A stretch of DNA of 35,854 bases from Bacteroidota bacterium. GTDB lineage: Bacteria > Bacteroidota > Bacteroidia > Bacteroidales > UBA1402. This document shows positions 1-35,854 of this stretch, one piece after another. The position numbers and the translations under genes are program-made. The stretch is taken from positions 1 to 35,854 of the forward strand of contig JAUZOU010000002.1 in NCBI GenBank assembly GCA_030706285.1, written 5' to 3'. Below the pieces are notes generated by a model that saw only the letters and a list, made by a program, of their open reading frames with translations, had not been told where the DNA came from and searched no databases. Within the stretch, counting starts at the first letter, position 1; the number at the start of each line of letters is the position of its first letter.

Positions 1-3
1 CTG

Positions 4-1578
4 ATGAAAGCCAAGATCAAGGCTGAACTAAGTGAAGAAAAATACAAACAACTGTTTGACAATACGCTGGATCACATCTTCATTCTGGAAGTAACCAGTG
101 ACAAACGGTTTAAGGTCCTCGAGGTCAATCCGATTCAGGCAAAAGAAAGTGGTATGCTCATTCCTGGCTACTATGTTGAAGATTGCCTGGATCAGGAAAC
201 GGCCGGAATCCTCATCCGGAATTACCGGCGCTGTGTAGAAGAAAGAACGGCTCTCATTTACGAAAGAGAATTTTACGGGCAGATTTTTCTGACCCATCTG
301 TTGCCTGTCAGGGATAATAACGGAACCATTTACCGGATTATCGGCATTGCCCATAACATAACCAAAGAAAGAGCGTTGACCGAGGAATTGGTTCAGAAAA
401 ATGAGACCTTGATCCATTTGAATGCAGATTTACTAGCTGCAAAAAAACGGGCCGAAGAAAGCGATCAGCTTAAAACAGCCTTCCTGCAAAACATTTCTCA
501 TGAAATCAGAACGCCCATCAATTCCATCATCGGATTTTCAAATCTGCTGAATGAGCCTGACATCTCATCAGAGAAACGGACCGGTTTCATCGATATCATC
601 CAAAACAGCAGCCATCAACTGCTGACCATCATATCAGACATTCTCAGCATTGCTTTCATAGAAACAGGACAGGAAAAGATCATTGAAAGTGAAATCGACC
701 TGAACGAACTGATGTCCCAGCTGTATGACAGATTCCTGCAGACAGCGAATACCAAACAGATCTCCCTGCGATATGTACCAAACAAGACGGTGAAAGAGGC
801 CATTATTCTCTCAGACCGTAACAAATTGATCGACGTACTGAGTAACCTGCTTGGCAATGCCTTCAAATTCACCAAAGATGGGTATGTAACATTCGGATAC
901 CTGATTAAAAACAAAGACATCGAATTTTATGTCGAAGACACGGGCATAGGCATCGCAGCAGACATGCAGGAAGAAATCTTCAAACGGTTTCGTCAGGTTG
1001 AACAGTCCTCTTCAAGAGCCTACGGTGGTGCCGGCCTTGGTTTGTCCATCTCAAAATCATATATCGAACTGCTTGGCGGCCATATCTGGCTATCATCAGA
1101 ATTAGGCAAAGGATCCTCCTTCTATTTTACGATCCCTTATAAAAAAGCCATGCCGGAAGCCATACCGGAAACCATGCCATTTCAGCTGGCACAAGAGCAG
1201 CACCCGAATGAGGCCAAAACCATTTTGGTAGCTGAAGATGAAGATTCCAATTTCCTGCTGATCAAAGAATTGTTGTCAAACACTTCGTTTAATATTCTCA
1301 GAGCTATCAATGGACAGGAGGCGATCGATGTCTGCAAGACAACACCCTCCATCGATATCGTGCTGATGGACATCAAGATGCCGGTTATGGACGGATACGA
1401 GGCGACCCGCCAGATCAAAGCCTTTCTCCCCAACCTGCCCATCATTGCCCAAACAGCCTATTTTTTGGAATCTGACAAAAACAAAGCCTTCGAAAGCGGT
1501 TGCAACGATTTTGTCAGCAAACCTTTTAACAAAAATATCTTCTTGTCAAAAATCAATACGTATTTGTGGAGTGCGTGA
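4..1578 (+). CDS. Hybrid sensor histidine kinase / response regulator (PAS - HisKA - HATPase_c - REC), apparently soluble
   Basis: N-terminal PAS-like region. H-box FLQNISHEIRTPINSIIGF, N-box LLGNAFKFT, G1 DTGIGI, G2 GGAGLGLSISK. C-terminal receiver domain: ILVAEDEDSNF...IVLMDIKMPVMDGYE...FVSKP. ATG at 4 with only 3 nt of window upstream, so a longer N-terminus cannot be excluded. Confidence 0.9.
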   Translation: MKAKIKAELSEEKYKQLFDNTLDHIFILEVTSDKRFKVLEVNPIQAKESGMLIPGYYVEDCLDQETAGILIRNYRRCVEERTALIYEREFYGQIFLTHLLPVRDNNGTIYRIIGIAHNITKERALTEELVQKNETLIHLNADLLAAKKRAEESDQLKTAFLQNISHEIRTPINSIIGFSNLLNEPDISSEKRTGFIDIIQNSSHQLLTIISDILSIAFIETGQEKIIESEIDLNELMSQLYDRFLQTANTKQISLRYVPNKTVKEAIILSDRNKLIDVLSNLLGNAFKFTKDGYVTFGYLIKNKDIEFYVEDTGIGIAADMQEEIFKRFRQVEQSSSRAYGGAGLGLSISKSYIELLGGHIWLSSELGKGSSFYFTIPYKKAMPEAIPETMPFQLAQEQHPNEAKTILVAEDEDSNFLLIKELLSNTSFNILRAINGQEAIDVCKTTPSIDIVLMDIKMPVMDGYEATRQIKAFLPNLPIIAQTAYFLESDKNKAFESGCNDFVSKPFNKNIFLSKINTYLWSA

Positions 1579-1585
1579 ATCAACT

Positions 1586-2299
1586 TTAAAAAGTGATGAT
1601 ATAACCTGCTGTCAAATTGTAGCAAACAGGGAGATTCAGTGTATTTAACAGAATATTCGGTTTAATAAAGCAAGCACTGTTATCAGGTAGTTGCTTAACC
1701 AATGCAAGACCTATCCGACCGGTTATACGAGTAAAAGAAATCGTTTCATCGATGCCTCCCTCATTTTGCTGGTAAGATTCGCCCAACTCACCAAAGCAAG
1801 TCGCAAATGGCTGAATAAATAGCTGTTCAGTCAACCAGCAGCTCATAACAAGATCAAGTCCCAGCTTCCCTCCCATGCAGCCATTGTAAGTATAAAATTT
1901 GTCATTATTACCCTCTGAATCTTTTGTCCAGTAGCTATACATATCATAGTGATTCTTCTCTAAACCCGCCTTTAGACCCAGGTCAAGAGTCAAAGACCGG
2001 TTAAGAGGCTGCCGGATCATCCACCACGTCACAAGCCCTTCCAACTCATTTGAAACGCCATCATACGTATATTGATTATCCGTATTGAAACTGGTATGCA
2101 TGATATTGGCTTCAATATCAAACCGGCCATTAATGGCCCACCCTAGATTGCAGGTATAGCCATTGAAATCTTTACCGGCCTGCACGCCCGCAGCCAGAAC
2201 GACTCCGCGCTGGTCCTGATCCATCAAGGACGACACCTGAGCTGAAATGGTCAAAGACACACAAGTAAGCCAGGCGCAAACAACAAGCGTTTTATTCAT
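1586..2299 (-). CDS. Putative outer-membrane beta-barrel protein (family not recognised)
   Basis: Signal peptide MNKTLVVCAWLTCVSLTISAQ. G/Y/N/T-rich alternating strand-like segments. C-terminus ...AGYIITF ends in Phe, as is typical of OM beta-barrels. Convergent with the kinase gene, 7-nt gap. Confidence 0.5.
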   Translation of the reverse strand: MNKTLVVCAWLTCVSLTISAQVSSLMDQDQRGVVLAAGVQAGKDFNGYTCNLGWAINGRFDIEANIMHTSFNTDNQYTYDGVSNELEGLVTWWMIRQPLNRSLTLDLGLKAGLEKNHYDMYSYWTKDSEGNNDKFYTYNGCMGGKLGLDLVMSCWLTEQLFIQPFATCFGELGESYQQNEGGIDETISFTRITGRIGLALVKQLPDNSACFIKPNILLNTLNLPVCYNLTAGYIITF

Positions 2300-2681
2300 A
2301 GTGGAACGAATCTTACGTGAATATTCAGTATAAAACCTAAGATAAGGCGAATCTAATTCAGATTTCTCAAATACTCAAATTTATTTGGCACAATCCGAAT
2401 AGTTACGGGCTTTTCAATTTTTTCCTTACCCATCCTTTCACAAATCACCTATAACGCTGTTTAACCTGTCCTACAGAAATATACCTGTAAGAAGATGATT
2501 CAATTTACCTGAATGCTTAAAAAGTGACAGGATACAATTGGAAAAATTGACCCATCAATCACCTACAAGACAATAGGTTATTGAGAACAGACAATCCCTT
2601 TTCTCCCTTTCAAAAGCGGCAAGTCCATTCTGGTACCTTCACACCAAAATCAAAAACCAAAATCAGACCAATTAGCCAGCT

Positions 2682-4997
2682 ATGAAAAAGGGAATTATAC
2701 TCTTTACTACAATCATCTTTTGCGGTTTACTTCACGCAACCATCAATAAATCTGTTTCGGTAACAGCAGGCAATCTTGCCGCTACGTTGACTGCTGCAGA
2801 AAAAAGAAGCGTGACGAACCTGACCTTATCCGGAACAATCGATGCCCGGGATTTTAAATTTATACGCGATAGCCTTACCACGATTTCAGTGCTGAATATC
2901 GGCAGCGTTTCCATTCAGGCCTATACAGGGACTGATGCAACAGTTGCCGCATCGAAACAATATCCGGCCAACGAGTTACCTGAAAGTGGATTCCGGAAGA
3001 GCGATTGCTCCAGTAATACCACACTGACAGCCATCACATTGCCGGGTTCGATCACCTCAATCGGGGCTAAGGCGCTGCAAGGTTGCAGCGGACTAACCAG
3101 CCTCACGATACCAGCATCCGTTACCTCGATCGGCAGCTATGCTTTCTTCGGCTGCAGCAGATTGACCTCGATCACGATTCCTAATGCTGTCAAATCAATC
3201 GGGACCTATGCCTTTACCTCTTGTACAGGACTTACCAGCATCACGCTCCCAAATAGCATCAAAACTATAGCAGACTGGACATTCGGCGATTGTACCGGAT
3301 TGACAGGCCTGACCATTCCCAATACAGTTACTGCAATCGGGGCCTATGCCACTTTCGGTTGTACAAGATTGACGACCATTGCCATACCTTCTTCTGTCGT
3401 TTCAATTGGAGAAGGCGCTTTTTCCGGTTGTTCAGGATTGGTCAATATGACCATTCCTTCCAGCATCAATACCATCGCTAAAAATACTTTTTCAAATTGT
3501 AGCGGGCTTACCAGCATTTCCATTCCTGAATCTGTTACCTTGATAGACGACTGGGCTTTCTCCGGTTGTTCCTCGTTGGGCAAGGTGACCATTCCTGGTA
3601 CGGTCAAATCATTTGGTTTTGGATCGTTCAGTGAATGTACCGTACTGAAAAGCATCACATTTCATGCGTCACTTAAGTCAATTGGCGATTATGCTTATTT
3701 CAATTGCGAAGGAATGGATACCATCTATGTGCGTGCTGCCACTCCGATTACTTTGCCGGCAAATGTGTTTACGTCAGTCAATGCGAACACCTGTAAACTG
3801 ATTGTTCCAACCGGATCCTTAAGTCTGTACAAAGCCGCATCTGTCTGGAATAATTTTCCCTCCATTGCAGAAGAAGGATTAGCCGAGGAAGACATGACAG
3901 CCAGTACCATTAAGGTCAACATAACAGCAGGCGATTTATCCTCCGCATTGACCACTAATCAAAAAAGTGAAGTCACCAAGCTAATTGTAACGGGCACCAT
4001 TGATGCCAGGGATATTATGGTCATCAGAGACAGCATTCCTTACCTTTCAGTCCTGGATCTTAGTGGTACGAGCATTGTTGCTTATAGTGGGAAAAAAGGG
4101 ACAGATTTATTAACGACCTCTTATCCGGCCAACGAAATGCCTGTGGCCTCTTTTACCGGGAAGCAATCATTAAAATCCGCCTATCTTCCAATGACCTTGA
4201 CGTCTATTGGTTCAACTGCTTTTTATGGTTGCACGTTCCTTGATAGCATCGCTATTCCCAATACGGTGAAAACAATTGGAAATTCCGCCTTTTACTGCTG
4301 TGCAGGACTTGAATACGTTACTATTCCCTCATCGGCCACATCGATCGGCACTAGTTCATTTTTTGGCTGCGGGAAACTGGCCAGCCTGACTATTCCAGCT
4401 GGTGTGACAACGTTGAACAACTATGTTTTTAAAGGTTGTTCCGGCTTGAAAAGCCTGTCTATTCCAATGACAGTCACAGCGATCGGCTCAGGGGCACTGA
4501 TGAACTGTACCAGCCTCGACTCTTTGATTGTCTATCCGACAACGCCCATTGACCTGAGTGCATCCTCCAATGTCTTCAGCTATGTTAAAACAGCCTCCTG
4601 CGTGTTAAGTGTGCCTAGTGGTACCGGAGCAGCCTATAAAGCAGCAAAAGGCTGGGATGTATTCACTCATATTATCGAAAGAACTGAAACTCCAACCCAG
4701 GTTCAGCATCCAACATCAATAGAAACGGCTAATCACATTCAAGTTGACTGTTACCCCAATCCGTTTGTTGACGAAATCTCCATTGATATTCGACAAGCTG
4801 TTTCAGCACAACTAGACGTAAGCATATACACCCTAACAGGTAAAAAGATAAAAACAATATTCAGCAGCAACAATACCGATGCCGTTCATCTAACCTGGAA
4901 CGGCACGGATGAAAAAGGCTATCGGGTTATTTCTGGAATCTATCTATGCAAAATAAACGATGTCATCAAAAAAATTGTATTCTCAGGCCGCAACTGA
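2682..4997 (+). CDS. BspA-like leucine-rich-repeat cell-surface protein with two LRR units and a T9SS C-terminal sorting domain
   Basis: Signal peptide MKKGIILFTTIIFCGLLHA. Two blocks of 23-aa repeats of the form LTSITIPxSVTSIGxxAFxGCxx (LRR_5/BspA type). C-terminal YPNPF... Por/T9SS tail. Confidence 0.85.
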   Translation: MKKGIILFTTIIFCGLLHATINKSVSVTAGNLAATLTAAEKRSVTNLTLSGTIDARDFKFIRDSLTTISVLNIGSVSIQAYTGTDATVAASKQYPANELPESGFRKSDCSSNTTLTAITLPGSITSIGAKALQGCSGLTSLTIPASVTSIGSYAFFGCSRLTSITIPNAVKSIGTYAFTSCTGLTSITLPNSIKTIADWTFGDCTGLTGLTIPNTVTAIGAYATFGCTRLTTIAIPSSVVSIGEGAFSGCSGLVNMTIPSSINTIAKNTFSNCSGLTSISIPESVTLIDDWAFSGCSSLGKVTIPGTVKSFGFGSFSECTVLKSITFHASLKSIGDYAYFNCEGMDTIYVRAATPITLPANVFTSVNANTCKLIVPTGSLSLYKAASVWNNFPSIAEEGLAEEDMTASTIKVNITAGDLSSALTTNQKSEVTKLIVTGTIDARDIMVIRDSIPYLSVLDLSGTSIVAYSGKKGTDLLTTSYPANEMPVASFTGKQSLKSAYLPMTLTSIGSTAFYGCTFLDSIAIPNTVKTIGNSAFYCCAGLEYVTIPSSATSIGTSSFFGCGKLASLTIPAGVTTLNNYVFKGCSGLKSLSIPMTVTAIGSGALMNCTSLDSLIVYPTTPIDLSASSNVFSYVKTASCVLSVPSGTGAAYKAAKGWDVFTHIIERTETPTQVQHPTSIETANHIQVDCYPNPFVDEISIDIRQAVSAQLDVSIYTLTGKKIKTIFSSNNTDAVHLTWNGTDEKGYRVISGIYLCKINDVIKKIVFSGRN
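3021..3731 (+). repeat. In-frame tandem array of about 10 BspA-type LRR units (69-nt period), array A of gene 2682..4997
   Basis: Successive 23-aa units are visible in the translation (TLTAITLPGSITSIGAKALQGCSG / LTSLTIPASVTSIGSYAFFGCSR / LTSITIPNAVKSIGTYAFTSCTG ...). The copies are diverged, not identical. Confidence 0.8.
4170..4535 (+). repeat. In-frame tandem array of about 5 BspA-type LRR units, array B of gene 2682..4997
   Basis: LKSAYLPMTLTSIGSTAFYGCTF / LDSIAIPNTVKTIGNSAFYCCAG / LEYVTIPSSATSIGTSSFFGCGK / LASLTIPAGVTTLNNYVFKGCSG / LKSLSIPMTVTAIGSGALMNCTS. Confidence 0.75.
4734..4994 (+). other. T9SS (Por) C-terminal sorting domain of the first LRR protein
   Basis: The last 87 aa read HIQVDCYPNPFVDEISIDI...LDVSIYTLTGKKI...GTDEKGYRVISGIYLCKI. 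They show the canonical YPNPF start and the G.Y strand pattern of T9SS CTDs. Confidence 0.75.
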
Positions 4998-5043
4998 TAG
5001 CTATCACGCTGACAAACTTGATTATTGACACAATAAAAGCCAT

Positions 5044-6057
5044 ATGACTACAAACAATCATATTCACGTCAACGCCGGTGGTGAACTATCAGCCACCTTG
5101 GTTTCAGCAGAAAAAGACAATCTGATCAGCCTTACGGTTACAGGTACCATCGATGCCAGAGATCTGAAATTCATCAGAGATCATCTCCCCCATCTGTCTG
5201 ATCTGGATATCAGCCATACCGCCATTGCTGCCTACCACGGGAGTGATGGAACTAACACCATTTACGGCTGTTATTCAGCCAATGACATCCCCAAACATGC
5301 ATTCCTGGGCATGTCATCTGTTAGATCCATCAAGTTACCTGGGACAATTACCACCATCGGAACAGGTGCTTTCAAAAGTTGCAGAGGATTAACCAGTCTG
5401 GCTGTTCCGGCATCTGTGACCTTTATCGGAGAAGGTGCCTTCAGCGATTGTACCAACTTAACTGAGATAAAACTGTCCGATGCTGTTTCCTGGATCGGAG
5501 ACTGGGCCTTTATGGACTGTAAGAAGTTATCTTATTTCACTGTTCCGGAAGCTGTAACTTCAATTGGGATGGGCGTCTTCTTTGGTTGCAGTAAGCTTAA
5601 CAGCATGATCATCCCGGATGCCGTCACATTGATCGGATGCTATGCTTTTTCCGGTTGTAAAGCACTTACAAGCATCTCCATTCCTTCCGCGGCTTCATTA
5701 ATCGGAGACTGGGCTTTTTTGGATTGTGTAAAGCTCAGGCAGATTACGTTGCCAGATGCTGTTATGTCAATTGGAAAAGGTGCTTTTTCAAATTGCCAGA
5801 CATTAACACTTGTTACATTACCTGGGCATGTCGTTTCAATTGGAGAAAATGCCTTTTGTGATTGTACGGAACTTTCTTCCATTCTGATAGATACAGCTCA
5901 ACCAATTGTGTTACCATCAAATGCATTTGTCTTCGTCAATAAAGATACCTGCACCTTAAACGTTCCATCGGGCTCCGGATTAGCCTACCGGACGGCCCCT
6001 GTCTGGAATGAATTTTCAAGAATTATTGAAAAAAATAATTGTGCGCAAGAGGACTAA
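5044..6057 (+). CDS. BspA-like LRR protein lacking both a signal peptide and a T9SS sorting domain (possible cassette or remnant)
   Basis: It starts directly in the conserved N-cap module (MTTNNHIHVNAGGELSATL...TGTIDARDLKFIRD). About 8 LRR units and the C-cap motif CTLNVPSGSGLAYRTAPVWNEF follow. There is no hydrophobic N-terminus and no YPNPF tail. It begins 46 nt after the stop of the upstream gene. Confidence 0.7.
   Translation: MTTNNHIHVNAGGELSATLVSAEKDNLISLTVTGTIDARDLKFIRDHLPHLSDLDISHTAIAAYHGSDGTNTIYGCYSANDIPKHAFLGMSSVRSIKLPGTITTIGTGAFKSCRGLTSLAVPASVTFIGEGAFSDCTNLTEIKLSDAVSWIGDWAFMDCKKLSYFTVPEAVTSIGMGVFFGCSKLNSMIIPDAVTLIGCYAFSGCKALTSISIPSAASLIGDWAFLDCVKLRQITLPDAVMSIGKGAFSNCQTLTLVTLPGHVVSIGENAFCDCTELSSILIDTAQPIVLPSNAFVFVNKDTCTLNVPSGSGLAYRTAPVWNEFSRIIEKNNCAQED
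5320..5892 (+). repeat. In-frame tandem array of about 8 BspA-type LRR units (69-nt period)
   Basis: VRSIKLPGTITTIGTGAFKSCRG / LTSLAVPASVTFIGEGAFSDCTN / LTEIKLSDAVSWIGDWAFMDCKK ... Confidence 0.75.
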
Positions 6058-6116
6058 ACAAACTAACCCGTTCAGACCTCTAACCATTGGAAAAGTTGCA
6101 TAAGCAGCCAGTGTAA

Positions 6117-6161
6117 AAAATAAAAGCTCTGAAAACAATAGTTTTACAGAGCTTTTATTTT
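6117..6161 (+). terminator. Rho-independent terminator downstream of the second LRR gene
   Basis: Stem taaaagctctgaaaac (6121..6136) pairs with gtttt-a-cagagctttta (6141..6157): about 16 bp with one bulge and a 4-nt loop. An A-run lies upstream and ttatttt downstream. Confidence 0.7.
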
Positions 6162-6175
6162 GACAAGGTGAATAT

Positions 6176-6207
6176 TTTGCCAACCGCCTATATTTTATAT
6201 AGTTTTA
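6176..6207 (+). promoter_or_regulatory. Candidate Bacteroides-type promoter for the third LRR gene
   Basis: TTTG at 6176..6179 matches the -33 element. TAgtTTTa at 6200..6207 matches the -7 consensus TAnnTTTG with one mismatch. The spacing between them is 20 nt. It lies just after the terminator and upstream of the start codons at 6227 and 6287. Confidence 0.3.
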
Positions 6208-6286
6208 CCCATTTTTTAATGGCCGCATGCGGCGGCCGCTGATAAAACAACTATTACGGAACACCAAAAAAACAAACAAAAGACGT

Positions 6287-7825
6287 ATGAAAGGCACGCC
6301 CTTATTAATTAACATTTATTTATCATTTGTATGCTTTTTATTAATATCGTTACCAACTCAGGCGGTCATTAATAAAACACTTTCTACTTCTGCTGGCCAA
6401 TTATCAGCGATGATGACCTCATCTGAATCTGCCAGTATCACAAGCTTGGTTTTAACAGGCACCATTGATGCCAGAGACTTCAAATTCATCAGGGACAACA
6501 TTCCTAATCTTTCCGAATTGGATCTCAGCACCATAACCATTCAGTCATACAATGGCAGCAACGGAACCATTGATGCTTCCACTTCATATCCGGCCAATGG
6601 ACTTCCTCAGAATGCCTTTCGCAATTCCGATTGTTCGGCCAATGTTACGTTGAAGGCGGTAGCGCTGCCAGCATCCATCACATCGATTGGCATGAAAGCC
6701 TTTGAAGGTTGTACCGGTTTGACCAACCTCATCCTCCCCAAATCAGTCAATTCGATCGGGAACTATGCTTTTTTCGGATGTACCGGATTGACCAGTCTGT
6801 CTATTCCGGATGCCGTTACGACGATCGGTACGTACGCTTTCACCAGCTGCACCAATCTGACAGTTATCACACTACCAGGTTCCCTCACGTCTATCGGAGA
6901 CTGGGCCTTCGGAAATTGTAACGCACTGATCCGCATCAACATGCCAAAATCTATTAAGACAATCGGCAACTACGCCTTCTATGGATGCAGCGGACTGAGC
7001 AGCCTCGAGCTCCCGGCAACAGCCTCCTCAATCGGTGAAAGTGCTTTTGCCTGCTGCACGGGAATTACGTCTTTTACAATGCCCGACTCCGTCAATACGA
7101 TTCAGAATAATGTCTTTGCAAACTGTTATCAACTGAAAAATGTGACACTGTCAAAAGCCATTACCTCGATCGGGAACTGGGCCTTTCTTGGTTGTACAAG
7201 TTTATCGGGCGTAACCATTCCGGAAACAGTTACCTCAATTGGGAACGGTGCTTTTTACGATTGCACGGCTCTGAGCTCTTTAACCATTCCGAATGCAGTC
7301 ACAACCATCGGGGAAAATGCCCTGTTCAATTGTGCCAATCTCTCTAATCTGACGATCGGCACCTCTGTCAGCACCATCAACAACTATGCATTTGGCGATT
7401 GTACGAACCTGTCAACCATCAACATGCTGCTGACAACACCCATCACCGTGGTATCCACAATATTCTTCTCTGTGGACAAAAGCGTTTGTACCTTGAATGT
7501 TCCCAAAACTTCGATAACCGCTTATCAAGCAGCCTCTGTCTGGAAAGAATTCTATAACATCGCAGCAGTACCGGCTGAGCTTGGGAGCCAAACAGACCAA
7601 TCTGCTATCTGTGTGTACCCCAATCCGTTCACTGACGGATTTTTCATCAAAGGATTCGAAGGGACGGGATGGCTTACTTTATCTGACCTGAGCGGTAAGC
7701 TGTTAGTCAGGCAACCCATCATAGCCGGAGCCTTTGTTTCAGTAAATTGGCTTCCTAAGGGTGTCTATCTTGCTAAACTAACAATGGCCAATGGCAATTT
7801 TGAAAGTAAGTTGCTGAAAGAATAA
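6287..7825 (+). CDS. BspA-like LRR cell-surface protein with a T9SS C-terminal sorting domain
   Basis: The ORF opens at ATG 6227. The second ATG (6287) gives a classical signal peptide, MKGTPLLINIYLSFVCFLLISLPTQA. The 20 codons before it are highly basic and overlap a GC-rich palindrome. About 11 LRR units follow, then the C-terminal CVYPNPFTDGFFI tail. Confidence 0.8.
   Translation: MKGTPLLINIYLSFVCFLLISLPTQAVINKTLSTSAGQLSAMMTSSESASITSLVLTGTIDARDFKFIRDNIPNLSELDLSTITIQSYNGSNGTIDASTSYPANGLPQNAFRNSDCSANVTLKAVALPASITSIGMKAFEGCTGLTNLILPKSVNSIGNYAFFGCTGLTSLSIPDAVTTIGTYAFTSCTNLTVITLPGSLTSIGDWAFGNCNALIRINMPKSIKTIGNYAFYGCSGLSSLELPATASSIGESAFACCTGITSFTMPDSVNTIQNNVFANCYQLKNVTLSKAITSIGNWAFLGCTSLSGVTIPETVTSIGNGAFYDCTALSSLTIPNAVTTIGENALFNCANLSNLTIGTSVSTINNYAFGDCTNLSTINMLLTTPITVVSTIFFSVDKSVCTLNVPKTSITAYQAASVWKEFYNIAAVPAELGSQTDQSAICVYPNPFTDGFFIKGFEGTGWLTLSDLSGKLLVRQPIIAGAFVSVNWLPKGVYLAKLTMANGNFESKLLKE
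6650..7426 (+). repeat. In-frame tandem array of about 11 BspA-type LRR units (69-nt period)
   Basis: LKAVALPASITSIGMKAFEGCTG / LTNLILPKSVNSIGNYAFFGCTG / LTSLSIPDAVTTIGTYAFTSCTN ... Confidence 0.8.
7601..7822 (+). other. T9SS (Por) C-terminal sorting domain of the third LRR protein
   Basis: The last 74 aa read SAICVYPNPFTDGFFIKGFEGTGWLTLSDLSGKLL...LPKGVYLAKLTMANGNFESKLLKE. Confidence 0.75.
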
Positions 7826-7853
7826 AAAAATGAACTGCGGTTTGATGGCTTCA

Positions 7854-9842
7854 TTAAAAACGAATGTACTTTTCTACAGTCGCCCATGAGATTTTGTCGC
7901 CAATAATGTTGCCCCGGCATATTTGATAATGGTTTGTGGATAAGTTCGTATACGAACCAAAAAATCCGCCTGATCCTATTGAACCGATAAATCCGCATCT
8001 TCTGAGCATTGAATAGTGGTTCTCACTGTTGCATCCGGGGCCATAACTGTAGAGTACACTGTTCATGCATAACGAATCACAAACATCGATGATTTTGTAA
8101 AGTTCCCATTGAAGTACCAATGCGTTTTTATAAGGTGGGTAAACATCCTGGGACCAAGTATGGGAAATAGCATCAATGTTATTTCCCCTGGCAGCCAGGA
8201 TCATGTTTCTGCTTGATTGAATATCGTCAAGAAGCATAGTCCCATTGTCATCGATTTCATCGATAGCCAGAATGGATCCAAAAATAATAGGATAGCCATA
8301 TTGAGTGTAGATGGATCTTACACCTTGATCATTCCAGTTAAACCTCCAAGGAGCGTCGGTGATCAGAATAAATGCAGACTTGATAGCTGGTTTCAATGAT
8401 CCGTTCAGAAAGTTGGCCAGCTCTTTGGTTCCATAGAGGGTATACCCTTCCTGCTGAAGCAAAGTAAGTGCATCTTCCAGTCTTGAAAGGCTCTGATTGT
8501 ACGATACAGACAGTGTATCTCCCTCATAGATATCTTCAGTCCGGTGTGTCATCAGGCCAAGAATCTGGGGAGTTCTGCTGGAAACGATCACAGGAGTGGA
8601 TCCAATGATTGTTTTGATCAGTGCATCACCGGTATGATCCAAATCGATCTCTATATCCTTGGCTGTAATGTATCCGGTCATGCTTGAACTACCACCAATA
8701 TAGACAGCTGTGGCTGAGCCAAAAGCAGCAAACAGAGTGGTCTGACCGTCAACAGCGACATACAGATCATTCGATTTTCTGACCATCTCCACGGTATGCC
8801 TCGATTCGTCTTTCCACAATCTGATATCAACCGGGAACGAATCGTAATAATACCCCAATGCTCTAGAAGAAGGATCAATCTGTTGATAATAATAACCGAC
8901 AAGTTTAATTTTTCCGAACTGAAGCAGACCGCTGCAATCCTGTAGTAAAGTCAAATCCATCATCATGAGATCAATTCCGTAATCAGATAAGGCTCCACCA
9001 GCAGCAGAGGCCGTTTTGATTTCTTCATATAACGAACTTATCTTTTTGTAGGTAGAATCGGCCGTTTTTAAAGAAGTGCTCCAGATCGTACTTGTTATTC
9101 CATTATTATAGGTAGTCACATTATCACAATCAAGCCCATCTCTGATTATCGAAAAAGTATCGTTTGCCACCATAACAGCTAAATCCCTATAGTTGTCTAA
9201 GAAATCCTGTCTGGCTATCAGCAATTTGGGATCTGGCAGCTCTACTGTTTTGGCATAGTTGCCTTTTAGCCATAACTGGAATGCCGTATTGCCAACCAGA
9301 GGTTGCGTCGAGATCATTTTTCTGTTATACGTGACACCATTCCACTTATCGTCAATGACGATAAAACCGGAGTTGAAGCCAATCTGCTGACTGCAGGTCG
9401 TATTTTCCTTATCATAAGGAGTGGTCATCAGGATCGATGGTGCACGTTCCTTCAGCATAACACGGATATTCTTGTCTGCTCCGGATAGCTGGCAAATCGT
9501 GACATTGCTATTGCCTTCGTTGCAGTTCTGATTGATTCTGAAATCGAATACCACTCTGAAATCAGCAATACCTGCCAAACTTTTGTAATAGACTGCATTT
9601 TCTGCACCATAAGTCCCGGTATTAATCAGGTCGACCTCTCCGGGATAAGTGATCTTCACGGTATCGGTCAATATCGTTTTTACCGTATAGCCTTCCGGTT
9701 TTACAAATGTCATGCTGTCAATGCTGCCGATTTTAAAAGCATTACTTATTCCATCGTCATTGTTGATGTATAAATACTCCTGAGCATGGATGCCACTCAT
9801 CATCAAAAATAGCACGACAAGAGATCTTAGTTGCTTATTCAT
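7854..9842 (-). CDS. Secreted hypothetical protein (662 aa). Its C-terminal region weakly resembles a degenerate NodB-type polysaccharide deacetylase domain
   Basis: Signal peptide MNKQLRSLVVLFLMMSGIHAQ. It is the last co-directional gene of the polysaccharide locus, 55 nt after the aminotransferase. The C-terminal motif order ILITDAPW ... GYPIIFGSI ... ISHTWSQ ... YSYGPG loosely parallels NodB TFDDG / FF.iG / H(S/T)xxH / RPPYG, with catalytic positions altered. Confidence 0.55.
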   Translation of the reverse strand: MNKQLRSLVVLFLMMSGIHAQEYLYINNDDGISNAFKIGSIDSMTFVKPEGYTVKTILTDTVKITYPGEVDLINTGTYGAENAVYYKSLAGIADFRVVFDFRINQNCNEGNSNVTICQLSGADKNIRVMLKERAPSILMTTPYDKENTTCSQQIGFNSGFIVIDDKWNGVTYNRKMISTQPLVGNTAFQLWLKGNYAKTVELPDPKLLIARQDFLDNYRDLAVMVANDTFSIIRDGLDCDNVTTYNNGITSTIWSTSLKTADSTYKKISSLYEEIKTASAAGGALSDYGIDLMMMDLTLLQDCSGLLQFGKIKLVGYYYQQIDPSSRALGYYYDSFPVDIRLWKDESRHTVEMVRKSNDLYVAVDGQTTLFAAFGSATAVYIGGSSSMTGYITAKDIEIDLDHTGDALIKTIIGSTPVIVSSRTPQILGLMTHRTEDIYEGDTLSVSYNQSLSRLEDALTLLQQEGYTLYGTKELANFLNGSLKPAIKSAFILITDAPWRFNWNDQGVRSIYTQYGYPIIFGSILAIDEIDDNGTMLLDDIQSSRNMILAARGNNIDAISHTWSQDVYPPYKNALVLQWELYKIIDVCDSLCMNSVLYSYGPGCNSENHYSMLRRCGFIGSIGSGGFFGSYTNLSTNHYQICRGNIIGDKISWATVEKYIRF

Positions 9843-9897
9843 AAAACAGTCTGGTTTTTATAGATAATATTCTGTTCTAACTACTATAGTAACAACC

Positions 9898-11178
9898 TTA
9901 TGGAGCTAAAAACTCCATTTTCGGTGCCGATTTTTCCTTGCAAGAGGCTGTCGATATTTTCGGAACTTTTGCCACCTTATAATAGGCATCAACAATGGAA
10001 TCAATCACGTAGGCCACCATTTCATCCGTCATCTGCGGATATACCGGCAGGGATATTTCCTGAGAAAAGTTCTTGTAGGCCTGAGGGTAATCGTTTATGT
10101 CATAGCCTTGTTCCTTGAAAAACGTCAGCATAGGCATCGGTATGAAATGTACATTCAGGTACACTCGTCTAAGGGTAATGATGTCGATCATTTCATCCCG
10201 CTGCTCTTCGGTTATATTCTTAATACGCAACGCGTACAAATGGTAAGAAGTCTCCTTACCTTTTGCTTCGGATGGCGGCAATATAGCCCAGTCAAAATTG
10301 GCGAAAGCACGGTTATACTTCAAAAAAGTCCGTTTGCGTTTGAGCAATAATTTGGGGTATTCCCGCAATTCAGCCAACCCGATGGCGGCATTGACATCGG
10401 GCAGATTGATTTTCATACCCAATCCGACAATGTCATAACGCCATCCTCCAGCTTTGCTCTTTGCCAAGGCATCCTTTGTCTGACAATTTAGTGACATCAT
10501 GCGTAGTTCAGTATAAAGCGCCTCGTTATCAAAGGGTTCAGGAAGGTTCAGGCAGATAGCGCCACCTTCTGCTGTCGTCACATTTTTTACCGCATGCAGG
10601 GAAAATATAGCAACATCCGTTTCAGCGCCTGTCCGTTTGTAACTATTATAGATTGCACCCAATGAATGAGCGGCATCGTTTAAAATCAAGATACGCCCTA
10701 ACTTATGCTGGACAGGAGAAGTAGCATGAAACCGGACATTGATTTCCGGTTCTCTGACCAGTTTCATGATTTCATCATAATCACAGGGGAAACCAGCCAG
10801 GTCTACCGGAATGATGGCTTTCGTCCTCTCCGTGATGGCACGGCGAATACCTTCTATGGAAATATTGAAATCTTCACCCGAGTCAACCATGACCGGCCTT
10901 CCTCCGGCATGAATCACAGCCAGGGCGGTGGCACAATACGTATAGGCTGGTACAATCACCTCATCCCCATCTTTCAATCCCAGCCAGCGCAACATCATGA
11001 TGGCGCCTGATGTCCAGGAATTCACACACAAGACTTGCCTGGCACCGGAATAGCTTCTGATTTCCTGTTCTAAGGCTTTCACTTTGGGGCCGGTCGTAAG
11101 CCAACCAGACTTCAACGTATCAACAACTTCATTAATGACAGAGTCGTCAATATAAGGGGGAGAGAATGGAATTTGCAT
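9898..11178 (-). CDS. DegT/DnrJ/EryC1/StrS-family PLP-dependent sugar aminotransferase (PglE/WcfR-like)
   Basis: The family-typical N-terminus MQIPFSPPYIDDSVINEVVDTLKSGWLTTGPKV starts at the internal ATG 11178. PLP-lysine region FSLHAVKNVTTAEGGAI. The upstream 60 codons of the ORF (to 11358) have no family similarity and run through a terminator-like hairpin. Confidence 0.9.
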   Translation of the reverse strand: MQIPFSPPYIDDSVINEVVDTLKSGWLTTGPKVKALEQEIRSYSGARQVLCVNSWTSGAIMMLRWLGLKDGDEVIVPAYTYCATALAVIHAGGRPVMVDSGEDFNISIEGIRRAITERTKAIIPVDLAGFPCDYDEIMKLVREPEINVRFHATSPVQHKLGRILILNDAAHSLGAIYNSYKRTGAETDVAIFSLHAVKNVTTAEGGAICLNLPEPFDNEALYTELRMMSLNCQTKDALAKSKAGGWRYDIVGLGMKINLPDVNAAIGLAELREYPKLLLKRKRTFLKYNRAFANFDWAILPPSEAKGKETSYHLYALRIKNITEEQRDEMIDIITLRRVYLNVHFIPMPMLTFFKEQGYDINDYPQAYKNFSQEISLPVYPQMTDEMVAYVIDSIVDAYYKVAKVPKISTASCKEKSAPKMEFLAP

Positions 11179-11228
11179 AAGATGTGCATTTAATTGGATA
11201 ACAAATTTTAATTTTTCAACACAGGGGA

Positions 11229-11269
11229 ATAAAAAAATAGTCTGTCTTGCAGAAAATAAGACAACTATT
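11229..11269 (-). terminator. Terminator-like hairpin plus U-run on the minus strand, between the carrier-protein gene and the aminotransferase gene
   Basis: Plus-strand aatagtctgtctt (11236..11248) pairs with aagacaactatt (11258..11269): 12 bp, one bulge, 9-nt loop. On the minus strand the stem is followed by UUUUUAUU (plus-strand A-run 11228..11235). The stem is AT-rich, with only 4 GC pairs. Confidence 0.35.
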
Positions 11270-11400
11270 TGCTTCTGTTGTACCACGGGAAAATGAGATT
11301 GAACATTGCAACTAATGGTTGAGAGCCATACGCAGAAGCATCCATACAAATCATTCAAGAGTATCCAATACCTAATTGAAAAAGATAAAAACGTGACAAG

Positions 11401-11628
11401 CTACTTGTCCTTAATCAGATTATACAGCTCTTCGACCGTAGCAACATTACGAATGTCTTTCTTGAAAATTTGTGTATGACACTGTTCATTGATCATCACT
11501 ATGACCAACAATTCCGTCAAGGAACTCCATTCATCCAGATCCTGAAACCTGGTAGCCGAATCTATTCCTTTGGAGGACGATTCGTCAAATTGTTTTGAGA
11601 ACTCACGTACAAAGTCATTCAGTTCCAT
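11401..11628 (-). CDS. Small acyl/peptidyl carrier protein (PP-binding type), paralog of 22373..22606
   Basis: 75 aa and acidic. The motif DLDEWSSLTELLVIVMI places a Ser at about residue 35-36, where ACPs carry the phosphopantetheine serine. It aligns clearly with the 77-aa protein at 22373..22606 (ELEEWSSLIALAVMAI). Confidence 0.7.
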   Translation of the reverse strand: MELNDFVREFSKQFDESSSKGIDSATRFQDLDEWSSLTELLVIVMINEQCHTQIFKKDIRNVATVEELYNLIKDK

Positions 11629-11648
11629 AGGATATAGGTATAATCGTG

Positions 11649-12323
11649 TTATAAATAATCTTCTTCAACCAACAACGTATCGACTGAGTATTTTCTGGCA
11701 GGATTGCCTGAATACAATAACGCCGGCTTTGTTGACTTATTAATGAACGAAGCAGCCCCGACAAACGATTGCCAGCCGATCGTAAGACCATTGGCAACCG
11801 TCGTGTTCTGACCGATGAAGCAATTATCCTCGACGGTAACATCTCCTCCTATCACCACTGAAGCAGCAATGAAGACATTATTACCCACTTTGCATCGATG
11901 ACCGACAATCGCCAGTGCATTCAGGAAGCAGCCCATCCCAATAGATGCTCCCTTACCGATATAACACCCATCACAGATAAACGCGTTGCAACCGATTTCA
12001 GCCGTATGACAAATAGCCTTGGAAGAAATATAGCTGATCAGGTGATAGCCATTCCTCATGGCCTGTTCGATGACTTCGCCTCTCGTTCTGTTCATTTTCC
12101 GATACCCGATTGCAACAAACATATCGAATTCAACCGGTGGATATTTTTCCAGAACACACTCAAAATCCACTACCGGCAGCCCCTCAAACCGGTCAATTTT
12201 CCTAAACGCCTTATGGACAGTAAATGCAACCACCTCATAGTCACTGTCTATATCAAGATAATACTTCACTTCTCCAGCAAGATTCTCATCACCGAAAATG
12301 ATCACTTTCTTTTTCATTATCAT
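11649..12323 (-). CDS. NeuD/PglD-family hexapeptide-repeat sugar N/O-acyltransferase
   Basis: N-terminal Rossmann-like MKKKVIIFGDENLAGEVKYYLDIDSDYEVVAF, then left-handed beta-helix hexapeptide repeats (IGCNAFICDGCYIGKGASIGMGCFLNALAIVGHRCKVGNNVFIAASVVIGGDVTVEDNCFIG). The start could also be the ATG at 12317. Confidence 0.8.
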   Translation of the reverse strand: MIMKKKVIIFGDENLAGEVKYYLDIDSDYEVVAFTVHKAFRKIDRFEGLPVVDFECVLEKYPPVEFDMFVAIGYRKMNRTRGEVIEQAMRNGYHLISYISSKAICHTAEIGCNAFICDGCYIGKGASIGMGCFLNALAIVGHRCKVGNNVFIAASVVIGGDVTVEDNCFIGQNTTVANGLTIGWQSFVGAASFINKSTKPALLYSGNPARKYSVDTLLVEEDYL

Positions 12324-12422
12324 ATCTGCTTTTCTGATTTCAACTTCATCTGCCGGCTTACTGTATTACCGGACATCAGCTCCTACTAAAAATCCTTTAA
12401 CCAGCTTCAGGTCCAACGCATT

Positions 12423-13034
12423 TTAGCCAGCCGTCGAAGGGGATTGTTCAACGAATACTTTTTCCCTTTTTATAACAGCTTCAATTGTCTTGAAAACGAT
12501 TTTCAAGTCAAACAAGAAATTCATATGCTCGACATAAAACAAATCTTTTTCAAATTTCTCTGCCTGCCCAATTGAATTACGAAAATAAGCCTGGACATAC
12601 CCAGTAATACCAGGGCGAACTGATATGATTTTCAATTGGACATCATCAAAGTCATTCACGTTGTTTGTCGCCAGTACCGGACGCGGTCCGACAAGGCTCA
12701 TATCACCCACAAGCACATTCAAGAACTGTGGTATTTCATCAATGCTCGTTTTACGAAAGAATTTTCCACACTTGGTCTGACGCGGGTCGTTTTCTCCATT
12801 GAACGTCGAACCGTCCACATTGCGAATATCCGGCGAATTTACCTTCATCGTCCTGAGCTTGAACATCTTGAAATTTTTCCCGTTGCGCCCCAGTCTATAG
12901 GCATTGTAAAAAACGGGACCTTTATCCGTGAAATAGATAACTGGAGCTGACAGTACAACGACAACTGCCACAAATGGGAAAGCCAAAATCGACAGAACTA
13001 TATCGAATAGTCTTTTTAAATACTTATTATACAT
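12423..13034 (-). CDS. Small monotopic phosphoglycosyl transferase (bacterial sugar transferase, PglC/WcfS-like), copy 1
   Basis: Internal ATG at 13034 gives MYNKYLKRLFDIVLSILAFPFVAVVVVLSAPVIYF (re-entrant helix). Motifs FKMFKLRTM, DEIPQ (Asp-Glu dyad), GDMSLVGPRP, PGITG. The longer ORF to 13124 would overlap the upstream GT4 gene. Confidence 0.85.
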   Translation of the reverse strand: MYNKYLKRLFDIVLSILAFPFVAVVVVLSAPVIYFTDKGPVFYNAYRLGRNGKNFKMFKLRTMKVNSPDIRNVDGSTFNGENDPRQTKCGKFFRKTSIDEIPQFLNVLVGDMSLVGPRPVLATNNVNDFDDVQLKIISVRPGITGYVQAYFRNSIGQAEKFEKDLFYVEHMNFLFDLKIVFKTIEAVIKREKVFVEQSPSTAG

Positions 13035-13068
13035 ACTATTTCCTCTAATGATTAATTTCCGCCCAGTA

Positions 13069-14304
13069 TTACTGACCAACTTTGAACCTGTTAAATACAT
13101 CAATGTATTTGGATGTACCCACATCGCGTGTCAGATTTTTCATCACATAGCGTCGTCCGTTAAGACCAAATTCCCTACAATCAGATCTGTTATTGTATAA
13201 CCACAATATGGCCTGTTTAAAGGCTTCTTTATCGCCAGCCTTTGTAAAAAGGCCACATTTATTTTCAGTAAGAATCGTCATCAATTCGTTCTCATCGAAA
13301 CTTGCCAGAACCGCACGCTTTGCAGACATGATGCTCCAGGTTTTGCTTGGAACCGAATTTTCCCCGACTCCAGGTCTTGATATAACCAACCCCACATCGC
13401 CTAAACTGAAGACATGAGAAATATCTTCATATGGCTGCAAAGGCAGCAGTCGAATATTTGTGCAATTTTTCTCCGAAATCATCGTCTCAACTTTATGCTT
13501 GTAGACGCCCTCTCCAATGAGGACAAACTGGACATCCGGTATCGATTCAAATTCAGAGGCAACCTCCAACAGCATGTCCATATTCTGAGTAAGCCCAATG
13601 TTGCCACAATAAGAGATGTAAAATTTGTTGCGATCTAGATTGTACCGGTCAAACAATTTGTTTGACTGACGTTCGATATGCTGGACGGCGTTTTCGTCAA
13701 CCCAGTTGTAGACAACATCAATCTTTTCTTCCGGAACACCTTTTGCCAGTATATTACTCTTAAATCCTTCAGATATAACAATTATCCGGTCCGCATGTTT
13801 ATAGGTAAAATCTTCAATTCTTCTACCGACTTTCCAAAGCAAGGAGTTTTTTTTCGCCAATCCTGTACCAACCAACGAGTCAGGAAAAACATCCTGGAGA
13901 TTGTAGATAAATGGTATTTTCCTGACTTTTTTCAACATAGCGGCCATCGCTCCTTGAATAGGTGGGGTACTGCCTATAAACATCACATCGATATCTTTTG
14001 AAGCTCGTCCAAGGTTAAATTGCCTGATGCAGCAACAAACATAACGGAAAGCCCGAATCAAAGGATTTGTTCCCTCACGGAACATATTGAAGCGATGAAC
14101 GGTCAACTTGTTATCATACATCGTTTCATGTACTTTTTTCTTATAGCTGTTTCTTTCTTCCACTGATATGCCACGTGAAGGCATCGGCGTATATACAACC
14201 ATCTCAAAAGCAGCTTTTGCCAGAGCTTCTCTTAAATTTTCCCCAAGATAGCTGCTAGCCGCACTCTCCGGTGTAAAATAGGCTGGAAGAATTAAGATTT
14301 TCAT
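13069..14304 (-). CDS. GT4-family glycosyltransferase (WbuB-like)
   Basis: MKILILPAYFTPESAASSYLGENL N-terminus typical of WbuB-type GT4 enzymes. GT-B C-terminal half: GNIGLTQNMDMLLEVA...LIGEG...SKTWSIMSAKRAVLAS. Confidence 0.8.
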   Translation of the reverse strand: MKILILPAYFTPESAASSYLGENLREALAKAAFEMVVYTPMPSRGISVEERNSYKKKVHETMYDNKLTVHRFNMFREGTNPLIRAFRYVCCCIRQFNLGRASKDIDVMFIGSTPPIQGAMAAMLKKVRKIPFIYNLQDVFPDSLVGTGLAKKNSLLWKVGRRIEDFTYKHADRIIVISEGFKSNILAKGVPEEKIDVVYNWVDENAVQHIERQSNKLFDRYNLDRNKFYISYCGNIGLTQNMDMLLEVASEFESIPDVQFVLIGEGVYKHKVETMISEKNCTNIRLLPLQPYEDISHVFSLGDVGLVISRPGVGENSVPSKTWSIMSAKRAVLASFDENELMTILTENKCGLFTKAGDKEAFKQAILWLYNNRSDCREFGLNGRRYVMKNLTRDVGTSKYIDVFNRFKVGQ

Positions 14305-14307
14305 CGA

Positions 14308-15489
14308 TTACTGAACTGTTATGTTTATGGTTTCTATTGCCTTATCACACCGATCTACCGCATCTTTCGCATCGCATCCCTGAGCTATAACGAACCCAAT
14401 CCGGTCAAGGCTATTGTAAATTGGAGTAACCTGATCTCCAACGCCCTTGCTAAAAACGATATCTTCAATACCCTGGATTTTTTTGGCAGCTTCAACGCCA
14501 GTTATGGACGTGATGATTCCGCTAGGAACATCAAAATATCGAATGGCGCTTCCTTTTTCAAATTGAGTTTCAATGTTCGGAACTTCTCCAAATGCAACAT
14601 CCATTGTGGCTTTCAACATATCGATACCTGTCGAGAGCGGCACTAGATGGGTAGTTATGCAATCCCCTCCCATTCGAGCGCCAAGCTCTACCATCCGTGG
14701 GCCATCTTTTGTCAGGATGATCTCAACATGAGCCGGGCCAAGATCAATGCCCACAGCTTTTACTGCTCTGGCTGCAAGATCTCGTATTTTCACAAGATCG
14801 TCCGTTTGAATTTGCGAGGGTTGACTATGTCCCATCTCAACAAAATAGGGCATGCCAGTTGTTAGCTTATCCGTTATGGCAAGAATATGAGGGAGTCCGT
14901 CAATGACCATAACCTCAACACTGACTTCTCGTCCACTCATGTAATCTTCTACGATCACTTCTCCGTGACGAGAATATTTTTTACTATAGGAATATGCCGA
15001 TTCGACATGCTGTTCGTTTTCAACAAGGATGACACCACTGCTGCCTGAATTGTCTATCGGTTTAAAGACACAGGGATATAACAATTTGGCCCGAATCAAT
15101 TCAAACTCATCATTATCTGCAATCGTGTAATACCACGGCGATTCGACGTTCCTTTCCTTAAAGGCCCGTATCATCTCACCCTTATCCGTCGCTTTGATGG
15201 CTGTTTCATAGGTAATGCCTGGAAGCCCCATCAACCTTGTTGCTGCCGCTAAAGAACGTACAGGCATATCTGTGGCAATTGCCATAATTCCATCAGGCCG
15301 GAACTTTTTCGCAACACTACAAATTGCATCAACATCAATGGTGCTGGCATTAAAATATTCGTCAGCGTAAGGAATTCCAACAGCTTGATCGTTAAAATCC
15401 GCAACAGCAACATAATGGCCTAATTTTTTTGCCTTTAATATTGCCGGTAATTGAAGTACAGACGCTCCAATAATCAAAAGTCTACCCAT
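14308..15489 (-). CDS. ATP-grasp carboxylate-amine ligase (L-amino-acid-ligase-like), copy 1
   Basis: Pre-ATP-grasp Rossmann N-terminus MGRLLIIGASVLQLPAILKAKKLGHYVAVAD. Central YPCVFKPIDNSGSSGVILV. ...VEDYMSGREVSVEVMV... C-terminal VELGARMGGD. Paralog of 16199..17383. Confidence 0.8.
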   Translation of the reverse strand: MGRLLIIGASVLQLPAILKAKKLGHYVAVADFNDQAVGIPYADEYFNASTIDVDAICSVAKKFRPDGIMAIATDMPVRSLAAATRLMGLPGITYETAIKATDKGEMIRAFKERNVESPWYYTIADNDEFELIRAKLLYPCVFKPIDNSGSSGVILVENEQHVESAYSYSKKYSRHGEVIVEDYMSGREVSVEVMVIDGLPHILAITDKLTTGMPYFVEMGHSQPSQIQTDDLVKIRDLAARAVKAVGIDLGPAHVEIILTKDGPRMVELGARMGGDCITTHLVPLSTGIDMLKATMDVAFGEVPNIETQFEKGSAIRYFDVPSGIITSITGVEAAKKIQGIEDIVFSKGVGDQVTPIYNSLDRIGFVIAQGCDAKDAVDRCDKAIETINITVQ

Positions 15490-15542
15490 AATGTCTGATA
15501 CAATTTGTCTGGTTTAACGACTATAATCAGTGTAATAATTTT

Positions 15543-16163
15543 TTATTCAATAAGCATAAGACCATAGAAAATCACAGAATTCGTATAAATCCCTTTTCTG
15601 CTAACAACTGTCTGAATGGTTTTTATGAAGATCCTGGCATCCAAGCAAAAGCTCATGTTGTTTGCATAATAGGCATCATTTAACCGCTTTTCCCTGTTTG
15701 TCAAGCTATTTCTGAAATAAGCCTGAGTATAGCCTGTTATACCAGGCAAAGCCTTCATTTTATCCGATTCATCGTTCCTAAAAGATCCGATTGCACTAGA
15801 CAGACTTGGTCTTGGACCGATGATCGACATATCTCCCTTTAAAACGTTTATCAGCTGTGGTAGTTCATCCAAGCTCGTCTCTCTTATAAACTTTCCGATC
15901 CTGGTTACCCTTGGATCGTTTTTTGAATTATACGTGCTACCGTCTGAATTGATCAGTTGTGGTGCATTGACTTTCATAGACCTAAATTTATACATCTTAA
16001 AAATCTTATACTGTCTGCCGATCCGGTCGGCCTTGTAAAAAACCGGTCCTCCATCTTCAAGTTTAATCAATCCCCCCAGTATTATGCAAACGATCAAGAA
16101 AACCGGAAGGCATAAAAAGAAGACAAGCAGATCTTCCACTCGTTTGAAAATTGTGATGTACAT
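15543..16163 (-). CDS. Small monotopic phosphoglycosyl transferase (PglC-like), copy 2
   Basis: FKRVEDLLVFFLCLPVFLIVCIILGGLI re-entrant helix. FKMYKFRSM, DELPQ, GDMSIIGPRP, PGITGYTQAYFRNS. Clear paralog of 12423..13034. Confidence 0.85.
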   Translation of the reverse strand: MYITIFKRVEDLLVFFLCLPVFLIVCIILGGLIKLEDGGPVFYKADRIGRQYKIFKMYKFRSMKVNAPQLINSDGSTYNSKNDPRVTRIGKFIRETSLDELPQLINVLKGDMSIIGPRPSLSSAIGSFRNDESDKMKALPGITGYTQAYFRNSLTNREKRLNDAYYANNMSFCLDARIFIKTIQTVVSRKGIYTNSVIFYGLMLIE

Positions 16164-16198
16164 ATTGATTCCTTTTTTAAATCAGTTGTTCACTCCTG

Positions 16199-17383
16199 TC
16201 AAGCACGTACAATGCCTTCATCGATCATCTGCTTGGCCAGTTCGACCCTGCGTAAACAGTCATTTTTGTCGGATGAAACAGCCAGTACATAACCGCAACC
16301 ATCCAGATTATTTTTATACTCCCTGATCGAATCATGGACCTGCAAATGATGAAAAATATGGACCTGACATTGATGCGTAATCTTATTAAAATCAGGCAAT
16401 CCAGTTATCTTTCCAGGTTTCAGTGCCAGTATTTTTGTCGCTACAGCATAAGTTCCAACAGATGCCATGTTCACCTCATCTCCGACAGCCGCCCTGATCA
16501 GATTGCCCATATAATCGATACCCGTGTGCAACGGAACGATGTGAGAGCCGATCAGATTACCCCCCATCCTTGCACCCACATCAACAATATAGATTTTGTT
16601 ATCGCTGGTAATCAAAATGTCCATATTCACAGCACCGAAATCAATGCCAAGAGTTATTATGGCATTGCTCACAACGGTTTTGACTTCTTTCTCTATGGCT
16701 AAACCACTAGGCAACGAATGGCCCAGTTCTGCGTAGATAGGGGGCGAAGTCATCTGTTTATCAAGAATTGCCAGCACATGGACATGACCATTGTATACAA
16801 ACGATTCGACCCCATATTCTTTTCCAACAATAAAATCTTCAATTAAAGCCTTCCCGACATTTGAGGACGCGATGGCCATCCGGCAGGCAGATCGAAGATG
16901 CTGAATCGAATTTACCCGTTTAATCGCTTTACTACCCGATCCGTCACATGGTTTGACCATAACAGGGAAGTGAATACTATCTCTAAGCTGATCGATTTCA
17001 TTCAGGTCACTGATTAAATAATAATGAGACAAATCATCAATCTGACTGGTAAATAACGTACGACGTATATAGAATTTATTTTTGACTGTTTGTGCTACCT
17101 TATAGTCAATGCCGGGAAGTGACATTTGCTGAGAAATATAGGCTGATGTCAAGACTCCATAATCTGTTGCAGCTGTCAGAACTCCATCAACCTTCTTCTC
17201 TTTGGCATAGGCCAGGCAGGACTCTTGATCTACAATATCGATTGTTTTGTATTCGTCGGCATACCTGAAACCAATAGATTTCGGATTCCCATCAACGACA
17301 ACAGTCTCATAGCCAAGCTCCTTCGCTTTTACTATAATAAAAGTCTGTAAAAAGCCCGCACCAATAATTAAAATTCGCTTCAT
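16199..17383 (-). CDS. ATP-grasp carboxylate-amine ligase (L-amino-acid-ligase-like), copy 2
   Basis: MKRILIIGAGFLQTFIIVKAKELGYETVVVD. FPVMVKPCDGSGSKAIKRV. IEDFIVGKEYGVESFV. VDVGARMGGN. Confidence 0.8.
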   Translation of the reverse strand: MKRILIIGAGFLQTFIIVKAKELGYETVVVDGNPKSIGFRYADEYKTIDIVDQESCLAYAKEKKVDGVLTAATDYGVLTSAYISQQMSLPGIDYKVAQTVKNKFYIRRTLFTSQIDDLSHYYLISDLNEIDQLRDSIHFPVMVKPCDGSGSKAIKRVNSIQHLRSACRMAIASSNVGKALIEDFIVGKEYGVESFVYNGHVHVLAILDKQMTSPPIYAELGHSLPSGLAIEKEVKTVVSNAIITLGIDFGAVNMDILITSDNKIYIVDVGARMGGNLIGSHIVPLHTGIDYMGNLIRAAVGDEVNMASVGTYAVATKILALKPGKITGLPDFNKITHQCQVHIFHHLQVHDSIREYKNNLDGCGYVLAVSSDKNDCLRRVELAKQMIDEGIVRA

Positions 17384-17408
17384 ATCAAGCCAATGTTAAG
17401 CAATTATA

Positions 17409-17891
17409 TCACAATACTTTTTCCATGATATAGACTCGAAAATAAGTGGTTGGTCTTGAGCCTGTAATGGAAAAATGATGTTTCTTAAAGAATTGAATGG
17501 CATTTTCACTTTTATCGTACACATCCAAATAAAGGGAATAGACACCTGCTTTGTGGCAAAAATCTTCAATGTATGCCATACTGCTCATGCCGATACCTTG
17601 ACCTGAAGCCAAAGGGAGCGTTGCCATCTTATAAAGCTTGGCGATAGTAGCGACATTGTAACTTATTTCTATTTGAAACGTATGAACATACCTGCCGGAA
17701 TCAAGGTCCTCAACCAAAAAAACATGGCGATTTGTACAATCATTCTGGATGGAGTCTATCGGGTAAGGCGTTTTCCAATGACACAATCCTAGTTCTTTAT
17801 ACATGTATTCACCACATTCTTTAATAATCCTATAACTCTCCTTGATTTTGTTTGTATCACTAGCTGATATTTCATAAAATCGCAAGTTCAT
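17409..17891 (-). CDS. GNAT-family N-acetyltransferase
   Basis: 160 aa. Acetyl-CoA-binding-type motif LASGQGIGMSSMAYIEDFCHKAG, followed by LDVYDKSENAIQFFKKHHFSITG. Confidence 0.75.
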   Translation of the reverse strand: MNLRFYEISASDTNKIKESYRIIKECGEYMYKELGLCHWKTPYPIDSIQNDCTNRHVFLVEDLDSGRYVHTFQIEISYNVATIAKLYKMATLPLASGQGIGMSSMAYIEDFCHKAGVYSLYLDVYDKSENAIQFFKKHHFSITGSRPTTYFRVYIMEKVL

Positions 17892-17993
17892 GGCATTTAT
17901 TTTCTAAATTTGATATCCATTCCAGGTTCTAGGCGGAAAACGCACGTCAAAATCCATTAACCGTTGGCAGACTTGCAGGTAAATAGACCTGTA

Positions 17994-19058
17994 CTAACAT
18001 TCAATCATCTTATTGAACCTCAACTGTCCTACCTCCATAATTATGGCAGCCCAAGTCAATCCGACACCAAATCCAGCCAGACACAGTTTATACTGATTGT
18101 GGCAGAGTTTGTCTCCAAGGTTATATGAAATGTTGGTCGGCACCGTGACACTACTGGCATTTCCGAATAGCCCGACGATGTTGCTCGGCATTTTTTCTCT
18201 GTCCACTCCGATCGTATCTGCCAATTTATTTAACATAAATCGGTTGGGCTGATGAAACATATACCAATCAATGTCGTCACGATTCAATCCTGATTTTGTC
18301 AGTAATTCTTCAATCATCGGAGGCACTTCCCTCTGGACAAAATTGAAGATTTCATCTCCTTTCATGATAACCTGGTTCAGCGACCGGATATTTCCATCCT
18401 CATCTTCACGCATGATCGCCGTTTCTGCACTGCATGGCATACGGAAACCACCAGCCGGAATCATCAGTGCAAAGGCGCCTGTACCATCCATCTTGATGGC
18501 ACAATGAATGACCGAGCCGGTCGGATTCTTTTCGACAATAGTCACAGAAGCCGCATCACCTGCCAATGGATATGAATTCCGGTCTTGTTTGGAGACTTTT
18601 GAACTCAGGACATCGGCATTCAACAGAACGACCCTGTTAATCGAGTCCTGCTCCAGTAACATAAAGGCCTGAATAAGGCCAAGTTCATAGCCAGCACAGC
18701 CCTGATTAATATCCATACAAATCATATCCTGTTTCATGCCGTAATGGCCTTGAATAATGTTGCTTGTCGGCGGCAGGAAATAATCCGGCGATTGAGAAAC
18801 AAACAACAAGGCATCGATCTCGTTTTTATCCAGCAGTTCATTTTGAAACAGATAATCCAGTCCGGCGATGCACAAATCTGATGCACAAACCTCACTGTCT
18901 GCAAGTCTATGCGTATTGTACCCCATAGCCAGTTTTAGTTTCATCGATTTGGCCGGAGGAAAATTATAATTTTCCACCTCATCGTCAAACTTCAGTTCAT
19001 TTCGAGGCAAGACAGTCAGAATACCACTGATCCTTTTGTTGTTGAATGTCAGTTTCAC
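17994..19058 (-). CDS. KAS III (FabH)-like thiolase-fold enzyme, copy 2 in transcription order
   Basis: A Cys-His-Asn triad is present: DINQGCAGYELG, MFHQPNRFML, GLFGNASSVTVP. The first possible start in the open frame is GTG at 19056..19058, 8 nt after the upstream stop. The next in-frame ATG is about 48 codons in. Confidence 0.85.
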   Translation of the reverse strand: MKLTFNNKRISGILTVLPRNELKFDDEVENYNFPPAKSMKLKLAMGYNTHRLADSEVCASDLCIAGLDYLFQNELLDKNEIDALLFVSQSPDYFLPPTSNIIQGHYGMKQDMICMDINQGCAGYELGLIQAFMLLEQDSINRVVLLNADVLSSKVSKQDRNSYPLAGDAASVTIVEKNPTGSVIHCAIKMDGTGAFALMIPAGGFRMPCSAETAIMREDEDGNIRSLNQVIMKGDEIFNFVQREVPPMIEELLTKSGLNRDDIDWYMFHQPNRFMLNKLADTIGVDREKMPSNIVGLFGNASSVTVPTNISYNLGDKLCHNQYKLCLAGFGVGLTWAAIIMEVGQLRFNKMIEC

Positions 19059-19066
19059 TTGAGTTT

Positions 19067-20083
19067 TTATCTAAGTGTATTTGTCTTTCCTAAATCGTAT
19101 CTTTTCGATAGTGCAATTCGAAAATTTTCCGGTGGTATTCCACAGGAAATCATAGCTATAAATACTTCCGATTCTCTTATATCGCACAACTTACGTAACG
19201 TTAAATCCTTTTCAATCGTATTACTGCAATTCAACATACAAGCTCCAATTTTATAATAATGCAAAGCATAAAGTACATTCATTGCATAGATGCCACCATC
19301 TATAAAAGATTCATTTCTTTCTCCAACATTTGCAAACACACCGACTTCAGCTGTTATAACGATCAACTTGTTAACTAAATGTCCAAAGCCTCTATTTCCT
19401 CCCTGGATAATTAATATTGAATTAATTTGATCTTTATTTTCAAACACATACGTCCTCCAGCATTGTCGATTGCAGGCTGATGGTGCCGTTCGTGCCAAAT
19501 CCAGGACCTCAATCAGTTTTTCTGTAGGAATGTTTTCAGTAGAATAATTCCTTATACTTGATCTCGATTTGGCAAATTGAAAAAAGGGAGATTCCGAGTA
19601 TCTGAAATAGTCTTCAATAGATGCGTCTTTTTGACGACAAACAGTGGTTTTAGCTACCACTTGCTTTAAATCATGAATTGAATTTGCGACTACCGCTTCT
19701 AACTGAAACATACAATTTTGGTGAAATTGTTCATACTCCAAGACGACGCCAACGGCATGTTCCAGCTGTTCATCAGTTTCGCCATATTTTTCAATATATT
19801 GCCTGCAATTAGTAGCCAGATTAAAGAGTAACTCCCTTCCAAATCCGAGTTTGGTATCTGGCATAGTCAAGCCTTTTTCAACGACATGGTATTCCTTTAT
19901 AATCTTACCAATTAGCTTTTGAGCGGTATTCGATCCAAAAGTATCTGAAAACCGTATGTACCTGTTCATGTCATAGCGGTACGCTTGCATTAGATGCCAC
20001 AGTAAGCTAAATTGTAGCTTCTTTCGTTTCAGAAAATCAAAAACGACAGTGGGTAGAATATTCTGAAGTAGTTCTTTTAGCAT
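19067..20083 (-). CDS. Nitroreductase-family (FMN oxidoreductase) domain protein with an unrecognised N-terminal extension of about 160 aa
   Basis: The C-terminal half carries RSSIRNYSTENIPTEKLIEVLDLARTAPSACNRQCWR, which fits the nitroreductase RxxxRxF ... PSxxNxQPW pattern. I recognise no family for the N-terminal half. Confidence 0.7.
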   Translation of the reverse strand: MLKELLQNILPTVVFDFLKRKKLQFSLLWHLMQAYRYDMNRYIRFSDTFGSNTAQKLIGKIIKEYHVVEKGLTMPDTKLGFGRELLFNLATNCRQYIEKYGETDEQLEHAVGVVLEYEQFHQNCMFQLEAVVANSIHDLKQVVAKTTVCRQKDASIEDYFRYSESPFFQFAKSRSSIRNYSTENIPTEKLIEVLDLARTAPSACNRQCWRTYVFENKDQINSILIIQGGNRGFGHLVNKLIVITAEVGVFANVGERNESFIDGGIYAMNVLYALHYYKIGACMLNCSNTIEKDLTLRKLCDIRESEVFIAMISCGIPPENFRIALSKRYDLGKTNTLR

Positions 20084-20215
20084 ATTAGTTTTTTTTTAGC
20101 CCGTAAAACCGAGCCCTGTTGGTTTAACTATCTTGTGTCGGACAAGCTGATCAATAGTAATAGATTATACCGATGCCTATTCCAGTCTTTTTCTTTACAA
20201 TTGATTCATTTCCAT

Positions 20216-20452
20216 TTACTTGGCGATATTTTTGGTAACAAGTGCCATAATATGTTCAACAGAGTTGAAATTTTCCGGAATGATGTCCATCCCGCTGATT
20301 GAGATTGAATAGGCATCATCCAATGACGAAACAAGATTGACTATATCGAATGAATCCAACATGCCTTCTTCAATAAAGTCCATCTGGGCATTAAAATTGT
20401 ATTCCGGACGAAGTTCTTCCAGGATTTCAAGTATGATTTCTTTCATAATCAT
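20216..20452 (-). CDS. DltC-like (D-alanyl-carrier-type) carrier protein
   Basis: 78 aa. FIEEGMLDSFDIVNLVSSLDDAYSISI closely parallels the DltC motif (EEGLLDSMGTVQLLLEL...) around the phosphopantetheine Ser. The start is ATG 20452 or 20446. Confidence 0.75.
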   Translation of the reverse strand: MIMKEIILEILEELRPEYNFNAQMDFIEEGMLDSFDIVNLVSSLDDAYSISISGMDIIPENFNSVEHIMALVTKNIAK

Positions 20453-20550
20453 AAGTTTTTATTCAAGACCATAAGCAACTCACATGTCGGATTTTCGCCC
20501 ACGCTGAACAGACGTTTGGGACAAACATGTTCGTTTCATAGCTTGATGTT

Positions 20551-21312
20551 TTATTGTTTGACAAACACATAATCTTTTAGACCATCTGGCTGATAATCAA
20601 GGATCTTATACATCTTCTTATTTAGTTTATTCATCGAATCATACCAGAAATAGGATTTCTCAATCTGATGTTCACCCATATAGTTGAACATATTGAAAAG
20701 TAAGAATAAGGCATTGTCCCAGCCCGTATGATCAAGCCAGCAATTAAAGTAAATTCTTGACTGTTCCCTGGTATAAATAATGACGCCTGTCACATCGCCT
20801 GATTGTTCATGCCGGTTTACCAAGGCCTGTTCATGCTCAATCATTCGTCGAAGCTCTTCCCTGGAGGGCAAATGGTCCAGATACGGATTAAAATGTGAAT
20901 AAAGCAGCGTATATATAGCTTCCAACTCATCTGGGCGGGCATAACACTGGATAAAAGGGCCGCTGGATTTATTGGAATTTTTATAAAGTCGTTCATAGAT
21001 GCCACATAGCTTGTATCCGCCTGTTACGAGAATCATCTCCAAGGATTGATCGATGGCTGTCTTTGATGGAATGTTGATGATATCTTCCGGCATCAGCCGT
21101 TTCAAGACACGCATTAATTCGACTGCGTTGTTGGATAAAAAATAGATACGGGAATACGTTTCATGATTTTTTTTCAAAATCAATGATTCCGGCAGTTCAA
21201 TATACTGCGTATCTGTCAGATCCACGCCGTAATAATTTGAGAATGCAGGCCGTTTCGATAGGATGCAGGCCACTTTTTCCTTTAATTGATGATGATCGGC
21301 CGGAATAAACAT
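20551..21312 (-). CDS. Hypothetical protein (253 aa). The C-terminal half may have a GNAT-like fold
   Basis: A clean ORF, separated by 3 nt from the stop of the upstream KAS III-like gene. The C-terminal region ARPDELEAIYTLLYSHF...VTGVIIYTREQSRIYFNCW...MYKILDYQPDGLKDYVFVK has the general layout of a GNAT domain but lacks a clear Q/RxxGxG/A motif. Confidence 0.5.
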   Translation of the reverse strand: MFIPADHHQLKEKVACILSKRPAFSNYYGVDLTDTQYIELPESLILKKNHETYSRIYFLSNNAVELMRVLKRLMPEDIINIPSKTAIDQSLEMILVTGGYKLCGIYERLYKNSNKSSGPFIQCYARPDELEAIYTLLYSHFNPYLDHLPSREELRRMIEHEQALVNRHEQSGDVTGVIIYTREQSRIYFNCWLDHTGWDNALFLLFNMFNYMGEHQIEKSYFWYDSMNKLNKKMYKILDYQPDGLKDYVFVKQ

Positions 21313-21315
21313 ACC

Positions 21316-22314
21316 TCAATTGAAATTTAATGTGACACCACCCCAGGAATAACCCGCTCCAAAACCTGCCAGCAAGACTTGTCCATGTAAGCGATCCTCT
21401 TTTTTTGCCTCATACAGAGCGATCGGAATACTTGAGGAAACCGTATTTCCTACATTTTCCAGGAATATGTAAAATTTTTCTTCTTCGATTGACAGCAGTT
21501 TTCTCAAATAGTTGATCATGTATTTGTTGGCCTGATGAAAAACAAACAAGTTGATATCAGGTTGTAAAAGGTGGTTACGGGCCAACACATGATCGACCAA
21601 ATCAGGAACGACCAGATTTGAAAAAGAAAAGACGGCACTACCGTTCATATACAGAAAGTCGCTTGAGACCGGATTATTTGAAGCATCAAAAGTCAGGTCA
21701 TTCAGTGGCTCACGATGACGCATCGCCCCTGTCTTGATGATCAGATCCTCTTTGTTTTTGCCATCTGATCCGAACGAAAACTCTCCGATTTCAGCCAGTC
21801 CATTCTTTGAGATTAAGGAGGCTGAAGCGCCATCACCAAAGATCGTGCGGTTTCCTTTATCCTTCGGATGTAAGCATTTAGTCATCGTTTCACCCGTTAG
21901 CAACAATACATTGGTAGCCATTCCGCTAAAAATCAGCCCTTTTGACAGAGCTAGTCCATAAATAAAGCCTGAACAACCCAATGAAAAATCCAAGGCACCA
22001 CAGGTGGTCGGCAGCCTTAACTCATGCTGAATCAGACAGGCCGAACACGGCAACATGTAATCCGGAGTCTCAGTGCAAAACAGCACAAAATCTATCGTCG
22101 ACCGGTCAATTTGATTTTCCTTGAATAGATTTTCTGCTGCCCTGACAGCCAGATCAGCTGCCGTTTCATTGTCAGCCGCTACATGCCGCTGATTGACACC
22201 CACTTTGGAGGCTATCTTGTCAACGCTCCATTCCGGAAACAACTCAACCAGCTGAGCATTAGTCAATATCTTTTCAGGAAGGGCATATGCCAAGGCCTTA
22301 ATATAGACTTTCAT
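21316..22314 (-). CDS. KAS III (FabH)-like thiolase-fold enzyme, copy 1 in transcription order
   Basis: Internal ATG at 22314 gives a FabH-typical start, MKVYIKALAYALPEKILTNAQL. Triad: DFSLGCSGFIYG, VFHQANKYMI, ENVGNTVSSSIP. The longer ORF to 22401 would overlap the upstream carrier gene by 29 nt. Confidence 0.85.
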   Translation of the reverse strand: MKVYIKALAYALPEKILTNAQLVELFPEWSVDKIASKVGVNQRHVAADNETAADLAVRAAENLFKENQIDRSTIDFVLFCTETPDYMLPCSACLIQHELRLPTTCGALDFSLGCSGFIYGLALSKGLIFSGMATNVLLLTGETMTKCLHPKDKGNRTIFGDGASASLISKNGLAEIGEFSFGSDGKNKEDLIIKTGAMRHREPLNDLTFDASNNPVSSDFLYMNGSAVFSFSNLVVPDLVDHVLARNHLLQPDINLFVFHQANKYMINYLRKLLSIEEEKFYIFLENVGNTVSSSIPIALYEAKKEDRLHGQVLLAGFGAGYSWGGVTLNFN

Positions 22315-22372
22315 AAGATCATATTTATTTTTAACGCATAGGCTTTCGTGACCACGGGGGAATTCAAACCTT

Positions 22373-22606
22373 TCAGTTCCTTTTTGACTCGACCAGTTCA
22401 AACAAATCCTTGATGGTATTCATTTGCCTCATTTCATTGACGGTTATGACAACGCCATACTTTTTGTCTGTTATAGCCATAACGGCCAACGCAATTAAGG
22501 AAGACCATTCTTCCAGTTCTCTGAATTTTGTTTCCGGGTTAAAAACCGCTTTGTCCGTTTCCTCAAACTGATCTGAAATCAGTTTAATGTATTCGTTGAC
22601 TTCCAT
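22373..22606 (-). CDS. Small acyl/peptidyl carrier protein, immediately downstream of the adenylating enzyme
   Basis: 77 aa. FRELEEWSSLIALAVMAITDKKYG with Ser at about residue 35-36. It starts 5 nt after the stop of the adenylation gene. Paralog of 11401..11628. Confidence 0.7.
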   Translation of the reverse strand: MEVNEYIKLISDQFEETDKAVFNPETKFRELEEWSSLIALAVMAITDKKYGVVITVNEMRQMNTIKDLFELVESKRN

Positions 22607-22611
22607 AATAA

Positions 22612-24126
22612 TTAGGCATTTAGGGTTCGACTTAGTTCCAACCTGTTGATCTTTCCATTCGAATTGACAGGCATCTTATTGATTCTGATCGCTTTTGACG
22701 GCAACATGTATTTAGGAATCAACTTAGACAATTGCTGCCGGAGATCGCTCATGGAAACGTCCGTCTTTGCCTCATAAAATAGAGTTATTTGCTGAACCTT
22801 ATAATCGTAGACGGCACAGCAACTATCTACCAGATGGGTTCCAAGAATGACTGTTTCAATTTCTCCAAGTTCAATCCGGTAGCCGTTCAATTTTATCTGA
22901 GCATCTTTTCGACCAACCAGGATAATCTCACCCGCCCTGTTTTGGTAGGCCAAATCGCCTGTCCGGTAAATCAGTTCCGGATAATGTCGGTTCAATGGAT
23001 TTTGAACAAACACTGTTTGTGTCTTTTCCTTGTCGTTGTAATAGCCCAATGCAAGGGATGATCCTCTCACACACAACTCACCTTGTTCACCAGGTTTGGC
23101 CATTTCTCCATTTTCAGTCAAAATCAGGATGTGCGTATTTTTACAAGCATAACCGATCGGCAATGGCTCATCATCTGAAAACGCCCGTTTCACCTCATAG
23201 TAAGTACAATCTACCGTTATTTCAGTCGGTCCGTACAAATTAACATAGCGACAATCGGGCAAATAGTTTCTCCAGTAATTCAGATGCTTGTTGTGCATCA
23301 CATCTCCGGCAAAAAAAACATCACGCAGATAAACTGGTTTTTTCATTGCAAACAGGTCCAGATTGGCTATCGTCGCAAACACATAAGGCACCCAGAAAAT
23401 CAGGCTGATTTGCCACTCATTCAACAAGTCGATCAATCTGGCAGGAAATGAAAACGAGTCCTCCGGCAAGATGGCCAATGTCGCTCCTGTGGCATACATC
23501 AGATAAATATCCAAGGTGGAATTGTCAAAATAGAATGGAGATTGATTGCCGATGATGGTAGTTTCGTCGATGTTCAATGCCAAGACGGCCCAGTCTATGT
23601 AATCAATCACCCCACGATGGGCAATCACGACGCCTTTTGGAATTCCGGTAGAACCTGAAGTGAATATCGAATAAACAGGATCTGTGTCAATTTTACGATC
23701 GATTGTATGCCGAATGGCCGATTCATCTATTTCCGGAGACAGGATCAAATCTTCGTATAAAATAATTTTCTGTAAACAAAATGACGTCAATGTTTCATAA
23801 TGACTTTTATCCGTAATGACGATTTGAGGGTCAATCACGTTTAAAATCGCTTTCACGCGAGCATCAGGAGACTTCACATCCAAAGGCACATAAAAGTTTC
23901 CACTATAATTAATTCCAAGAAAAGAGATAACAGATTCTTTGTTTTTAGGCATATATATTGCCACCGGACTGTCTTTCACCTGGCTGTTCAGCAGTTGCGA
24001 GGCTATCCTTTTCCCGGCATTCATCAGTTGAGCAAACGAAATCGCTCCATTCGCATCTTTTACAGCAATTTTGTCAGGATAGGCAGCCGTGGTTCTTTCC
24101 AGGTAGTCTGTTACGTTGGTTGTCAT
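22612..24126 (-). CDS. DltA-like stand-alone amino-acid adenylation enzyme (AMP-binding/ANL superfamily)
   Basis: The NRPS A-domain core motifs appear in order: SIFTSGSTGIPKGVVIAH (A3), NQSPFYFDNSTLDIY (A4, with the Asp that contacts an alpha-amino group), NLYGPTEITV (A5), GELCVRGSSLALGYY (A6), YRTGDLA (A7), GRKDAQIKLNGYRIELGEIE (A8), LPKYMLP (A9), NSNGKINR (A10). Length and motif spacing match DltA (NQAPFSFDLSVMDLY, TYGPTEATV) as I recall it. Confidence 0.9.
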   Translation of the reverse strand: MTTNVTDYLERTTAAYPDKIAVKDANGAISFAQLMNAGKRIASQLLNSQVKDSPVAIYMPKNKESVISFLGINYSGNFYVPLDVKSPDARVKAILNVIDPQIVITDKSHYETLTSFCLQKIILYEDLILSPEIDESAIRHTIDRKIDTDPVYSIFTSGSTGIPKGVVIAHRGVIDYIDWAVLALNIDETTIIGNQSPFYFDNSTLDIYLMYATGATLAILPEDSFSFPARLIDLLNEWQISLIFWVPYVFATIANLDLFAMKKPVYLRDVFFAGDVMHNKHLNYWRNYLPDCRYVNLYGPTEITVDCTYYEVKRAFSDDEPLPIGYACKNTHILILTENGEMAKPGEQGELCVRGSSLALGYYNDKEKTQTVFVQNPLNRHYPELIYRTGDLAYQNRAGEIILVGRKDAQIKLNGYRIELGEIETVILGTHLVDSCCAVYDYKVQQITLFYEAKTDVSMSDLRQQLSKLIPKYMLPSKAIRINKMPVNSNGKINRLELSRTLNA

Positions 24127-24316
24127 CTTTATATATAATTAATAGACAGTCTGCTATAAAAACAAGAGATACTAACCCTTCCAGTGTGTGTTCTTTAAAG
24201 GATATAACAGGGGTGTGCAAGGATTTTATACCCATTGCTATCAAACCGGCTACCGACCAGATTATAAGGCCATTATCCTTATAACCAGCCTTCATTCAGT
24301 CCTGCTATGAAAAAGT

Positions 24317-25255
24317 TTATTTATCAAGATTGTTGATGCTGTCCATAACCGCCAACGTTGTGTCAAGATAGGTTTGCAAGACATATTTCTTATGAGCCAA
24401 TAAATCAGTAACGCCTTGATATTCAGCTGCCAAAATAGCGTTTGACGACCGGCGATTACAAAGATAATCTTCATCATTCCACCAAATAAGCCCACTCGCT
24501 TTATTATTAAAATATTCGATGGTCAATAGTTTTGCTATAATTTGCTTATAGGTTGGATAATCTATAAGCATATTCCCGTTTGTAAAAGCTGGGTTGTCAC
24601 TTGAACAATATCTATGCCAGACAAAGCAATAGACAGGTTTATTTAACATACTACCCAATGCCAGGGCAAACCAAAGATTAGCCGTCATATAGTGAGAAAC
24701 AAACATCTGGTCAACGGTTAAACCTGCTTCATATCTTGGATAGAACTCTGGAGCCAGAAAATCCAGTTCTTTAAGCAAAGGAAGACATCGCTTTTGATTG
24801 GTCCCTTTTTCTTCAGCATATTGACTATAAATCCAGGTAGGCATAAAATAATAACTCCATTGCATATTTGGTCTCAGTTTTTTTGCATAACGCAATGCCG
24901 CAATAAACTGATTCAGATATTGTTGATAGACAGTTTCAGATGTGGAGCCCCTGCCGGCAAGCGTGTTATAGATCGATCCTTCCCAGTTTATGATGGCAAA
25001 GCCATGCTCTGCGGTGTCAGGCATCAACGAATTGACAATGCTCTCCATCTTTTCCTTGCTAAAAGAAACGCCATCCGCATTGACGAATTGATCCTGATAA
25101 AAGATATAGGCGCGTTGCAGTCCATTGGTTTTACCGAATTGAATTTGCCAAGAGTAAGGTTCAAGGGCGAACAACAGCTTTTGTTCAGTCTGGGAATTTA
25201 GTTTACCGAATGACCATCCAACCATCAACAAAAGCAAGAACAATAGCTTTTTCAT
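24317..25255 (-). CDS. Secreted protein with hyaluronidase (GH56)-like motifs. Putative polysaccharide-processing hydrolase
   Basis: Internal ATG at 25255 gives the signal peptide MKKLLFLLLLMVGWSFGKLNSQ. Motif series: FAIINWEG (compare GH56 VIDWEEW), AKKLRPNMQWSYYFMP (compare KLLRPNHLWGYYLFP), FLAPEFYP (compare LYPSIYL), ASGLIWWN (compare ASGIVIWG). The comparison sequences are recalled from animal hyaluronidases. No search was run. Confidence 0.5.
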   Translation of the reverse strand: MKKLLFLLLLMVGWSFGKLNSQTEQKLLFALEPYSWQIQFGKTNGLQRAYIFYQDQFVNADGVSFSKEKMESIVNSLMPDTAEHGFAIINWEGSIYNTLAGRGSTSETVYQQYLNQFIAALRYAKKLRPNMQWSYYFMPTWIYSQYAEEKGTNQKRCLPLLKELDFLAPEFYPRYEAGLTVDQMFVSHYMTANLWFALALGSMLNKPVYCFVWHRYCSSDNPAFTNGNMLIDYPTYKQIIAKLLTIEYFNNKASGLIWWNDEDYLCNRRSSNAILAAEYQGVTDLLAHKKYVLQTYLDTTLAVMDSINNLDK

Positions 25256-25411
25256 ACGAATGATTTTATTATAGACAATCAGGGTTAAGTCATCTATAAA
25301 CAACGAATCAGTTCATCCAATCCATATAATGATTGATAACATTCGATGACCCAAAAAAGATCGGTCTGACTCTGATTTTTATTAAACATGAAGGCTTTTG
25401 CCCGGCCGCAT

Positions 25412-26527
25412 TTATGAAAGAAGACTAGCATATCTAGTCTCAATCATATTGTAGATAATTTCTGTACTGTAAAAATTTCTCACTTTACGATACGCTTTTT
25501 CGCACAACATATTGGCATAGGCAGCATTCTCTATACAAAATTCAATCGCTTCCCGGATAGCTGATGCATTCTTTTCTCCAACAAGTAAACCGCATTTACT
25601 TCCATCAGCATCCGTTAGCATATCCGGTATAGCCGCTCTGTAAGTAGAGATAACCAATTTTCCTAAACTCATCGCTTCAAGAATGGAAATTGGAAAGGCC
25701 TCAGAAGGGAAATAGGTCGGCAGGGCCAGAATATCCATTGATTTCAGGAACTCAACAGCCATTGGATTTGGCAAAGGTCCAATTATTTGTATGTTTTTGT
25801 CCTTATACTGATCAAGAATTTCAGCTATTCTTCGTTCTGTCTTTGGACTGCCACCACCAACAATAAACAATGTCACATCTTTATTTTGCATGGAAATAAA
25901 CGCCTCAATCAATTCAAAAATGCCTTTTGTGGGAATTAGGTTCCCAATGAATGCAACGTTGTTAAACTTCTTGGGAGAATTGTCATATTCACGAGGCACA
26001 TCTATCCCATTTGGAATAAGATATATTTTTTGATTTAAGGACGGAATGCTTTTCAATATTTCTTCTGTTTTTCTGTCAAGAATCCAGATATTGTCGTATT
26101 GCTTCATTGTTAGTAGCAGGGACCATTTGTTAAAACCGCCGCACTCAATGATCGTCGGAATCGCCCCATAGCGACAATGTAAAATGCATTTTGTACCTTT
26201 ACGTTTGCAGATCCTGCACAAAACATAATCACGCAACGAACCGAACGAACCGCTGGTTGTGGTATGCATAATATCAAACCGCTGGCCTTTAAGGATTGTT
26301 CTGACCTGATGTGCCAAGATTATTAAATCCCAAAGTCCGGTCAATATTCTCCGAAGATTGGAATACCCCATTTTGTTTCCAAATCTGGGCATCGCATCAA
26401 TCGAAGTGATCTCAAAATGGTCTGATTTGAAATTTTTCACAAACTTTATAGCCCAAGAGCCAATACCACTACTGTTTTGTTTATGCACGACCTCACCTGT
26501 AGGAGCAATCAATAATACTCGCTTCAT
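25412..26527 (-). CDS. GT4-family glycosyltransferase
   Basis: GT-B fold. C-terminal EX7E-type region LPTYFPSEAFPISILEAMSLGKLVIST. Confidence 0.85.
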   Translation of the reverse strand: MKRVLLIAPTGEVVHKQNSSGIGSWAIKFVKNFKSDHFEITSIDAMPRFGNKMGYSNLRRILTGLWDLIILAHQVRTILKGQRFDIMHTTTSGSFGSLRDYVLCRICKRKGTKCILHCRYGAIPTIIECGGFNKWSLLLTMKQYDNIWILDRKTEEILKSIPSLNQKIYLIPNGIDVPREYDNSPKKFNNVAFIGNLIPTKGIFELIEAFISMQNKDVTLFIVGGGSPKTERRIAEILDQYKDKNIQIIGPLPNPMAVEFLKSMDILALPTYFPSEAFPISILEAMSLGKLVISTYRAAIPDMLTDADGSKCGLLVGEKNASAIREAIEFCIENAAYANMLCEKAYRKVRNFYSTEIIYNMIETRYASLLS

Positions 26528-26545
26528 ATCATTCTAATTTAGTTG

Positions 26546-27718
26546 TTAACTTTTATTTATCTCCAACAGAAATCTGTGAATTGATGATCCATGCTTTTTA
26601 TAATCGAAACAAGACAAGCCGACCTGATAACCATTCAATCCGATCAGGTCGGATTCAGCAGGATCTTCAACCGCTTTTTTCATTTTATCGGCTATCAGCG
26701 ACGCTTCCAATGTCGGTACGATATAGGCATTGACGGCATCTTTGAAATAGTATTGAATTTCTCCAACATTGACTGTAATGATAGGGCGCCTTGCAGACAG
26801 ATATTCTGCAATTTTCTGGCTGAACCTGGCTTTATCGATCTCACTGTTTTCCGATAAGGGAATCAATAAGGCGATGGCTCTTTCCATTTTTTGTTTTAGT
26901 TCTTCATTGGAAAGCTGCGGCAAAATTCTGATTCTGTCAACATAGTTGGTTTCGTTGATGTAGGAAGCAATCCTATGCATTTCTTGTTCACTCCCATACA
27001 AAACCAGTTGTAGCTGTTGCCTGTCATGCCTCTCTCTAACAAACAGGCAGAAACTATCGATAAGGACCTTTATGACTCTGAAATAGACAGCGCCGCCACA
27101 GAAAAAGAAATAATTATCAACAGTCGACCCATACTTCATATCATATTCATTATCAGCATAATCAGCCAGTATTGGAACTCTCAACATCGGTTTGTGAAAC
27201 CGTCTGATCTTGTTTTCCAGGTAAAGAGAGATTGGCAGAATGCCATCGACAAAGTAGCCGAAAGTTTTGTCAAATAAAAAAGCTGATACTCTTGTCAAGC
27301 CTTTGCGTGGCCAAGCCAGATGCCACTCATGGATAATATTGACGATCTTGTAGCCTGAAAACTTTGCCATCGCTATGTAAACTAAATACAAGGGATAAAC
27401 TGTTTCCAGCAGCACCACTGTATTGGTTGACGTGCGATCCTTCAGTTTTTTCAATACCGTATGCAATTGAATCAGATTGAACAGGAGGGAAATGACAATG
27501 CTTCTCCTGCGAAGGAAACAATAATAATTAAGGCCTTTGGTTTGTCCACTGACTAACCTGGATGCCAGATTAAAATCACCAATCACAGGATTGATGACAG
27601 ATACCTTGTCACCCTGCTCGATCAATCCCCTGCCAATTAGCTCCATCTTTGTGTTACTCGCTGTATACTTGAATGGATAATGCCTGGTACATTCAATGAA
27701 TAGGACGTTATTGTTCAT
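26546..27718 (-). CDS. Divergent GT-B-fold glycosyltransferase (GT4/GT1-like)
   Basis: 390 aa with a two-domain layout. The C-terminal half (LVLYGSEQEM...IALLIPLSE...FSQKIAEYLSARRPIITVNVGE) resembles the nucleotide-sugar-binding half of GT4 enzymes. The N-terminal half is poorly conserved. Confidence 0.6.
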   Translation of the reverse strand: MNNNVLFIECTRHYPFKYTASNTKMELIGRGLIEQGDKVSVINPVIGDFNLASRLVSGQTKGLNYYCFLRRRSIVISLLFNLIQLHTVLKKLKDRTSTNTVVLLETVYPLYLVYIAMAKFSGYKIVNIIHEWHLAWPRKGLTRVSAFLFDKTFGYFVDGILPISLYLENKIRRFHKPMLRVPILADYADNEYDMKYGSTVDNYFFFCGGAVYFRVIKVLIDSFCLFVRERHDRQQLQLVLYGSEQEMHRIASYINETNYVDRIRILPQLSNEELKQKMERAIALLIPLSENSEIDKARFSQKIAEYLSARRPIITVNVGEIQYYFKDAVNAYIVPTLEASLIADKMKKAVEDPAESDLIGLNGYQVGLSCFDYKKHGSSIHRFLLEINKS

Positions 27719-27758
27719 ACATGTTACCTTGAGAATTGGTCTTATTGGTAAAAATGGA

Positions 27759-28667
27759 TTACATTTCTGACAGGAAACGCCAGTAGTTCCTTGGGAACAG
27801 GCACAACAACCTGAAATGAACCGTTATCAATCTGAACAGGTAGAAGAACCAACCCTTCCTGGAAGTCAGCCCTCTGTACAGAAAAAGCCTGACAATCAAC
27901 ATATATCGTAACTTATCGTCATTTCCAGACACGATATATCGCTGAAAAGCAGCAGCATACACTTTCCCCATGCATTGACGGATAACTTTTTGTGAAACTG
28001 CGGTTAGTTGCCCATTCGAATGATTGATCCTGTAAACAGCTCCGTAAATATCAACAAAGATGCCTTTTGAGTGTTCCGATATTCTGATCCACATATCAGT
28101 ATCTTCAACATTCGACAGTGAGACATTGAACAATCCAACCGAATCAAGCACAGTCCGCCTGACAAAAATGGTGTTCGTATTGATATCATGCCCCCTGTAC
28201 AAAGCATGGTATTTTTTATCCAAAGCCGACATCCTTTTTCGGGTCCAATCGGTCACCATCACTTTTCCATCGCCCCTGTTAATTTCTTGCCTGCTTCTGC
28301 AGAACGAGTAACCTGCCTCAGGATTGGCCTCCATCACCTCCACCATTTTTTTTAAATAGCCGGGCAGGTAATAATCATCCGAATCCAGAAAGCAGACGTA
28401 ATCCTTTGTTGAGGCCATAATGCCACGGTTTCTGGCTCCAGAGACACCTTGTTCCGTACTGTCAGCCGGTTTTCGAAGAAGCATCACCTTTTTTCCGAAA
28501 GATTCAACCACTCTGATGGATCCGTCCGTCGAACCATCATCTGAAACAATGATTTCAACATCGCCTGTATAATTCTGAGAAATAACGCTATCCAAACTTA
28601 GCCCGACCGTTTTTTCCCGGTTATAGCAAGGAATAATCACACTGATTCCTTTAGTCTTACTGTTCAT
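27759..28667 (-). CDS. GT2-family glycosyltransferase
   Basis: ISVIIPCYNREKTVGLSLDSVISQ...VEIIVSDDGSTDGS...FLDSDDY, the classic GT-A DxD architecture. Confidence 0.9.
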   Translation of the reverse strand: MNSKTKGISVIIPCYNREKTVGLSLDSVISQNYTGDVEIIVSDDGSTDGSIRVVESFGKKVMLLRKPADSTEQGVSGARNRGIMASTKDYVCFLDSDDYYLPGYLKKMVEVMEANPEAGYSFCRSRQEINRGDGKVMVTDWTRKRMSALDKKYHALYRGHDINTNTIFVRRTVLDSVGLFNVSLSNVEDTDMWIRISEHSKGIFVDIYGAVYRINHSNGQLTAVSQKVIRQCMGKVYAAAFQRYIVSGNDDKLRYMLIVRLFLYRGLTSRKGWFFYLFRLITVHFRLLCLFPRNYWRFLSEM

Positions 28668-29856
28668 TTTCCCGTTCTTTATTCTTGATCAGCCCTTCCG
28701 TCATTGCCCAAATCATAGCCAGATAGGCAAAAAAGGTCGGATAAATAATCAAATGGCTGACCGAACTCATGACAATAAAGATCAAAAACGCTGCATAATT
28801 AGCCTGGAAAAACCGATCGTCAATGTGTCTTAGATAGAAGAGCCGTCGGATCAGTAGTAAAATGATGTACAAATAAATTATCAATCCGACGATGCCAAAA
28901 TCAAATAAGACTTCGAGGAAATCATTGTGCGCAGACACCCCGGTACCTTCAACTGTTGTACTGGCTGCCAATACACTATTTTGTCCGGAACCGATCAACT
29001 TGTCTTCAAGACTCTTGTCTTCAAATTTTTTCCAAACAGTTTTATAAATGTCCAACCGGCCTGATCCTTCATCACTTTGCATGGAAACAAACCTGTTTAA
29101 AATAAAATTATTCGTTTCTTTATTAATATAATTAAATGCAACAACTCCAGCTGCAATAATTGCACAGGACAACAGTATGCCGGCAACTATGTTGACACTT
29201 TTAGATTTAACGAAATCATAATAAATCGACATAAATAGAACTAAAACAGAATAGATTAACGCCGATCGTTTAAATGATATTAAAACCAATATAAATCCGA
29301 TGATGAGGAGCAGGTATTTTAAGCGCTTAGTCTTTGATAAAAAAGCAAAAGGCAAAAGAAGGGCATTAAAATAGATGGCATTGGATTGTACAAATACTTC
29401 TTTACCGTACTCATCATATCTTATAACCGTTTTGGTTCTCATATAGACAAAGAGAAGCAGCATCAAAAAGAACAGGAAAGGAAAGGCCTTTAAGAATAAT
29501 CTAACATTGCTCTCCTGAGAATCTTCATAGGCAATATAGTAAAACAAAAAATAGATTAAAGGCCACCAAATGATAGTTCGAAGGCTGCGAAACAAATCAT
29601 TTGAATTGACAATTGTATTTAATACGGCATAAATGAGCCAGACAAAGACAGCCATGTTTAAACTACTGTTGACCAAGTTACCGATATTTGAAATGATGAC
29701 GATCAGAGCGACAGCCTCCAGCAATAGTAACAACACAATGGCGAAATAACTGAACGTTGCAAATGTTGCCACATCATTTGCCTGTAAAGCGCAAAGGCTC
29801 CATAGCCCCAGTAATCCGTACGTGATGAATGTTATTGGCTTACTCATACAAGGCAT
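28657..29856 (-). CDS. wzy: O-antigen/capsule repeat-unit polymerase (Wzy; O-antigen-ligase-like family)
   Basis: Polytopic membrane protein with about 10 hydrophobic segments. It has a large loop followed by SAHNDFLEVLFDFGIVGLIIYLYI, typical of the Wzy_C/O-antigen ligase domain. It overlaps both neighbouring genes by 11 and 17 nt. Confidence 0.7.
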   Translation of the reverse strand: MPCMSKPITFITYGLLGLWSLCALQANDVATFATFSYFAIVLLLLLEAVALIVIISNIGNLVNSSLNMAVFVWLIYAVLNTIVNSNDLFRSLRTIIWWPLIYFLFYYIAYEDSQESNVRLFLKAFPFLFFLMLLLFVYMRTKTVIRYDEYGKEVFVQSNAIYFNALLLPFAFLSKTKRLKYLLLIIGFILVLISFKRSALIYSVLVLFMSIYYDFVKSKSVNIVAGILLSCAIIAAGVVAFNYINKETNNFILNRFVSMQSDEGSGRLDIYKTVWKKFEDKSLEDKLIGSGQNSVLAASTTVEGTGVSAHNDFLEVLFDFGIVGLIIYLYIILLLIRRLFYLRHIDDRFFQANYAAFLIFIVMSSVSHLIIYPTFFAYLAMIWAMTEGLIKNKERENEQ

Positions 29857-30940
29857 TTATTAGATAGGACTTAGAGTCGTTTATTTGCTCATATAGTTTT
29901 GTCATATCAGCGAAACTGATTTCATCAACCTCTTTAATTTCAGACAAAGGGGTCTCTTTGTGGACAATCCTGTTTTCCAGACCTAGATTCGTTAATAGAG
30001 AAGTGATGCGGCTAGCCGTTTTCTCTAATGCGATATAGGTATAAAAAGGACGCTGGAAAATGAGCGAAAATGCTGTTCCATGAAATGCATCCGTCACAAC
30101 AGCTGAGGCATATTTGATTAAATTGACATAAGTTTCTACTCCGGCTGAATTGATGAATACATCCACGTCATTGTATTCATTTCTTATTTTTGAGATCGGA
30201 TCGCTTGATAGTATCACCAGCTTGTTATTATTTTTGTTAATGGCTTTGGCTATATCTATCAGTGATTTTTTTCCATCCAGATCATAAATAAAAATATAAT
30301 CTTCCTTAATCAGCCGTTTGGGACATAGTAGACTCCATTCTTCTTTATTTAATAAAAAAACAGGATCCAGTACCTGAGGAACAGGCTTTCCCACAATTTC
30401 GCTTAAAAAAGCTGCCCCATCGTTTTCCCTGCAGGAAATTGCGTCAAAATCCACCACATACTCTCTGATTAGTTTTTTCAAGTTCTCTGAAAATTCACTA
30501 ACTCCAAAACTAGGTGCATAGGCAATTTTTTTCTGATTTTCTTTTTTGGGAAAAGGTTGAAAATAGATCAGATTATCAGGATATTCAAAATTAAACACCT
30601 GATCACTTCCTGTTAAAATACAATCATAATTAAAAGGAATATCTTCTACCTCCCTATACCGCTTTGTCAACTTGAAATGAGAAGCCGAGAACGTCCTGAA
30701 CCGCTTTTTTCTTAATAAATGGTCCGTTATAAAAACCGTCTTTACGATATAGTATATCATCTCCCGTACAGATCCCGGTTTATGATAATAATTATATCGG
30801 CGCATATGTTCGTCCGGATAATAATTGACAATTTCAATGTCGTAACCGTTATTCTTTAAAAATGAATACAGTCCGTACGTCTGCAGTACCGCTCCGTAAT
30901 TGATGGGGAAATGAAATGTTAGCAATCCAATCTTTTTCAT
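29840..30940 (-). CDS. Polysaccharide pyruvyl transferase family protein
   Basis: N-terminus MKKIGLLTFHFPINYGAVLQTYGLYSFLKNNGY is characteristic of capsule pyruvyl transferases. C-terminal VVTDAFHGTAFSLIF. Its start overlaps the stop of the upstream FeS protein gene by 4 nt (ATGA). Confidence 0.75.
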   Translation of the reverse strand: MKKIGLLTFHFPINYGAVLQTYGLYSFLKNNGYDIEIVNYYPDEHMRRYNYYHKPGSVREMIYYIVKTVFITDHLLRKKRFRTFSASHFKLTKRYREVEDIPFNYDCILTGSDQVFNFEYPDNLIYFQPFPKKENQKKIAYAPSFGVSEFSENLKKLIREYVVDFDAISCRENDGAAFLSEIVGKPVPQVLDPVFLLNKEEWSLLCPKRLIKEDYIFIYDLDGKKSLIDIAKAINKNNNKLVILSSDPISKIRNEYNDVDVFINSAGVETYVNLIKYASAVVTDAFHGTAFSLIFQRPFYTYIALEKTASRITSLLTNLGLENRIVHKETPLSEIKEVDEISFADMTKLYEQINDSKSYLINALYE

Positions 30941-32112
30941 GACTTATACCTGATTAGTTTCTTTATCGCCTGTTTCACTCTATATTGTCTGATACGACGG
31001 GCATACCGTTGATCAAGCGCACTGGCAAATCCGTTTTGCTGAACCGCCCTGAGCATCTGTGCTCTTAGTTCAAGTGAATACTCAGCCTTATTCCGTTTAT
31101 AGGCATATTCATATTGGCTTTTGTCCAGATTTTTAAGATAGACATTCGAATCTTTTCTAAGTTCTTCGACAATGGCTTTCCCTTTTTCTGAGTTGGCAAT
31201 CATAAGTGAAATGCCAGTATCATCATCATCAACAACGCCTTTTCTTCCAACAAAATCGCCAATTGTCAGATCAGAGCCATGATAATGAATGGCTTCACAG
31301 GCATAACAGGATCGCCTTAGCAATAAACCATCCAGGAACGCCATATAAAACGGATCTTCCAGGAACGCTCTGCTTCTTTGAAGTTTTCCATTGGCTGCCA
31401 CATACTTGACACTCATCATGTTACCCGACCAACCACTTTTCTTGGAGCAAAAATCGATCGAGACCAGCTCACTCTTTAGCTTTTCTTCTATGGTCCTGAT
31501 ATATTGTGAAAAATGGTCGTTCGAGAGGACTCCATGACAAATGAAATCAACTAAGATCAAGTGACCGGTATCGATGTGCAATACCTCCAGAAACCGTTTC
31601 AATCCAAGTACTTGACAGGGAGTTCCGCAATACAGGACCCATCTGTTTTGCTTCAGAAATTTTCTGACTGCTGAAAAGGCCTCCAGCGTATTGGATTCGA
31701 AATATTTTGACTGTCTGAAAGCAGACAAGTCGAAGTCATCTGTATGGCATTGTTCGAGCCTCTTCTTTTTGTAATCGTATCTTGCACCAAAGACAACCCC
31801 TGAATCGTCCAGGACGCTAGTTGAAAGGACAGAAAAGAAACCGCCGGATGAACTCTTTGCAACCAGTTGCTTATCTCTGCTCCAACCGGCATAACCCTCT
31901 ATCCCGGCCAGATCGACCTTTTCTTTATCCACAAAAACAGGACATGCCTTTTCACACAAGCCACAATCGCTACACGTATCCATGTTAACAACAGGCATCA
32001 GAAATCCTTCCGTGTCTGCACGTAGTTGAAGGCTACTAGAACCACAGATATTCACACAGGATCCGCAGGCTGTACATAAATCAGTAATCTCGAGAATTTT
32101 AAGTCTTGTCAT
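30937..32112 (-). CDS. FeS protein resembling the coenzyme F420 hydrogenase/dehydrogenase beta subunit (2 x 4Fe-4S ferredoxin motifs)
   Basis: CTACGSCVNICG and CSDCGLCEKACP cluster motifs at the N-terminus, followed by a FrhB/FdhB-like region (YCGTPCQVLGLKRF). Confidence 0.75.
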   Translation of the reverse strand: MTRLKILEITDLCTACGSCVNICGSSSLQLRADTEGFLMPVVNMDTCSDCGLCEKACPVFVDKEKVDLAGIEGYAGWSRDKQLVAKSSSGGFFSVLSTSVLDDSGVVFGARYDYKKKRLEQCHTDDFDLSAFRQSKYFESNTLEAFSAVRKFLKQNRWVLYCGTPCQVLGLKRFLEVLHIDTGHLILVDFICHGVLSNDHFSQYIRTIEEKLKSELVSIDFCSKKSGWSGNMMSVKYVAANGKLQRSRAFLEDPFYMAFLDGLLLRRSCYACEAIHYHGSDLTIGDFVGRKGVVDDDDTGISLMIANSEKGKAIVEELRKDSNVYLKNLDKSQYEYAYKRNKAEYSLELRAQMLRAVQQNGFASALDQRYARRIRQYRVKQAIKKLIRYKS

Positions 32113-33382
32113 GTTTAAATTTCATTTTCAGCCCAATCAGGGCTACATTCCCGATGAAAAACAACACAAAACTGATGACCGTACCCCATGCTGCCCCAAT
32201 GGCTCCCCCTTTTGATATGAACATAGAATACATCCAGATACAAAGCAAACTACCGATAATCTTATTAATCAGCGTGATTCTTGTAAACCCCAATGCAATG
32301 GTCACCTGTGACAATGAATAATAAAGCATGCTGGTTATGGAAGAAAGGGCAACAATCATAGCATACTTGGTAGAAGCCACATACCTTCCGGCAGTAAGAA
32401 TATTCACCAGAAAAGGAGCCAACGCAATAAATACCAGTGCGACGACAGAAACGAAACCCACCATGACGACTATGATTCGTGTACATCTCCTGAAATCCCG
32501 ATGGACAACGCTTTCAAAAATATCCGGTTGAAACGTATTGTTGATTGAGGTAGAGACAATGCTCAGGTAGCCCGCAATTTGTACACCGACCACATAAAAA
32601 CCAAGCTCTGCCAGATTTCCTTGCCTTTCCAGAATCACTCTGTCAAAACCAGTGGCAAAAAACGATAACATGGATGCCAACACCAATGGATAACAAAACT
32701 TTATGGCATCCAAAAACAGTAACTTATTCAATTTAACCTTAAATAGTTGCCTGTTGTTGTAGAAACAATAGCCAAAAACGATCAGATTACCCAACAATGG
32801 CGCCAGCAACTTGCCAAAAGCGCCATATTTCAGTAAAACGACCAATAAAATGACCAGACATAAGCCTAGCAATCCGCTCAATACAGAAAGCCGGAAGAAC
32901 TCTTTGCTCCTTCTCTGCATTCTGTAGTCAGTTAATGTCAACGAATAAAGACCAACCAATGGTATAGTCATAACTGAAAGCAGTGCATAAGGCATAAACG
33001 GTATTTCGGTATCAACATTGAATAGTTTTACGTACACATACAAACCACCCAAAGAAATAAGTGCATTGATCAAAGAAAAGTATATCAGCACCTTTACCAG
33101 AACCGCTTTCAATTCCTTTCTGCCATCTTCGGATAATTCAAAATACCGCTTCGTATAATAATGCAGTAAATAAAATTCAATAAAAGGCGAAATCAATAAG
33201 TTGAAGGCCGTATAATATCCGACAATGGCATAATCTGTCGGAGACATATTCATGGCAATAAGCGGATTGACGATGACAGCTAATGCGGTAGGGATGATCG
33301 AAGCCAGCGTATAGATACCCAGATCAAAGACCTGTTTTTTATGTTGATGTATCGTATCGACACAATGTTGGTATAAACCCAT
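32099..33382 (-). CDS. wzx: Wzx-type oligosaccharide flippase (MOP superfamily polysaccharide biosynthesis protein)
   Basis: 427 aa with about 12 predicted TM segments throughout. Its position next to wzy and the glycosyltransferases fits. Confidence 0.75.
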   Translation of the reverse strand: MGLYQHCVDTIHQHKKQVFDLGIYTLASIIPTALAVIVNPLIAMNMSPTDYAIVGYYTAFNLLISPFIEFYLLHYYTKRYFELSEDGRKELKAVLVKVLIYFSLINALISLGGLYVYVKLFNVDTEIPFMPYALLSVMTIPLVGLYSLTLTDYRMQRRSKEFFRLSVLSGLLGLCLVILLVVLLKYGAFGKLLAPLLGNLIVFGYCFYNNRQLFKVKLNKLLFLDAIKFCYPLVLASMLSFFATGFDRVILERQGNLAELGFYVVGVQIAGYLSIVSTSINNTFQPDIFESVVHRDFRRCTRIIVVMVGFVSVVALVFIALAPFLVNILTAGRYVASTKYAMIVALSSITSMLYYSLSQVTIALGFTRITLINKIIGSLLCIWMYSMFISKGGAIGAAWGTVISFVLFFIGNVALIGLKMKFKHDKT

Positions 33383-33442
33383 TTATAAACTGTTAAAATG
33401 ACGTTATATAAAAAGCCTCACCAGATTCATCTATTCCTGGTA

Positions 33443-34276
33443 TCAAAACACTTTGTAGTTAATCAGCGAAAATGGAGCAGATTTCTTCAGGGTGTTTTTC
33501 ATCAGCAATGCAGCTTCATCCCTATATAATGGATTTCCCGGGTGGCACATCAATTCGATCGTGATCGTCTTTTTTCTGCGAATCAGGTCATACCGTTTGA
33601 TGAAATCAGCATACGAGAAAAAAAGGTTGGCCGTTTCGAAATCGTGTATCGTCCGGCAATACCAAATTCTATTTTTGATGGCCGTTTCAATCCGTTTCCT
33701 GATATCAAGGCGGTGCTGAATCATCATTGCTTCTCCTGCCGGTCTTCGTGGCTCAAGATCATCGTCAAGTGGCCTTTTCCTGCACATAAACACCAACGGA
33801 TAAACATAATTCAGCCGGATTTTCCTGATGCCAAAATCATTGGCAAGTTTTTTCATTACTTCATAAAGTTCGTATTGAGTATGGCAATGATGATGTCCAT
33901 CAATATGAGTCACTTGAATGCCAGCATCCAGCAGCTTGATGAGTTGAGCCGACCATTCTTTATAGATGGCATATTTCAGTTCCTTTGTATAATTGACATT
34001 GTGTAATGCGCTTTTGATAAATTCTCCTTTATCGTTGATCATCGCATAGTTGTGGAAAATCGTAGCATTGGTCAATGGTTTGAATTCAGTCAGATTCAGA
34101 TGAACACCGTAAGAAATAGATGGATGACGCTTTACAATATCAGAGACTGAACTAAATGCCTCTCCATTGGCAAGGATAGTGGAAGAGGTGATCGCACCCA
34201 CTTCCATGAATTTTTCAATACAAGCATTGACTTCATGACTGATACCAAGATCATCTGCATTAATAATCACATTCAT
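33443..34276 (-). CDS. YdjC/ChbG/HpnK-family carbohydrate deacetylase
   Basis: MNVIINADDLGISHEVNACIEKFMEVGAITSSTIL and VTHIDGHHHCH are the signature metal-binding motifs of the YdjC-like family. Confidence 0.85.
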   Translation of the reverse strand: MNVIINADDLGISHEVNACIEKFMEVGAITSSTILANGEAFSSVSDIVKRHPSISYGVHLNLTEFKPLTNATIFHNYAMINDKGEFIKSALHNVNYTKELKYAIYKEWSAQLIKLLDAGIQVTHIDGHHHCHTQYELYEVMKKLANDFGIRKIRLNYVYPLVFMCRKRPLDDDLEPRRPAGEAMMIQHRLDIRKRIETAIKNRIWYCRTIHDFETANLFFSYADFIKRYDLIRRKKTITIELMCHPGNPLYRDEAALLMKNTLKKSAPFSLINYKVF

Positions 34277-34391
34277 GTCCCTGAAATTTTAATTAGCCTG
34301 GTATGAAACTCGCACGCTGAACTTACCAACATAGGTACTTGCTCAACGAATGCTTGTTTCATACCAATATCTTGATCTGGTTAGGAGCCAT

Positions 34392-35854
34392 CTATGCCGT
34401 GGGTGCAGGATTGGCCACCTTTTTTTTGCGCTTCTGTTCATAATATCCGTACCCATAACCATATCTCTTTCGATAGCCATACCTGTATGAGGATGACTTT
34501 CTCATGTCTGCTGCATTCAGTACGAAATACATATTATTAAGCATCTGATTGTTATAGACTTCATTCGCTTCCTGAATATCACCTTTATGCGTATAATCGG
34601 CTCGCACCACATACAGATTGACATCGGCAAAACGATTGAGCAACAAGCTGTCGGAAACGGCACCGATGGGCGGCGTATCAATAACGATGTAATCAAACTG
34701 GTTTCTGTAAAGAGTGATCAACTCATCCAAAGCAGGTTTGGCCAACAATTCGTTCGGATTTGGCGGGGTTGGTCCCGAAGTGATCGCCCAAAGATTCGGA
34801 TGGATACCTGACGGACGGACAAGCTTAGTCAGTGGCAGTTGTCCCGAAAGATATTGTGTCACACCGGTCATATTATCAAGCCCAATGAATTTGCCCATTT
34901 TTGGTTTGCGGATATCCAGACCAAGGATAAGTACCTTCTTGTCAAGAAGCGCCAGGCTTAAAGCCAGGTTGATGGCGATTGAGGTTTTTCCTTCTCCCTT
35001 TATCGTTGAAACGACGTTGATGACTTTCTTCCAAGGCTCATTCAGAACAAACATCAGATTGGTCCGTAACAGCCGGAACATTTCTGTAAATCCGTCCGTT
35101 GCATTTTCCTGAATGATAATGCTATTCGGCTGACTGCTCTTTGGAATTTCACCCAAAATCGGAACAGATGAAATCTTTCGAAGTTCTTCCCGGTTTTCCA
35201 CAGTGAAATGCAATATGTTACGAATAGACACACCTGTAAACGGAAGAAGCACACCGGCTAAAAAAGCCAACAGATAAATGACGTCACGCTCCGGAGATAC
35301 TGGGACGCCATTGCTACGTGGATAACCTATCGTCTTAAATTTGGGCGTTACGGTTGATGTATTCAGATAATTTTCATCCTTTTTCTGGAGCAAGTATAAA
35401 TACAACTGGGATTTGACATCTTGCTGACGTGACAGATCCGAAATAGTCCGTTCATAACGCGGAATGGATTTTATGCGAGCGGCATTTTCCCTCTCTTTAG
35501 CGGTAATATCCTGCTGAGACATAATCAGGTTTCGTTTTTCATTGTTGATGCTGGATTGGACTGTCCTGAACAAGGCATCGGTGCGGTCCTTTAAATTGAC
35601 CATAACCTGATTGTTTTCGGTAGCTGTATGAGAAAGACGCTTACGTTCAAGCAACAGATTGTTGTATTCGCTGATTAGAGCATTAAGGCCTGTACTTAAC
35701 ACGCCGATACCTGATGGCAACAGCTGATCGCTATTCCCGCTTTTGTTAACATAATTTTCAAGATCCTTGATAATACCAATCTGCGTACCCAACTCAAGAC
35801 GTCTTTGTTCATATTGGCCTGAGCGCTGCACATACAGTTGTGATTCAGTATTGA
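34392..35854 (-). CDS. wzc: Wzc-type polysaccharide co-polymerase / bacterial tyrosine autokinase (N-terminus lies beyond the window)
   Basis: The reading frame stays open to the right edge; the GTG at 35831 in the ORF track is not the true start. Coiled-coil PCP region, TM segment VIYLLAFLAGVLLPF, Walker A STIKGEGKTSIAINLA, Walker A' VLILGLDIRKP, Walker B YIVIDTPP, C-terminal Tyr cluster SSYRYGYRKRYGYGYGYYEQ. Confidence 0.9.
   Translation of the reverse strand, partial: NTESQLYVQRSGQYEQRRLELGTQIGIIKDLENYVNKSGNSDQLLPSGIGVLSTGLNALISEYNNLLLERKRLSHTATENNQVMVNLKDRTDALFRTVQSSINNEKRNLIMSQQDITAKERENAARIKSIPRYERTISDLSRQQDVKSQLYLYLLQKKDENYLNTSTVTPKFKTIGYPRSNGVPVSPERDVIYLLAFLAGVLLPFTGVSIRNILHFTVENREELRKISSVPILGEIPKSSQPNSIIIQENATDGFTEMFRLLRTNLMFVLNEPWKKVINVVSTIKGEGKTSIAINLALSLALLDKKVLILGLDIRKPKMGKFIGLDNMTGVTQYLSGQLPLTKLVRPSGIHPNLWAITSGPTPPNPNELLAKPALDELITLYRNQFDYIVIDTPPIGAVSDSLLLNRFADVNLYVVRADYTHKGDIQEANEVYNNQMLNNMYFVLNAADMRKSSSYRYGYRKRYGYGYGYYEQKRKKKVANPAPTA

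Follow-up and report, generated by a model that had tools for sequence, protein, structure and literature searches.

A small acyl carrier protein between a sugar N-acyltransferase and a 4-aminotransferase at the tail of a gut-type Bacteroidales capsule operon

Why should an acyl carrier protein be encoded between two enzymes that modify an amino sugar? In the window, by which we mean the whole 35,854-nucleotide stretch of DNA analysed, the tail of a gut-type Bacteroidales capsule operon encodes a sugar N-acyltransferase followed by a small acyl carrier protein (ACP) and then a 4-aminotransferase. A sequence-only reading had proposed that the acyltransferase takes its acyl group from this carrier, here called ACP75, rather than from acetyl-CoA, and passes it to an amino sugar. 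On balance we lean towards this answer. The pairing of acyltransferase and carrier speaks for it, whereas the donor itself is not readable from sequence, and the enzyme has the fold of acetyl-CoA users and no docking domain for a carrier.

On the minus strand a small phosphoglycosyl transferase (PGT) is followed by the acyltransferase, a 20-nt gap, ACP75, a 222-nt spacer and the DegT aminotransferase:

12423..13034, minus strand: small PglC-type phosphoglycosyl transferase, PGT1 (PF02397 Bac_transf, 8.6e-58; TIGR03025, 2.3e-67)
11649..12323, minus strand: NeuD/PglD/PerB-fold sugar N-acyltransferase (LbH), 224 aa (Hexapep matches, TIGR03570, AF2/Foldseek)
11629..11648, minus strand: gap of 20 nt between acyltransferase stop and carrier start, from the coordinates
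11401..11628, minus strand: ACP75, acidic acyl carrier protein of the W-x-S-L type, 75 aa (paralogy, profile, model)
11179..11400, minus strand: spacer of 222 nt (hairpin, T-run and motif)
9898..11178, minus strand: DegT-family sugar 4-aminotransferase of the Spr1654/WcfR (AATGal) type (PF01041, 1.3e-81; PDB 6ewj)

All four proteins are thus present on the minus strand, arranged as had been described, and the carrier of 75 aa begins exactly 20 nt downstream of the acyltransferase. The locus holds a DegT 4-aminotransferase as well as a dedicated ACP that adjoins an acyltransferase of the NeuD/PglD type. The order PGT-acyltransferase-carrier-DegT stands, but the further claim that the locus ends with DegT does not, since a co-directional gene (7854-9842) comes after it. 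PGT1, whose longest open reading frame extends to 13124, has its likely start at MYNKYL and probably puts the modified amino sugar onto undecaprenyl phosphate. The DegT frame as listed (9898-11358) is over-extended from a TTG; the ATG at 11178 (MQIPFSPPY...) is almost certainly the real start, which leaves the 222-nt spacer behind the carrier. This spacer holds a terminator-like hairpin and T-run at about 11231-11267 and a promoter-like TAAAATTTG motif at 11202-11210, and its 3' half is conserved with L007, a metagenome contig discussed below.

ACP75 is a bona fide ACP, despite the lack of a Pfam PP-binding match when it is searched alone. By itself it gives no Pfam match at E < 0.01, falling short of the PF00550 threshold, and the best of the NCBIfam ACP models scores 14.2 bits (E = 0.039), below threshold. 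Some relatives at 49% identity do carry PF00550, however, and the family profile matches PDB 2lml ('putative acyl carrier protein') at 1.8e-13 together with dozens of FAS-II ACPs. The AF2 model (pLDDT 88) has its helix II at residues 36-49, and its best 50 Foldseek matches are all ACPs (TM 0.65-0.79). An invariant W34-x-S36-L37 motif in the family places Ser36, the predicted phosphopantetheine site (codon 11521-11523), at the N-terminus of this helix. The protein is acidic (pI 4.6), and the genome has one PPTase gene.

The acyltransferase matches TIGR03570 (NeuD/PglB/VioB) over its full length at about 158.5 bits (E = 1.6e-46), missing the cut-off of 160.8 in this profile search by about 2 bits (158.3 bits on repetition). 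Its AF2 model (pLDDT 88.8) combines a Rossmann-like N-terminal domain with a left-handed β-helix, and Foldseek places it close to PerB (TM 0.84/0.90), PglB-ATD (0.83/0.90) and VioB (0.83/0.88). Full-length superposition on PerB, PglB-ATD, VioB, Pcryo_0637 and WeeI, all nucleotide-sugar 4-N-acetyltransferases, gives TM values of 0.81-0.90. The histidine of its ...IVGHRC... segment aligns with that of ...VIEHEC... in PglD (the position of PglD His125 and PerB His141) and is invariant in an alignment of 27 relatives. As modelled, then, the fold is that of the acetyl-CoA users PerB, PglB, VioB and PglD. Foldseek finds no C-terminal ACP-docking domain of the LpxA/LpxD kind in the model; only the β-helix superposes on LpxA/LpxD (TM about 0.26-0.30), and the match to the LpxD profile (76 bits, cut-off 242) is confined to the hexapeptide region. 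Charge and pI of ACP-linked and unlinked proteins of this acyltransferase type gave no clear signal.

What, then, ties acyltransferase to carrier? The carrier family of ACP75 occurs in 212 of 401 genomes of the order, and its best loci are cassettes in which an acyltransferase of the LbH, GNAT or FrhB-hexapeptide type is followed by ACP, SDR and KAS III; SDR and KAS III lie beside the ACP in all canonical cassettes seen. Among the 34 ACPs of the clade outside the window, 17 have an acyltransferase gene directly upstream. In the related cassettes this slot is filled by three unrelated acyltransferase types, and the spacing of acyltransferase and ACP is 2-21 nt, the range in which the 20 nt of the window falls. 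The order PGT-acyltransferase-ACP recurs in three loci (L127, L132 and L139). Counted from the other side, a same-strand ACP lies within 2.7 kb of at least 11 of the 149 best non-self NeuD-type matches in the order, and within 200 nt of at least five, both values being lower bounds from two match lists cross-matched by hand. The arrangement is common in this order, and carrier-linked N-acylation by NeuD/PglD-type enzymes has been proposed before.

The sole close relatives of the locus, metagenome contigs L007 and L008, both keep acyltransferase, ACP, spacer and DegT, with a PaaK/CapK-like adenylate-forming ligase upstream where the window has the PGT. Relative to the L007 orthologs, dN/dS is 0.03 for the acyltransferase and 0.115 for ACP75, with dS saturated (about 1.2 for ACP75), and the pair is under purifying selection in this differently built sister locus. 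The family layout, the purifying selection and the plain DegT-PGT orthologs described below all support a functional coupling of acyltransferase and carrier.

The alternative that survives best, although we regard it as unlikely, is that we are dealing with an ordinary PglD/PerB-type 4-N-acetyltransferase that uses acetyl-CoA (or a short acyl-CoA), while ACP75 serves only the upstream KAS III enzymes. The place of the enzyme beside the carrier would then reflect cassette ancestry rather than donor choice, and another protein would attach the product of the upstream module elsewhere: the GNAT (17409-17891), a 253-aa protein or a KAS III in the role of an acyltransferase. Such a division of labour is consistent with a fold and catalytic histidine identical to those of acetyl-CoA users, with the other candidate acyltransferases in the locus, and with a model that has no ACP-docking domain; nor was a fusion of the two proteins present among the best 120 matches to a concatenated acyltransferase-ACP query. 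It also agrees with the closest homologs, most of which are not linked to an ACP: among the nearest 80 genomic relatives of the acyltransferase (37-45% identity) only L040, L054, L057 and perhaps L049 have one, and the two best metagenome relatives lie in WbqC-methyltransferase-DegT clusters devoid of ACP. The acyltransferase tree shows the lineage of the window as a long branch next to this ACP-free clade, and ACP linkage is polyphyletic. Since the nearest relatives are mostly unlinked and the linkage is polyphyletic, homology does not decide the acyl donor. Use of acetyl-CoA accords poorly, however, with the acyltransferases found directly upstream of half of the family's ACPs (the 17 of 34 above), drawn from three unrelated types, and with the persistence of the pair in L007 beside only a ligase. 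Published genetics, moreover, tie vioB, vioR and acp of another bacterium to one N-acyl product (PMC3927599).

The acceptor is the second question. The aminotransferase at 9898-11178, the sole DegT of the contig, had been labelled PglE-type, a label we would replace: it is closer to Spr1654/WcfR, matching Spr1654 (PDB 6ewj, an identity confirmed in PMC5936713) at E = 1.1e-100, residues 2-412 on 11-418. From this match we predict an AATGal aminotransferase, which would supply the amine acceptor. Its orthologs elsewhere (53-59% identity) lie in DegT-PGT pairs, and in seven of the eight nearest in the order these pairs are bare of acyltransferase and carrier, so that the acyltransferase-ACP pair is an added element here. 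The dS comparison with L007 gives DegT an evolutionary history different from that of the pair, and because of this contrast between genes we infer a recombination boundary at the spacer. Aminotransferases of the AATGal type are associated with zwitterionic polysaccharides.

These features could also mean that the 4-amino sugar is left unacylated, as AATGal with a free amine, and that the acyltransferase and ACP75 act on some other amino sugar or on a hydroxyl. The resemblance of DegT to Spr1654 at 1e-100, its orthologs in acyltransferase-free pairs, its separate history and the terminator-like element that parts it from the acyltransferase and ACP75 would all suit such an arrangement, which we nevertheless consider decidedly improbable: the acyltransferase model matches enzymes specific for the C4 amine of nucleotide-linked 4-amino-4,6-dideoxyhexoses, the contig has no second DegT, and acyltransferase, ACP and DegT are kept together in both L007 and L008. 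Least credible of all is that ACP75 is a decaying, non-functional remnant of an acyltransferase-ACP-reductase-KAS III cassette that has lost its last two genes, for although the SDR and KAS III that always accompany canonical cassettes are both missing beside it, its frame is intact, its W-x-S-L motif is kept, its model is confident, its dN/dS relative to the ortholog in L007 is 0.115 with dS about 1.2, and L007 has the same truncated layout.

If the carrier is the donor, where does its acyl group come from? The probable source is a module (17994..22401) that lies upstream on the same strand, next to an adenylase:

22612-24126, minus strand: DltA-like adenylase (TIGR01733, 2.9e-102)
22373..22606, minus strand: ACP77, paralogous carrier right after the adenylase (31% identity to ACP75, same clade)
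21316-22401, minus strand: first KAS III (FabH-type Cys, His and Asn motif contexts)
20551-21312, minus strand: 253-aa protein, within the module
20216-20452, minus strand: ACP78, DltC-like carrier, within the module
19067-20083, minus strand: nitroreductase-domain protein, within the module
17994-19058, minus strand: second KAS III (FabH-type Cys, His and Asn motif contexts)

A GNAT gene (17409-17891) is also present in the locus. ACP75 had been called a paralog of the carrier next to the adenylase, and the comparison agrees (31% identity, E = 6e-16); ACP77 is probably the starter carrier. The two fall in one Bacteroidales ACP clade of an unresolved tree, and a sub-specialisation of ACP75 versus ACP77, given this shared clade, was set aside. 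ACP75 has no KAS III gene beside it, those of the module being 6-10 kb upstream, and no SDR or ketoreductase is found anywhere on the contig; this departure from the canonical cassettes counts against the carrier as donor.

With ACP75 as donor, the product would be an N-acylated 4-amino-4,6-dideoxy-HexNAc, serving as the first sugar of the repeat unit. UDP-4-keto-6-deoxy-HexNAc would come from a PglF-type dehydratase whose gene would lie in another part of the genome, and the Spr1654/WcfR-type aminotransferase (9898-11178) would turn this into the UDP-4-amino sugar. The PerB/PglD-fold enzyme (11649-12323), with its conserved histidine as catalyst, would then acylate the 4-amine from the phosphopantetheine thioester of ACP75 (11401-11628), not from acetyl-CoA, and PGT1 (12423-13034) would pass the sugar phosphate, now acylated, on to the lipid carrier. 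ACP75 may act as the product-bearing carrier of the upstream module, extender or terminal. Canonical cassettes of this carrier family suggest, by analogy, that it would be malonylated by the housekeeping FabD and then extended by one of the two KAS III enzymes, the starter being an amino acid put on ACP77 by the DltA-like adenylase. The complete relay, in which an amino acid loaded on ACP77 is lengthened by the two KAS III enzymes by way of ACP78 and ends on ACP75, from which the PerB-fold enzyme moves the resulting amino-acid-derived β-keto or amino acyl chain directly to an AATGal-type sugar, is a speculative proposal that we think doubtful as a whole. Were it true, the positive charge of the capsule would sit on the acyl side chain and not on the sugar, and NeuD/PglD-fold enzymes would be acyl-ACP users that manage without a docking domain like that of LpxA/LpxD.

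The idea of a carrier-bound donor is less novel than the sequence-only reading implied, the same having been proposed in two earlier studies (PMC3927599, PMC6519341), and as the principle has already been proposed in two systems the gain here is incremental. The use of acyl-ACP by PglD/NeuD-fold enzymes is widely assumed and biochemically not settled: our literature search found no report of biochemical proof that a NeuD/PglD-family enzyme uses acyl-ACP, and searches on 3-hydroxybutanoyl N-acyltransferases, tetronate/perosamine and Bacteroides returned nothing useful. If ACP75 is the donor, the locus offers a compact test case for such direct use by these N-acyltransferases. Since roughly half of the sampled Bacteroidales genomes contain the carrier family, such chemistry would affect the surface structures of many gut bacteria, and possibly their immunomodulatory charge pattern too.

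How does the locus compare with known systems? PglC/PglD/PglE of C. jejuni, PglB-ATD of Neisseria, PerB and VioB share with it the two-domain fold (TM 0.8-0.9), the catalytic histidine and the grouping of PGT, acyltransferase and aminotransferase genes as a trio. The PglD, PglB-ATD, PerB and VioB systems, however, use acetyl-CoA and have no carrier protein, and their acyltransferases are only 18-24% identical to that of the window. WcfR/WcfS of B. fragilis PSA and Spr1654 of S. pneumoniae resemble the window in aminotransferase type (1e-100 to Spr1654) and small PGT, but the amine stays free in PSA and in pneumococcal teichoic acid and these systems have neither acyltransferase nor carrier, whereas in the window the acyltransferase-ACP pair lies between PGT and aminotransferase and the gene order is inverted. 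LpxA and LpxD have a β-helix catalytic scaffold in common with the window enzyme, and an acyl-ACP donor too if the hypothesis holds; they lack its Rossmann-like N-terminal domain, and it lacks their C-terminal ACP-docking domain. In butirosin side-chain assembly (BtrI ACP, BtrJ ATP-grasp, BtrH acyltransferase) a stand-alone ACP carries the growing acyl group, which derives from an amino acid, is built with the help of an ATP-grasp enzyme and is then passed to a sugar amine; BtrH is not a β-helix protein and the acceptor is an aminoglycoside rather than a nucleotide sugar.

Closest to our proposal are two systems with a carrier of their own. In the O-antigen locus of Flavobacterium psychrophilum (wfpC-wfpG with pglE/pglF; Cisar et al. 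2019, PMC6519341), which belongs to the same phylum, the pglD homolog wfpG is predicted to take 3,5-dihydroxyhexanoyl from the ACP WfpD onto UDP-Qui2NAc4N. It resembles the window in pairing a pglD homolog with a locus-specific ACP, in having two KAS enzymes and in that its acyl-ACP donor is, as here, a prediction. Unlike the window it has a ketoreductase, one ACP and a known product (3,5-dihydroxyhexanoyl), and it has no adenylase, ATP-grasp or nitroreductase-like genes. In the viosamine island of Pseudomonas syringae pv. tabaci (vioA, vioS, vioB, vioR, acp, vioM, vioT; Yamamoto et al. 2011, PMC3927599), vioA-vioS-vioB-vioR-acp leads to N-(3-hydroxybutanoyl)viosamine, a product lost in vioA, vioB and vioR mutants. 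This island, like the window, brings together a DegT-type 4-aminotransferase, a NeuD/PglD-family acyltransferase, a small dedicated ACP and KAS III in one glycan locus, and its product is a 4-N-acylated 4-amino-4,6-dideoxyhexose, as we propose here. It serves a flagellin glycan, with dTDP-viosamine as acceptor, a ketoreductase, a single ACP and a 3-hydroxybutanoyl group. In the window the locus is one for a capsule, the aminotransferase is of the AATGal type, a ketoreductase is missing and ACP75 stands away from the KAS genes; there are three carriers and two KAS III enzymes, along with an adenylase for amino acids and a nitroreductase-domain protein. The unusual feature of the window is a carrier with no ketosynthase or reductase of its own, which would be fed by an amino-acid-primed module of three carriers.

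On its minus strand the window carries a capsule operon of the Wzx/Wzy type, whose tail is laid out as the sequence-only reading described it: phosphoglycosyl transferase, acyltransferase, 20-nt gap, carrier and aminotransferase follow in that order, and the description is therefore accurate.

12423-13034, minus strand: PGT1, small phosphoglycosyl transferase (PF02397, 8.6e-58)
11649-12323, minus strand: LbH, hexapeptide-repeat acyltransferase of 224 aa, first gene after PGT1
20-nt gap between LbH and ACP75, minus strand (from gene coordinates)
11401-11628, minus strand: ACP75, ORF of 75 aa, after LbH in transcription order
11179-11400, minus strand: spacer of 222 nt between ACP75 and DegT (from gene coordinates)
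9898-11178, minus strand, start ATG at 11178: DegT, aminotransferase (PF01041, 1.3e-81)
7854-9842, minus strand: further co-directional gene, 3' of DegT

A TTG start for DegT at 11358 (486-aa ORF, 9898-11358) is an over-extension, and another 75-aa ORF (11615-11842, minus strand), in a different frame and overlapping the end of the acyltransferase gene, is probably spurious. The locus has one wzx, one wzy and two small PGT paralogs (12423-13034 and 15543-16163), of which only PGT1 adjoins the LbH-ACP-DegT block.

Evidence from outside Pfam makes it clear that the 75-aa ORF is a carrier protein. ACP75 alone has no match in a Pfam search and only a marginal ACP match in NCBIfam. Its homologs of exactly 75 aa are 47-73% identical, some of them carrying PF00550; W34, S36 and L37 never vary within the family, and the family profile matches PDB 2lml ('putative acyl carrier protein') at 1.8e-13 as well as many FAS-II ACPs. 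The AF2 model (pLDDT 88) is a four-helix ACP in which helix II begins at Ser36, the predicted phosphopantetheine site, and all 50 of the 50 best Foldseek matches are ACPs (TM up to 0.79). The protein is acidic (pI 4.6), and the genome has one PPTase gene. Its proposed paralogy with the adenylase-adjacent carrier is borne out by 31% identity (E = 6e-16) to ACP77, the 77-aa ORF directly 3' of the DltA-like adenylase. Elsewhere in the genome, contig C35 (2861-4635) has another adenylase paired with a carrier of this ACP family, outside any recognised cassette.

LbH retains the catalytic His and scores 158.5 bits on TIGR03570 (NeuD/PglB/VioB), about 2 bits below the cut-off. Its AF2 model (pLDDT 88.8) superposes over the full length on PerB, the PglB acetyltransferase domain, VioB, Pcryo_0637, WeeI and PglD (TM up to 0.84/0.90), all acetyl-CoA-dependent N-acetyltransferases, whereas LpxA and LpxD match only in the β-helix (TM ~0.27). 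This modelled fold match makes the C4 amine of a nucleotide-linked 4-amino-4,6-dideoxyhexose very probably the acceptor; on the acyl donor the fold says nothing decisive. Most of the nearest 80 genomic relatives (37-45% identity, from many phyla) have no ACP; those that do are L040 and L054 (FdtA-KAS III-ACP-LbH), L057 (DegT-ACP-SDR-adenylase-LbH) and perhaps L049. The best two metagenome relatives lie in WbqC-LbH-methyltransferase-DegT clusters. In the LbH tree the window lineage forms a long branch (1.54) beside a mostly ACP-free clade of nearest relatives, and ACP linkage requires several independent gains; a search with a concatenated LbH+ACP query showed no LbH::ACP fusion in its 120 best matches.

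Clusters of a WbqC-family protein, a NeuD-type acyltransferase, a GH130/GH32N-like protein, a methyltransferase and DegT are widely distributed, in Cytophagales, Acidobacteriota, cyanobacteria and other groups (among loci L012-L091, e.g. L058 7294-8651 and L021 6650-8657; also L149 and L150). To our knowledge this cluster has no characterised function.

Carriers of the ACP75 type occur in 212 of the 401 sampled genomes of the order, and the best-scoring loci share a recurrent cassette, acyltransferase-ACP-SDR (FabG-like)-KAS III, whose acyltransferase is a distant LbH, an Acetyltransf_3 GNAT or an FrhB-hexapeptide fusion. Within the Bacteroidales clade of the ACP tree, a recognised acyltransferase gene lies directly 5' in 17 of 34 members from outside the window; spacing in related cassettes is 2-21 nt, which the 20 nt seen here fits, and the order PGT-LbH-ACP recurs in L127, L132 and L139. 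Hand cross-matching of the listed carrier and NeuD-type places, which gives a lower bound, showed that, among the 149 best non-self NeuD-type matches in the order, at least 11 have a same-strand ACP within 2.7 kb and at least 5 have one within 200 nt. Linkage to an ACP thus recurs among NeuD-type enzymes, but in a minority of them. The KAS III and reductase genes adjacent in canonical cassettes are both absent beside ACP75, and no SDR was found anywhere on the contig.

The only close relatives are two metagenome contigs, L007 and L008 (LbH 87%, ACP 73% and DegT 98% identity), which keep the order LbH-ACP-spacer-DegT. Upstream of LbH they carry, instead of a PGT, the C-terminal half of an adenylate-forming ligase (L007 2-712, L008 2-724; PaaK/CapK/F390-synthetase-like, NF045666, 5e-24), a possible dedicated carrier loader. 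Between the window and L007, Nei-Gojobori estimates give LbH a dN/dS of 0.03 (dS about 2.2, saturated) and the ACP 0.115 (dS about 1.2), against a dS of only 0.14 for DegT. The spacer (window 11179-11400, L007 1775-2004) is conserved only in its 3' half, roughly 150 nt containing a terminator-like hairpin, a T-run and a TAAAATTTG motif. Together these values place a putative recombination (mosaic) boundary inside the spacer, and DegT may form a conserved end module with a promoter of its own, common to different capsule types. Selection has thus kept the LbH-ACP pair together in two loci of different construction, one of them with the possible loading ligase next to it; we consider this the strongest local argument that the two proteins work together, and it also opposes reading ACP75 as a dead remnant.

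Among solved structures DegT is closest to 6ewj (E = 1.1e-100 over the full length), which is Spr1654 of S. pneumoniae, an enzyme predicted to form UDP-AATGal (PMC5936713). Of eight DegT orthologs in other families of the order (53-59% identity), 7 have a small PGT as immediate neighbour and neither acyltransferase nor carrier, a bare DegT-PGT layout that is WcfR/WcfS-like; compared with such loci, the LbH-ACP pair is an added element here. Genes for PglF-type dehydratases lie elsewhere in the genome.

We slightly favour a joint scheme in which DegT would form a UDP-4-amino-4,6-dideoxy-HexNAc, LbH would acylate its amine from acyl-S-ACP75, and PGT1 would use the acylated sugar to start the repeat unit. 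The canonical cassettes suggest, by analogy, that ACP75 may serve a KAS III as extender or product carrier, and the starter could be an amino acid that the DltA-like adenylase activates on ACP77. FabH-type Cys, His and Asn motif contexts are present in both KAS III proteins, and the locus further encodes ACP78 (a DltC-like carrier), a nitroreductase-domain protein, a GNAT and two ATP-grasp ligases. An ATP-grasp pair also accompanies the LbH-ACP unit in L143 (G134:C18), from the same family as the window (DegT-ATP-grasp-ATP-grasp-LbH-ACP-SDR-KAS III), so these genes probably belong to the same chemistry. L140 (G138:C4, 5603-13208) encodes, in this order, DegT, PGT, a 211-aa protein, ACP, SDR, KAS III, a 527-aa protein, ACP and GT4; its DegT (4e-103) and GT4 (2e-171) match those of the window, and its gene content is related, with a different acyl module. 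The 527-aa protein, with sub-threshold HAD/NIF-phosphatase matches only, is possibly FkbH-like.

The arrangement noticed in the sequence-only reading is thus confirmed, and its interpretation, that the acyltransferase draws its donor from the carrier and not from acetyl-CoA, is partly supported: the conserved LbH-ACP pairing and the selection seen with L007 speak for it, whereas the fold does not set the donor and the nearest LbH relatives are mostly ACP-free. Also counting against it are the missing fusions, the absence of a KAS III and a reductase beside ACP75, and the hairpin and TAAAATTTG motif that separate ACP75 from DegT. Nor is the hypothesis itself novel. The N-(3-hydroxybutanoyl)viosamine found on P. 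syringae pv. tabaci flagellin depends on the viosamine island (vioA, vioS, vioB, vioR, acp), and vioA, vioB and vioR mutants lose the viosamine sugar (PMC3927599); in F. psychrophilum, WfpG, a PglD homolog, is predicted to take 3,5-dihydroxyhexanoyl from WfpD, an ACP specific to the O-antigen, and pass it to UDP-Qui2NAc4N (PMC6519341). We found no literature report of direct biochemical proof of acyl-ACP use by the NeuD/PglD-type family. Unlike the viosamine island and the wfp locus, the window lacks a ketoreductase and has an AATGal-type aminotransferase, three carriers and a module putatively primed by an amino acid; ACP75 lies apart from the KAS genes.

What the first reader, a model, noticed from the sequence alone, without database searches (positions are those of the whole stretch)
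11401..24126. Carrier-protein-dependent tailoring module of about 13 kb embedded in a Wzx/Wzy polysaccharide locus
This stretch lies between the glycosyltransferase block and the terminal aminotransferase.

What it encodes:
- one DltA-type amino-acid adenylating enzyme
- three stand-alone carrier proteins (22373..22606, 20216..20452, 11401..11628)
- two KAS III-like enzymes with intact Cys-His-Asn triads
- two ATP-grasp ligases
- one clear GNAT and one possible GNAT
- a nitroreductase-domain protein
- a NeuD/PglD-type acyltransferase.

All are co-directional and tightly spaced with wzx, wzy and the GT genes.

What it lacks: ketoreductase, dehydratase, enoyl reductase, elongating KS, condensation domain, thioesterase and PPTase. 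So it is not a fatty-acid synthase, a canonical NRPS/PKS or an aryl-polyene cluster.

The most economical reading is that a non-sugar substituent is assembled on carrier proteins and then transferred to the sugar repeat unit. The substituent could be an amino acid, a short acyl or beta-keto/amino-acyl group, or a small peptide.

Established partial precedents:
- D-alanylation of teichoic acids (DltA/DltC)
- as I recall it, the Vibrio cholerae O1 rfbK-O genes, where an ACP-like protein, an adenylating enzyme and an acyltransferase N-acylate perosamine with tetronate.

I do not recognise this particular combination (three carriers, two KAS III, two ATP-grasp) as a described pathway.
Basis: partly seen in the sequence, partly recalled or inferred. 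Interest (0 to 1): 0.78.

Follow-up and report, generated by a model that had tools for sequence, protein, structure and literature searches.

The report
Carrier-protein acyl-decoration genes in capsule locus
A capsule gene cluster of a gut-type Bacteroidales bacterium contains an uncharacterised but widespread gene set that probably builds a small amino-acid-containing acyl group on carrier proteins and attaches it to an amino sugar, though the 13-kb "module" is really three separate units plus one inserted gene.

Summary
All the listed genes are real and sit at the stated coordinates.

The block is a mosaic of three units, not one module.
- Unit i (24126-17409) is the carrier cassette. Its invariant core is an NRPS-type amino-acid adenylase, CP2 and KAS2, present in 28 of 28 related loci, with CP2 and KAS2 always 5-26 bp apart. 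A tandem-GNAT protein with no Pfam or NCBIfam family (20/28), a second carrier (27/28) and an SDR reductase (23/28) usually join it. The window has no SDR.
- Unit ii (17383-13034) is AG1-PGT1-AG2-GT4c. AG2 and GT4c belong to a very common Bacteroidaceae cassette that has no carrier proteins.
- Unit iii (13034-9898) is PGT2, a PglD/NeuD-like acyltransferase, CP3 and an aminotransferase. It resembles the Flavobacterium psychrophilum wfp genes.

The nitroreductase gene is a 1.16-kb insertion. It is absent from the closest relative, and its family normally sits beside Wzx and pyruvyl transferases.

Most likely function: carrier-bound synthesis of an amino-acid-containing short acyl group that N-acylates a 4-amino sugar.

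Verdict: a new variant of a known kind, not biochemically characterised, with moderate interest.

The parts
22612..24126 (-). Stand-alone amino-acid adenylating enzyme (Aden), invariant core member
   Evidence: PF00501 216 bits. TIGR01733 342.6 bits, above the 317.4 cut-off; DltA models below cut-off. Best PDB matches are NRPS A domains (LgrA 359 bits, PheA 222, DltA about 199). The specificity code DNLFFALVDK keeps Asp235 and Lys517. It is identical in L002, L007 and L009. Present in 28/28 KAS2 loci.
22373..22606 (-). CP1, divergent carrier protein (W-S-S-L motif)
   Evidence: Weak full-length ACP hits (E 1e-3). hhalign against the CP2 family gives 90% probability, with the serine aligned to AcpP Ser36. 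84% identical in L022.
21316..22314 (-). KAS1, KAS III-type condensing enzyme (probable ATG start at 22314)
   Evidence: PF08545 and PF08541; NF006829 264.9 bits, above the 249 cut-off. PDB 3GWA 321 bits. Cys-His-Asn intact. Accessory gene: found in 3 of 28 loci, 89% identical in L022 and 64% in L004.
20551..21312 (-). unk253, tandem-GNAT acyltransferase with no Pfam or NCBIfam family
   Evidence: No Pfam or NCBIfam hit. AlphaFold pLDDT 90.5. Foldseek matches VipF, MshD (TMq 0.69), WecD, glycine N-acyltransferase and MprF. Profile search: 1263 cluster representatives at E<=1e-3 and 70 at E<=1e-30. Present in 20/28 KAS2 loci, usually directly upstream of CP2.
20216..20452 (-). CP2, DltC-like carrier protein (L-D-S motif), invariant core member
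   Evidence: PF00550 22.4 bits, above the 20.8 cut-off; weak DltC hit at E 8.7e-10. Present in 28/28 loci, always 5-26 bp upstream of KAS2 except in this window.
19067..20083 (-). Nitroreductase-domain protein. Probably not part of the carrier pathway; lies within a 1,157-bp insertion (19059-20215)
   Evidence: PF00881 on residues 172-315, plus a 170-aa N-terminal extension. 1356 homologs across Bacteroidota. Conserved context is Wzx-NTR-pyruvyl transferase. Found in 0 of 28 KAS2 loci and absent from L022, where the KAS2 start codon follows the CP2 stop codon within a few bases.
17994..19058 (-). KAS2, KAS III-type condensing enzyme, invariant core member
   Evidence: PF08545 and PF08541. PDB 4EFI 196 bits. 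Cys-His-Asn intact, but FabH Arg36, Arg249 and Gly306 are not kept. 229 relatives at 58-88% identity in metagenomes.
17409..17891 (-). Small GNAT acetyltransferase
   Evidence: PF00583 32.6 bits. 60% identical ortholog at the same position in L022. Positional analogs after KAS2 or the SDR in L004 (Acetyltransf_3/4) and L001 (weak Acetyltransf_3).
16199..17383 (-). AG1, ATP-grasp ligase of L-amino-acid-ligase type
   Evidence: PF13535 and PF02655, weak LAL_C2. 34% identical to AG2. 82% identical ortholog follows the GNAT in L022. Absent from the other KAS2 loci.
15543..16163 (-).
   Evidence: PF02397 195 bits. 46% identical to PGT2.
14308..15489 (-). AG2, ATP-grasp ligase of L-amino-acid-ligase type; member of a common carrier-free Bacteroidaceae cassette
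   Evidence: PF13535 81.6 bits and LAL_C2 74.3 bits. PDB 4DIM and L-amino-acid ligase 3VOT. More than 5000 homologs at E<=1e-30. Usual context is DegT-PGT-AG2-...-GT4.
13069..14304 (-).
   Evidence: GT4 and GT1 Pfam domains. 67% identical orthologs in the AG2 cassette of L018-L021.
12423..13034 (-). PGT2, small phosphoglycosyl transferase (probable start at 13034, 203 aa)
   Evidence: PF02397 195 bits. 54-55% identical to the 203-aa PGT of L018-L021.
11649..12323 (-). NeuD/PglD/VioB-type hexapeptide acyltransferase
   Evidence: TIGR03570 158.5 bits (cut-off 160.8) and hexapeptide repeats. PglD-like genes flank the cassette in L002, L007 and L009 and in 9 of 28 loci.
11401..11628 (-). CP3, carrier protein paralogous to CP1
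   Evidence: 31% identical to CP1 (E 6e-16), with the same W-S-S-L motif. Belongs to the family validated by hhalign.
9898..11178 (-). DegT/PglE/PseC-type sugar aminotransferase (ATG at 11178)
   Evidence: PF01041 274 bits. Best NCBIfam hit is PseC at 253 bits, below its cut-off. A 222-bp upstream gap holds a hairpin with a T-run and a TAAAATTTG element.

Best explanation
The 13-kb stretch is a mosaic of three tailoring and initiation units inside a Wzx/Wzy capsule locus of a Bacteroidales bacterium. All three units probably act on the same kind of sugar, a UDP-4-amino-4,6-dideoxy-HexNAc made by the DegT aminotransferase.

Unit i (24126-17409) is a member of a conserved, cross-phylum, uncharacterised cassette. 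Proposed steps:
1. The stand-alone adenylase activates a probably small alpha-amino acid and loads it on a carrier. (Inferred from family membership, Asp235/Lys517 and invariant co-occurrence with CP2.)
2. The KAS III enzymes, with intact Cys-His-Asn, make a beta-ketoacyl unit on a second carrier by decarboxylative condensation. (Inferred.) In most related loci an SDR reduces it to 3-hydroxyacyl. This window has a second KAS III and carrier pair instead of the SDR.
3. The tandem GNAT, the small GNAT, or both form the amide between the acyl and aminoacyl parts, or cap the amine. (Inferred from fold only.)
4. The finished N-acyl-aminoacyl or amino-ketoacyl group is transferred from the carrier to the 4-amino group of the sugar. 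The transferase would be the PglD/NeuD-like enzyme, which has its own adjacent carrier CP3 (unit iii), or the tandem GNAT.
5. A small PglC-like PGT then starts the repeat unit on undecaprenyl phosphate.

Unit ii (AG1-PGT1-AG2-GT4c) is an independent ATP-grasp route. It most likely adds amide-linked amino acid(s) without carriers.

The nitroreductase gene is a recent insertion and probably has no role in the carrier pathway.
For: - Domain assignments.
- Carrier status of CP1, CP2 and CP3.
- Cys-His-Asn kept in KAS1, KAS2 and 106 homologs.
- The adenylase passes TIGR01733 and keeps Asp235 and Lys517. Its code is conserved among orthologs that are only 56-61% identical.
- Tandem GNAT fold of unk253, including a match to the nucleotide-sugar N-acetyltransferase WecD.
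- Co-occurrence in 28 loci: Aden 28, CP2 28, SDR 23, unk253 family 20, at least two carriers 27, DegT 14, PGT 11, NeuD 9.
- Polysaccharide context of the related loci (Wzc, OmpA, Wzm/Wzt, GTs, FdtA).
- The same cassette occurs in Campylobacter concisus and Paenibacillus.
- F. psychrophilum precedent. Two ketoacyl-ACP synthases, an ACP, a KR and a PglD homolog are predicted to make 3,5-dihydroxyhexanoyl on the ACP and transfer it to UDP-Qui2NAc4N. The polysaccharide structure is known.
- O-antigens with N-(3-hydroxybutanoyl)-D-alanyl and N-acetyl-aminoacyl groups on amino sugars exist.
- AG2 and GT4c orthologs (64% and 67%) sit in carrier-free DegT-PGT-ATP-grasp-GT4 cassettes.
- Nitroreductase insertion.
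Against: - No enzyme of this cassette has been tested, and no polysaccharide structure is linked to it.
- The window has no ketoreductase, malonyl transferase, PPTase or sugar 4,6-dehydratase, so several steps need genes from elsewhere.
- Gene order cannot say which carrier the adenylase loads. CP1 is 5 bp downstream of it here, but CP2 is its invariant partner.
- It is unresolved whether the KAS III enzymes take acetyl-CoA or the aminoacyl carrier as primer.
- Two PGTs in one locus are unexplained.
- The insertion between CP2 and KAS2, and a KAS2 start at GTG, could impair expression.
- KAS1 and KAS2 lack FabH Arg36, Arg249 and Gly306, so their substrates differ from those of housekeeping FabH.
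Confidence: 0.55

Rival explanations
1. Direct aminoacylation. The adenylase loads an amino acid on a carrier, as DltA does with DltC. The KAS III-like proteins act as Cys-dependent acyltransferases rather than condensing enzymes. They would move the aminoacyl group between carriers and onto a sugar hydroxyl or amine. The GNATs would then N-acetylate it, giving an N-acetyl-aminoacyl sugar.
For: - The adenylase, CP2 and KAS2 form an invariant triad with CP2 immediately upstream of KAS2.
- N-acetyl-aminoacyl substituents are known on O-antigen amino sugars.
- An Antibiotic_NAT or GNAT acetyltransferase is frequent in the cassette.
- KAS1 and KAS2 have lost the FabH residues Arg36, Arg249 and Gly306.
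- From my own knowledge, untested here: KAS III-like acyltransferases such as CerJ and ChlB6 transfer acyl groups to sugars.
Against: - The full Cys-His-Asn triad needed for malonyl decarboxylation is kept in all 106 homologs.
- As I recall, characterised KAS III-type acyltransferases usually lose the Asn.
- An SDR accompanies the triad in 23 of 28 loci, and at least two carriers are present in 27 of 28. This is what a condensation followed by ketoreduction predicts. A simple transfer does not predict it.
Confidence: 0.2
2. Aminoacyl-primed condensation. KAS2 takes the aminoacyl group from CP2 as its primer and condenses it with a malonyl-carrier. The product is a 4-amino-3-oxoacyl group, reduced to a statine-like 4-amino-3-hydroxyacyl group where an SDR is present. 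In this window KAS1 would extend it once more. The product is then attached to the sugar.
For: - The order adenylase - (tandem GNAT) - CP2 - KAS2 - carrier - SDR is recurrent, with CP2 and KAS2 5-26 bp apart.
- The triad is intact.
- Aminoacyl-ACP starter units are established in the macrolactam pathways listed.
Against: - My searches found no KAS III known to accept an aminoacyl-carrier primer.
- Without reduction, the amino-ketoacyl thioester would tend to cyclise and leave the carrier.
- This model gives the conserved tandem GNAT no obvious role.
Confidence: 0.15
3. The block is a recombination patchwork that no longer works as a pathway. The nitroreductase insertion and the loss of the SDR would have left a partly decayed cassette, and the capsule carries no product of it.
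For: - The 1,157-bp insertion splits the otherwise invariant CP2-KAS2 junction, and KAS2 now starts with GTG.
- The SDR is absent here, whereas 23 of 28 related loci have one.
- Identity to L022 is uneven: 60-89% between neighbouring genes.
- GC content drops to 0.37 at 19-21 kb.
Against: - Every ORF is full length with intact catalytic residues.
- The SDR-less arrangement with two KAS III genes and a GNAT recurs in L022 and L004, so it is a maintained variant.
- The insertion is exactly intergenic.
Confidence: 0.1

Closest known systems
Flavobacterium psychrophilum O-polysaccharide genes wfpC-wfpG with pglE/pglF (Cisar et al. 2019, PMC6519341)
   Same: - Both are from Bacteroidota.
- Both have two 3-ketoacyl-ACP synthases, a dedicated ACP, a PglD-homolog acyltransferase and a PglE-type aminotransferase inside a polysaccharide locus.
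- The predicted logic is the same: build an N-acyl group on the ACP, then transfer it to UDP-Qui2NAc4N.
   Different: - The wfp set as described has a ketoreductase and no adenylase, tandem GNAT, second or third carrier, or ATP-grasp.
- Its product, 3,5-dihydroxyhexanoyl, contains no amino acid.
- The window has no KR and no PglF.
- Homology between wfp proteins and window proteins was not tested, because no sequences were available to me.
- The wfp functions are themselves predictions.
DltA/DltC D-alanylation of teichoic acids
   Same: A stand-alone amino-acid adenylase paired with a small DltC-like carrier. CP2's best NCBIfam hit is DltC (E 8.7e-10), and DltA structures score about 199 bits.
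   Different: - The scores are well below the DltA and DltC equivalog cut-offs.
- There is no DltB (MBOAT) or DltD.
- The partners are cytoplasmic enzymes (KAS III, GNATs).
- The target is presumably a nucleotide- or lipid-linked sugar rather than an extracellular polymer.
Vibrio cholerae O1 tetronate N-acylation of perosamine (wbeK-O / rfbK-O)
   Same: A 4-amino-4,6-dideoxy sugar of an O-antigen is N-acylated with a short unusual acid made by genes inside the locus. wbeL, which has an ATP-binding motif, is genetically required. From my own memory of Morona et al. 1995, the set also includes an ACP-like protein and a hexapeptide acyltransferase.
   Different: - As I recall, that set has no KAS III, tandem GNAT or ATP-grasp.
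- It uses an ABC-transporter pathway.
- The acid is not amino-acid derived.
- Sequence relatedness was not tested here.
Campylobacter jejuni Cj1438 C-terminal ATP-grasp amidoligase (Raushel laboratory)
   Same: An ATP-grasp enzyme encoded in a capsule locus forms an amide on a capsule sugar, using the glucuronate C6 carboxylate with ethanolamine or serinol phosphate. It is a functional analog for AG1 and AG2.
   Different: [quoted passage not shown] AG1 and AG2 are stand-alone enzymes of L-amino-acid-ligase type, with ATP-grasp_4 and LAL_C2 domains and only a weak TupA hit (E 0.003). Their substrates are unknown.
Butirosin AHBA side-chain pathway (BtrI/J/K/O/V/H/G); own knowledge, not checked here
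   Same: An amino-acid-derived acyl group is assembled on a stand-alone ACP, with an ATP-grasp ligase taking part. An acyltransferase then moves it to an amino group of an aminoglycoside sugar.
   Different: It is a secondary-metabolite pathway in Bacillus. It has no KAS III or adenylase, and it uses a PLP decarboxylase and a monooxygenase. No sequence comparison was made.

Membership tests
Dlt D-alanylation system | DltA ortholog (D-alanine--D-alanyl carrier protein ligase) | tested here: not met
   TIGR01734 scores 304.2 bits against a cut-off of 559.85, and NF003417 scores 317 against 476. The generic amino-acid-adenylation model TIGR01733 passes.
Dlt D-alanylation system | DltC ortholog | tested here: not met
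   CP2 scores 38.5 bits on NF003464 (cut-off 68) and 25.3 bits on TIGR01688 (cut-off 52.35).
Dlt D-alanylation system | DltB (MBOAT) and DltD present | tested here: not met
   No MBOAT or DltD domain was found in any of the 27 minus-strand proteins scanned.
Non-ribosomal peptide synthetase | Adenylation domain with Asp235 and Lys517 | tested here: met
   Code DNLFFALVDK. TIGR01733 is above its cut-off.
Non-ribosomal peptide synthetase | Condensation domain and thioesterase | tested here: not met
   No PF00668 or PF00975 hit in any window protein.
Type II FAS-like N-acyl pathway of polysaccharide loci (F. psychrophilum wfp type) | One or more KAS enzymes with a catalytic triad, plus a dedicated ACP | tested here: met
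   KAS1 and KAS2 keep Cys-His-Asn. There are three carrier proteins.
Type II FAS-like N-acyl pathway of polysaccharide loci (F. psychrophilum wfp type) | 3-ketoacyl-ACP reductase | tested here: not met
   The window has no SDR by Pfam or tblastn. An SDR is present in 23 of 28 related loci.
Type II FAS-like N-acyl pathway of polysaccharide loci (F. psychrophilum wfp type) | PglD-homolog acyltransferase and PglE-type aminotransferase in the locus | tested here: met
   NeuD/PglB/VioB family at 158.5 bits (cut-off 160.8, borderline). DegT at 274 bits.
Type II FAS-like N-acyl pathway of polysaccharide loci (F. psychrophilum wfp type) | Orthology to the wfpC-G proteins | not testable with these tools
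   The F. psychrophilum sequences were not retrievable.
Type II FAS-like N-acyl pathway of polysaccharide loci (F. psychrophilum wfp type) | Polysaccharide carries the corresponding N-acyl group | not testable with these tools
   This needs NMR/MS of the capsule.
L-amino-acid ligase (ATP-grasp) family | ATP-grasp_4 core plus LAL_C2 C-terminal domain | tested here: met
   AG2: PF13535 81.6 bits and PF18603 74.3 bits; PDB L-amino-acid ligase 3VOT 108 bits. AG1: PF13535 53.5 bits, with LAL_C2 at only 24.3 bits, below its cut-off.
L-amino-acid ligase (ATP-grasp) family | Ligates two free L-amino acids | not testable with these tools
   This needs a biochemical assay. The conserved DegT-PGT-AG2-GT4 context suggests a sugar-linked substrate instead.
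GNAT superfamily (tandem GNAT, MshD/WecD-like) | Two GNAT-fold domains in one chain | tested here: met
   AlphaFold pLDDT 90.5. Foldseek gives probability 1.00 to VipF, MshD (TMq 0.69), MAB_4324 and WecD.
GNAT superfamily (tandem GNAT, MshD/WecD-like) | Sequence membership in a curated GNAT family | tested here: not met
   No Pfam or NCBIfam hit, even at E<=1 in NCBIfam.

The most novel reading that the evidence does not exclude
The cassette of adenylase, tandem GNAT, carrier, KAS III, second carrier and SDR is the long-missing biosynthetic route for the amino-acid-containing N-acyl groups of bacterial O-antigens and capsules. Examples of such groups are N-(3-hydroxybutanoyl)-alanyl and 5-oxoprolyl-type substituents. 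It would be a miniature hybrid of NRPS-like and FAS-like chemistry, run entirely on free-standing carriers and ending on a nucleotide sugar. The SDR-less variant in this window, with two KAS III enzymes, would then make a beta-keto or cyclised substituent not yet seen on a Bacteroidales capsule.
Probability: 0.3. Interest if true: 0.75.

Novelty: new variant of a known kind. Interest (0 to 1): 0.55.

Why it matters
Many O-antigens and capsules carry unusual N-acyl groups on amino sugars. Examples are 3-hydroxybutanoyl, N-acyl-alanyl, N-acetyl-seryl and oxoprolyl derivatives. These groups dominate serological specificity and phage recognition. The E. coli O-antigen review I read catalogues such groups without naming an acyltransferase or carrier protein for them.

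This work defines a compact cassette found across phyla. It occurs in Bacteroidales, Campylobacter concisus, Paenibacillus and many metagenomes. Its invariant core is an adenylase, a carrier and a KAS III, and it includes a tandem-GNAT protein family with no Pfam or NCBIfam model. That gives concrete candidate genes and a short list of in-vitro reactions to test.

In gut Bacteroidales, capsule chemistry shapes immune modulation and phage susceptibility. A charged or amino-acid-bearing substituent would therefore be functionally relevant.

The analysis also shows that the nitroreductase and at least AG2/GT4c belong to other, separately conserved polysaccharide cassettes. This prevents an over-broad pathway assignment.

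Tried and rejected
- A genome scan with the 11-sequence unk253 alignment failed because it had no conserved stretch. I repeated it with six full-length members.
- The word-indexed homolog search suggested that unk253 was extremely rare, with 11 hits. The exhaustive profile search corrected this to about 1,260 cluster representatives.
- I tested whether the nitroreductase is a pathway oxidoreductase, by analogy with SagB or albonoursin synthase. I rejected this as the main reading because of its conserved Wzx/pyruvyl-transferase context and its absence from all 28 cassettes and from L022.
- I tried to link the cassette to the E. coli O123 structure (N-(3-hydroxybutanoyl)-D-alanyl-Qui4N). Distant DNA searches of 5,426 E. 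coli genomes with the adenylase, KAS2 and a human-gut version of the cassette gave only a 54-bp chance hit in acs, or nothing.
- PDB 3GWA and 4EFI, the best matches of KAS1 and KAS2, are uncharacterised FabH paralogs from a structural-genomics survey. They gave no functional lead.
- The sigma-70 promoter scan found no more sites than shuffled sequence (59 against 50.3 +/- 6.2), and that consensus is inappropriate for Bacteroidota.
- The annotated plasmid record for Paenibacillus had no annotation in the region. I mapped the genes myself.
- Literature searches for a described adenylase/ACP/KAS III polysaccharide pathway found nothing relevant.
- I could not assign the adenylase substrate. The code DNLFFALVDK matches no canonical code I can recall. 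The bulky Phe/Phe/Leu lining suggests a small amino acid, but that is only an inference.

Full report
**Layout of the window**

The window carries a long, co-directional minus-strand polysaccharide locus. In transcription order it runs:
- a Wzc-like kinase, cut by the window end
- YdjC
- Wzx
- an FrhB-like Fe-S protein and a pyruvyl transferase
- Wzy
- a GT2 and two GT4 glycosyltransferases
- a secreted 328-aa protein of unknown family
- the block in question
- a DegT aminotransferase
- a 662-aa secreted protein of unknown family

The plus-strand genes at 2.7-7.8 kb encode BspA-type leucine-rich repeat proteins, two of them with type IX secretion sorting domains. These, together with the relatives found later, place the window in Bacteroidales.

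**Check of the observation**

- **Adenylase (22612-24126).** It passes the amino-acid-adenylation model TIGR01733 (342.6 bits against 317.4). It is far below the DltA equivalogs. Its best solved relatives are NRPS A domains. The alpha-amino-binding Asp235 and Lys517 are both kept.
- **CP2.** It is a bona fide PP-binding protein with weak DltC resemblance.
- **CP1 and CP3.** They are 31% identical paralogs with no Pfam hit. Relatives in other loci carry W-D-S-L where the window has W-S-S-L. A profile of the family matches the CP2 family at 90% probability.
- **KAS III proteins.** FabH Arg36, Arg249 and Gly306 are not kept.
- **The 'possible GNAT' (20551-21312).** It has no Pfam or NCBIfam hit. 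It folds with pLDDT 90.5 into a tandem GNAT resembling MshD, VipF, WecD and glycine N-acyltransferase.
- **What is missing.** No KR, DH, ER, KS I/II, C, TE or PPTase domain is present, and there is no SDR, FkbH or MaoC homolog anywhere in the window.

These are two small phosphoglycosyl transferases (46% identical to each other) and a GT4 glycosyltransferase.

**The carrier cassette has a conserved core**

The first homolog search found the tandem-GNAT protein only 11 times. Each of those with a long enough contig lies in a polysaccharide locus beside an adenylase, small carriers and a KAS III. A genome scan added Bacteroidales MAGs and Campylobacter concisus.

A metagenome scan with KAS2 found 229 relatives at 58-88% identity. 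I then took the 28 loci that had at least 6 kb upstream and 4 kb downstream of KAS2 and counted which genes accompany it.

| Gene | Loci (of 28) |
|---|---|
| Adenylase | 28 |
| CP2 (always 5-26 bp upstream of KAS2) | 28 |
| At least two carrier-like ORFs | 27 |
| SDR | 23 |
| unk253-family ORF (by HMM; usually directly upstream of CP2) | 20 |
| DegT | 14 |
| Small PGT | 11 |
| NeuD/PglD-like | 9 |
| Antibiotic_NAT acetyltransferase | 9 |
| FkbH | 5 |
| KAS1 | 3 |
| AG2 | 1 |
| Nitroreductase | 0 |

The cassette also occurs in a Paenibacillus replicon in the order carrier, SDR, Antibiotic_NAT, adenylase, tandem GNAT, CP2, KAS2. An exhaustive profile search shows that the tandem-GNAT family has about 1,260 cluster representatives, 70 of them close. 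It is therefore unnamed rather than tiny.

**The block is a mosaic**

The closest relative is L022, an 8.6-kb metagenome contig. It carries the following genes in the window's order.

| Gene | Identity to window |
|---|---|
| unk328 | 84% |
| Aden | 84% |
| CP1 | 84% |
| KAS1 | 89% |
| unk253 | 72% |
| CP2 | 87% |
| KAS2 | 88% |
| GNAT | 60% |
| AG1 | 82% |

L022 has no nitroreductase. There the KAS2 ATG follows within a few bases of the CP2 stop codon. In the window, 1,157 bp carrying the nitroreductase gene lie exactly in that intergenic position.

The nitroreductase family is abundant in Bacteroidota, with 1,356 hits. In three independent loci it lies between Wzx and a polysaccharide pyruvyl transferase, with no carriers nearby. 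It is therefore an inserted gene from another polysaccharide context.

AG2 belongs to a family with more than 5,000 members. In the Bacteroidaceae contigs examined, it sits in DegT, PGT (203 aa), AG2, acyltransferase, further ATP-grasps, GT4 (411 aa). AG2 is 64% identical and GT4c 67% identical to the window proteins, and no carriers are present.

- Unit i, 24126-17409: the carrier cassette.
- Unit ii, 17383-13034: the ATP-grasp, PGT and GT4 unit. AG1 travels with unit i in L022.
- Unit iii, 13034-9898: PGT2, NeuD/PglD-like acyltransferase, CP3 and DegT.

**How it most likely works**

Shown here:
- the domain families
- intact catalytic residues
- carrier serines
- conserved co-occurrence
- polysaccharide context

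Inferred:
1. The adenylase loads an alpha-amino acid on a carrier. The pocket is lined by Phe, Phe and Leu, which suggests a small substrate. CP2 is the likely partner by co-occurrence.
2. KAS III makes a beta-ketoacyl unit on a second carrier. Most relatives reduce it with an SDR. This lineage has a second KAS III and carrier pair instead.
3. The tandem GNAT or the small GNAT forms or caps an amide.
4. The group is passed to the 4-amino group of the sugar made by the PseC/PglE-like DegT. The transferase would be the PglD-like enzyme with its adjacent CP3, or the tandem GNAT.
5. A PglC-like PGT then starts the repeat unit.

The usual gene set is an adenylase, two carriers, a KAS III, an SDR and an N-acyltransferase. 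That is what a group such as N-(3-hydroxybutanoyl)-alanyl would need. Such a group is known on Qui4N in E. coli O123 and Salmonella O58. I could not test that link.

Two alternatives remain open:
- KAS III acting as an acyltransferase.
- KAS2 primed by the aminoacyl carrier, giving a statine-like unit.

The ATP-grasp enzymes are of L-amino-acid-ligase type. Given their conserved context, they most likely add amide-linked amino acids independently of the carriers. The experimentally shown Cj1438C amidoligase of C. jejuni is a functional analog from a different ATP-grasp clade.

**Comparison with known systems**

- **F. psychrophilum wfp genes.** This is the nearest described system. Two ketoacyl-ACP synthases, an ACP, a reductase and a PglD homolog are predicted to make 3,5-dihydroxyhexanoyl and put it on UDP-Qui2NAc4N. 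The polysaccharide structure is established. The window shares that logic. It adds an adenylase, a tandem GNAT and extra carriers, and it lacks the reductase.
- **Dlt system.** It is not one: the scores are below cut-off and there is no DltB or DltD.
- **NRPS.** It is not one: there is no C domain and no TE.
- **V. cholerae O1 tetronate pathway.** This is a looser analog.
- **Literature.** I found no paper describing the adenylase, carrier and KAS III cassette in a polysaccharide locus.

**Verdict**

The finding is a new variant of a known kind: carrier-protein-dependent N-acyl decoration of amino sugars. Its value is a cleanly delimited, widespread and untested cassette, together with an unnamed tandem-GNAT family.

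Co-transcription remains untested. The only intergenic terminator-like site on the coding strain lies at the CP3 stop codon. A 222-bp gap follows it, containing a Bacteroides-type -7-like element upstream of DegT.

Noticed in passing
window 19059-20215: The nitroreductase gene and its 132-bp upstream spacer form a 1,157-bp insertion exactly between the CP2 stop codon and the KAS2 start codon. KAS2 starts with GTG here but ATG in L022. An 11-nt string CCGGAAAATTT occurs both near the 3' end of CP2 and near the 3' end of the nitroreductase gene. Chance expectation is about 0.2 by my rough estimate, so it may mean nothing.
   Followed up: partly
L015:4319-6417, L017:6476-10129, L016:2645-5136 and 8399-9610: The 338-aa nitroreductase family (a nitroreductase domain plus a 170-aa N-terminal extension) directly follows Wzx in L016 and L017. 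A polysaccharide pyruvyl transferase lies immediately downstream in L015 and L017, and about 3 kb away past an IS66 fragment in L016. This is a widespread pairing of unknown function, analogous to the FrhB-like/pyruvyl-transferase pair.
   Followed up: partly
window 29840-32112: An FrhB/FdhB-like 4Fe-4S protein lies directly upstream of a polysaccharide pyruvyl transferase, and the two genes overlap. The same pairing appears at the ends of L015 and L016.
   Followed up: no
window 24317-25303: A 328-aa protein has a signal-peptide-like N-terminus and only a sub-threshold GH56 hyaluronidase hit. It sits directly upstream of the adenylase, and the same arrangement with 84% identity occurs in L022. 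It may travel with the carrier cassette.
   Followed up: partly
window 7854-9842: A 662-aa protein with a signal peptide and no Pfam or NCBIfam family lies at the distal end of the locus, after the aminotransferase.
   Followed up: no
window 12423-13034 and 15543-16163: One locus holds two small PglC-like phosphoglycosyl transferases, 46% identical. This implies either two possible initiating sugars or a leftover from recombination between two loci.
   Followed up: partly
window 11179-11409: A terminator-like hairpin with a T-run overlaps the CP3 stop codon. A 222-bp gap follows, ending in TAAAATTTG about 24 nt before the DegT ATG. This resembles the Bacteroides -7 promoter element, so there may be an internal promoter.
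   Followed up: partly
L001:7597-9996, L002:4236-6358: Several related cassettes add an FkbH-like protein, a glyoxalase-fold protein and a further carrier, and sometimes a MaoC dehydratase. From my own knowledge, FkbH proteins load a glyceryl unit on a carrier. If so, the cassette would be modular and would make different acyl groups in different loci.
   Followed up: partly
L012-L014 (Campylobacter concisus), L102 (Paenibacillus cellulosilyticus NZ_CP054613.1 1711533-1736591): The adenylase, tandem-GNAT, carrier and KAS III cassette occurs outside Bacteroidota, which suggests horizontal spread of a polysaccharide-tailoring unit. The adenylase specificity codes differ between lineages (DFSHFGFVIK and DISFIGTVVK in C. 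concisus).
   Followed up: partly
window 4-1578 and 1586-2299: A hybrid sensor kinase/response regulator (PAS, HisKA, HATPase_c and a receiver domain) lies at the window start. Next to it is a 237-aa minus-strand ORF with no family hit.
   Followed up: no
L018:9001-13343: The common Bacteroidaceae cassette carries up to three different ATP-grasp genes in a row (LAL type, a second LAL type, and ATPgrasp_ST), next to an Acyl_transf_3 gene. This may be a carrier-free route to peptide-like sugar substituents, and appears to be uncharacterised.
   Followed up: no

Follow-up and report, generated by a model that had tools for sequence, protein, structure and literature searches.

Gene content of the locus

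The window, by which we mean the whole stretch of DNA analysed here, comprises 35,854 nt (positions 1 to 35,854 of contig JAUZOU010000002.1, assembly GCA_030706285.1) from a Bacteroidota bacterium of the Bacteroidales UBA1402. A preliminary description had singled out three genes at 21316-24126, encoding an adenylase, a carrier protein and a FabH-like enzyme. We confirm all three at these coordinates on the minus strand and find that they are part of a larger minus-strand module in a Wzx/Wzy capsule operon, with a core at 17409-24126 and a distal part at 9898-12323:

22612-24126, minus strand: ADE, stand-alone amino-acid adenylation enzyme (DltA-like), 504 aa (Pfam, TIGR01733, PDB relatives)
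22373-22606, minus strand: CP1a, ACP-type carrier, 77 aa, probable partner of KS1 (FRELEEWSSL motif, cassette orthologues)
21316-22314, minus strand: KS1, FabH-type KAS III, 332 aa (NF006829, PDB 3gwa, Cys-His-Asn)
20551-21312, minus strand: u253, tandem-GNAT-fold N-acyltransferase without the CoA-pyrophosphate loop (motif A) (family HMM, AF2/Foldseek)
20216-20452, minus strand: CP2, DltC-like carrier, 78 aa, probable cognate carrier of ADE (Pfam PP-binding, IEEGMLDSF)
19067-20083, minus strand: NTR, nitroreductase-family flavoprotein, 338 aa (Pfam Nitroreductase, residues 172-315)
17994-19058, minus strand: KS2, KAS III, conserved partner of CP2 and ADE, 354 aa (Pfam ACP_syn_III, ACP_syn_III_C)
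17409-17891, minus strand: small GNAT after KS2, 160 aa (Pfam Acetyltransf_1)
16199-17383, minus strand: ATP-grasp ligase, also found after the module in locus L084 (Pfam ATP-grasp_4, LAL_C2)
11649-12323, minus strand: HEX, LbH (hexapeptide) acyltransferase, candidate transferase onto an amino sugar (Pfam Hexapep)
11401-11628, minus strand: CP1b, third carrier, 75 aa, FQDLDEWSSL, between HEX and DegT (CP1-type homology)
9898-11178, minus strand: DegT-type sugar aminotransferase (Pfam DegT_DnrJ_EryC1, E 2e-81)

The DegT gene probably starts at the ATG at 11178, with its Pfam match running from residue 69 of the open reading frame, and CP1b shares 38-41% identity with carriers of the CP1 type (E 1e-19). 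Several operon genes are new relative to the preliminary description: the DltC-like carrier, the third carrier, the second KAS III, the tandem-GNAT, the nitroreductase-like gene, the small GNAT, two ATP-grasp ligases and the LbH acyltransferase adjoining DegT. The window also encodes two phosphoglycosyl transferases alongside these two ligases.

We compare the module with 87 adenylase-centred and 80 KS2-centred loci, using the first 83 adenylase-centred ones for partner counts; since related loci enter all gene-association counts, these lack phylogenetic independence. NTR, inserted between CP2 and KS2, is missing from all other loci, including the closest relative, L084. It separates CP2 from KS2 by 1157 nt, against at most 88 nt in 31 of 33 other loci, and has a GC content of 0.37, against 0.42-0.44 for its neighbours; its N-terminal half has no assigned family and its PDB matches are only generic. 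The small GNAT has counterparts of 165-184 aa at the same post-KS2 position in L084, L093, L092 and L147. The last three match Pfam GNAT families (Acetyltransf_3/4), and the L084 protein, with no Pfam match on record, is tied to the window's GNAT by phmmer.

The adenylase

ADE matches Pfam AMP-binding (E 7.6e-64) and scores 342.6 bits against the NCBIfam model TIGR01733, 'amino acid adenylation domain' (cutoff 317.4); the DltA models give 304-317 bits, under their cutoffs of 476 and 560. In the PDB it is closest to NRPS A-domains and DltA, with LgrA A-domains as the best matches. As described before, the translation shows every A-domain core motif: ISFAQL, YSGNFYVPLD, FTSGSTGIPKG, FYFDNS and NLYGPTE for A1 to A5, and GELCVRGSSLALGY, YRTGDL, GRKDAQIKLNGYRIELGEIE, IPKYMLP and NGKINR for A6 to A10. 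The Asp of FYFDNS, previously taken as the A4 Asp, does align with that residue in the LgrA A-domains and is invariant in 22 homologues. Because of this invariance and the TIGR01733 score above cutoff, the sequence supports ADE as a stand-alone enzyme activating an amino acid, the substrate class already proposed. The specificity code, whose extraction had been suggested as a check, reads DNLYFALVDK, which we take to agree with Ser-type codes at the last positions only.

No MBOAT or DltD is found in the window by Pfam in any ORF of at least 150 aa, nor an MBOAT or DltD-like match by phmmer seeded from related loci. The earlier statement to this effect holds, and we take ADE to work without DltB and DltD. 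The accompanying suggestion that such chemistry is unusual for Bacteroidota does not: the ADE family occurs in at least 597 GTDB species genomes from many phyla, and the module is spread widely across bacterial phyla.

Carriers and KAS III enzymes

The spacing given in the preliminary description is exact: CP1a starts 5 nt (TTATT) past the ADE stop, and KS1 starts at the ATG at 22314, 58 nt past the CP1a stop, an 89%-identical KS1 orthologue being likewise 332 aa long. For CP1a, Pfam gave nothing and ACP matches are weak (E 1e-3). It is, however, 37-50% identical to small ORFs at the carrier position of carrier-ketoreductase-KAS III cassettes (these too have no Pfam PP-binding match on record) and 47-50% identical to the carriers of the carrier-SDR-KS1 cassettes of L090 and L092; PP-binding-positive ACPs (L003, L086) are more distant relatives. 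In an alignment to reference sequences of AcpP and DltC, their phosphopantetheine Ser corresponds to the Ser of its EWSSL; FabH, DltA, DltC and AcpP references serve as residue and motif rulers throughout. KS1 scores 264.9 bits against NCBIfam NF006829 (cutoff 249) and 321 bits against PDB 3gwa, has the Cys-His-Asn triad, and keeps the CoA-binding Trp32 of EcFabH, as do 120/120 family members.

KS1 orthologues are located in carrier-SDR-KS cassettes. Since such cassettes are found in sugar loci with no adenylase inside 6 kb (L088, L090), and since their site within ADE modules varies (after u253 in L095 and L133, after KS2 in L110, L120 and L125), we regard the KS1 cassette as independent of ADE. 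Here it comes without its usual ketoreductase, and CP1a and KS1 are probably a separate carrier-ketoreductase-KAS III cassette whose reductase was lost.

CP2, rather, has the features of an ADE partner. It matches the NCBIfam DltC model below cutoff (E 8.7e-10) and carries the DltC signature IEEGMLDSF, a motif that the CP1 carriers do not have. It accompanies ADE in 72 of the first 83 adenylase-centred loci and lies directly upstream of KS2 in every case of a KS2-centred metagenome scan (73/73), mostly at a spacing of -4 or -1 nt. Fusions also occur, of u253 to CP2 (L006, L021) and of a formyltransferase to CP2 (L001). Because CP2 is in some loci fused to amine modifiers and has the DltC motif that CP1 lacks, it is CP2 that we expect to hold the aminoacyl group.

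KS2 has PDB 4efi as its top match. The FabH Cys-His-Asn triad is invariant in 35 KS2 orthologues and, over KS1 and KS2 together, in 52 and 120 sequences, while neither Trp32 nor Arg36 of the EcFabH CoA site is kept in KS2. ADE is present in 48/48 KS2-centred loci, and all of these include an amine modifier, u253 in 38 and a formyltransferase in 10. KS2 is followed directly by an ACP in 59 of 70 loci and by a FabG-like SDR within 2.6 kb in 50 of 58; downstream of these come an LbH (PglD-like) or Antibiotic_NAT (AAC(3)-like) N-acyltransferase and then DegT. The invariant triad and this downstream series argue that KS2 condenses, as does the loss of Trp32 and Arg36, of which KS1 keeps Trp32; CerJ-type enzymes have Cys-His-Asp. 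Among the first 83 adenylase-centred loci, KS2 is present in 33 and KS1-like genes in only 4. The conserved partners of ADE are thus probably CP2, u253 and KS2, not CP1a and KS1.

u253 itself has no Pfam match; a family HMM ties it to members of which 16 of 33 have a GNAT match, and its AF2 model (pLDDT 90.9) matches VipF, MshD and WecD in Foldseek. A 4-residue deletion removes motif A. Modules with this deletion class carry an extra carrier-loading cassette between ADE and CP2 (FkbH, KAS III or a second AMP-ligase) in 13/16 cases, against 2/59 for the others (Fisher p = 4e-10, related loci counted). Most KS2 modules without a formyltransferase have a GNAT with an intact acetyl-CoA loop.

Architectures across bacteria

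The canonical order is adenylase, N-acetyl- or formyltransferase, CP2, KS2, ACP, ketoreductase, N-acyltransferase and DegT, and we find neither a description of an adenylase/CP2/KS2 module nor an assay of its enzymes in the literature. Cultured organisms with the canonical module include Flavobacterium paronense CECT 8460, Aquirufa antheringensis 30S-ANTBAC, Selenomonas ruminantium HD4 and Bacteroides luti. In monoderms the order is DltD-like, ADE, formyltransferase, CP2 and MBOAT, with MBOAT and DltD-like in place of KS2; in these loci SDR (3/27), LbH (2/27) and DegT (1/27) are rare, and we propose this architecture as an alternative outlet. The interleaved order of the window recurs in L084, L092 and L093.

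Proposed pathway and alternatives

The carrier-protein line of this capsule operon probably makes an acyl group, derived from an amino acid, with which an amino sugar is decorated. From the observed gene identities, linkage, fusions and active-site residues we infer its chemical steps, substrates and carrier assignments, and we tentatively favour, at somewhat less than even confidence, a mini assembly line in which an aminoacyl group on CP2 is N-acylated, extended by KS2 and amide-linked to an amino sugar. ADE would activate a probably small alpha-amino acid and load CP2 rather than the adjoining CP1a. CP1a and KS1 would make a beta-ketoacyl-S-CP1a, probably acetoacetyl, from acetyl-CoA and malonyl-CP1a, which, for want of the ketoreductase normally found in the cassette, would not be reduced. 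u253, its CoA-binding loop lost, would acylate aminoacyl-S-CP2 at its amine, the donor probably being the acyl group on CP1a; simpler relatives would cap this amine by means of a normal GNAT and acetyl-CoA or of a formyltransferase and formyl-tetrahydrofolate. KS2 would then use the N-blocked aminoacyl group as primer for a decarboxylative Claisen condensation with malonyl-ACP (CP1b or CP1a), and the resulting beta-keto-gamma-(acylamino)acyl-ACP would be the substrate that the LbH acyltransferase beside CP1b moves onto the DegT-made amino sugar. Against this assembly line, the ACP-ketoreductase pair usual after KS2 is absent from the window and, within its 8.6-kb contig, from L084, and the literature searched holds no glycan with a gamma-amino-beta-hydroxy/keto acyl group; we know of none ourselves.

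An alternative is that the amino acid is not extended. KS2, ACP and ketoreductase (elsewhere) or KS1 and CP1a (here) would then make only a short beta-keto- or hydroxyacyl-ACP from acetyl-CoA to cap the amine of aminoacyl-S-CP2, and the amino sugar would end up with an amide-linked N-(3-oxo/3-hydroxybutanoyl)-aminoacyl group; if the keto group is kept, cyclisation to a group of the 3-hydroxy-3-methyl-5-oxoprolyl type is conceivable. O-antigens are known to be decorated with N-(3-hydroxybutanoyl)-alanyl and with N-acyl groups of the 5-oxoprolyl type, the KS-ACP-SDR order after CP2 resembles the stand-alone carrier-SDR-KS1 cassette, deletion-class u253 is correlated with extra acyl-carrier cassettes, and the missing ketoreductase is consistent with a kept keto group. 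We nevertheless consider this reading rather unlikely: where a formyltransferase (10/48 KS2 modules) or, in most others, an intact-loop GNAT already caps the amine, KS2, ACP and SDR are still there; KS2 is never found without CP2 and ADE, though an independent generic 3-hydroxybutyryl cassette exists; and KS2 lacks the CoA-binding Trp32. Quite improbable, in our judgement, is the model of the preliminary description, in which ADE loads CP1a and KS1 either hands the aminoacyl group on to a sugar or extends it. Its tight 5- and 58-nt spacing, the shared ADE-CP1-KS1 order in L084 and L092, and the small carriers directly before or after ADE in L011, L013, L014, L114 and L147 do leave some chance that ADE loads CP1a; the adenylase-free and shifting cassettes, the FabH-subfamily score and universal Trp32 of KS1, and a DltC motif in CP2 rather than CP1a speak for the CP2 pairing instead. 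What survives is the coupling of a KAS III to an aminoacyl-carrier, with KS2 and CP2 as the pair, and decarboxylative extension as the best-supported reading, now by KS2 (17994-19058) on an N-acylated aminoacyl group.

CerJ/ChlB6-like acyl transfer by either KAS III is not supported, as both retain Cys-His-Asn where CerJ and ChlB3 use Cys-His-Asp (PMC9573744) and dedicated N-acyltransferases follow KS2 in most loci. A related possibility, that KS2 is a non-condensing acyltransferase that replaces the monoderm MBOAT and moves the N-acyl-aminoacyl group from CP2 to a cytoplasmic sugar or lipid-linked intermediate, draws on the slot right after CP2 that KS2 and MBOAT share and on the existence of KAS III-like acyltransferases (PMC9573744). 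It seems very doubtful given that the decarboxylation/enolate site has an invariant His and Asn, that ACP, ketoreductase and N-acyltransferase come after KS2 in most loci, and that KS2 lies outside the CerJ/DpsC clade. Finally, the operon could serve two or three decorations that have nothing to do with each other, on carriers without cross-talk: one N-acyl-aminoacyl, one beta-ketoacyl, and one of amino acids attached by the ATP-grasp ligases. Mosaicism is a feature of capsule loci, a mobile KS1 cassette stands alone elsewhere, and the window's two phosphoglycosyl transferases and two ATP-grasp ligases would fit; the strong link of the u253 deletion class with inserted loading cassettes and the interleaved order repeated in three other loci leave this a small likelihood.

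Comparison with known systems

One of the closest known systems is Dlt-mediated D-alanylation in Firmicutes (DltA/DltC/DltB/DltD). ADE is likewise a stand-alone adenylase with DltA-like motifs (NQxPFxFDxS, FxGE, NxYGPTE), the small carrier CP2 bears the EEGxLDSF signature of DltC, and monoderm relatives place a DltD-like gene before and an MBOAT after the same pair. The window differs in having neither MBOAT nor DltD, in scoring below the DltA and DltC equivalog cutoffs and in its ADE code (DLMSMCTVAK in DltA); ADE modules, moreover, always include an amine-modifying GNAT or formyltransferase and, in diderms, a KAS III after the carrier. AlmEFG, which adds glycine to lipid A in Vibrio cholerae, is a Gram-negative system with a DltA-like adenylase and a small carrier, without DltB/DltD, in which the acyltransferase AlmG acts on lipid A. 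Pfam finds no AlmG-like lipid A acyltransferase gene in the window, where the adenylase and carriers lie in a capsule operon alongside KAS III enzymes.

CerJ, ChlB3/ChlB6 and DpsC share with KS1 and KS2 the thiolase/KAS III fold and the use of carrier- or CoA-bound acyl groups for tailoring; they have a Cys(Ser)-His-Asp arrangement (PMC9573744), whereas KS1 and KS2 keep that of FabH. In the O-polysaccharide locus of Flavobacterium psychrophilum, also a member of the Bacteroidota, wfpC-wfpG encode an ACP, two KAS, a KR and a PglD homologue predicted to make 3,5-dihydroxyhexanoyl and bring it to UDP-Qui2NAc4N, with wfpG as a precedent for HEX as acyltransferase (PMC6519341). Both loci combine ACP, KAS and an LbH (PglD-like) acyltransferase beside a DegT/PglE-type aminotransferase, with an acyl group predicted to be built on ACP and moved to a 4-amino sugar. 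The F. psychrophilum model, itself a prediction, starts from acetate units and has no adenylase, DltC-like carrier, GNAT or formyltransferase, while the window has no ketoreductase. The proposed sequence of steps, from adenylation to aminoacyl-S-carrier, N-acylation and C2 extension by a ketosynthase, is that of amino-acid-primed NRPS-PKS initiation, with N-formylation by the LgrA F-domain as its counterpart. In the window each part is a small protein of its own, a KAS III takes the ketosynthase role, and the product would be destined for a polysaccharide, where that of a hybrid NRPS-PKS is a secreted metabolite.

Results

Every gene between 7854 and 35831 lies on the minus strand, in a Wzx/Wzy-type capsule operon that encodes a Wzc-like kinase, YdjC, a flippase, an FrhB-like protein with a pyruvyl transferase, Wzy, glycosyltransferases, two small phosphoglycosyl transferases, two ATP-grasp ligases, an LbH acyltransferase (11649-12323) and the sugar aminotransferase DegT. 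The preliminary description had singled out an adenylase, a carrier protein and a KAS III-like enzyme in this operon, and we find their layout and spacing as it gave them. Five further genes lie directly 3' of this trio, and a third carrier gene, smaller than the size cut-off of usual ORF lists, sits near DegT:

22612-24126, minus strand: ADE, adenylase of 504 aa
22373-22606, minus strand: CP1a, 77-aa carrier that begins 5 nt past the ADE stop
ATG at 22314, minus strand: KS1, FabH-like protein of 332 aa, 58 nt past CP1a
20551-21312, minus strand: u253, tandem-GNAT protein of 253 aa, without a Pfam match
20216-20452, minus strand: CP2, PP-binding carrier whose top NCBIfam match is DltC
19067-20083, minus strand: nitroreductase-like protein of 338 aa, its N-terminal ~165 aa without assignment
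17994-19058, minus strand: KS2, second KAS III
17409-17891, minus strand: small GNAT
11401-11628, minus strand: CP1b, 75-aa carrier with FQDLDEWSSL, between the LbH acyltransferase and DegT

As previously claimed, the window holds neither an MBOAT (DltB) nor a DltD, both by Pfam on its ORFs and by phmmer with seeds; the same searches give no SDR or ketoreductase anywhere in it. A promoter and terminator scan of 17000-25500, using a consensus unsuited to Bacteroidota, returns sites no commoner than in shuffled sequence. Among the loci compared (numbered L001 onwards), the nitroreductase-like gene lies between CP2 and KS2 in this window only, with a CP2-KS2 spacing of 1157 nt versus at most 88 nt in 31 of 33 other loci. 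It has no copy in L084, whose adenylase is 84% identical, its GC content is below that of its neighbours, and its product matches only generic nitroreductases in the PDB.

Several other genes of the region are worth recording. Directly upstream of ADE, 24317-25303 (minus) encodes 328 aa that begin like a signal peptide and match Glyco_hydro_56 (hyaluronidase) below threshold; the gene keeps this position in L084 and L085, and in L003 and L086 it occupies another place in the locus. The two small Bac_transf phosphoglycosyl transferases (15543-16163 and 12423-13124, minus) share one operon with the two ATP-grasp, L-amino-acid-ligase-like genes (16199-17383 and 14308-15489, minus), a pairing that suggests either a merged locus or extra amino-acid additions to the glycan. 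The FrhB-like gene (F420 dehydrogenase beta, 4Fe-4S; 30937-32112, minus) and the polysaccharide pyruvyl transferase gene (29840-30940, minus) also occur as a pair in L011 and L034. The 3' end of the operon holds 7854-9842 (minus), which encodes 662 aa with a signal-peptide-like start and neither a Pfam match nor predicted membrane helices; the flank (2682-7825, plus) carries three BspA-type leucine-rich-repeat proteins, of which two end in sorting domains for type IX secretion, and is similar in L003 and L086. These tagged proteins assign the organism to Bacteroidota.

The claim that ADE has the core motifs of an amino-acid-activating domain, including the A4 Asp, holds. It scores 342.6 bits against TIGR01733 (amino-acid adenylation domain; cutoff 317.4), motifs A1-A10 are all readable, and 22 homologues all share D201 and K492, with D201 aligning to the A4 Asp of LgrA. 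The A4 Asp is the residue that binds the alpha-amino group in such domains, which also have a Lys in motif A10. ADE fails both DltA equivalogs (TIGR01734, 304 bits, cutoff 560; NF003417, 317 bits, cutoff 476), and its ten-position specificity code, DNLYFALVDK, is unlike the code of B. subtilis DltA; it only partly resembles the presumed Ser-type pattern (xxxxFxLVDK). Loci with KS2 have in common DNL[SFY][LF]ALVDK and loci with an MBOAT DNLSLCLD[AV]K. Because the pocket residues are bulky and the Asp at position 331 is invariant, the code points to a substrate amino acid that is small and perhaps polar, to which we assign no name. An exact-sequence look-up of ADE gives no match. With more than 8000 clusters scored, relatives of the family occur in at least 597 GTDB species genomes, spread over Bacteroidota, Lachnospiraceae, Veillonellaceae/Selenomonas, Acidobacteriota, Verrucomicrobiota, Melainabacteria, Helicobacter, Treponema and Fibrobacter.

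Which carrier receives the amino acid? Comparing the window proteins with the ORFs of 87 adenylase-centred loci (83 in the first pass), we find a CP2-type carrier near the adenylase in 72 of the 83 first-pass loci; the other recurrent neighbours are a gene of ~270 aa between ADE and CP2, and KS2, while KS1-like genes appear in just 4 of the 83. The gene between adenylase and carrier encodes a u253-family protein (16 of 33 family members match Pfam GNAT) or else a Formyl_trans_N protein. Both kinds are found fused to the carrier, as u253::CP2 in L006 (11515-12576) and L021 (11515-12528) and as formyltransferase::CP2 in Bacteroides luti L001 (11539-12639), and the fusion of amine-modifying enzymes to this carrier speaks for CP2 as the site of the amino acid. 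CP2 also matches the DltC model NF003464 with an E-value of 8.7e-10 (38.5 bits, cutoff 68) and has an EEGxLDSF motif; CP1a gives no match to DltC models.

The pairing of ADE with CP1a and KS1 put forward in the preliminary description is likely wrong, since CP1a-KS1 cassettes can lack an adenylase within 6 kb in other settings and shift position among modules. In L088 (Capnocytophaga) and L090, both nonulosonic-acid or polysaccharide loci, the KS1 orthologue stands with a 76-77-aa carrier and a FabG-like SDR, and CP1a is 37-50% identical to the carriers of such carrier-SDR-KS1 cassettes. Within adenylase modules, the cassette lies between ADE and u253 in the window, L084 and L092, between u253 and CP2 in L095 and L133, and after KS2 in L110, L120 and L125; its SDR is retained in L092 and lost both in the window and in L084, the relative nearest to it. 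CP1a is likely the ACP of KS1, and the 5-nt gap probably marks the landing place of a mobile cassette rather than an adenylase beside its own carrier. Several other loci also have small carriers immediately beside ADE, and for this reason we regard the conclusion as likely and not as proven. KS1 passes the FabH subfamily model NF006829 (264.9 bits, cutoff 249) and has thousands of relatives 65-68% identical in Bacteroidota. We reject a housekeeping FabH as its identity on the strength of its orthologues in polysaccharide and nonulosonic-acid loci, which come with their own carrier and ketoreductase.

For a view free of adenylase bias, metagenome contigs were scanned with a KS2 alignment and 80 loci were kept. 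All 73 loci with at least 300 nt of upstream sequence have CP2 immediately before KS2, and all 48 with at least 3 kb have ADE, accompanied by u253 in 38 and by a formyltransferase in 10. Downstream, an ACP directly follows KS2 in 59 of 70 loci, an SDR lies within 2.6 kb in 50 of 58, and an LbH or AAC(3)-like (Antibiotic_NAT) N-acyltransferase, checked by Pfam, comes after KS2 in 29 of 42. These counts define a canonical module that runs ADE, GNAT or formyltransferase, CP2, KS2, ACP, ketoreductase, N-acyltransferase and DegT. The literature searched, with subscription journals outside its coverage, yielded no description of it. Metallo-beta-lactamase-fold genes just 3' of the KS2-ACP-SDR block in L022 (13565-14260), L092 (9639-10133) and L097 (9826-10458) might release or edit carrier-bound intermediates.

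The adenylase-centred loci fall into two architectures. One, seen in 27 mostly Lachnospiraceae loci, runs DltD-like, ADE, formyltransferase or GNAT, CP2, MBOAT; the other, seen in 34 mostly diderm loci, runs ADE, GNAT or formyltransferase, CP2, KS2. The KS2 type far more often has FabG-like SDRs (23/34 versus 3/27), CP1-type ACPs (22/34 versus 2/27), LbH acyltransferases (20/34 versus 2/27) and DegT (21/34 versus 1/27). Within the first type, the Lachnospiraceae operons that add a Formyl_trans_N gene to a DltD-like protein, adenylase, DltC-like carrier and MBOAT (L037-L042, L047-L050, L053, L054, L057, L060, L062, L069, L074) had no description in our literature search; their gene content implies a route to putative N-formyl-aminoacyl esters on an extracellular polymer. 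Separately, the adenylase module of L004, L005, L007, L094 and L096, and also of L026, L033 and L035, has an insertion that encodes an FkbH-like enzyme for glyceryl loading and a dedicated carrier, in some loci with an added SDR or MaoC-like dehydratase.

The AlphaFold (AF2) model of u253, predicted with 10 database homologues in the alignment, has a pLDDT of 90.9 and in Foldseek resembles the tandem-GNATs VipF, MshD and WecD (E 6e-11 to 1e-6, TM 0.5-0.6) as well as glycine N-acyltransferase. In the window u253 and 15 relatives a 4-residue deletion removes GNAT motif A (R/Q-x-x-G-x-G/A), which we take to be the loop that binds the CoA pyrophosphate; most family members keep it. Extra genes between ADE and CP2 accompany 13 of 16 deletion-class members versus 2 of 59 others (Fisher p = 4e-10, no phylogenetic correction). 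In the deletion-class loci examined these are FkbH with a carrier, a carrier-(SDR)-KS1 cassette, or a second AMP-ligase with a carrier; L147 has only a small carrier-like ORF, without a Pfam match or recognisable loader. Because the loss of motif A is tied to second carrier-loading systems, it suggests that deletion-class u253 proteins may take their acyl donor from a carrier protein and not from CoA.

We now consider the chemistry of the two KAS III enzymes. Both have ACP_syn_III and ACP_syn_III_C domains, the Cys112-His244-Asn274 triad and a GFG(x)G oxyanion loop; KS2 scores under every NCBIfam cutoff. Across 35 KS2 orthologues, 120 KS1 relatives and 17 other KAS III of the loci, the triad (E. 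coli numbering) does not vary. By sequence alignment only, position 32 is Trp in 120/120 members of the KS1 family and Lys or Arg in KS2 orthologues; position 36 is Lys in the KS1 family and hydrophobic in KS2 orthologues, and at position 151 the KS1 family has Lys and KS2 orthologues retain Arg. In E. coli FabH, Trp32 and Arg151 presumably stack on the CoA adenine and mark the acyl-CoA primer site. The preliminary description had offered two roles for a KAS III here, transfer of the aminoacyl group to a sugar or decarboxylative extension of the aminoacyl thioester. Transfer would have a precedent in the KAS III-like acyltransferases of the CerJ and ChlB3 type, which use Cys-His-Asp (PMC9573744). 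Neither KS1 nor KS2 is of this CerJ/ChlB3/DpsC type, the triad being Cys-His-Asn and not Cys(Ser)-His-Asp, and transfer to a sugar is not supported. The Cys-His-Asn triad and the ACP, ketoreductase and N-acyltransferase genes 3' of KS2 favour decarboxylative condensation as its probable reaction. Of the original interpretation, an activated amino acid, a system without DltB and DltD, and a KAS III coupled to an aminoacyl carrier stand.

Discussion

In the best-supported overall model, ADE would load an amino acid on CP2, where it would be N-acylated; KS2 would extend the N-acyl-aminoacyl group, and the LbH N-acyltransferase would move the product to the amino sugar made by DegT. The N-cap would be a beta-ketoacyl group, left unreduced, that comes from the CP1a-KS1 cassette. 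That the module holds two new activities, aminoacyl-primed ketosynthases of the KS2 type and a carrier-to-carrier amide-forming enzyme of the u253 class, is a proposal we consider rather doubtful. The KS2 type could be a phylum-spanning family whose substrate is an amino acid, N-blocked and bound to a DltC-like carrier; its product would be a gamma-amino-beta-keto/hydroxy ('statine-like') acyl group, and this group could decorate amino sugars. The u253 class could be a non-NRPS analogue of the condensation domain, joining a second carrier-bound acyl unit (from a KAS III, FkbH or second AMP-ligase) to the aminoacyl carrier.

Capsule and O-antigen side groups set serotype, phage and antibody recognition, and host immunity to gut Bacteroidales. 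To our knowledge, most genes for the attachment of amino-acid-derived N-acyl groups to amino sugars have yet to be assigned, and we know of no glycan with a 'statine-like' acyl group. The result here is a recurrent cross-phylum module of ADE, an N-acetyl- or formyltransferase and a DltC-like carrier with two outlets, either KAS III-ACP-ketoreductase-N-acyltransferase or MBOAT/DltD, and it is directly testable with a few small soluble proteins. If KS2 does extend the aminoacyl thioester, chemistry of the NRPS/PKS type is joined to polysaccharide biosynthesis and glycan decorations not yet seen are predicted; if it does not, the module is still a likely source of known N-acyl-aminoacyl decorations.

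The module can be set beside known systems. Dlt includes an MBOAT and DltD, for which the monoderm relatives have counterparts and the window has none. AlmEFG is set apart by domain content, since it has an AlmG-type lipid A acyltransferase and Pfam gives no such domain among the window ORFs. A cassette of the F. psychrophilum wfpC-G type would combine a dedicated ACP, KAS, a ketoreductase, a PglD-like LbH transferase and a DegT/PglE aminotransferase in one locus; by gene type the window has ACPs, KAS, LbH and DegT, and no SDR or ketoreductase. In the published model for that O-polysaccharide, an ACP, two KAS and a KR build a 3,5-dihydroxyhexanoyl group, which a PglD homologue moves to UDP-Qui2NAc4N (PMC6519341); by analogy, this is a same-phylum precedent for the route proposed here.
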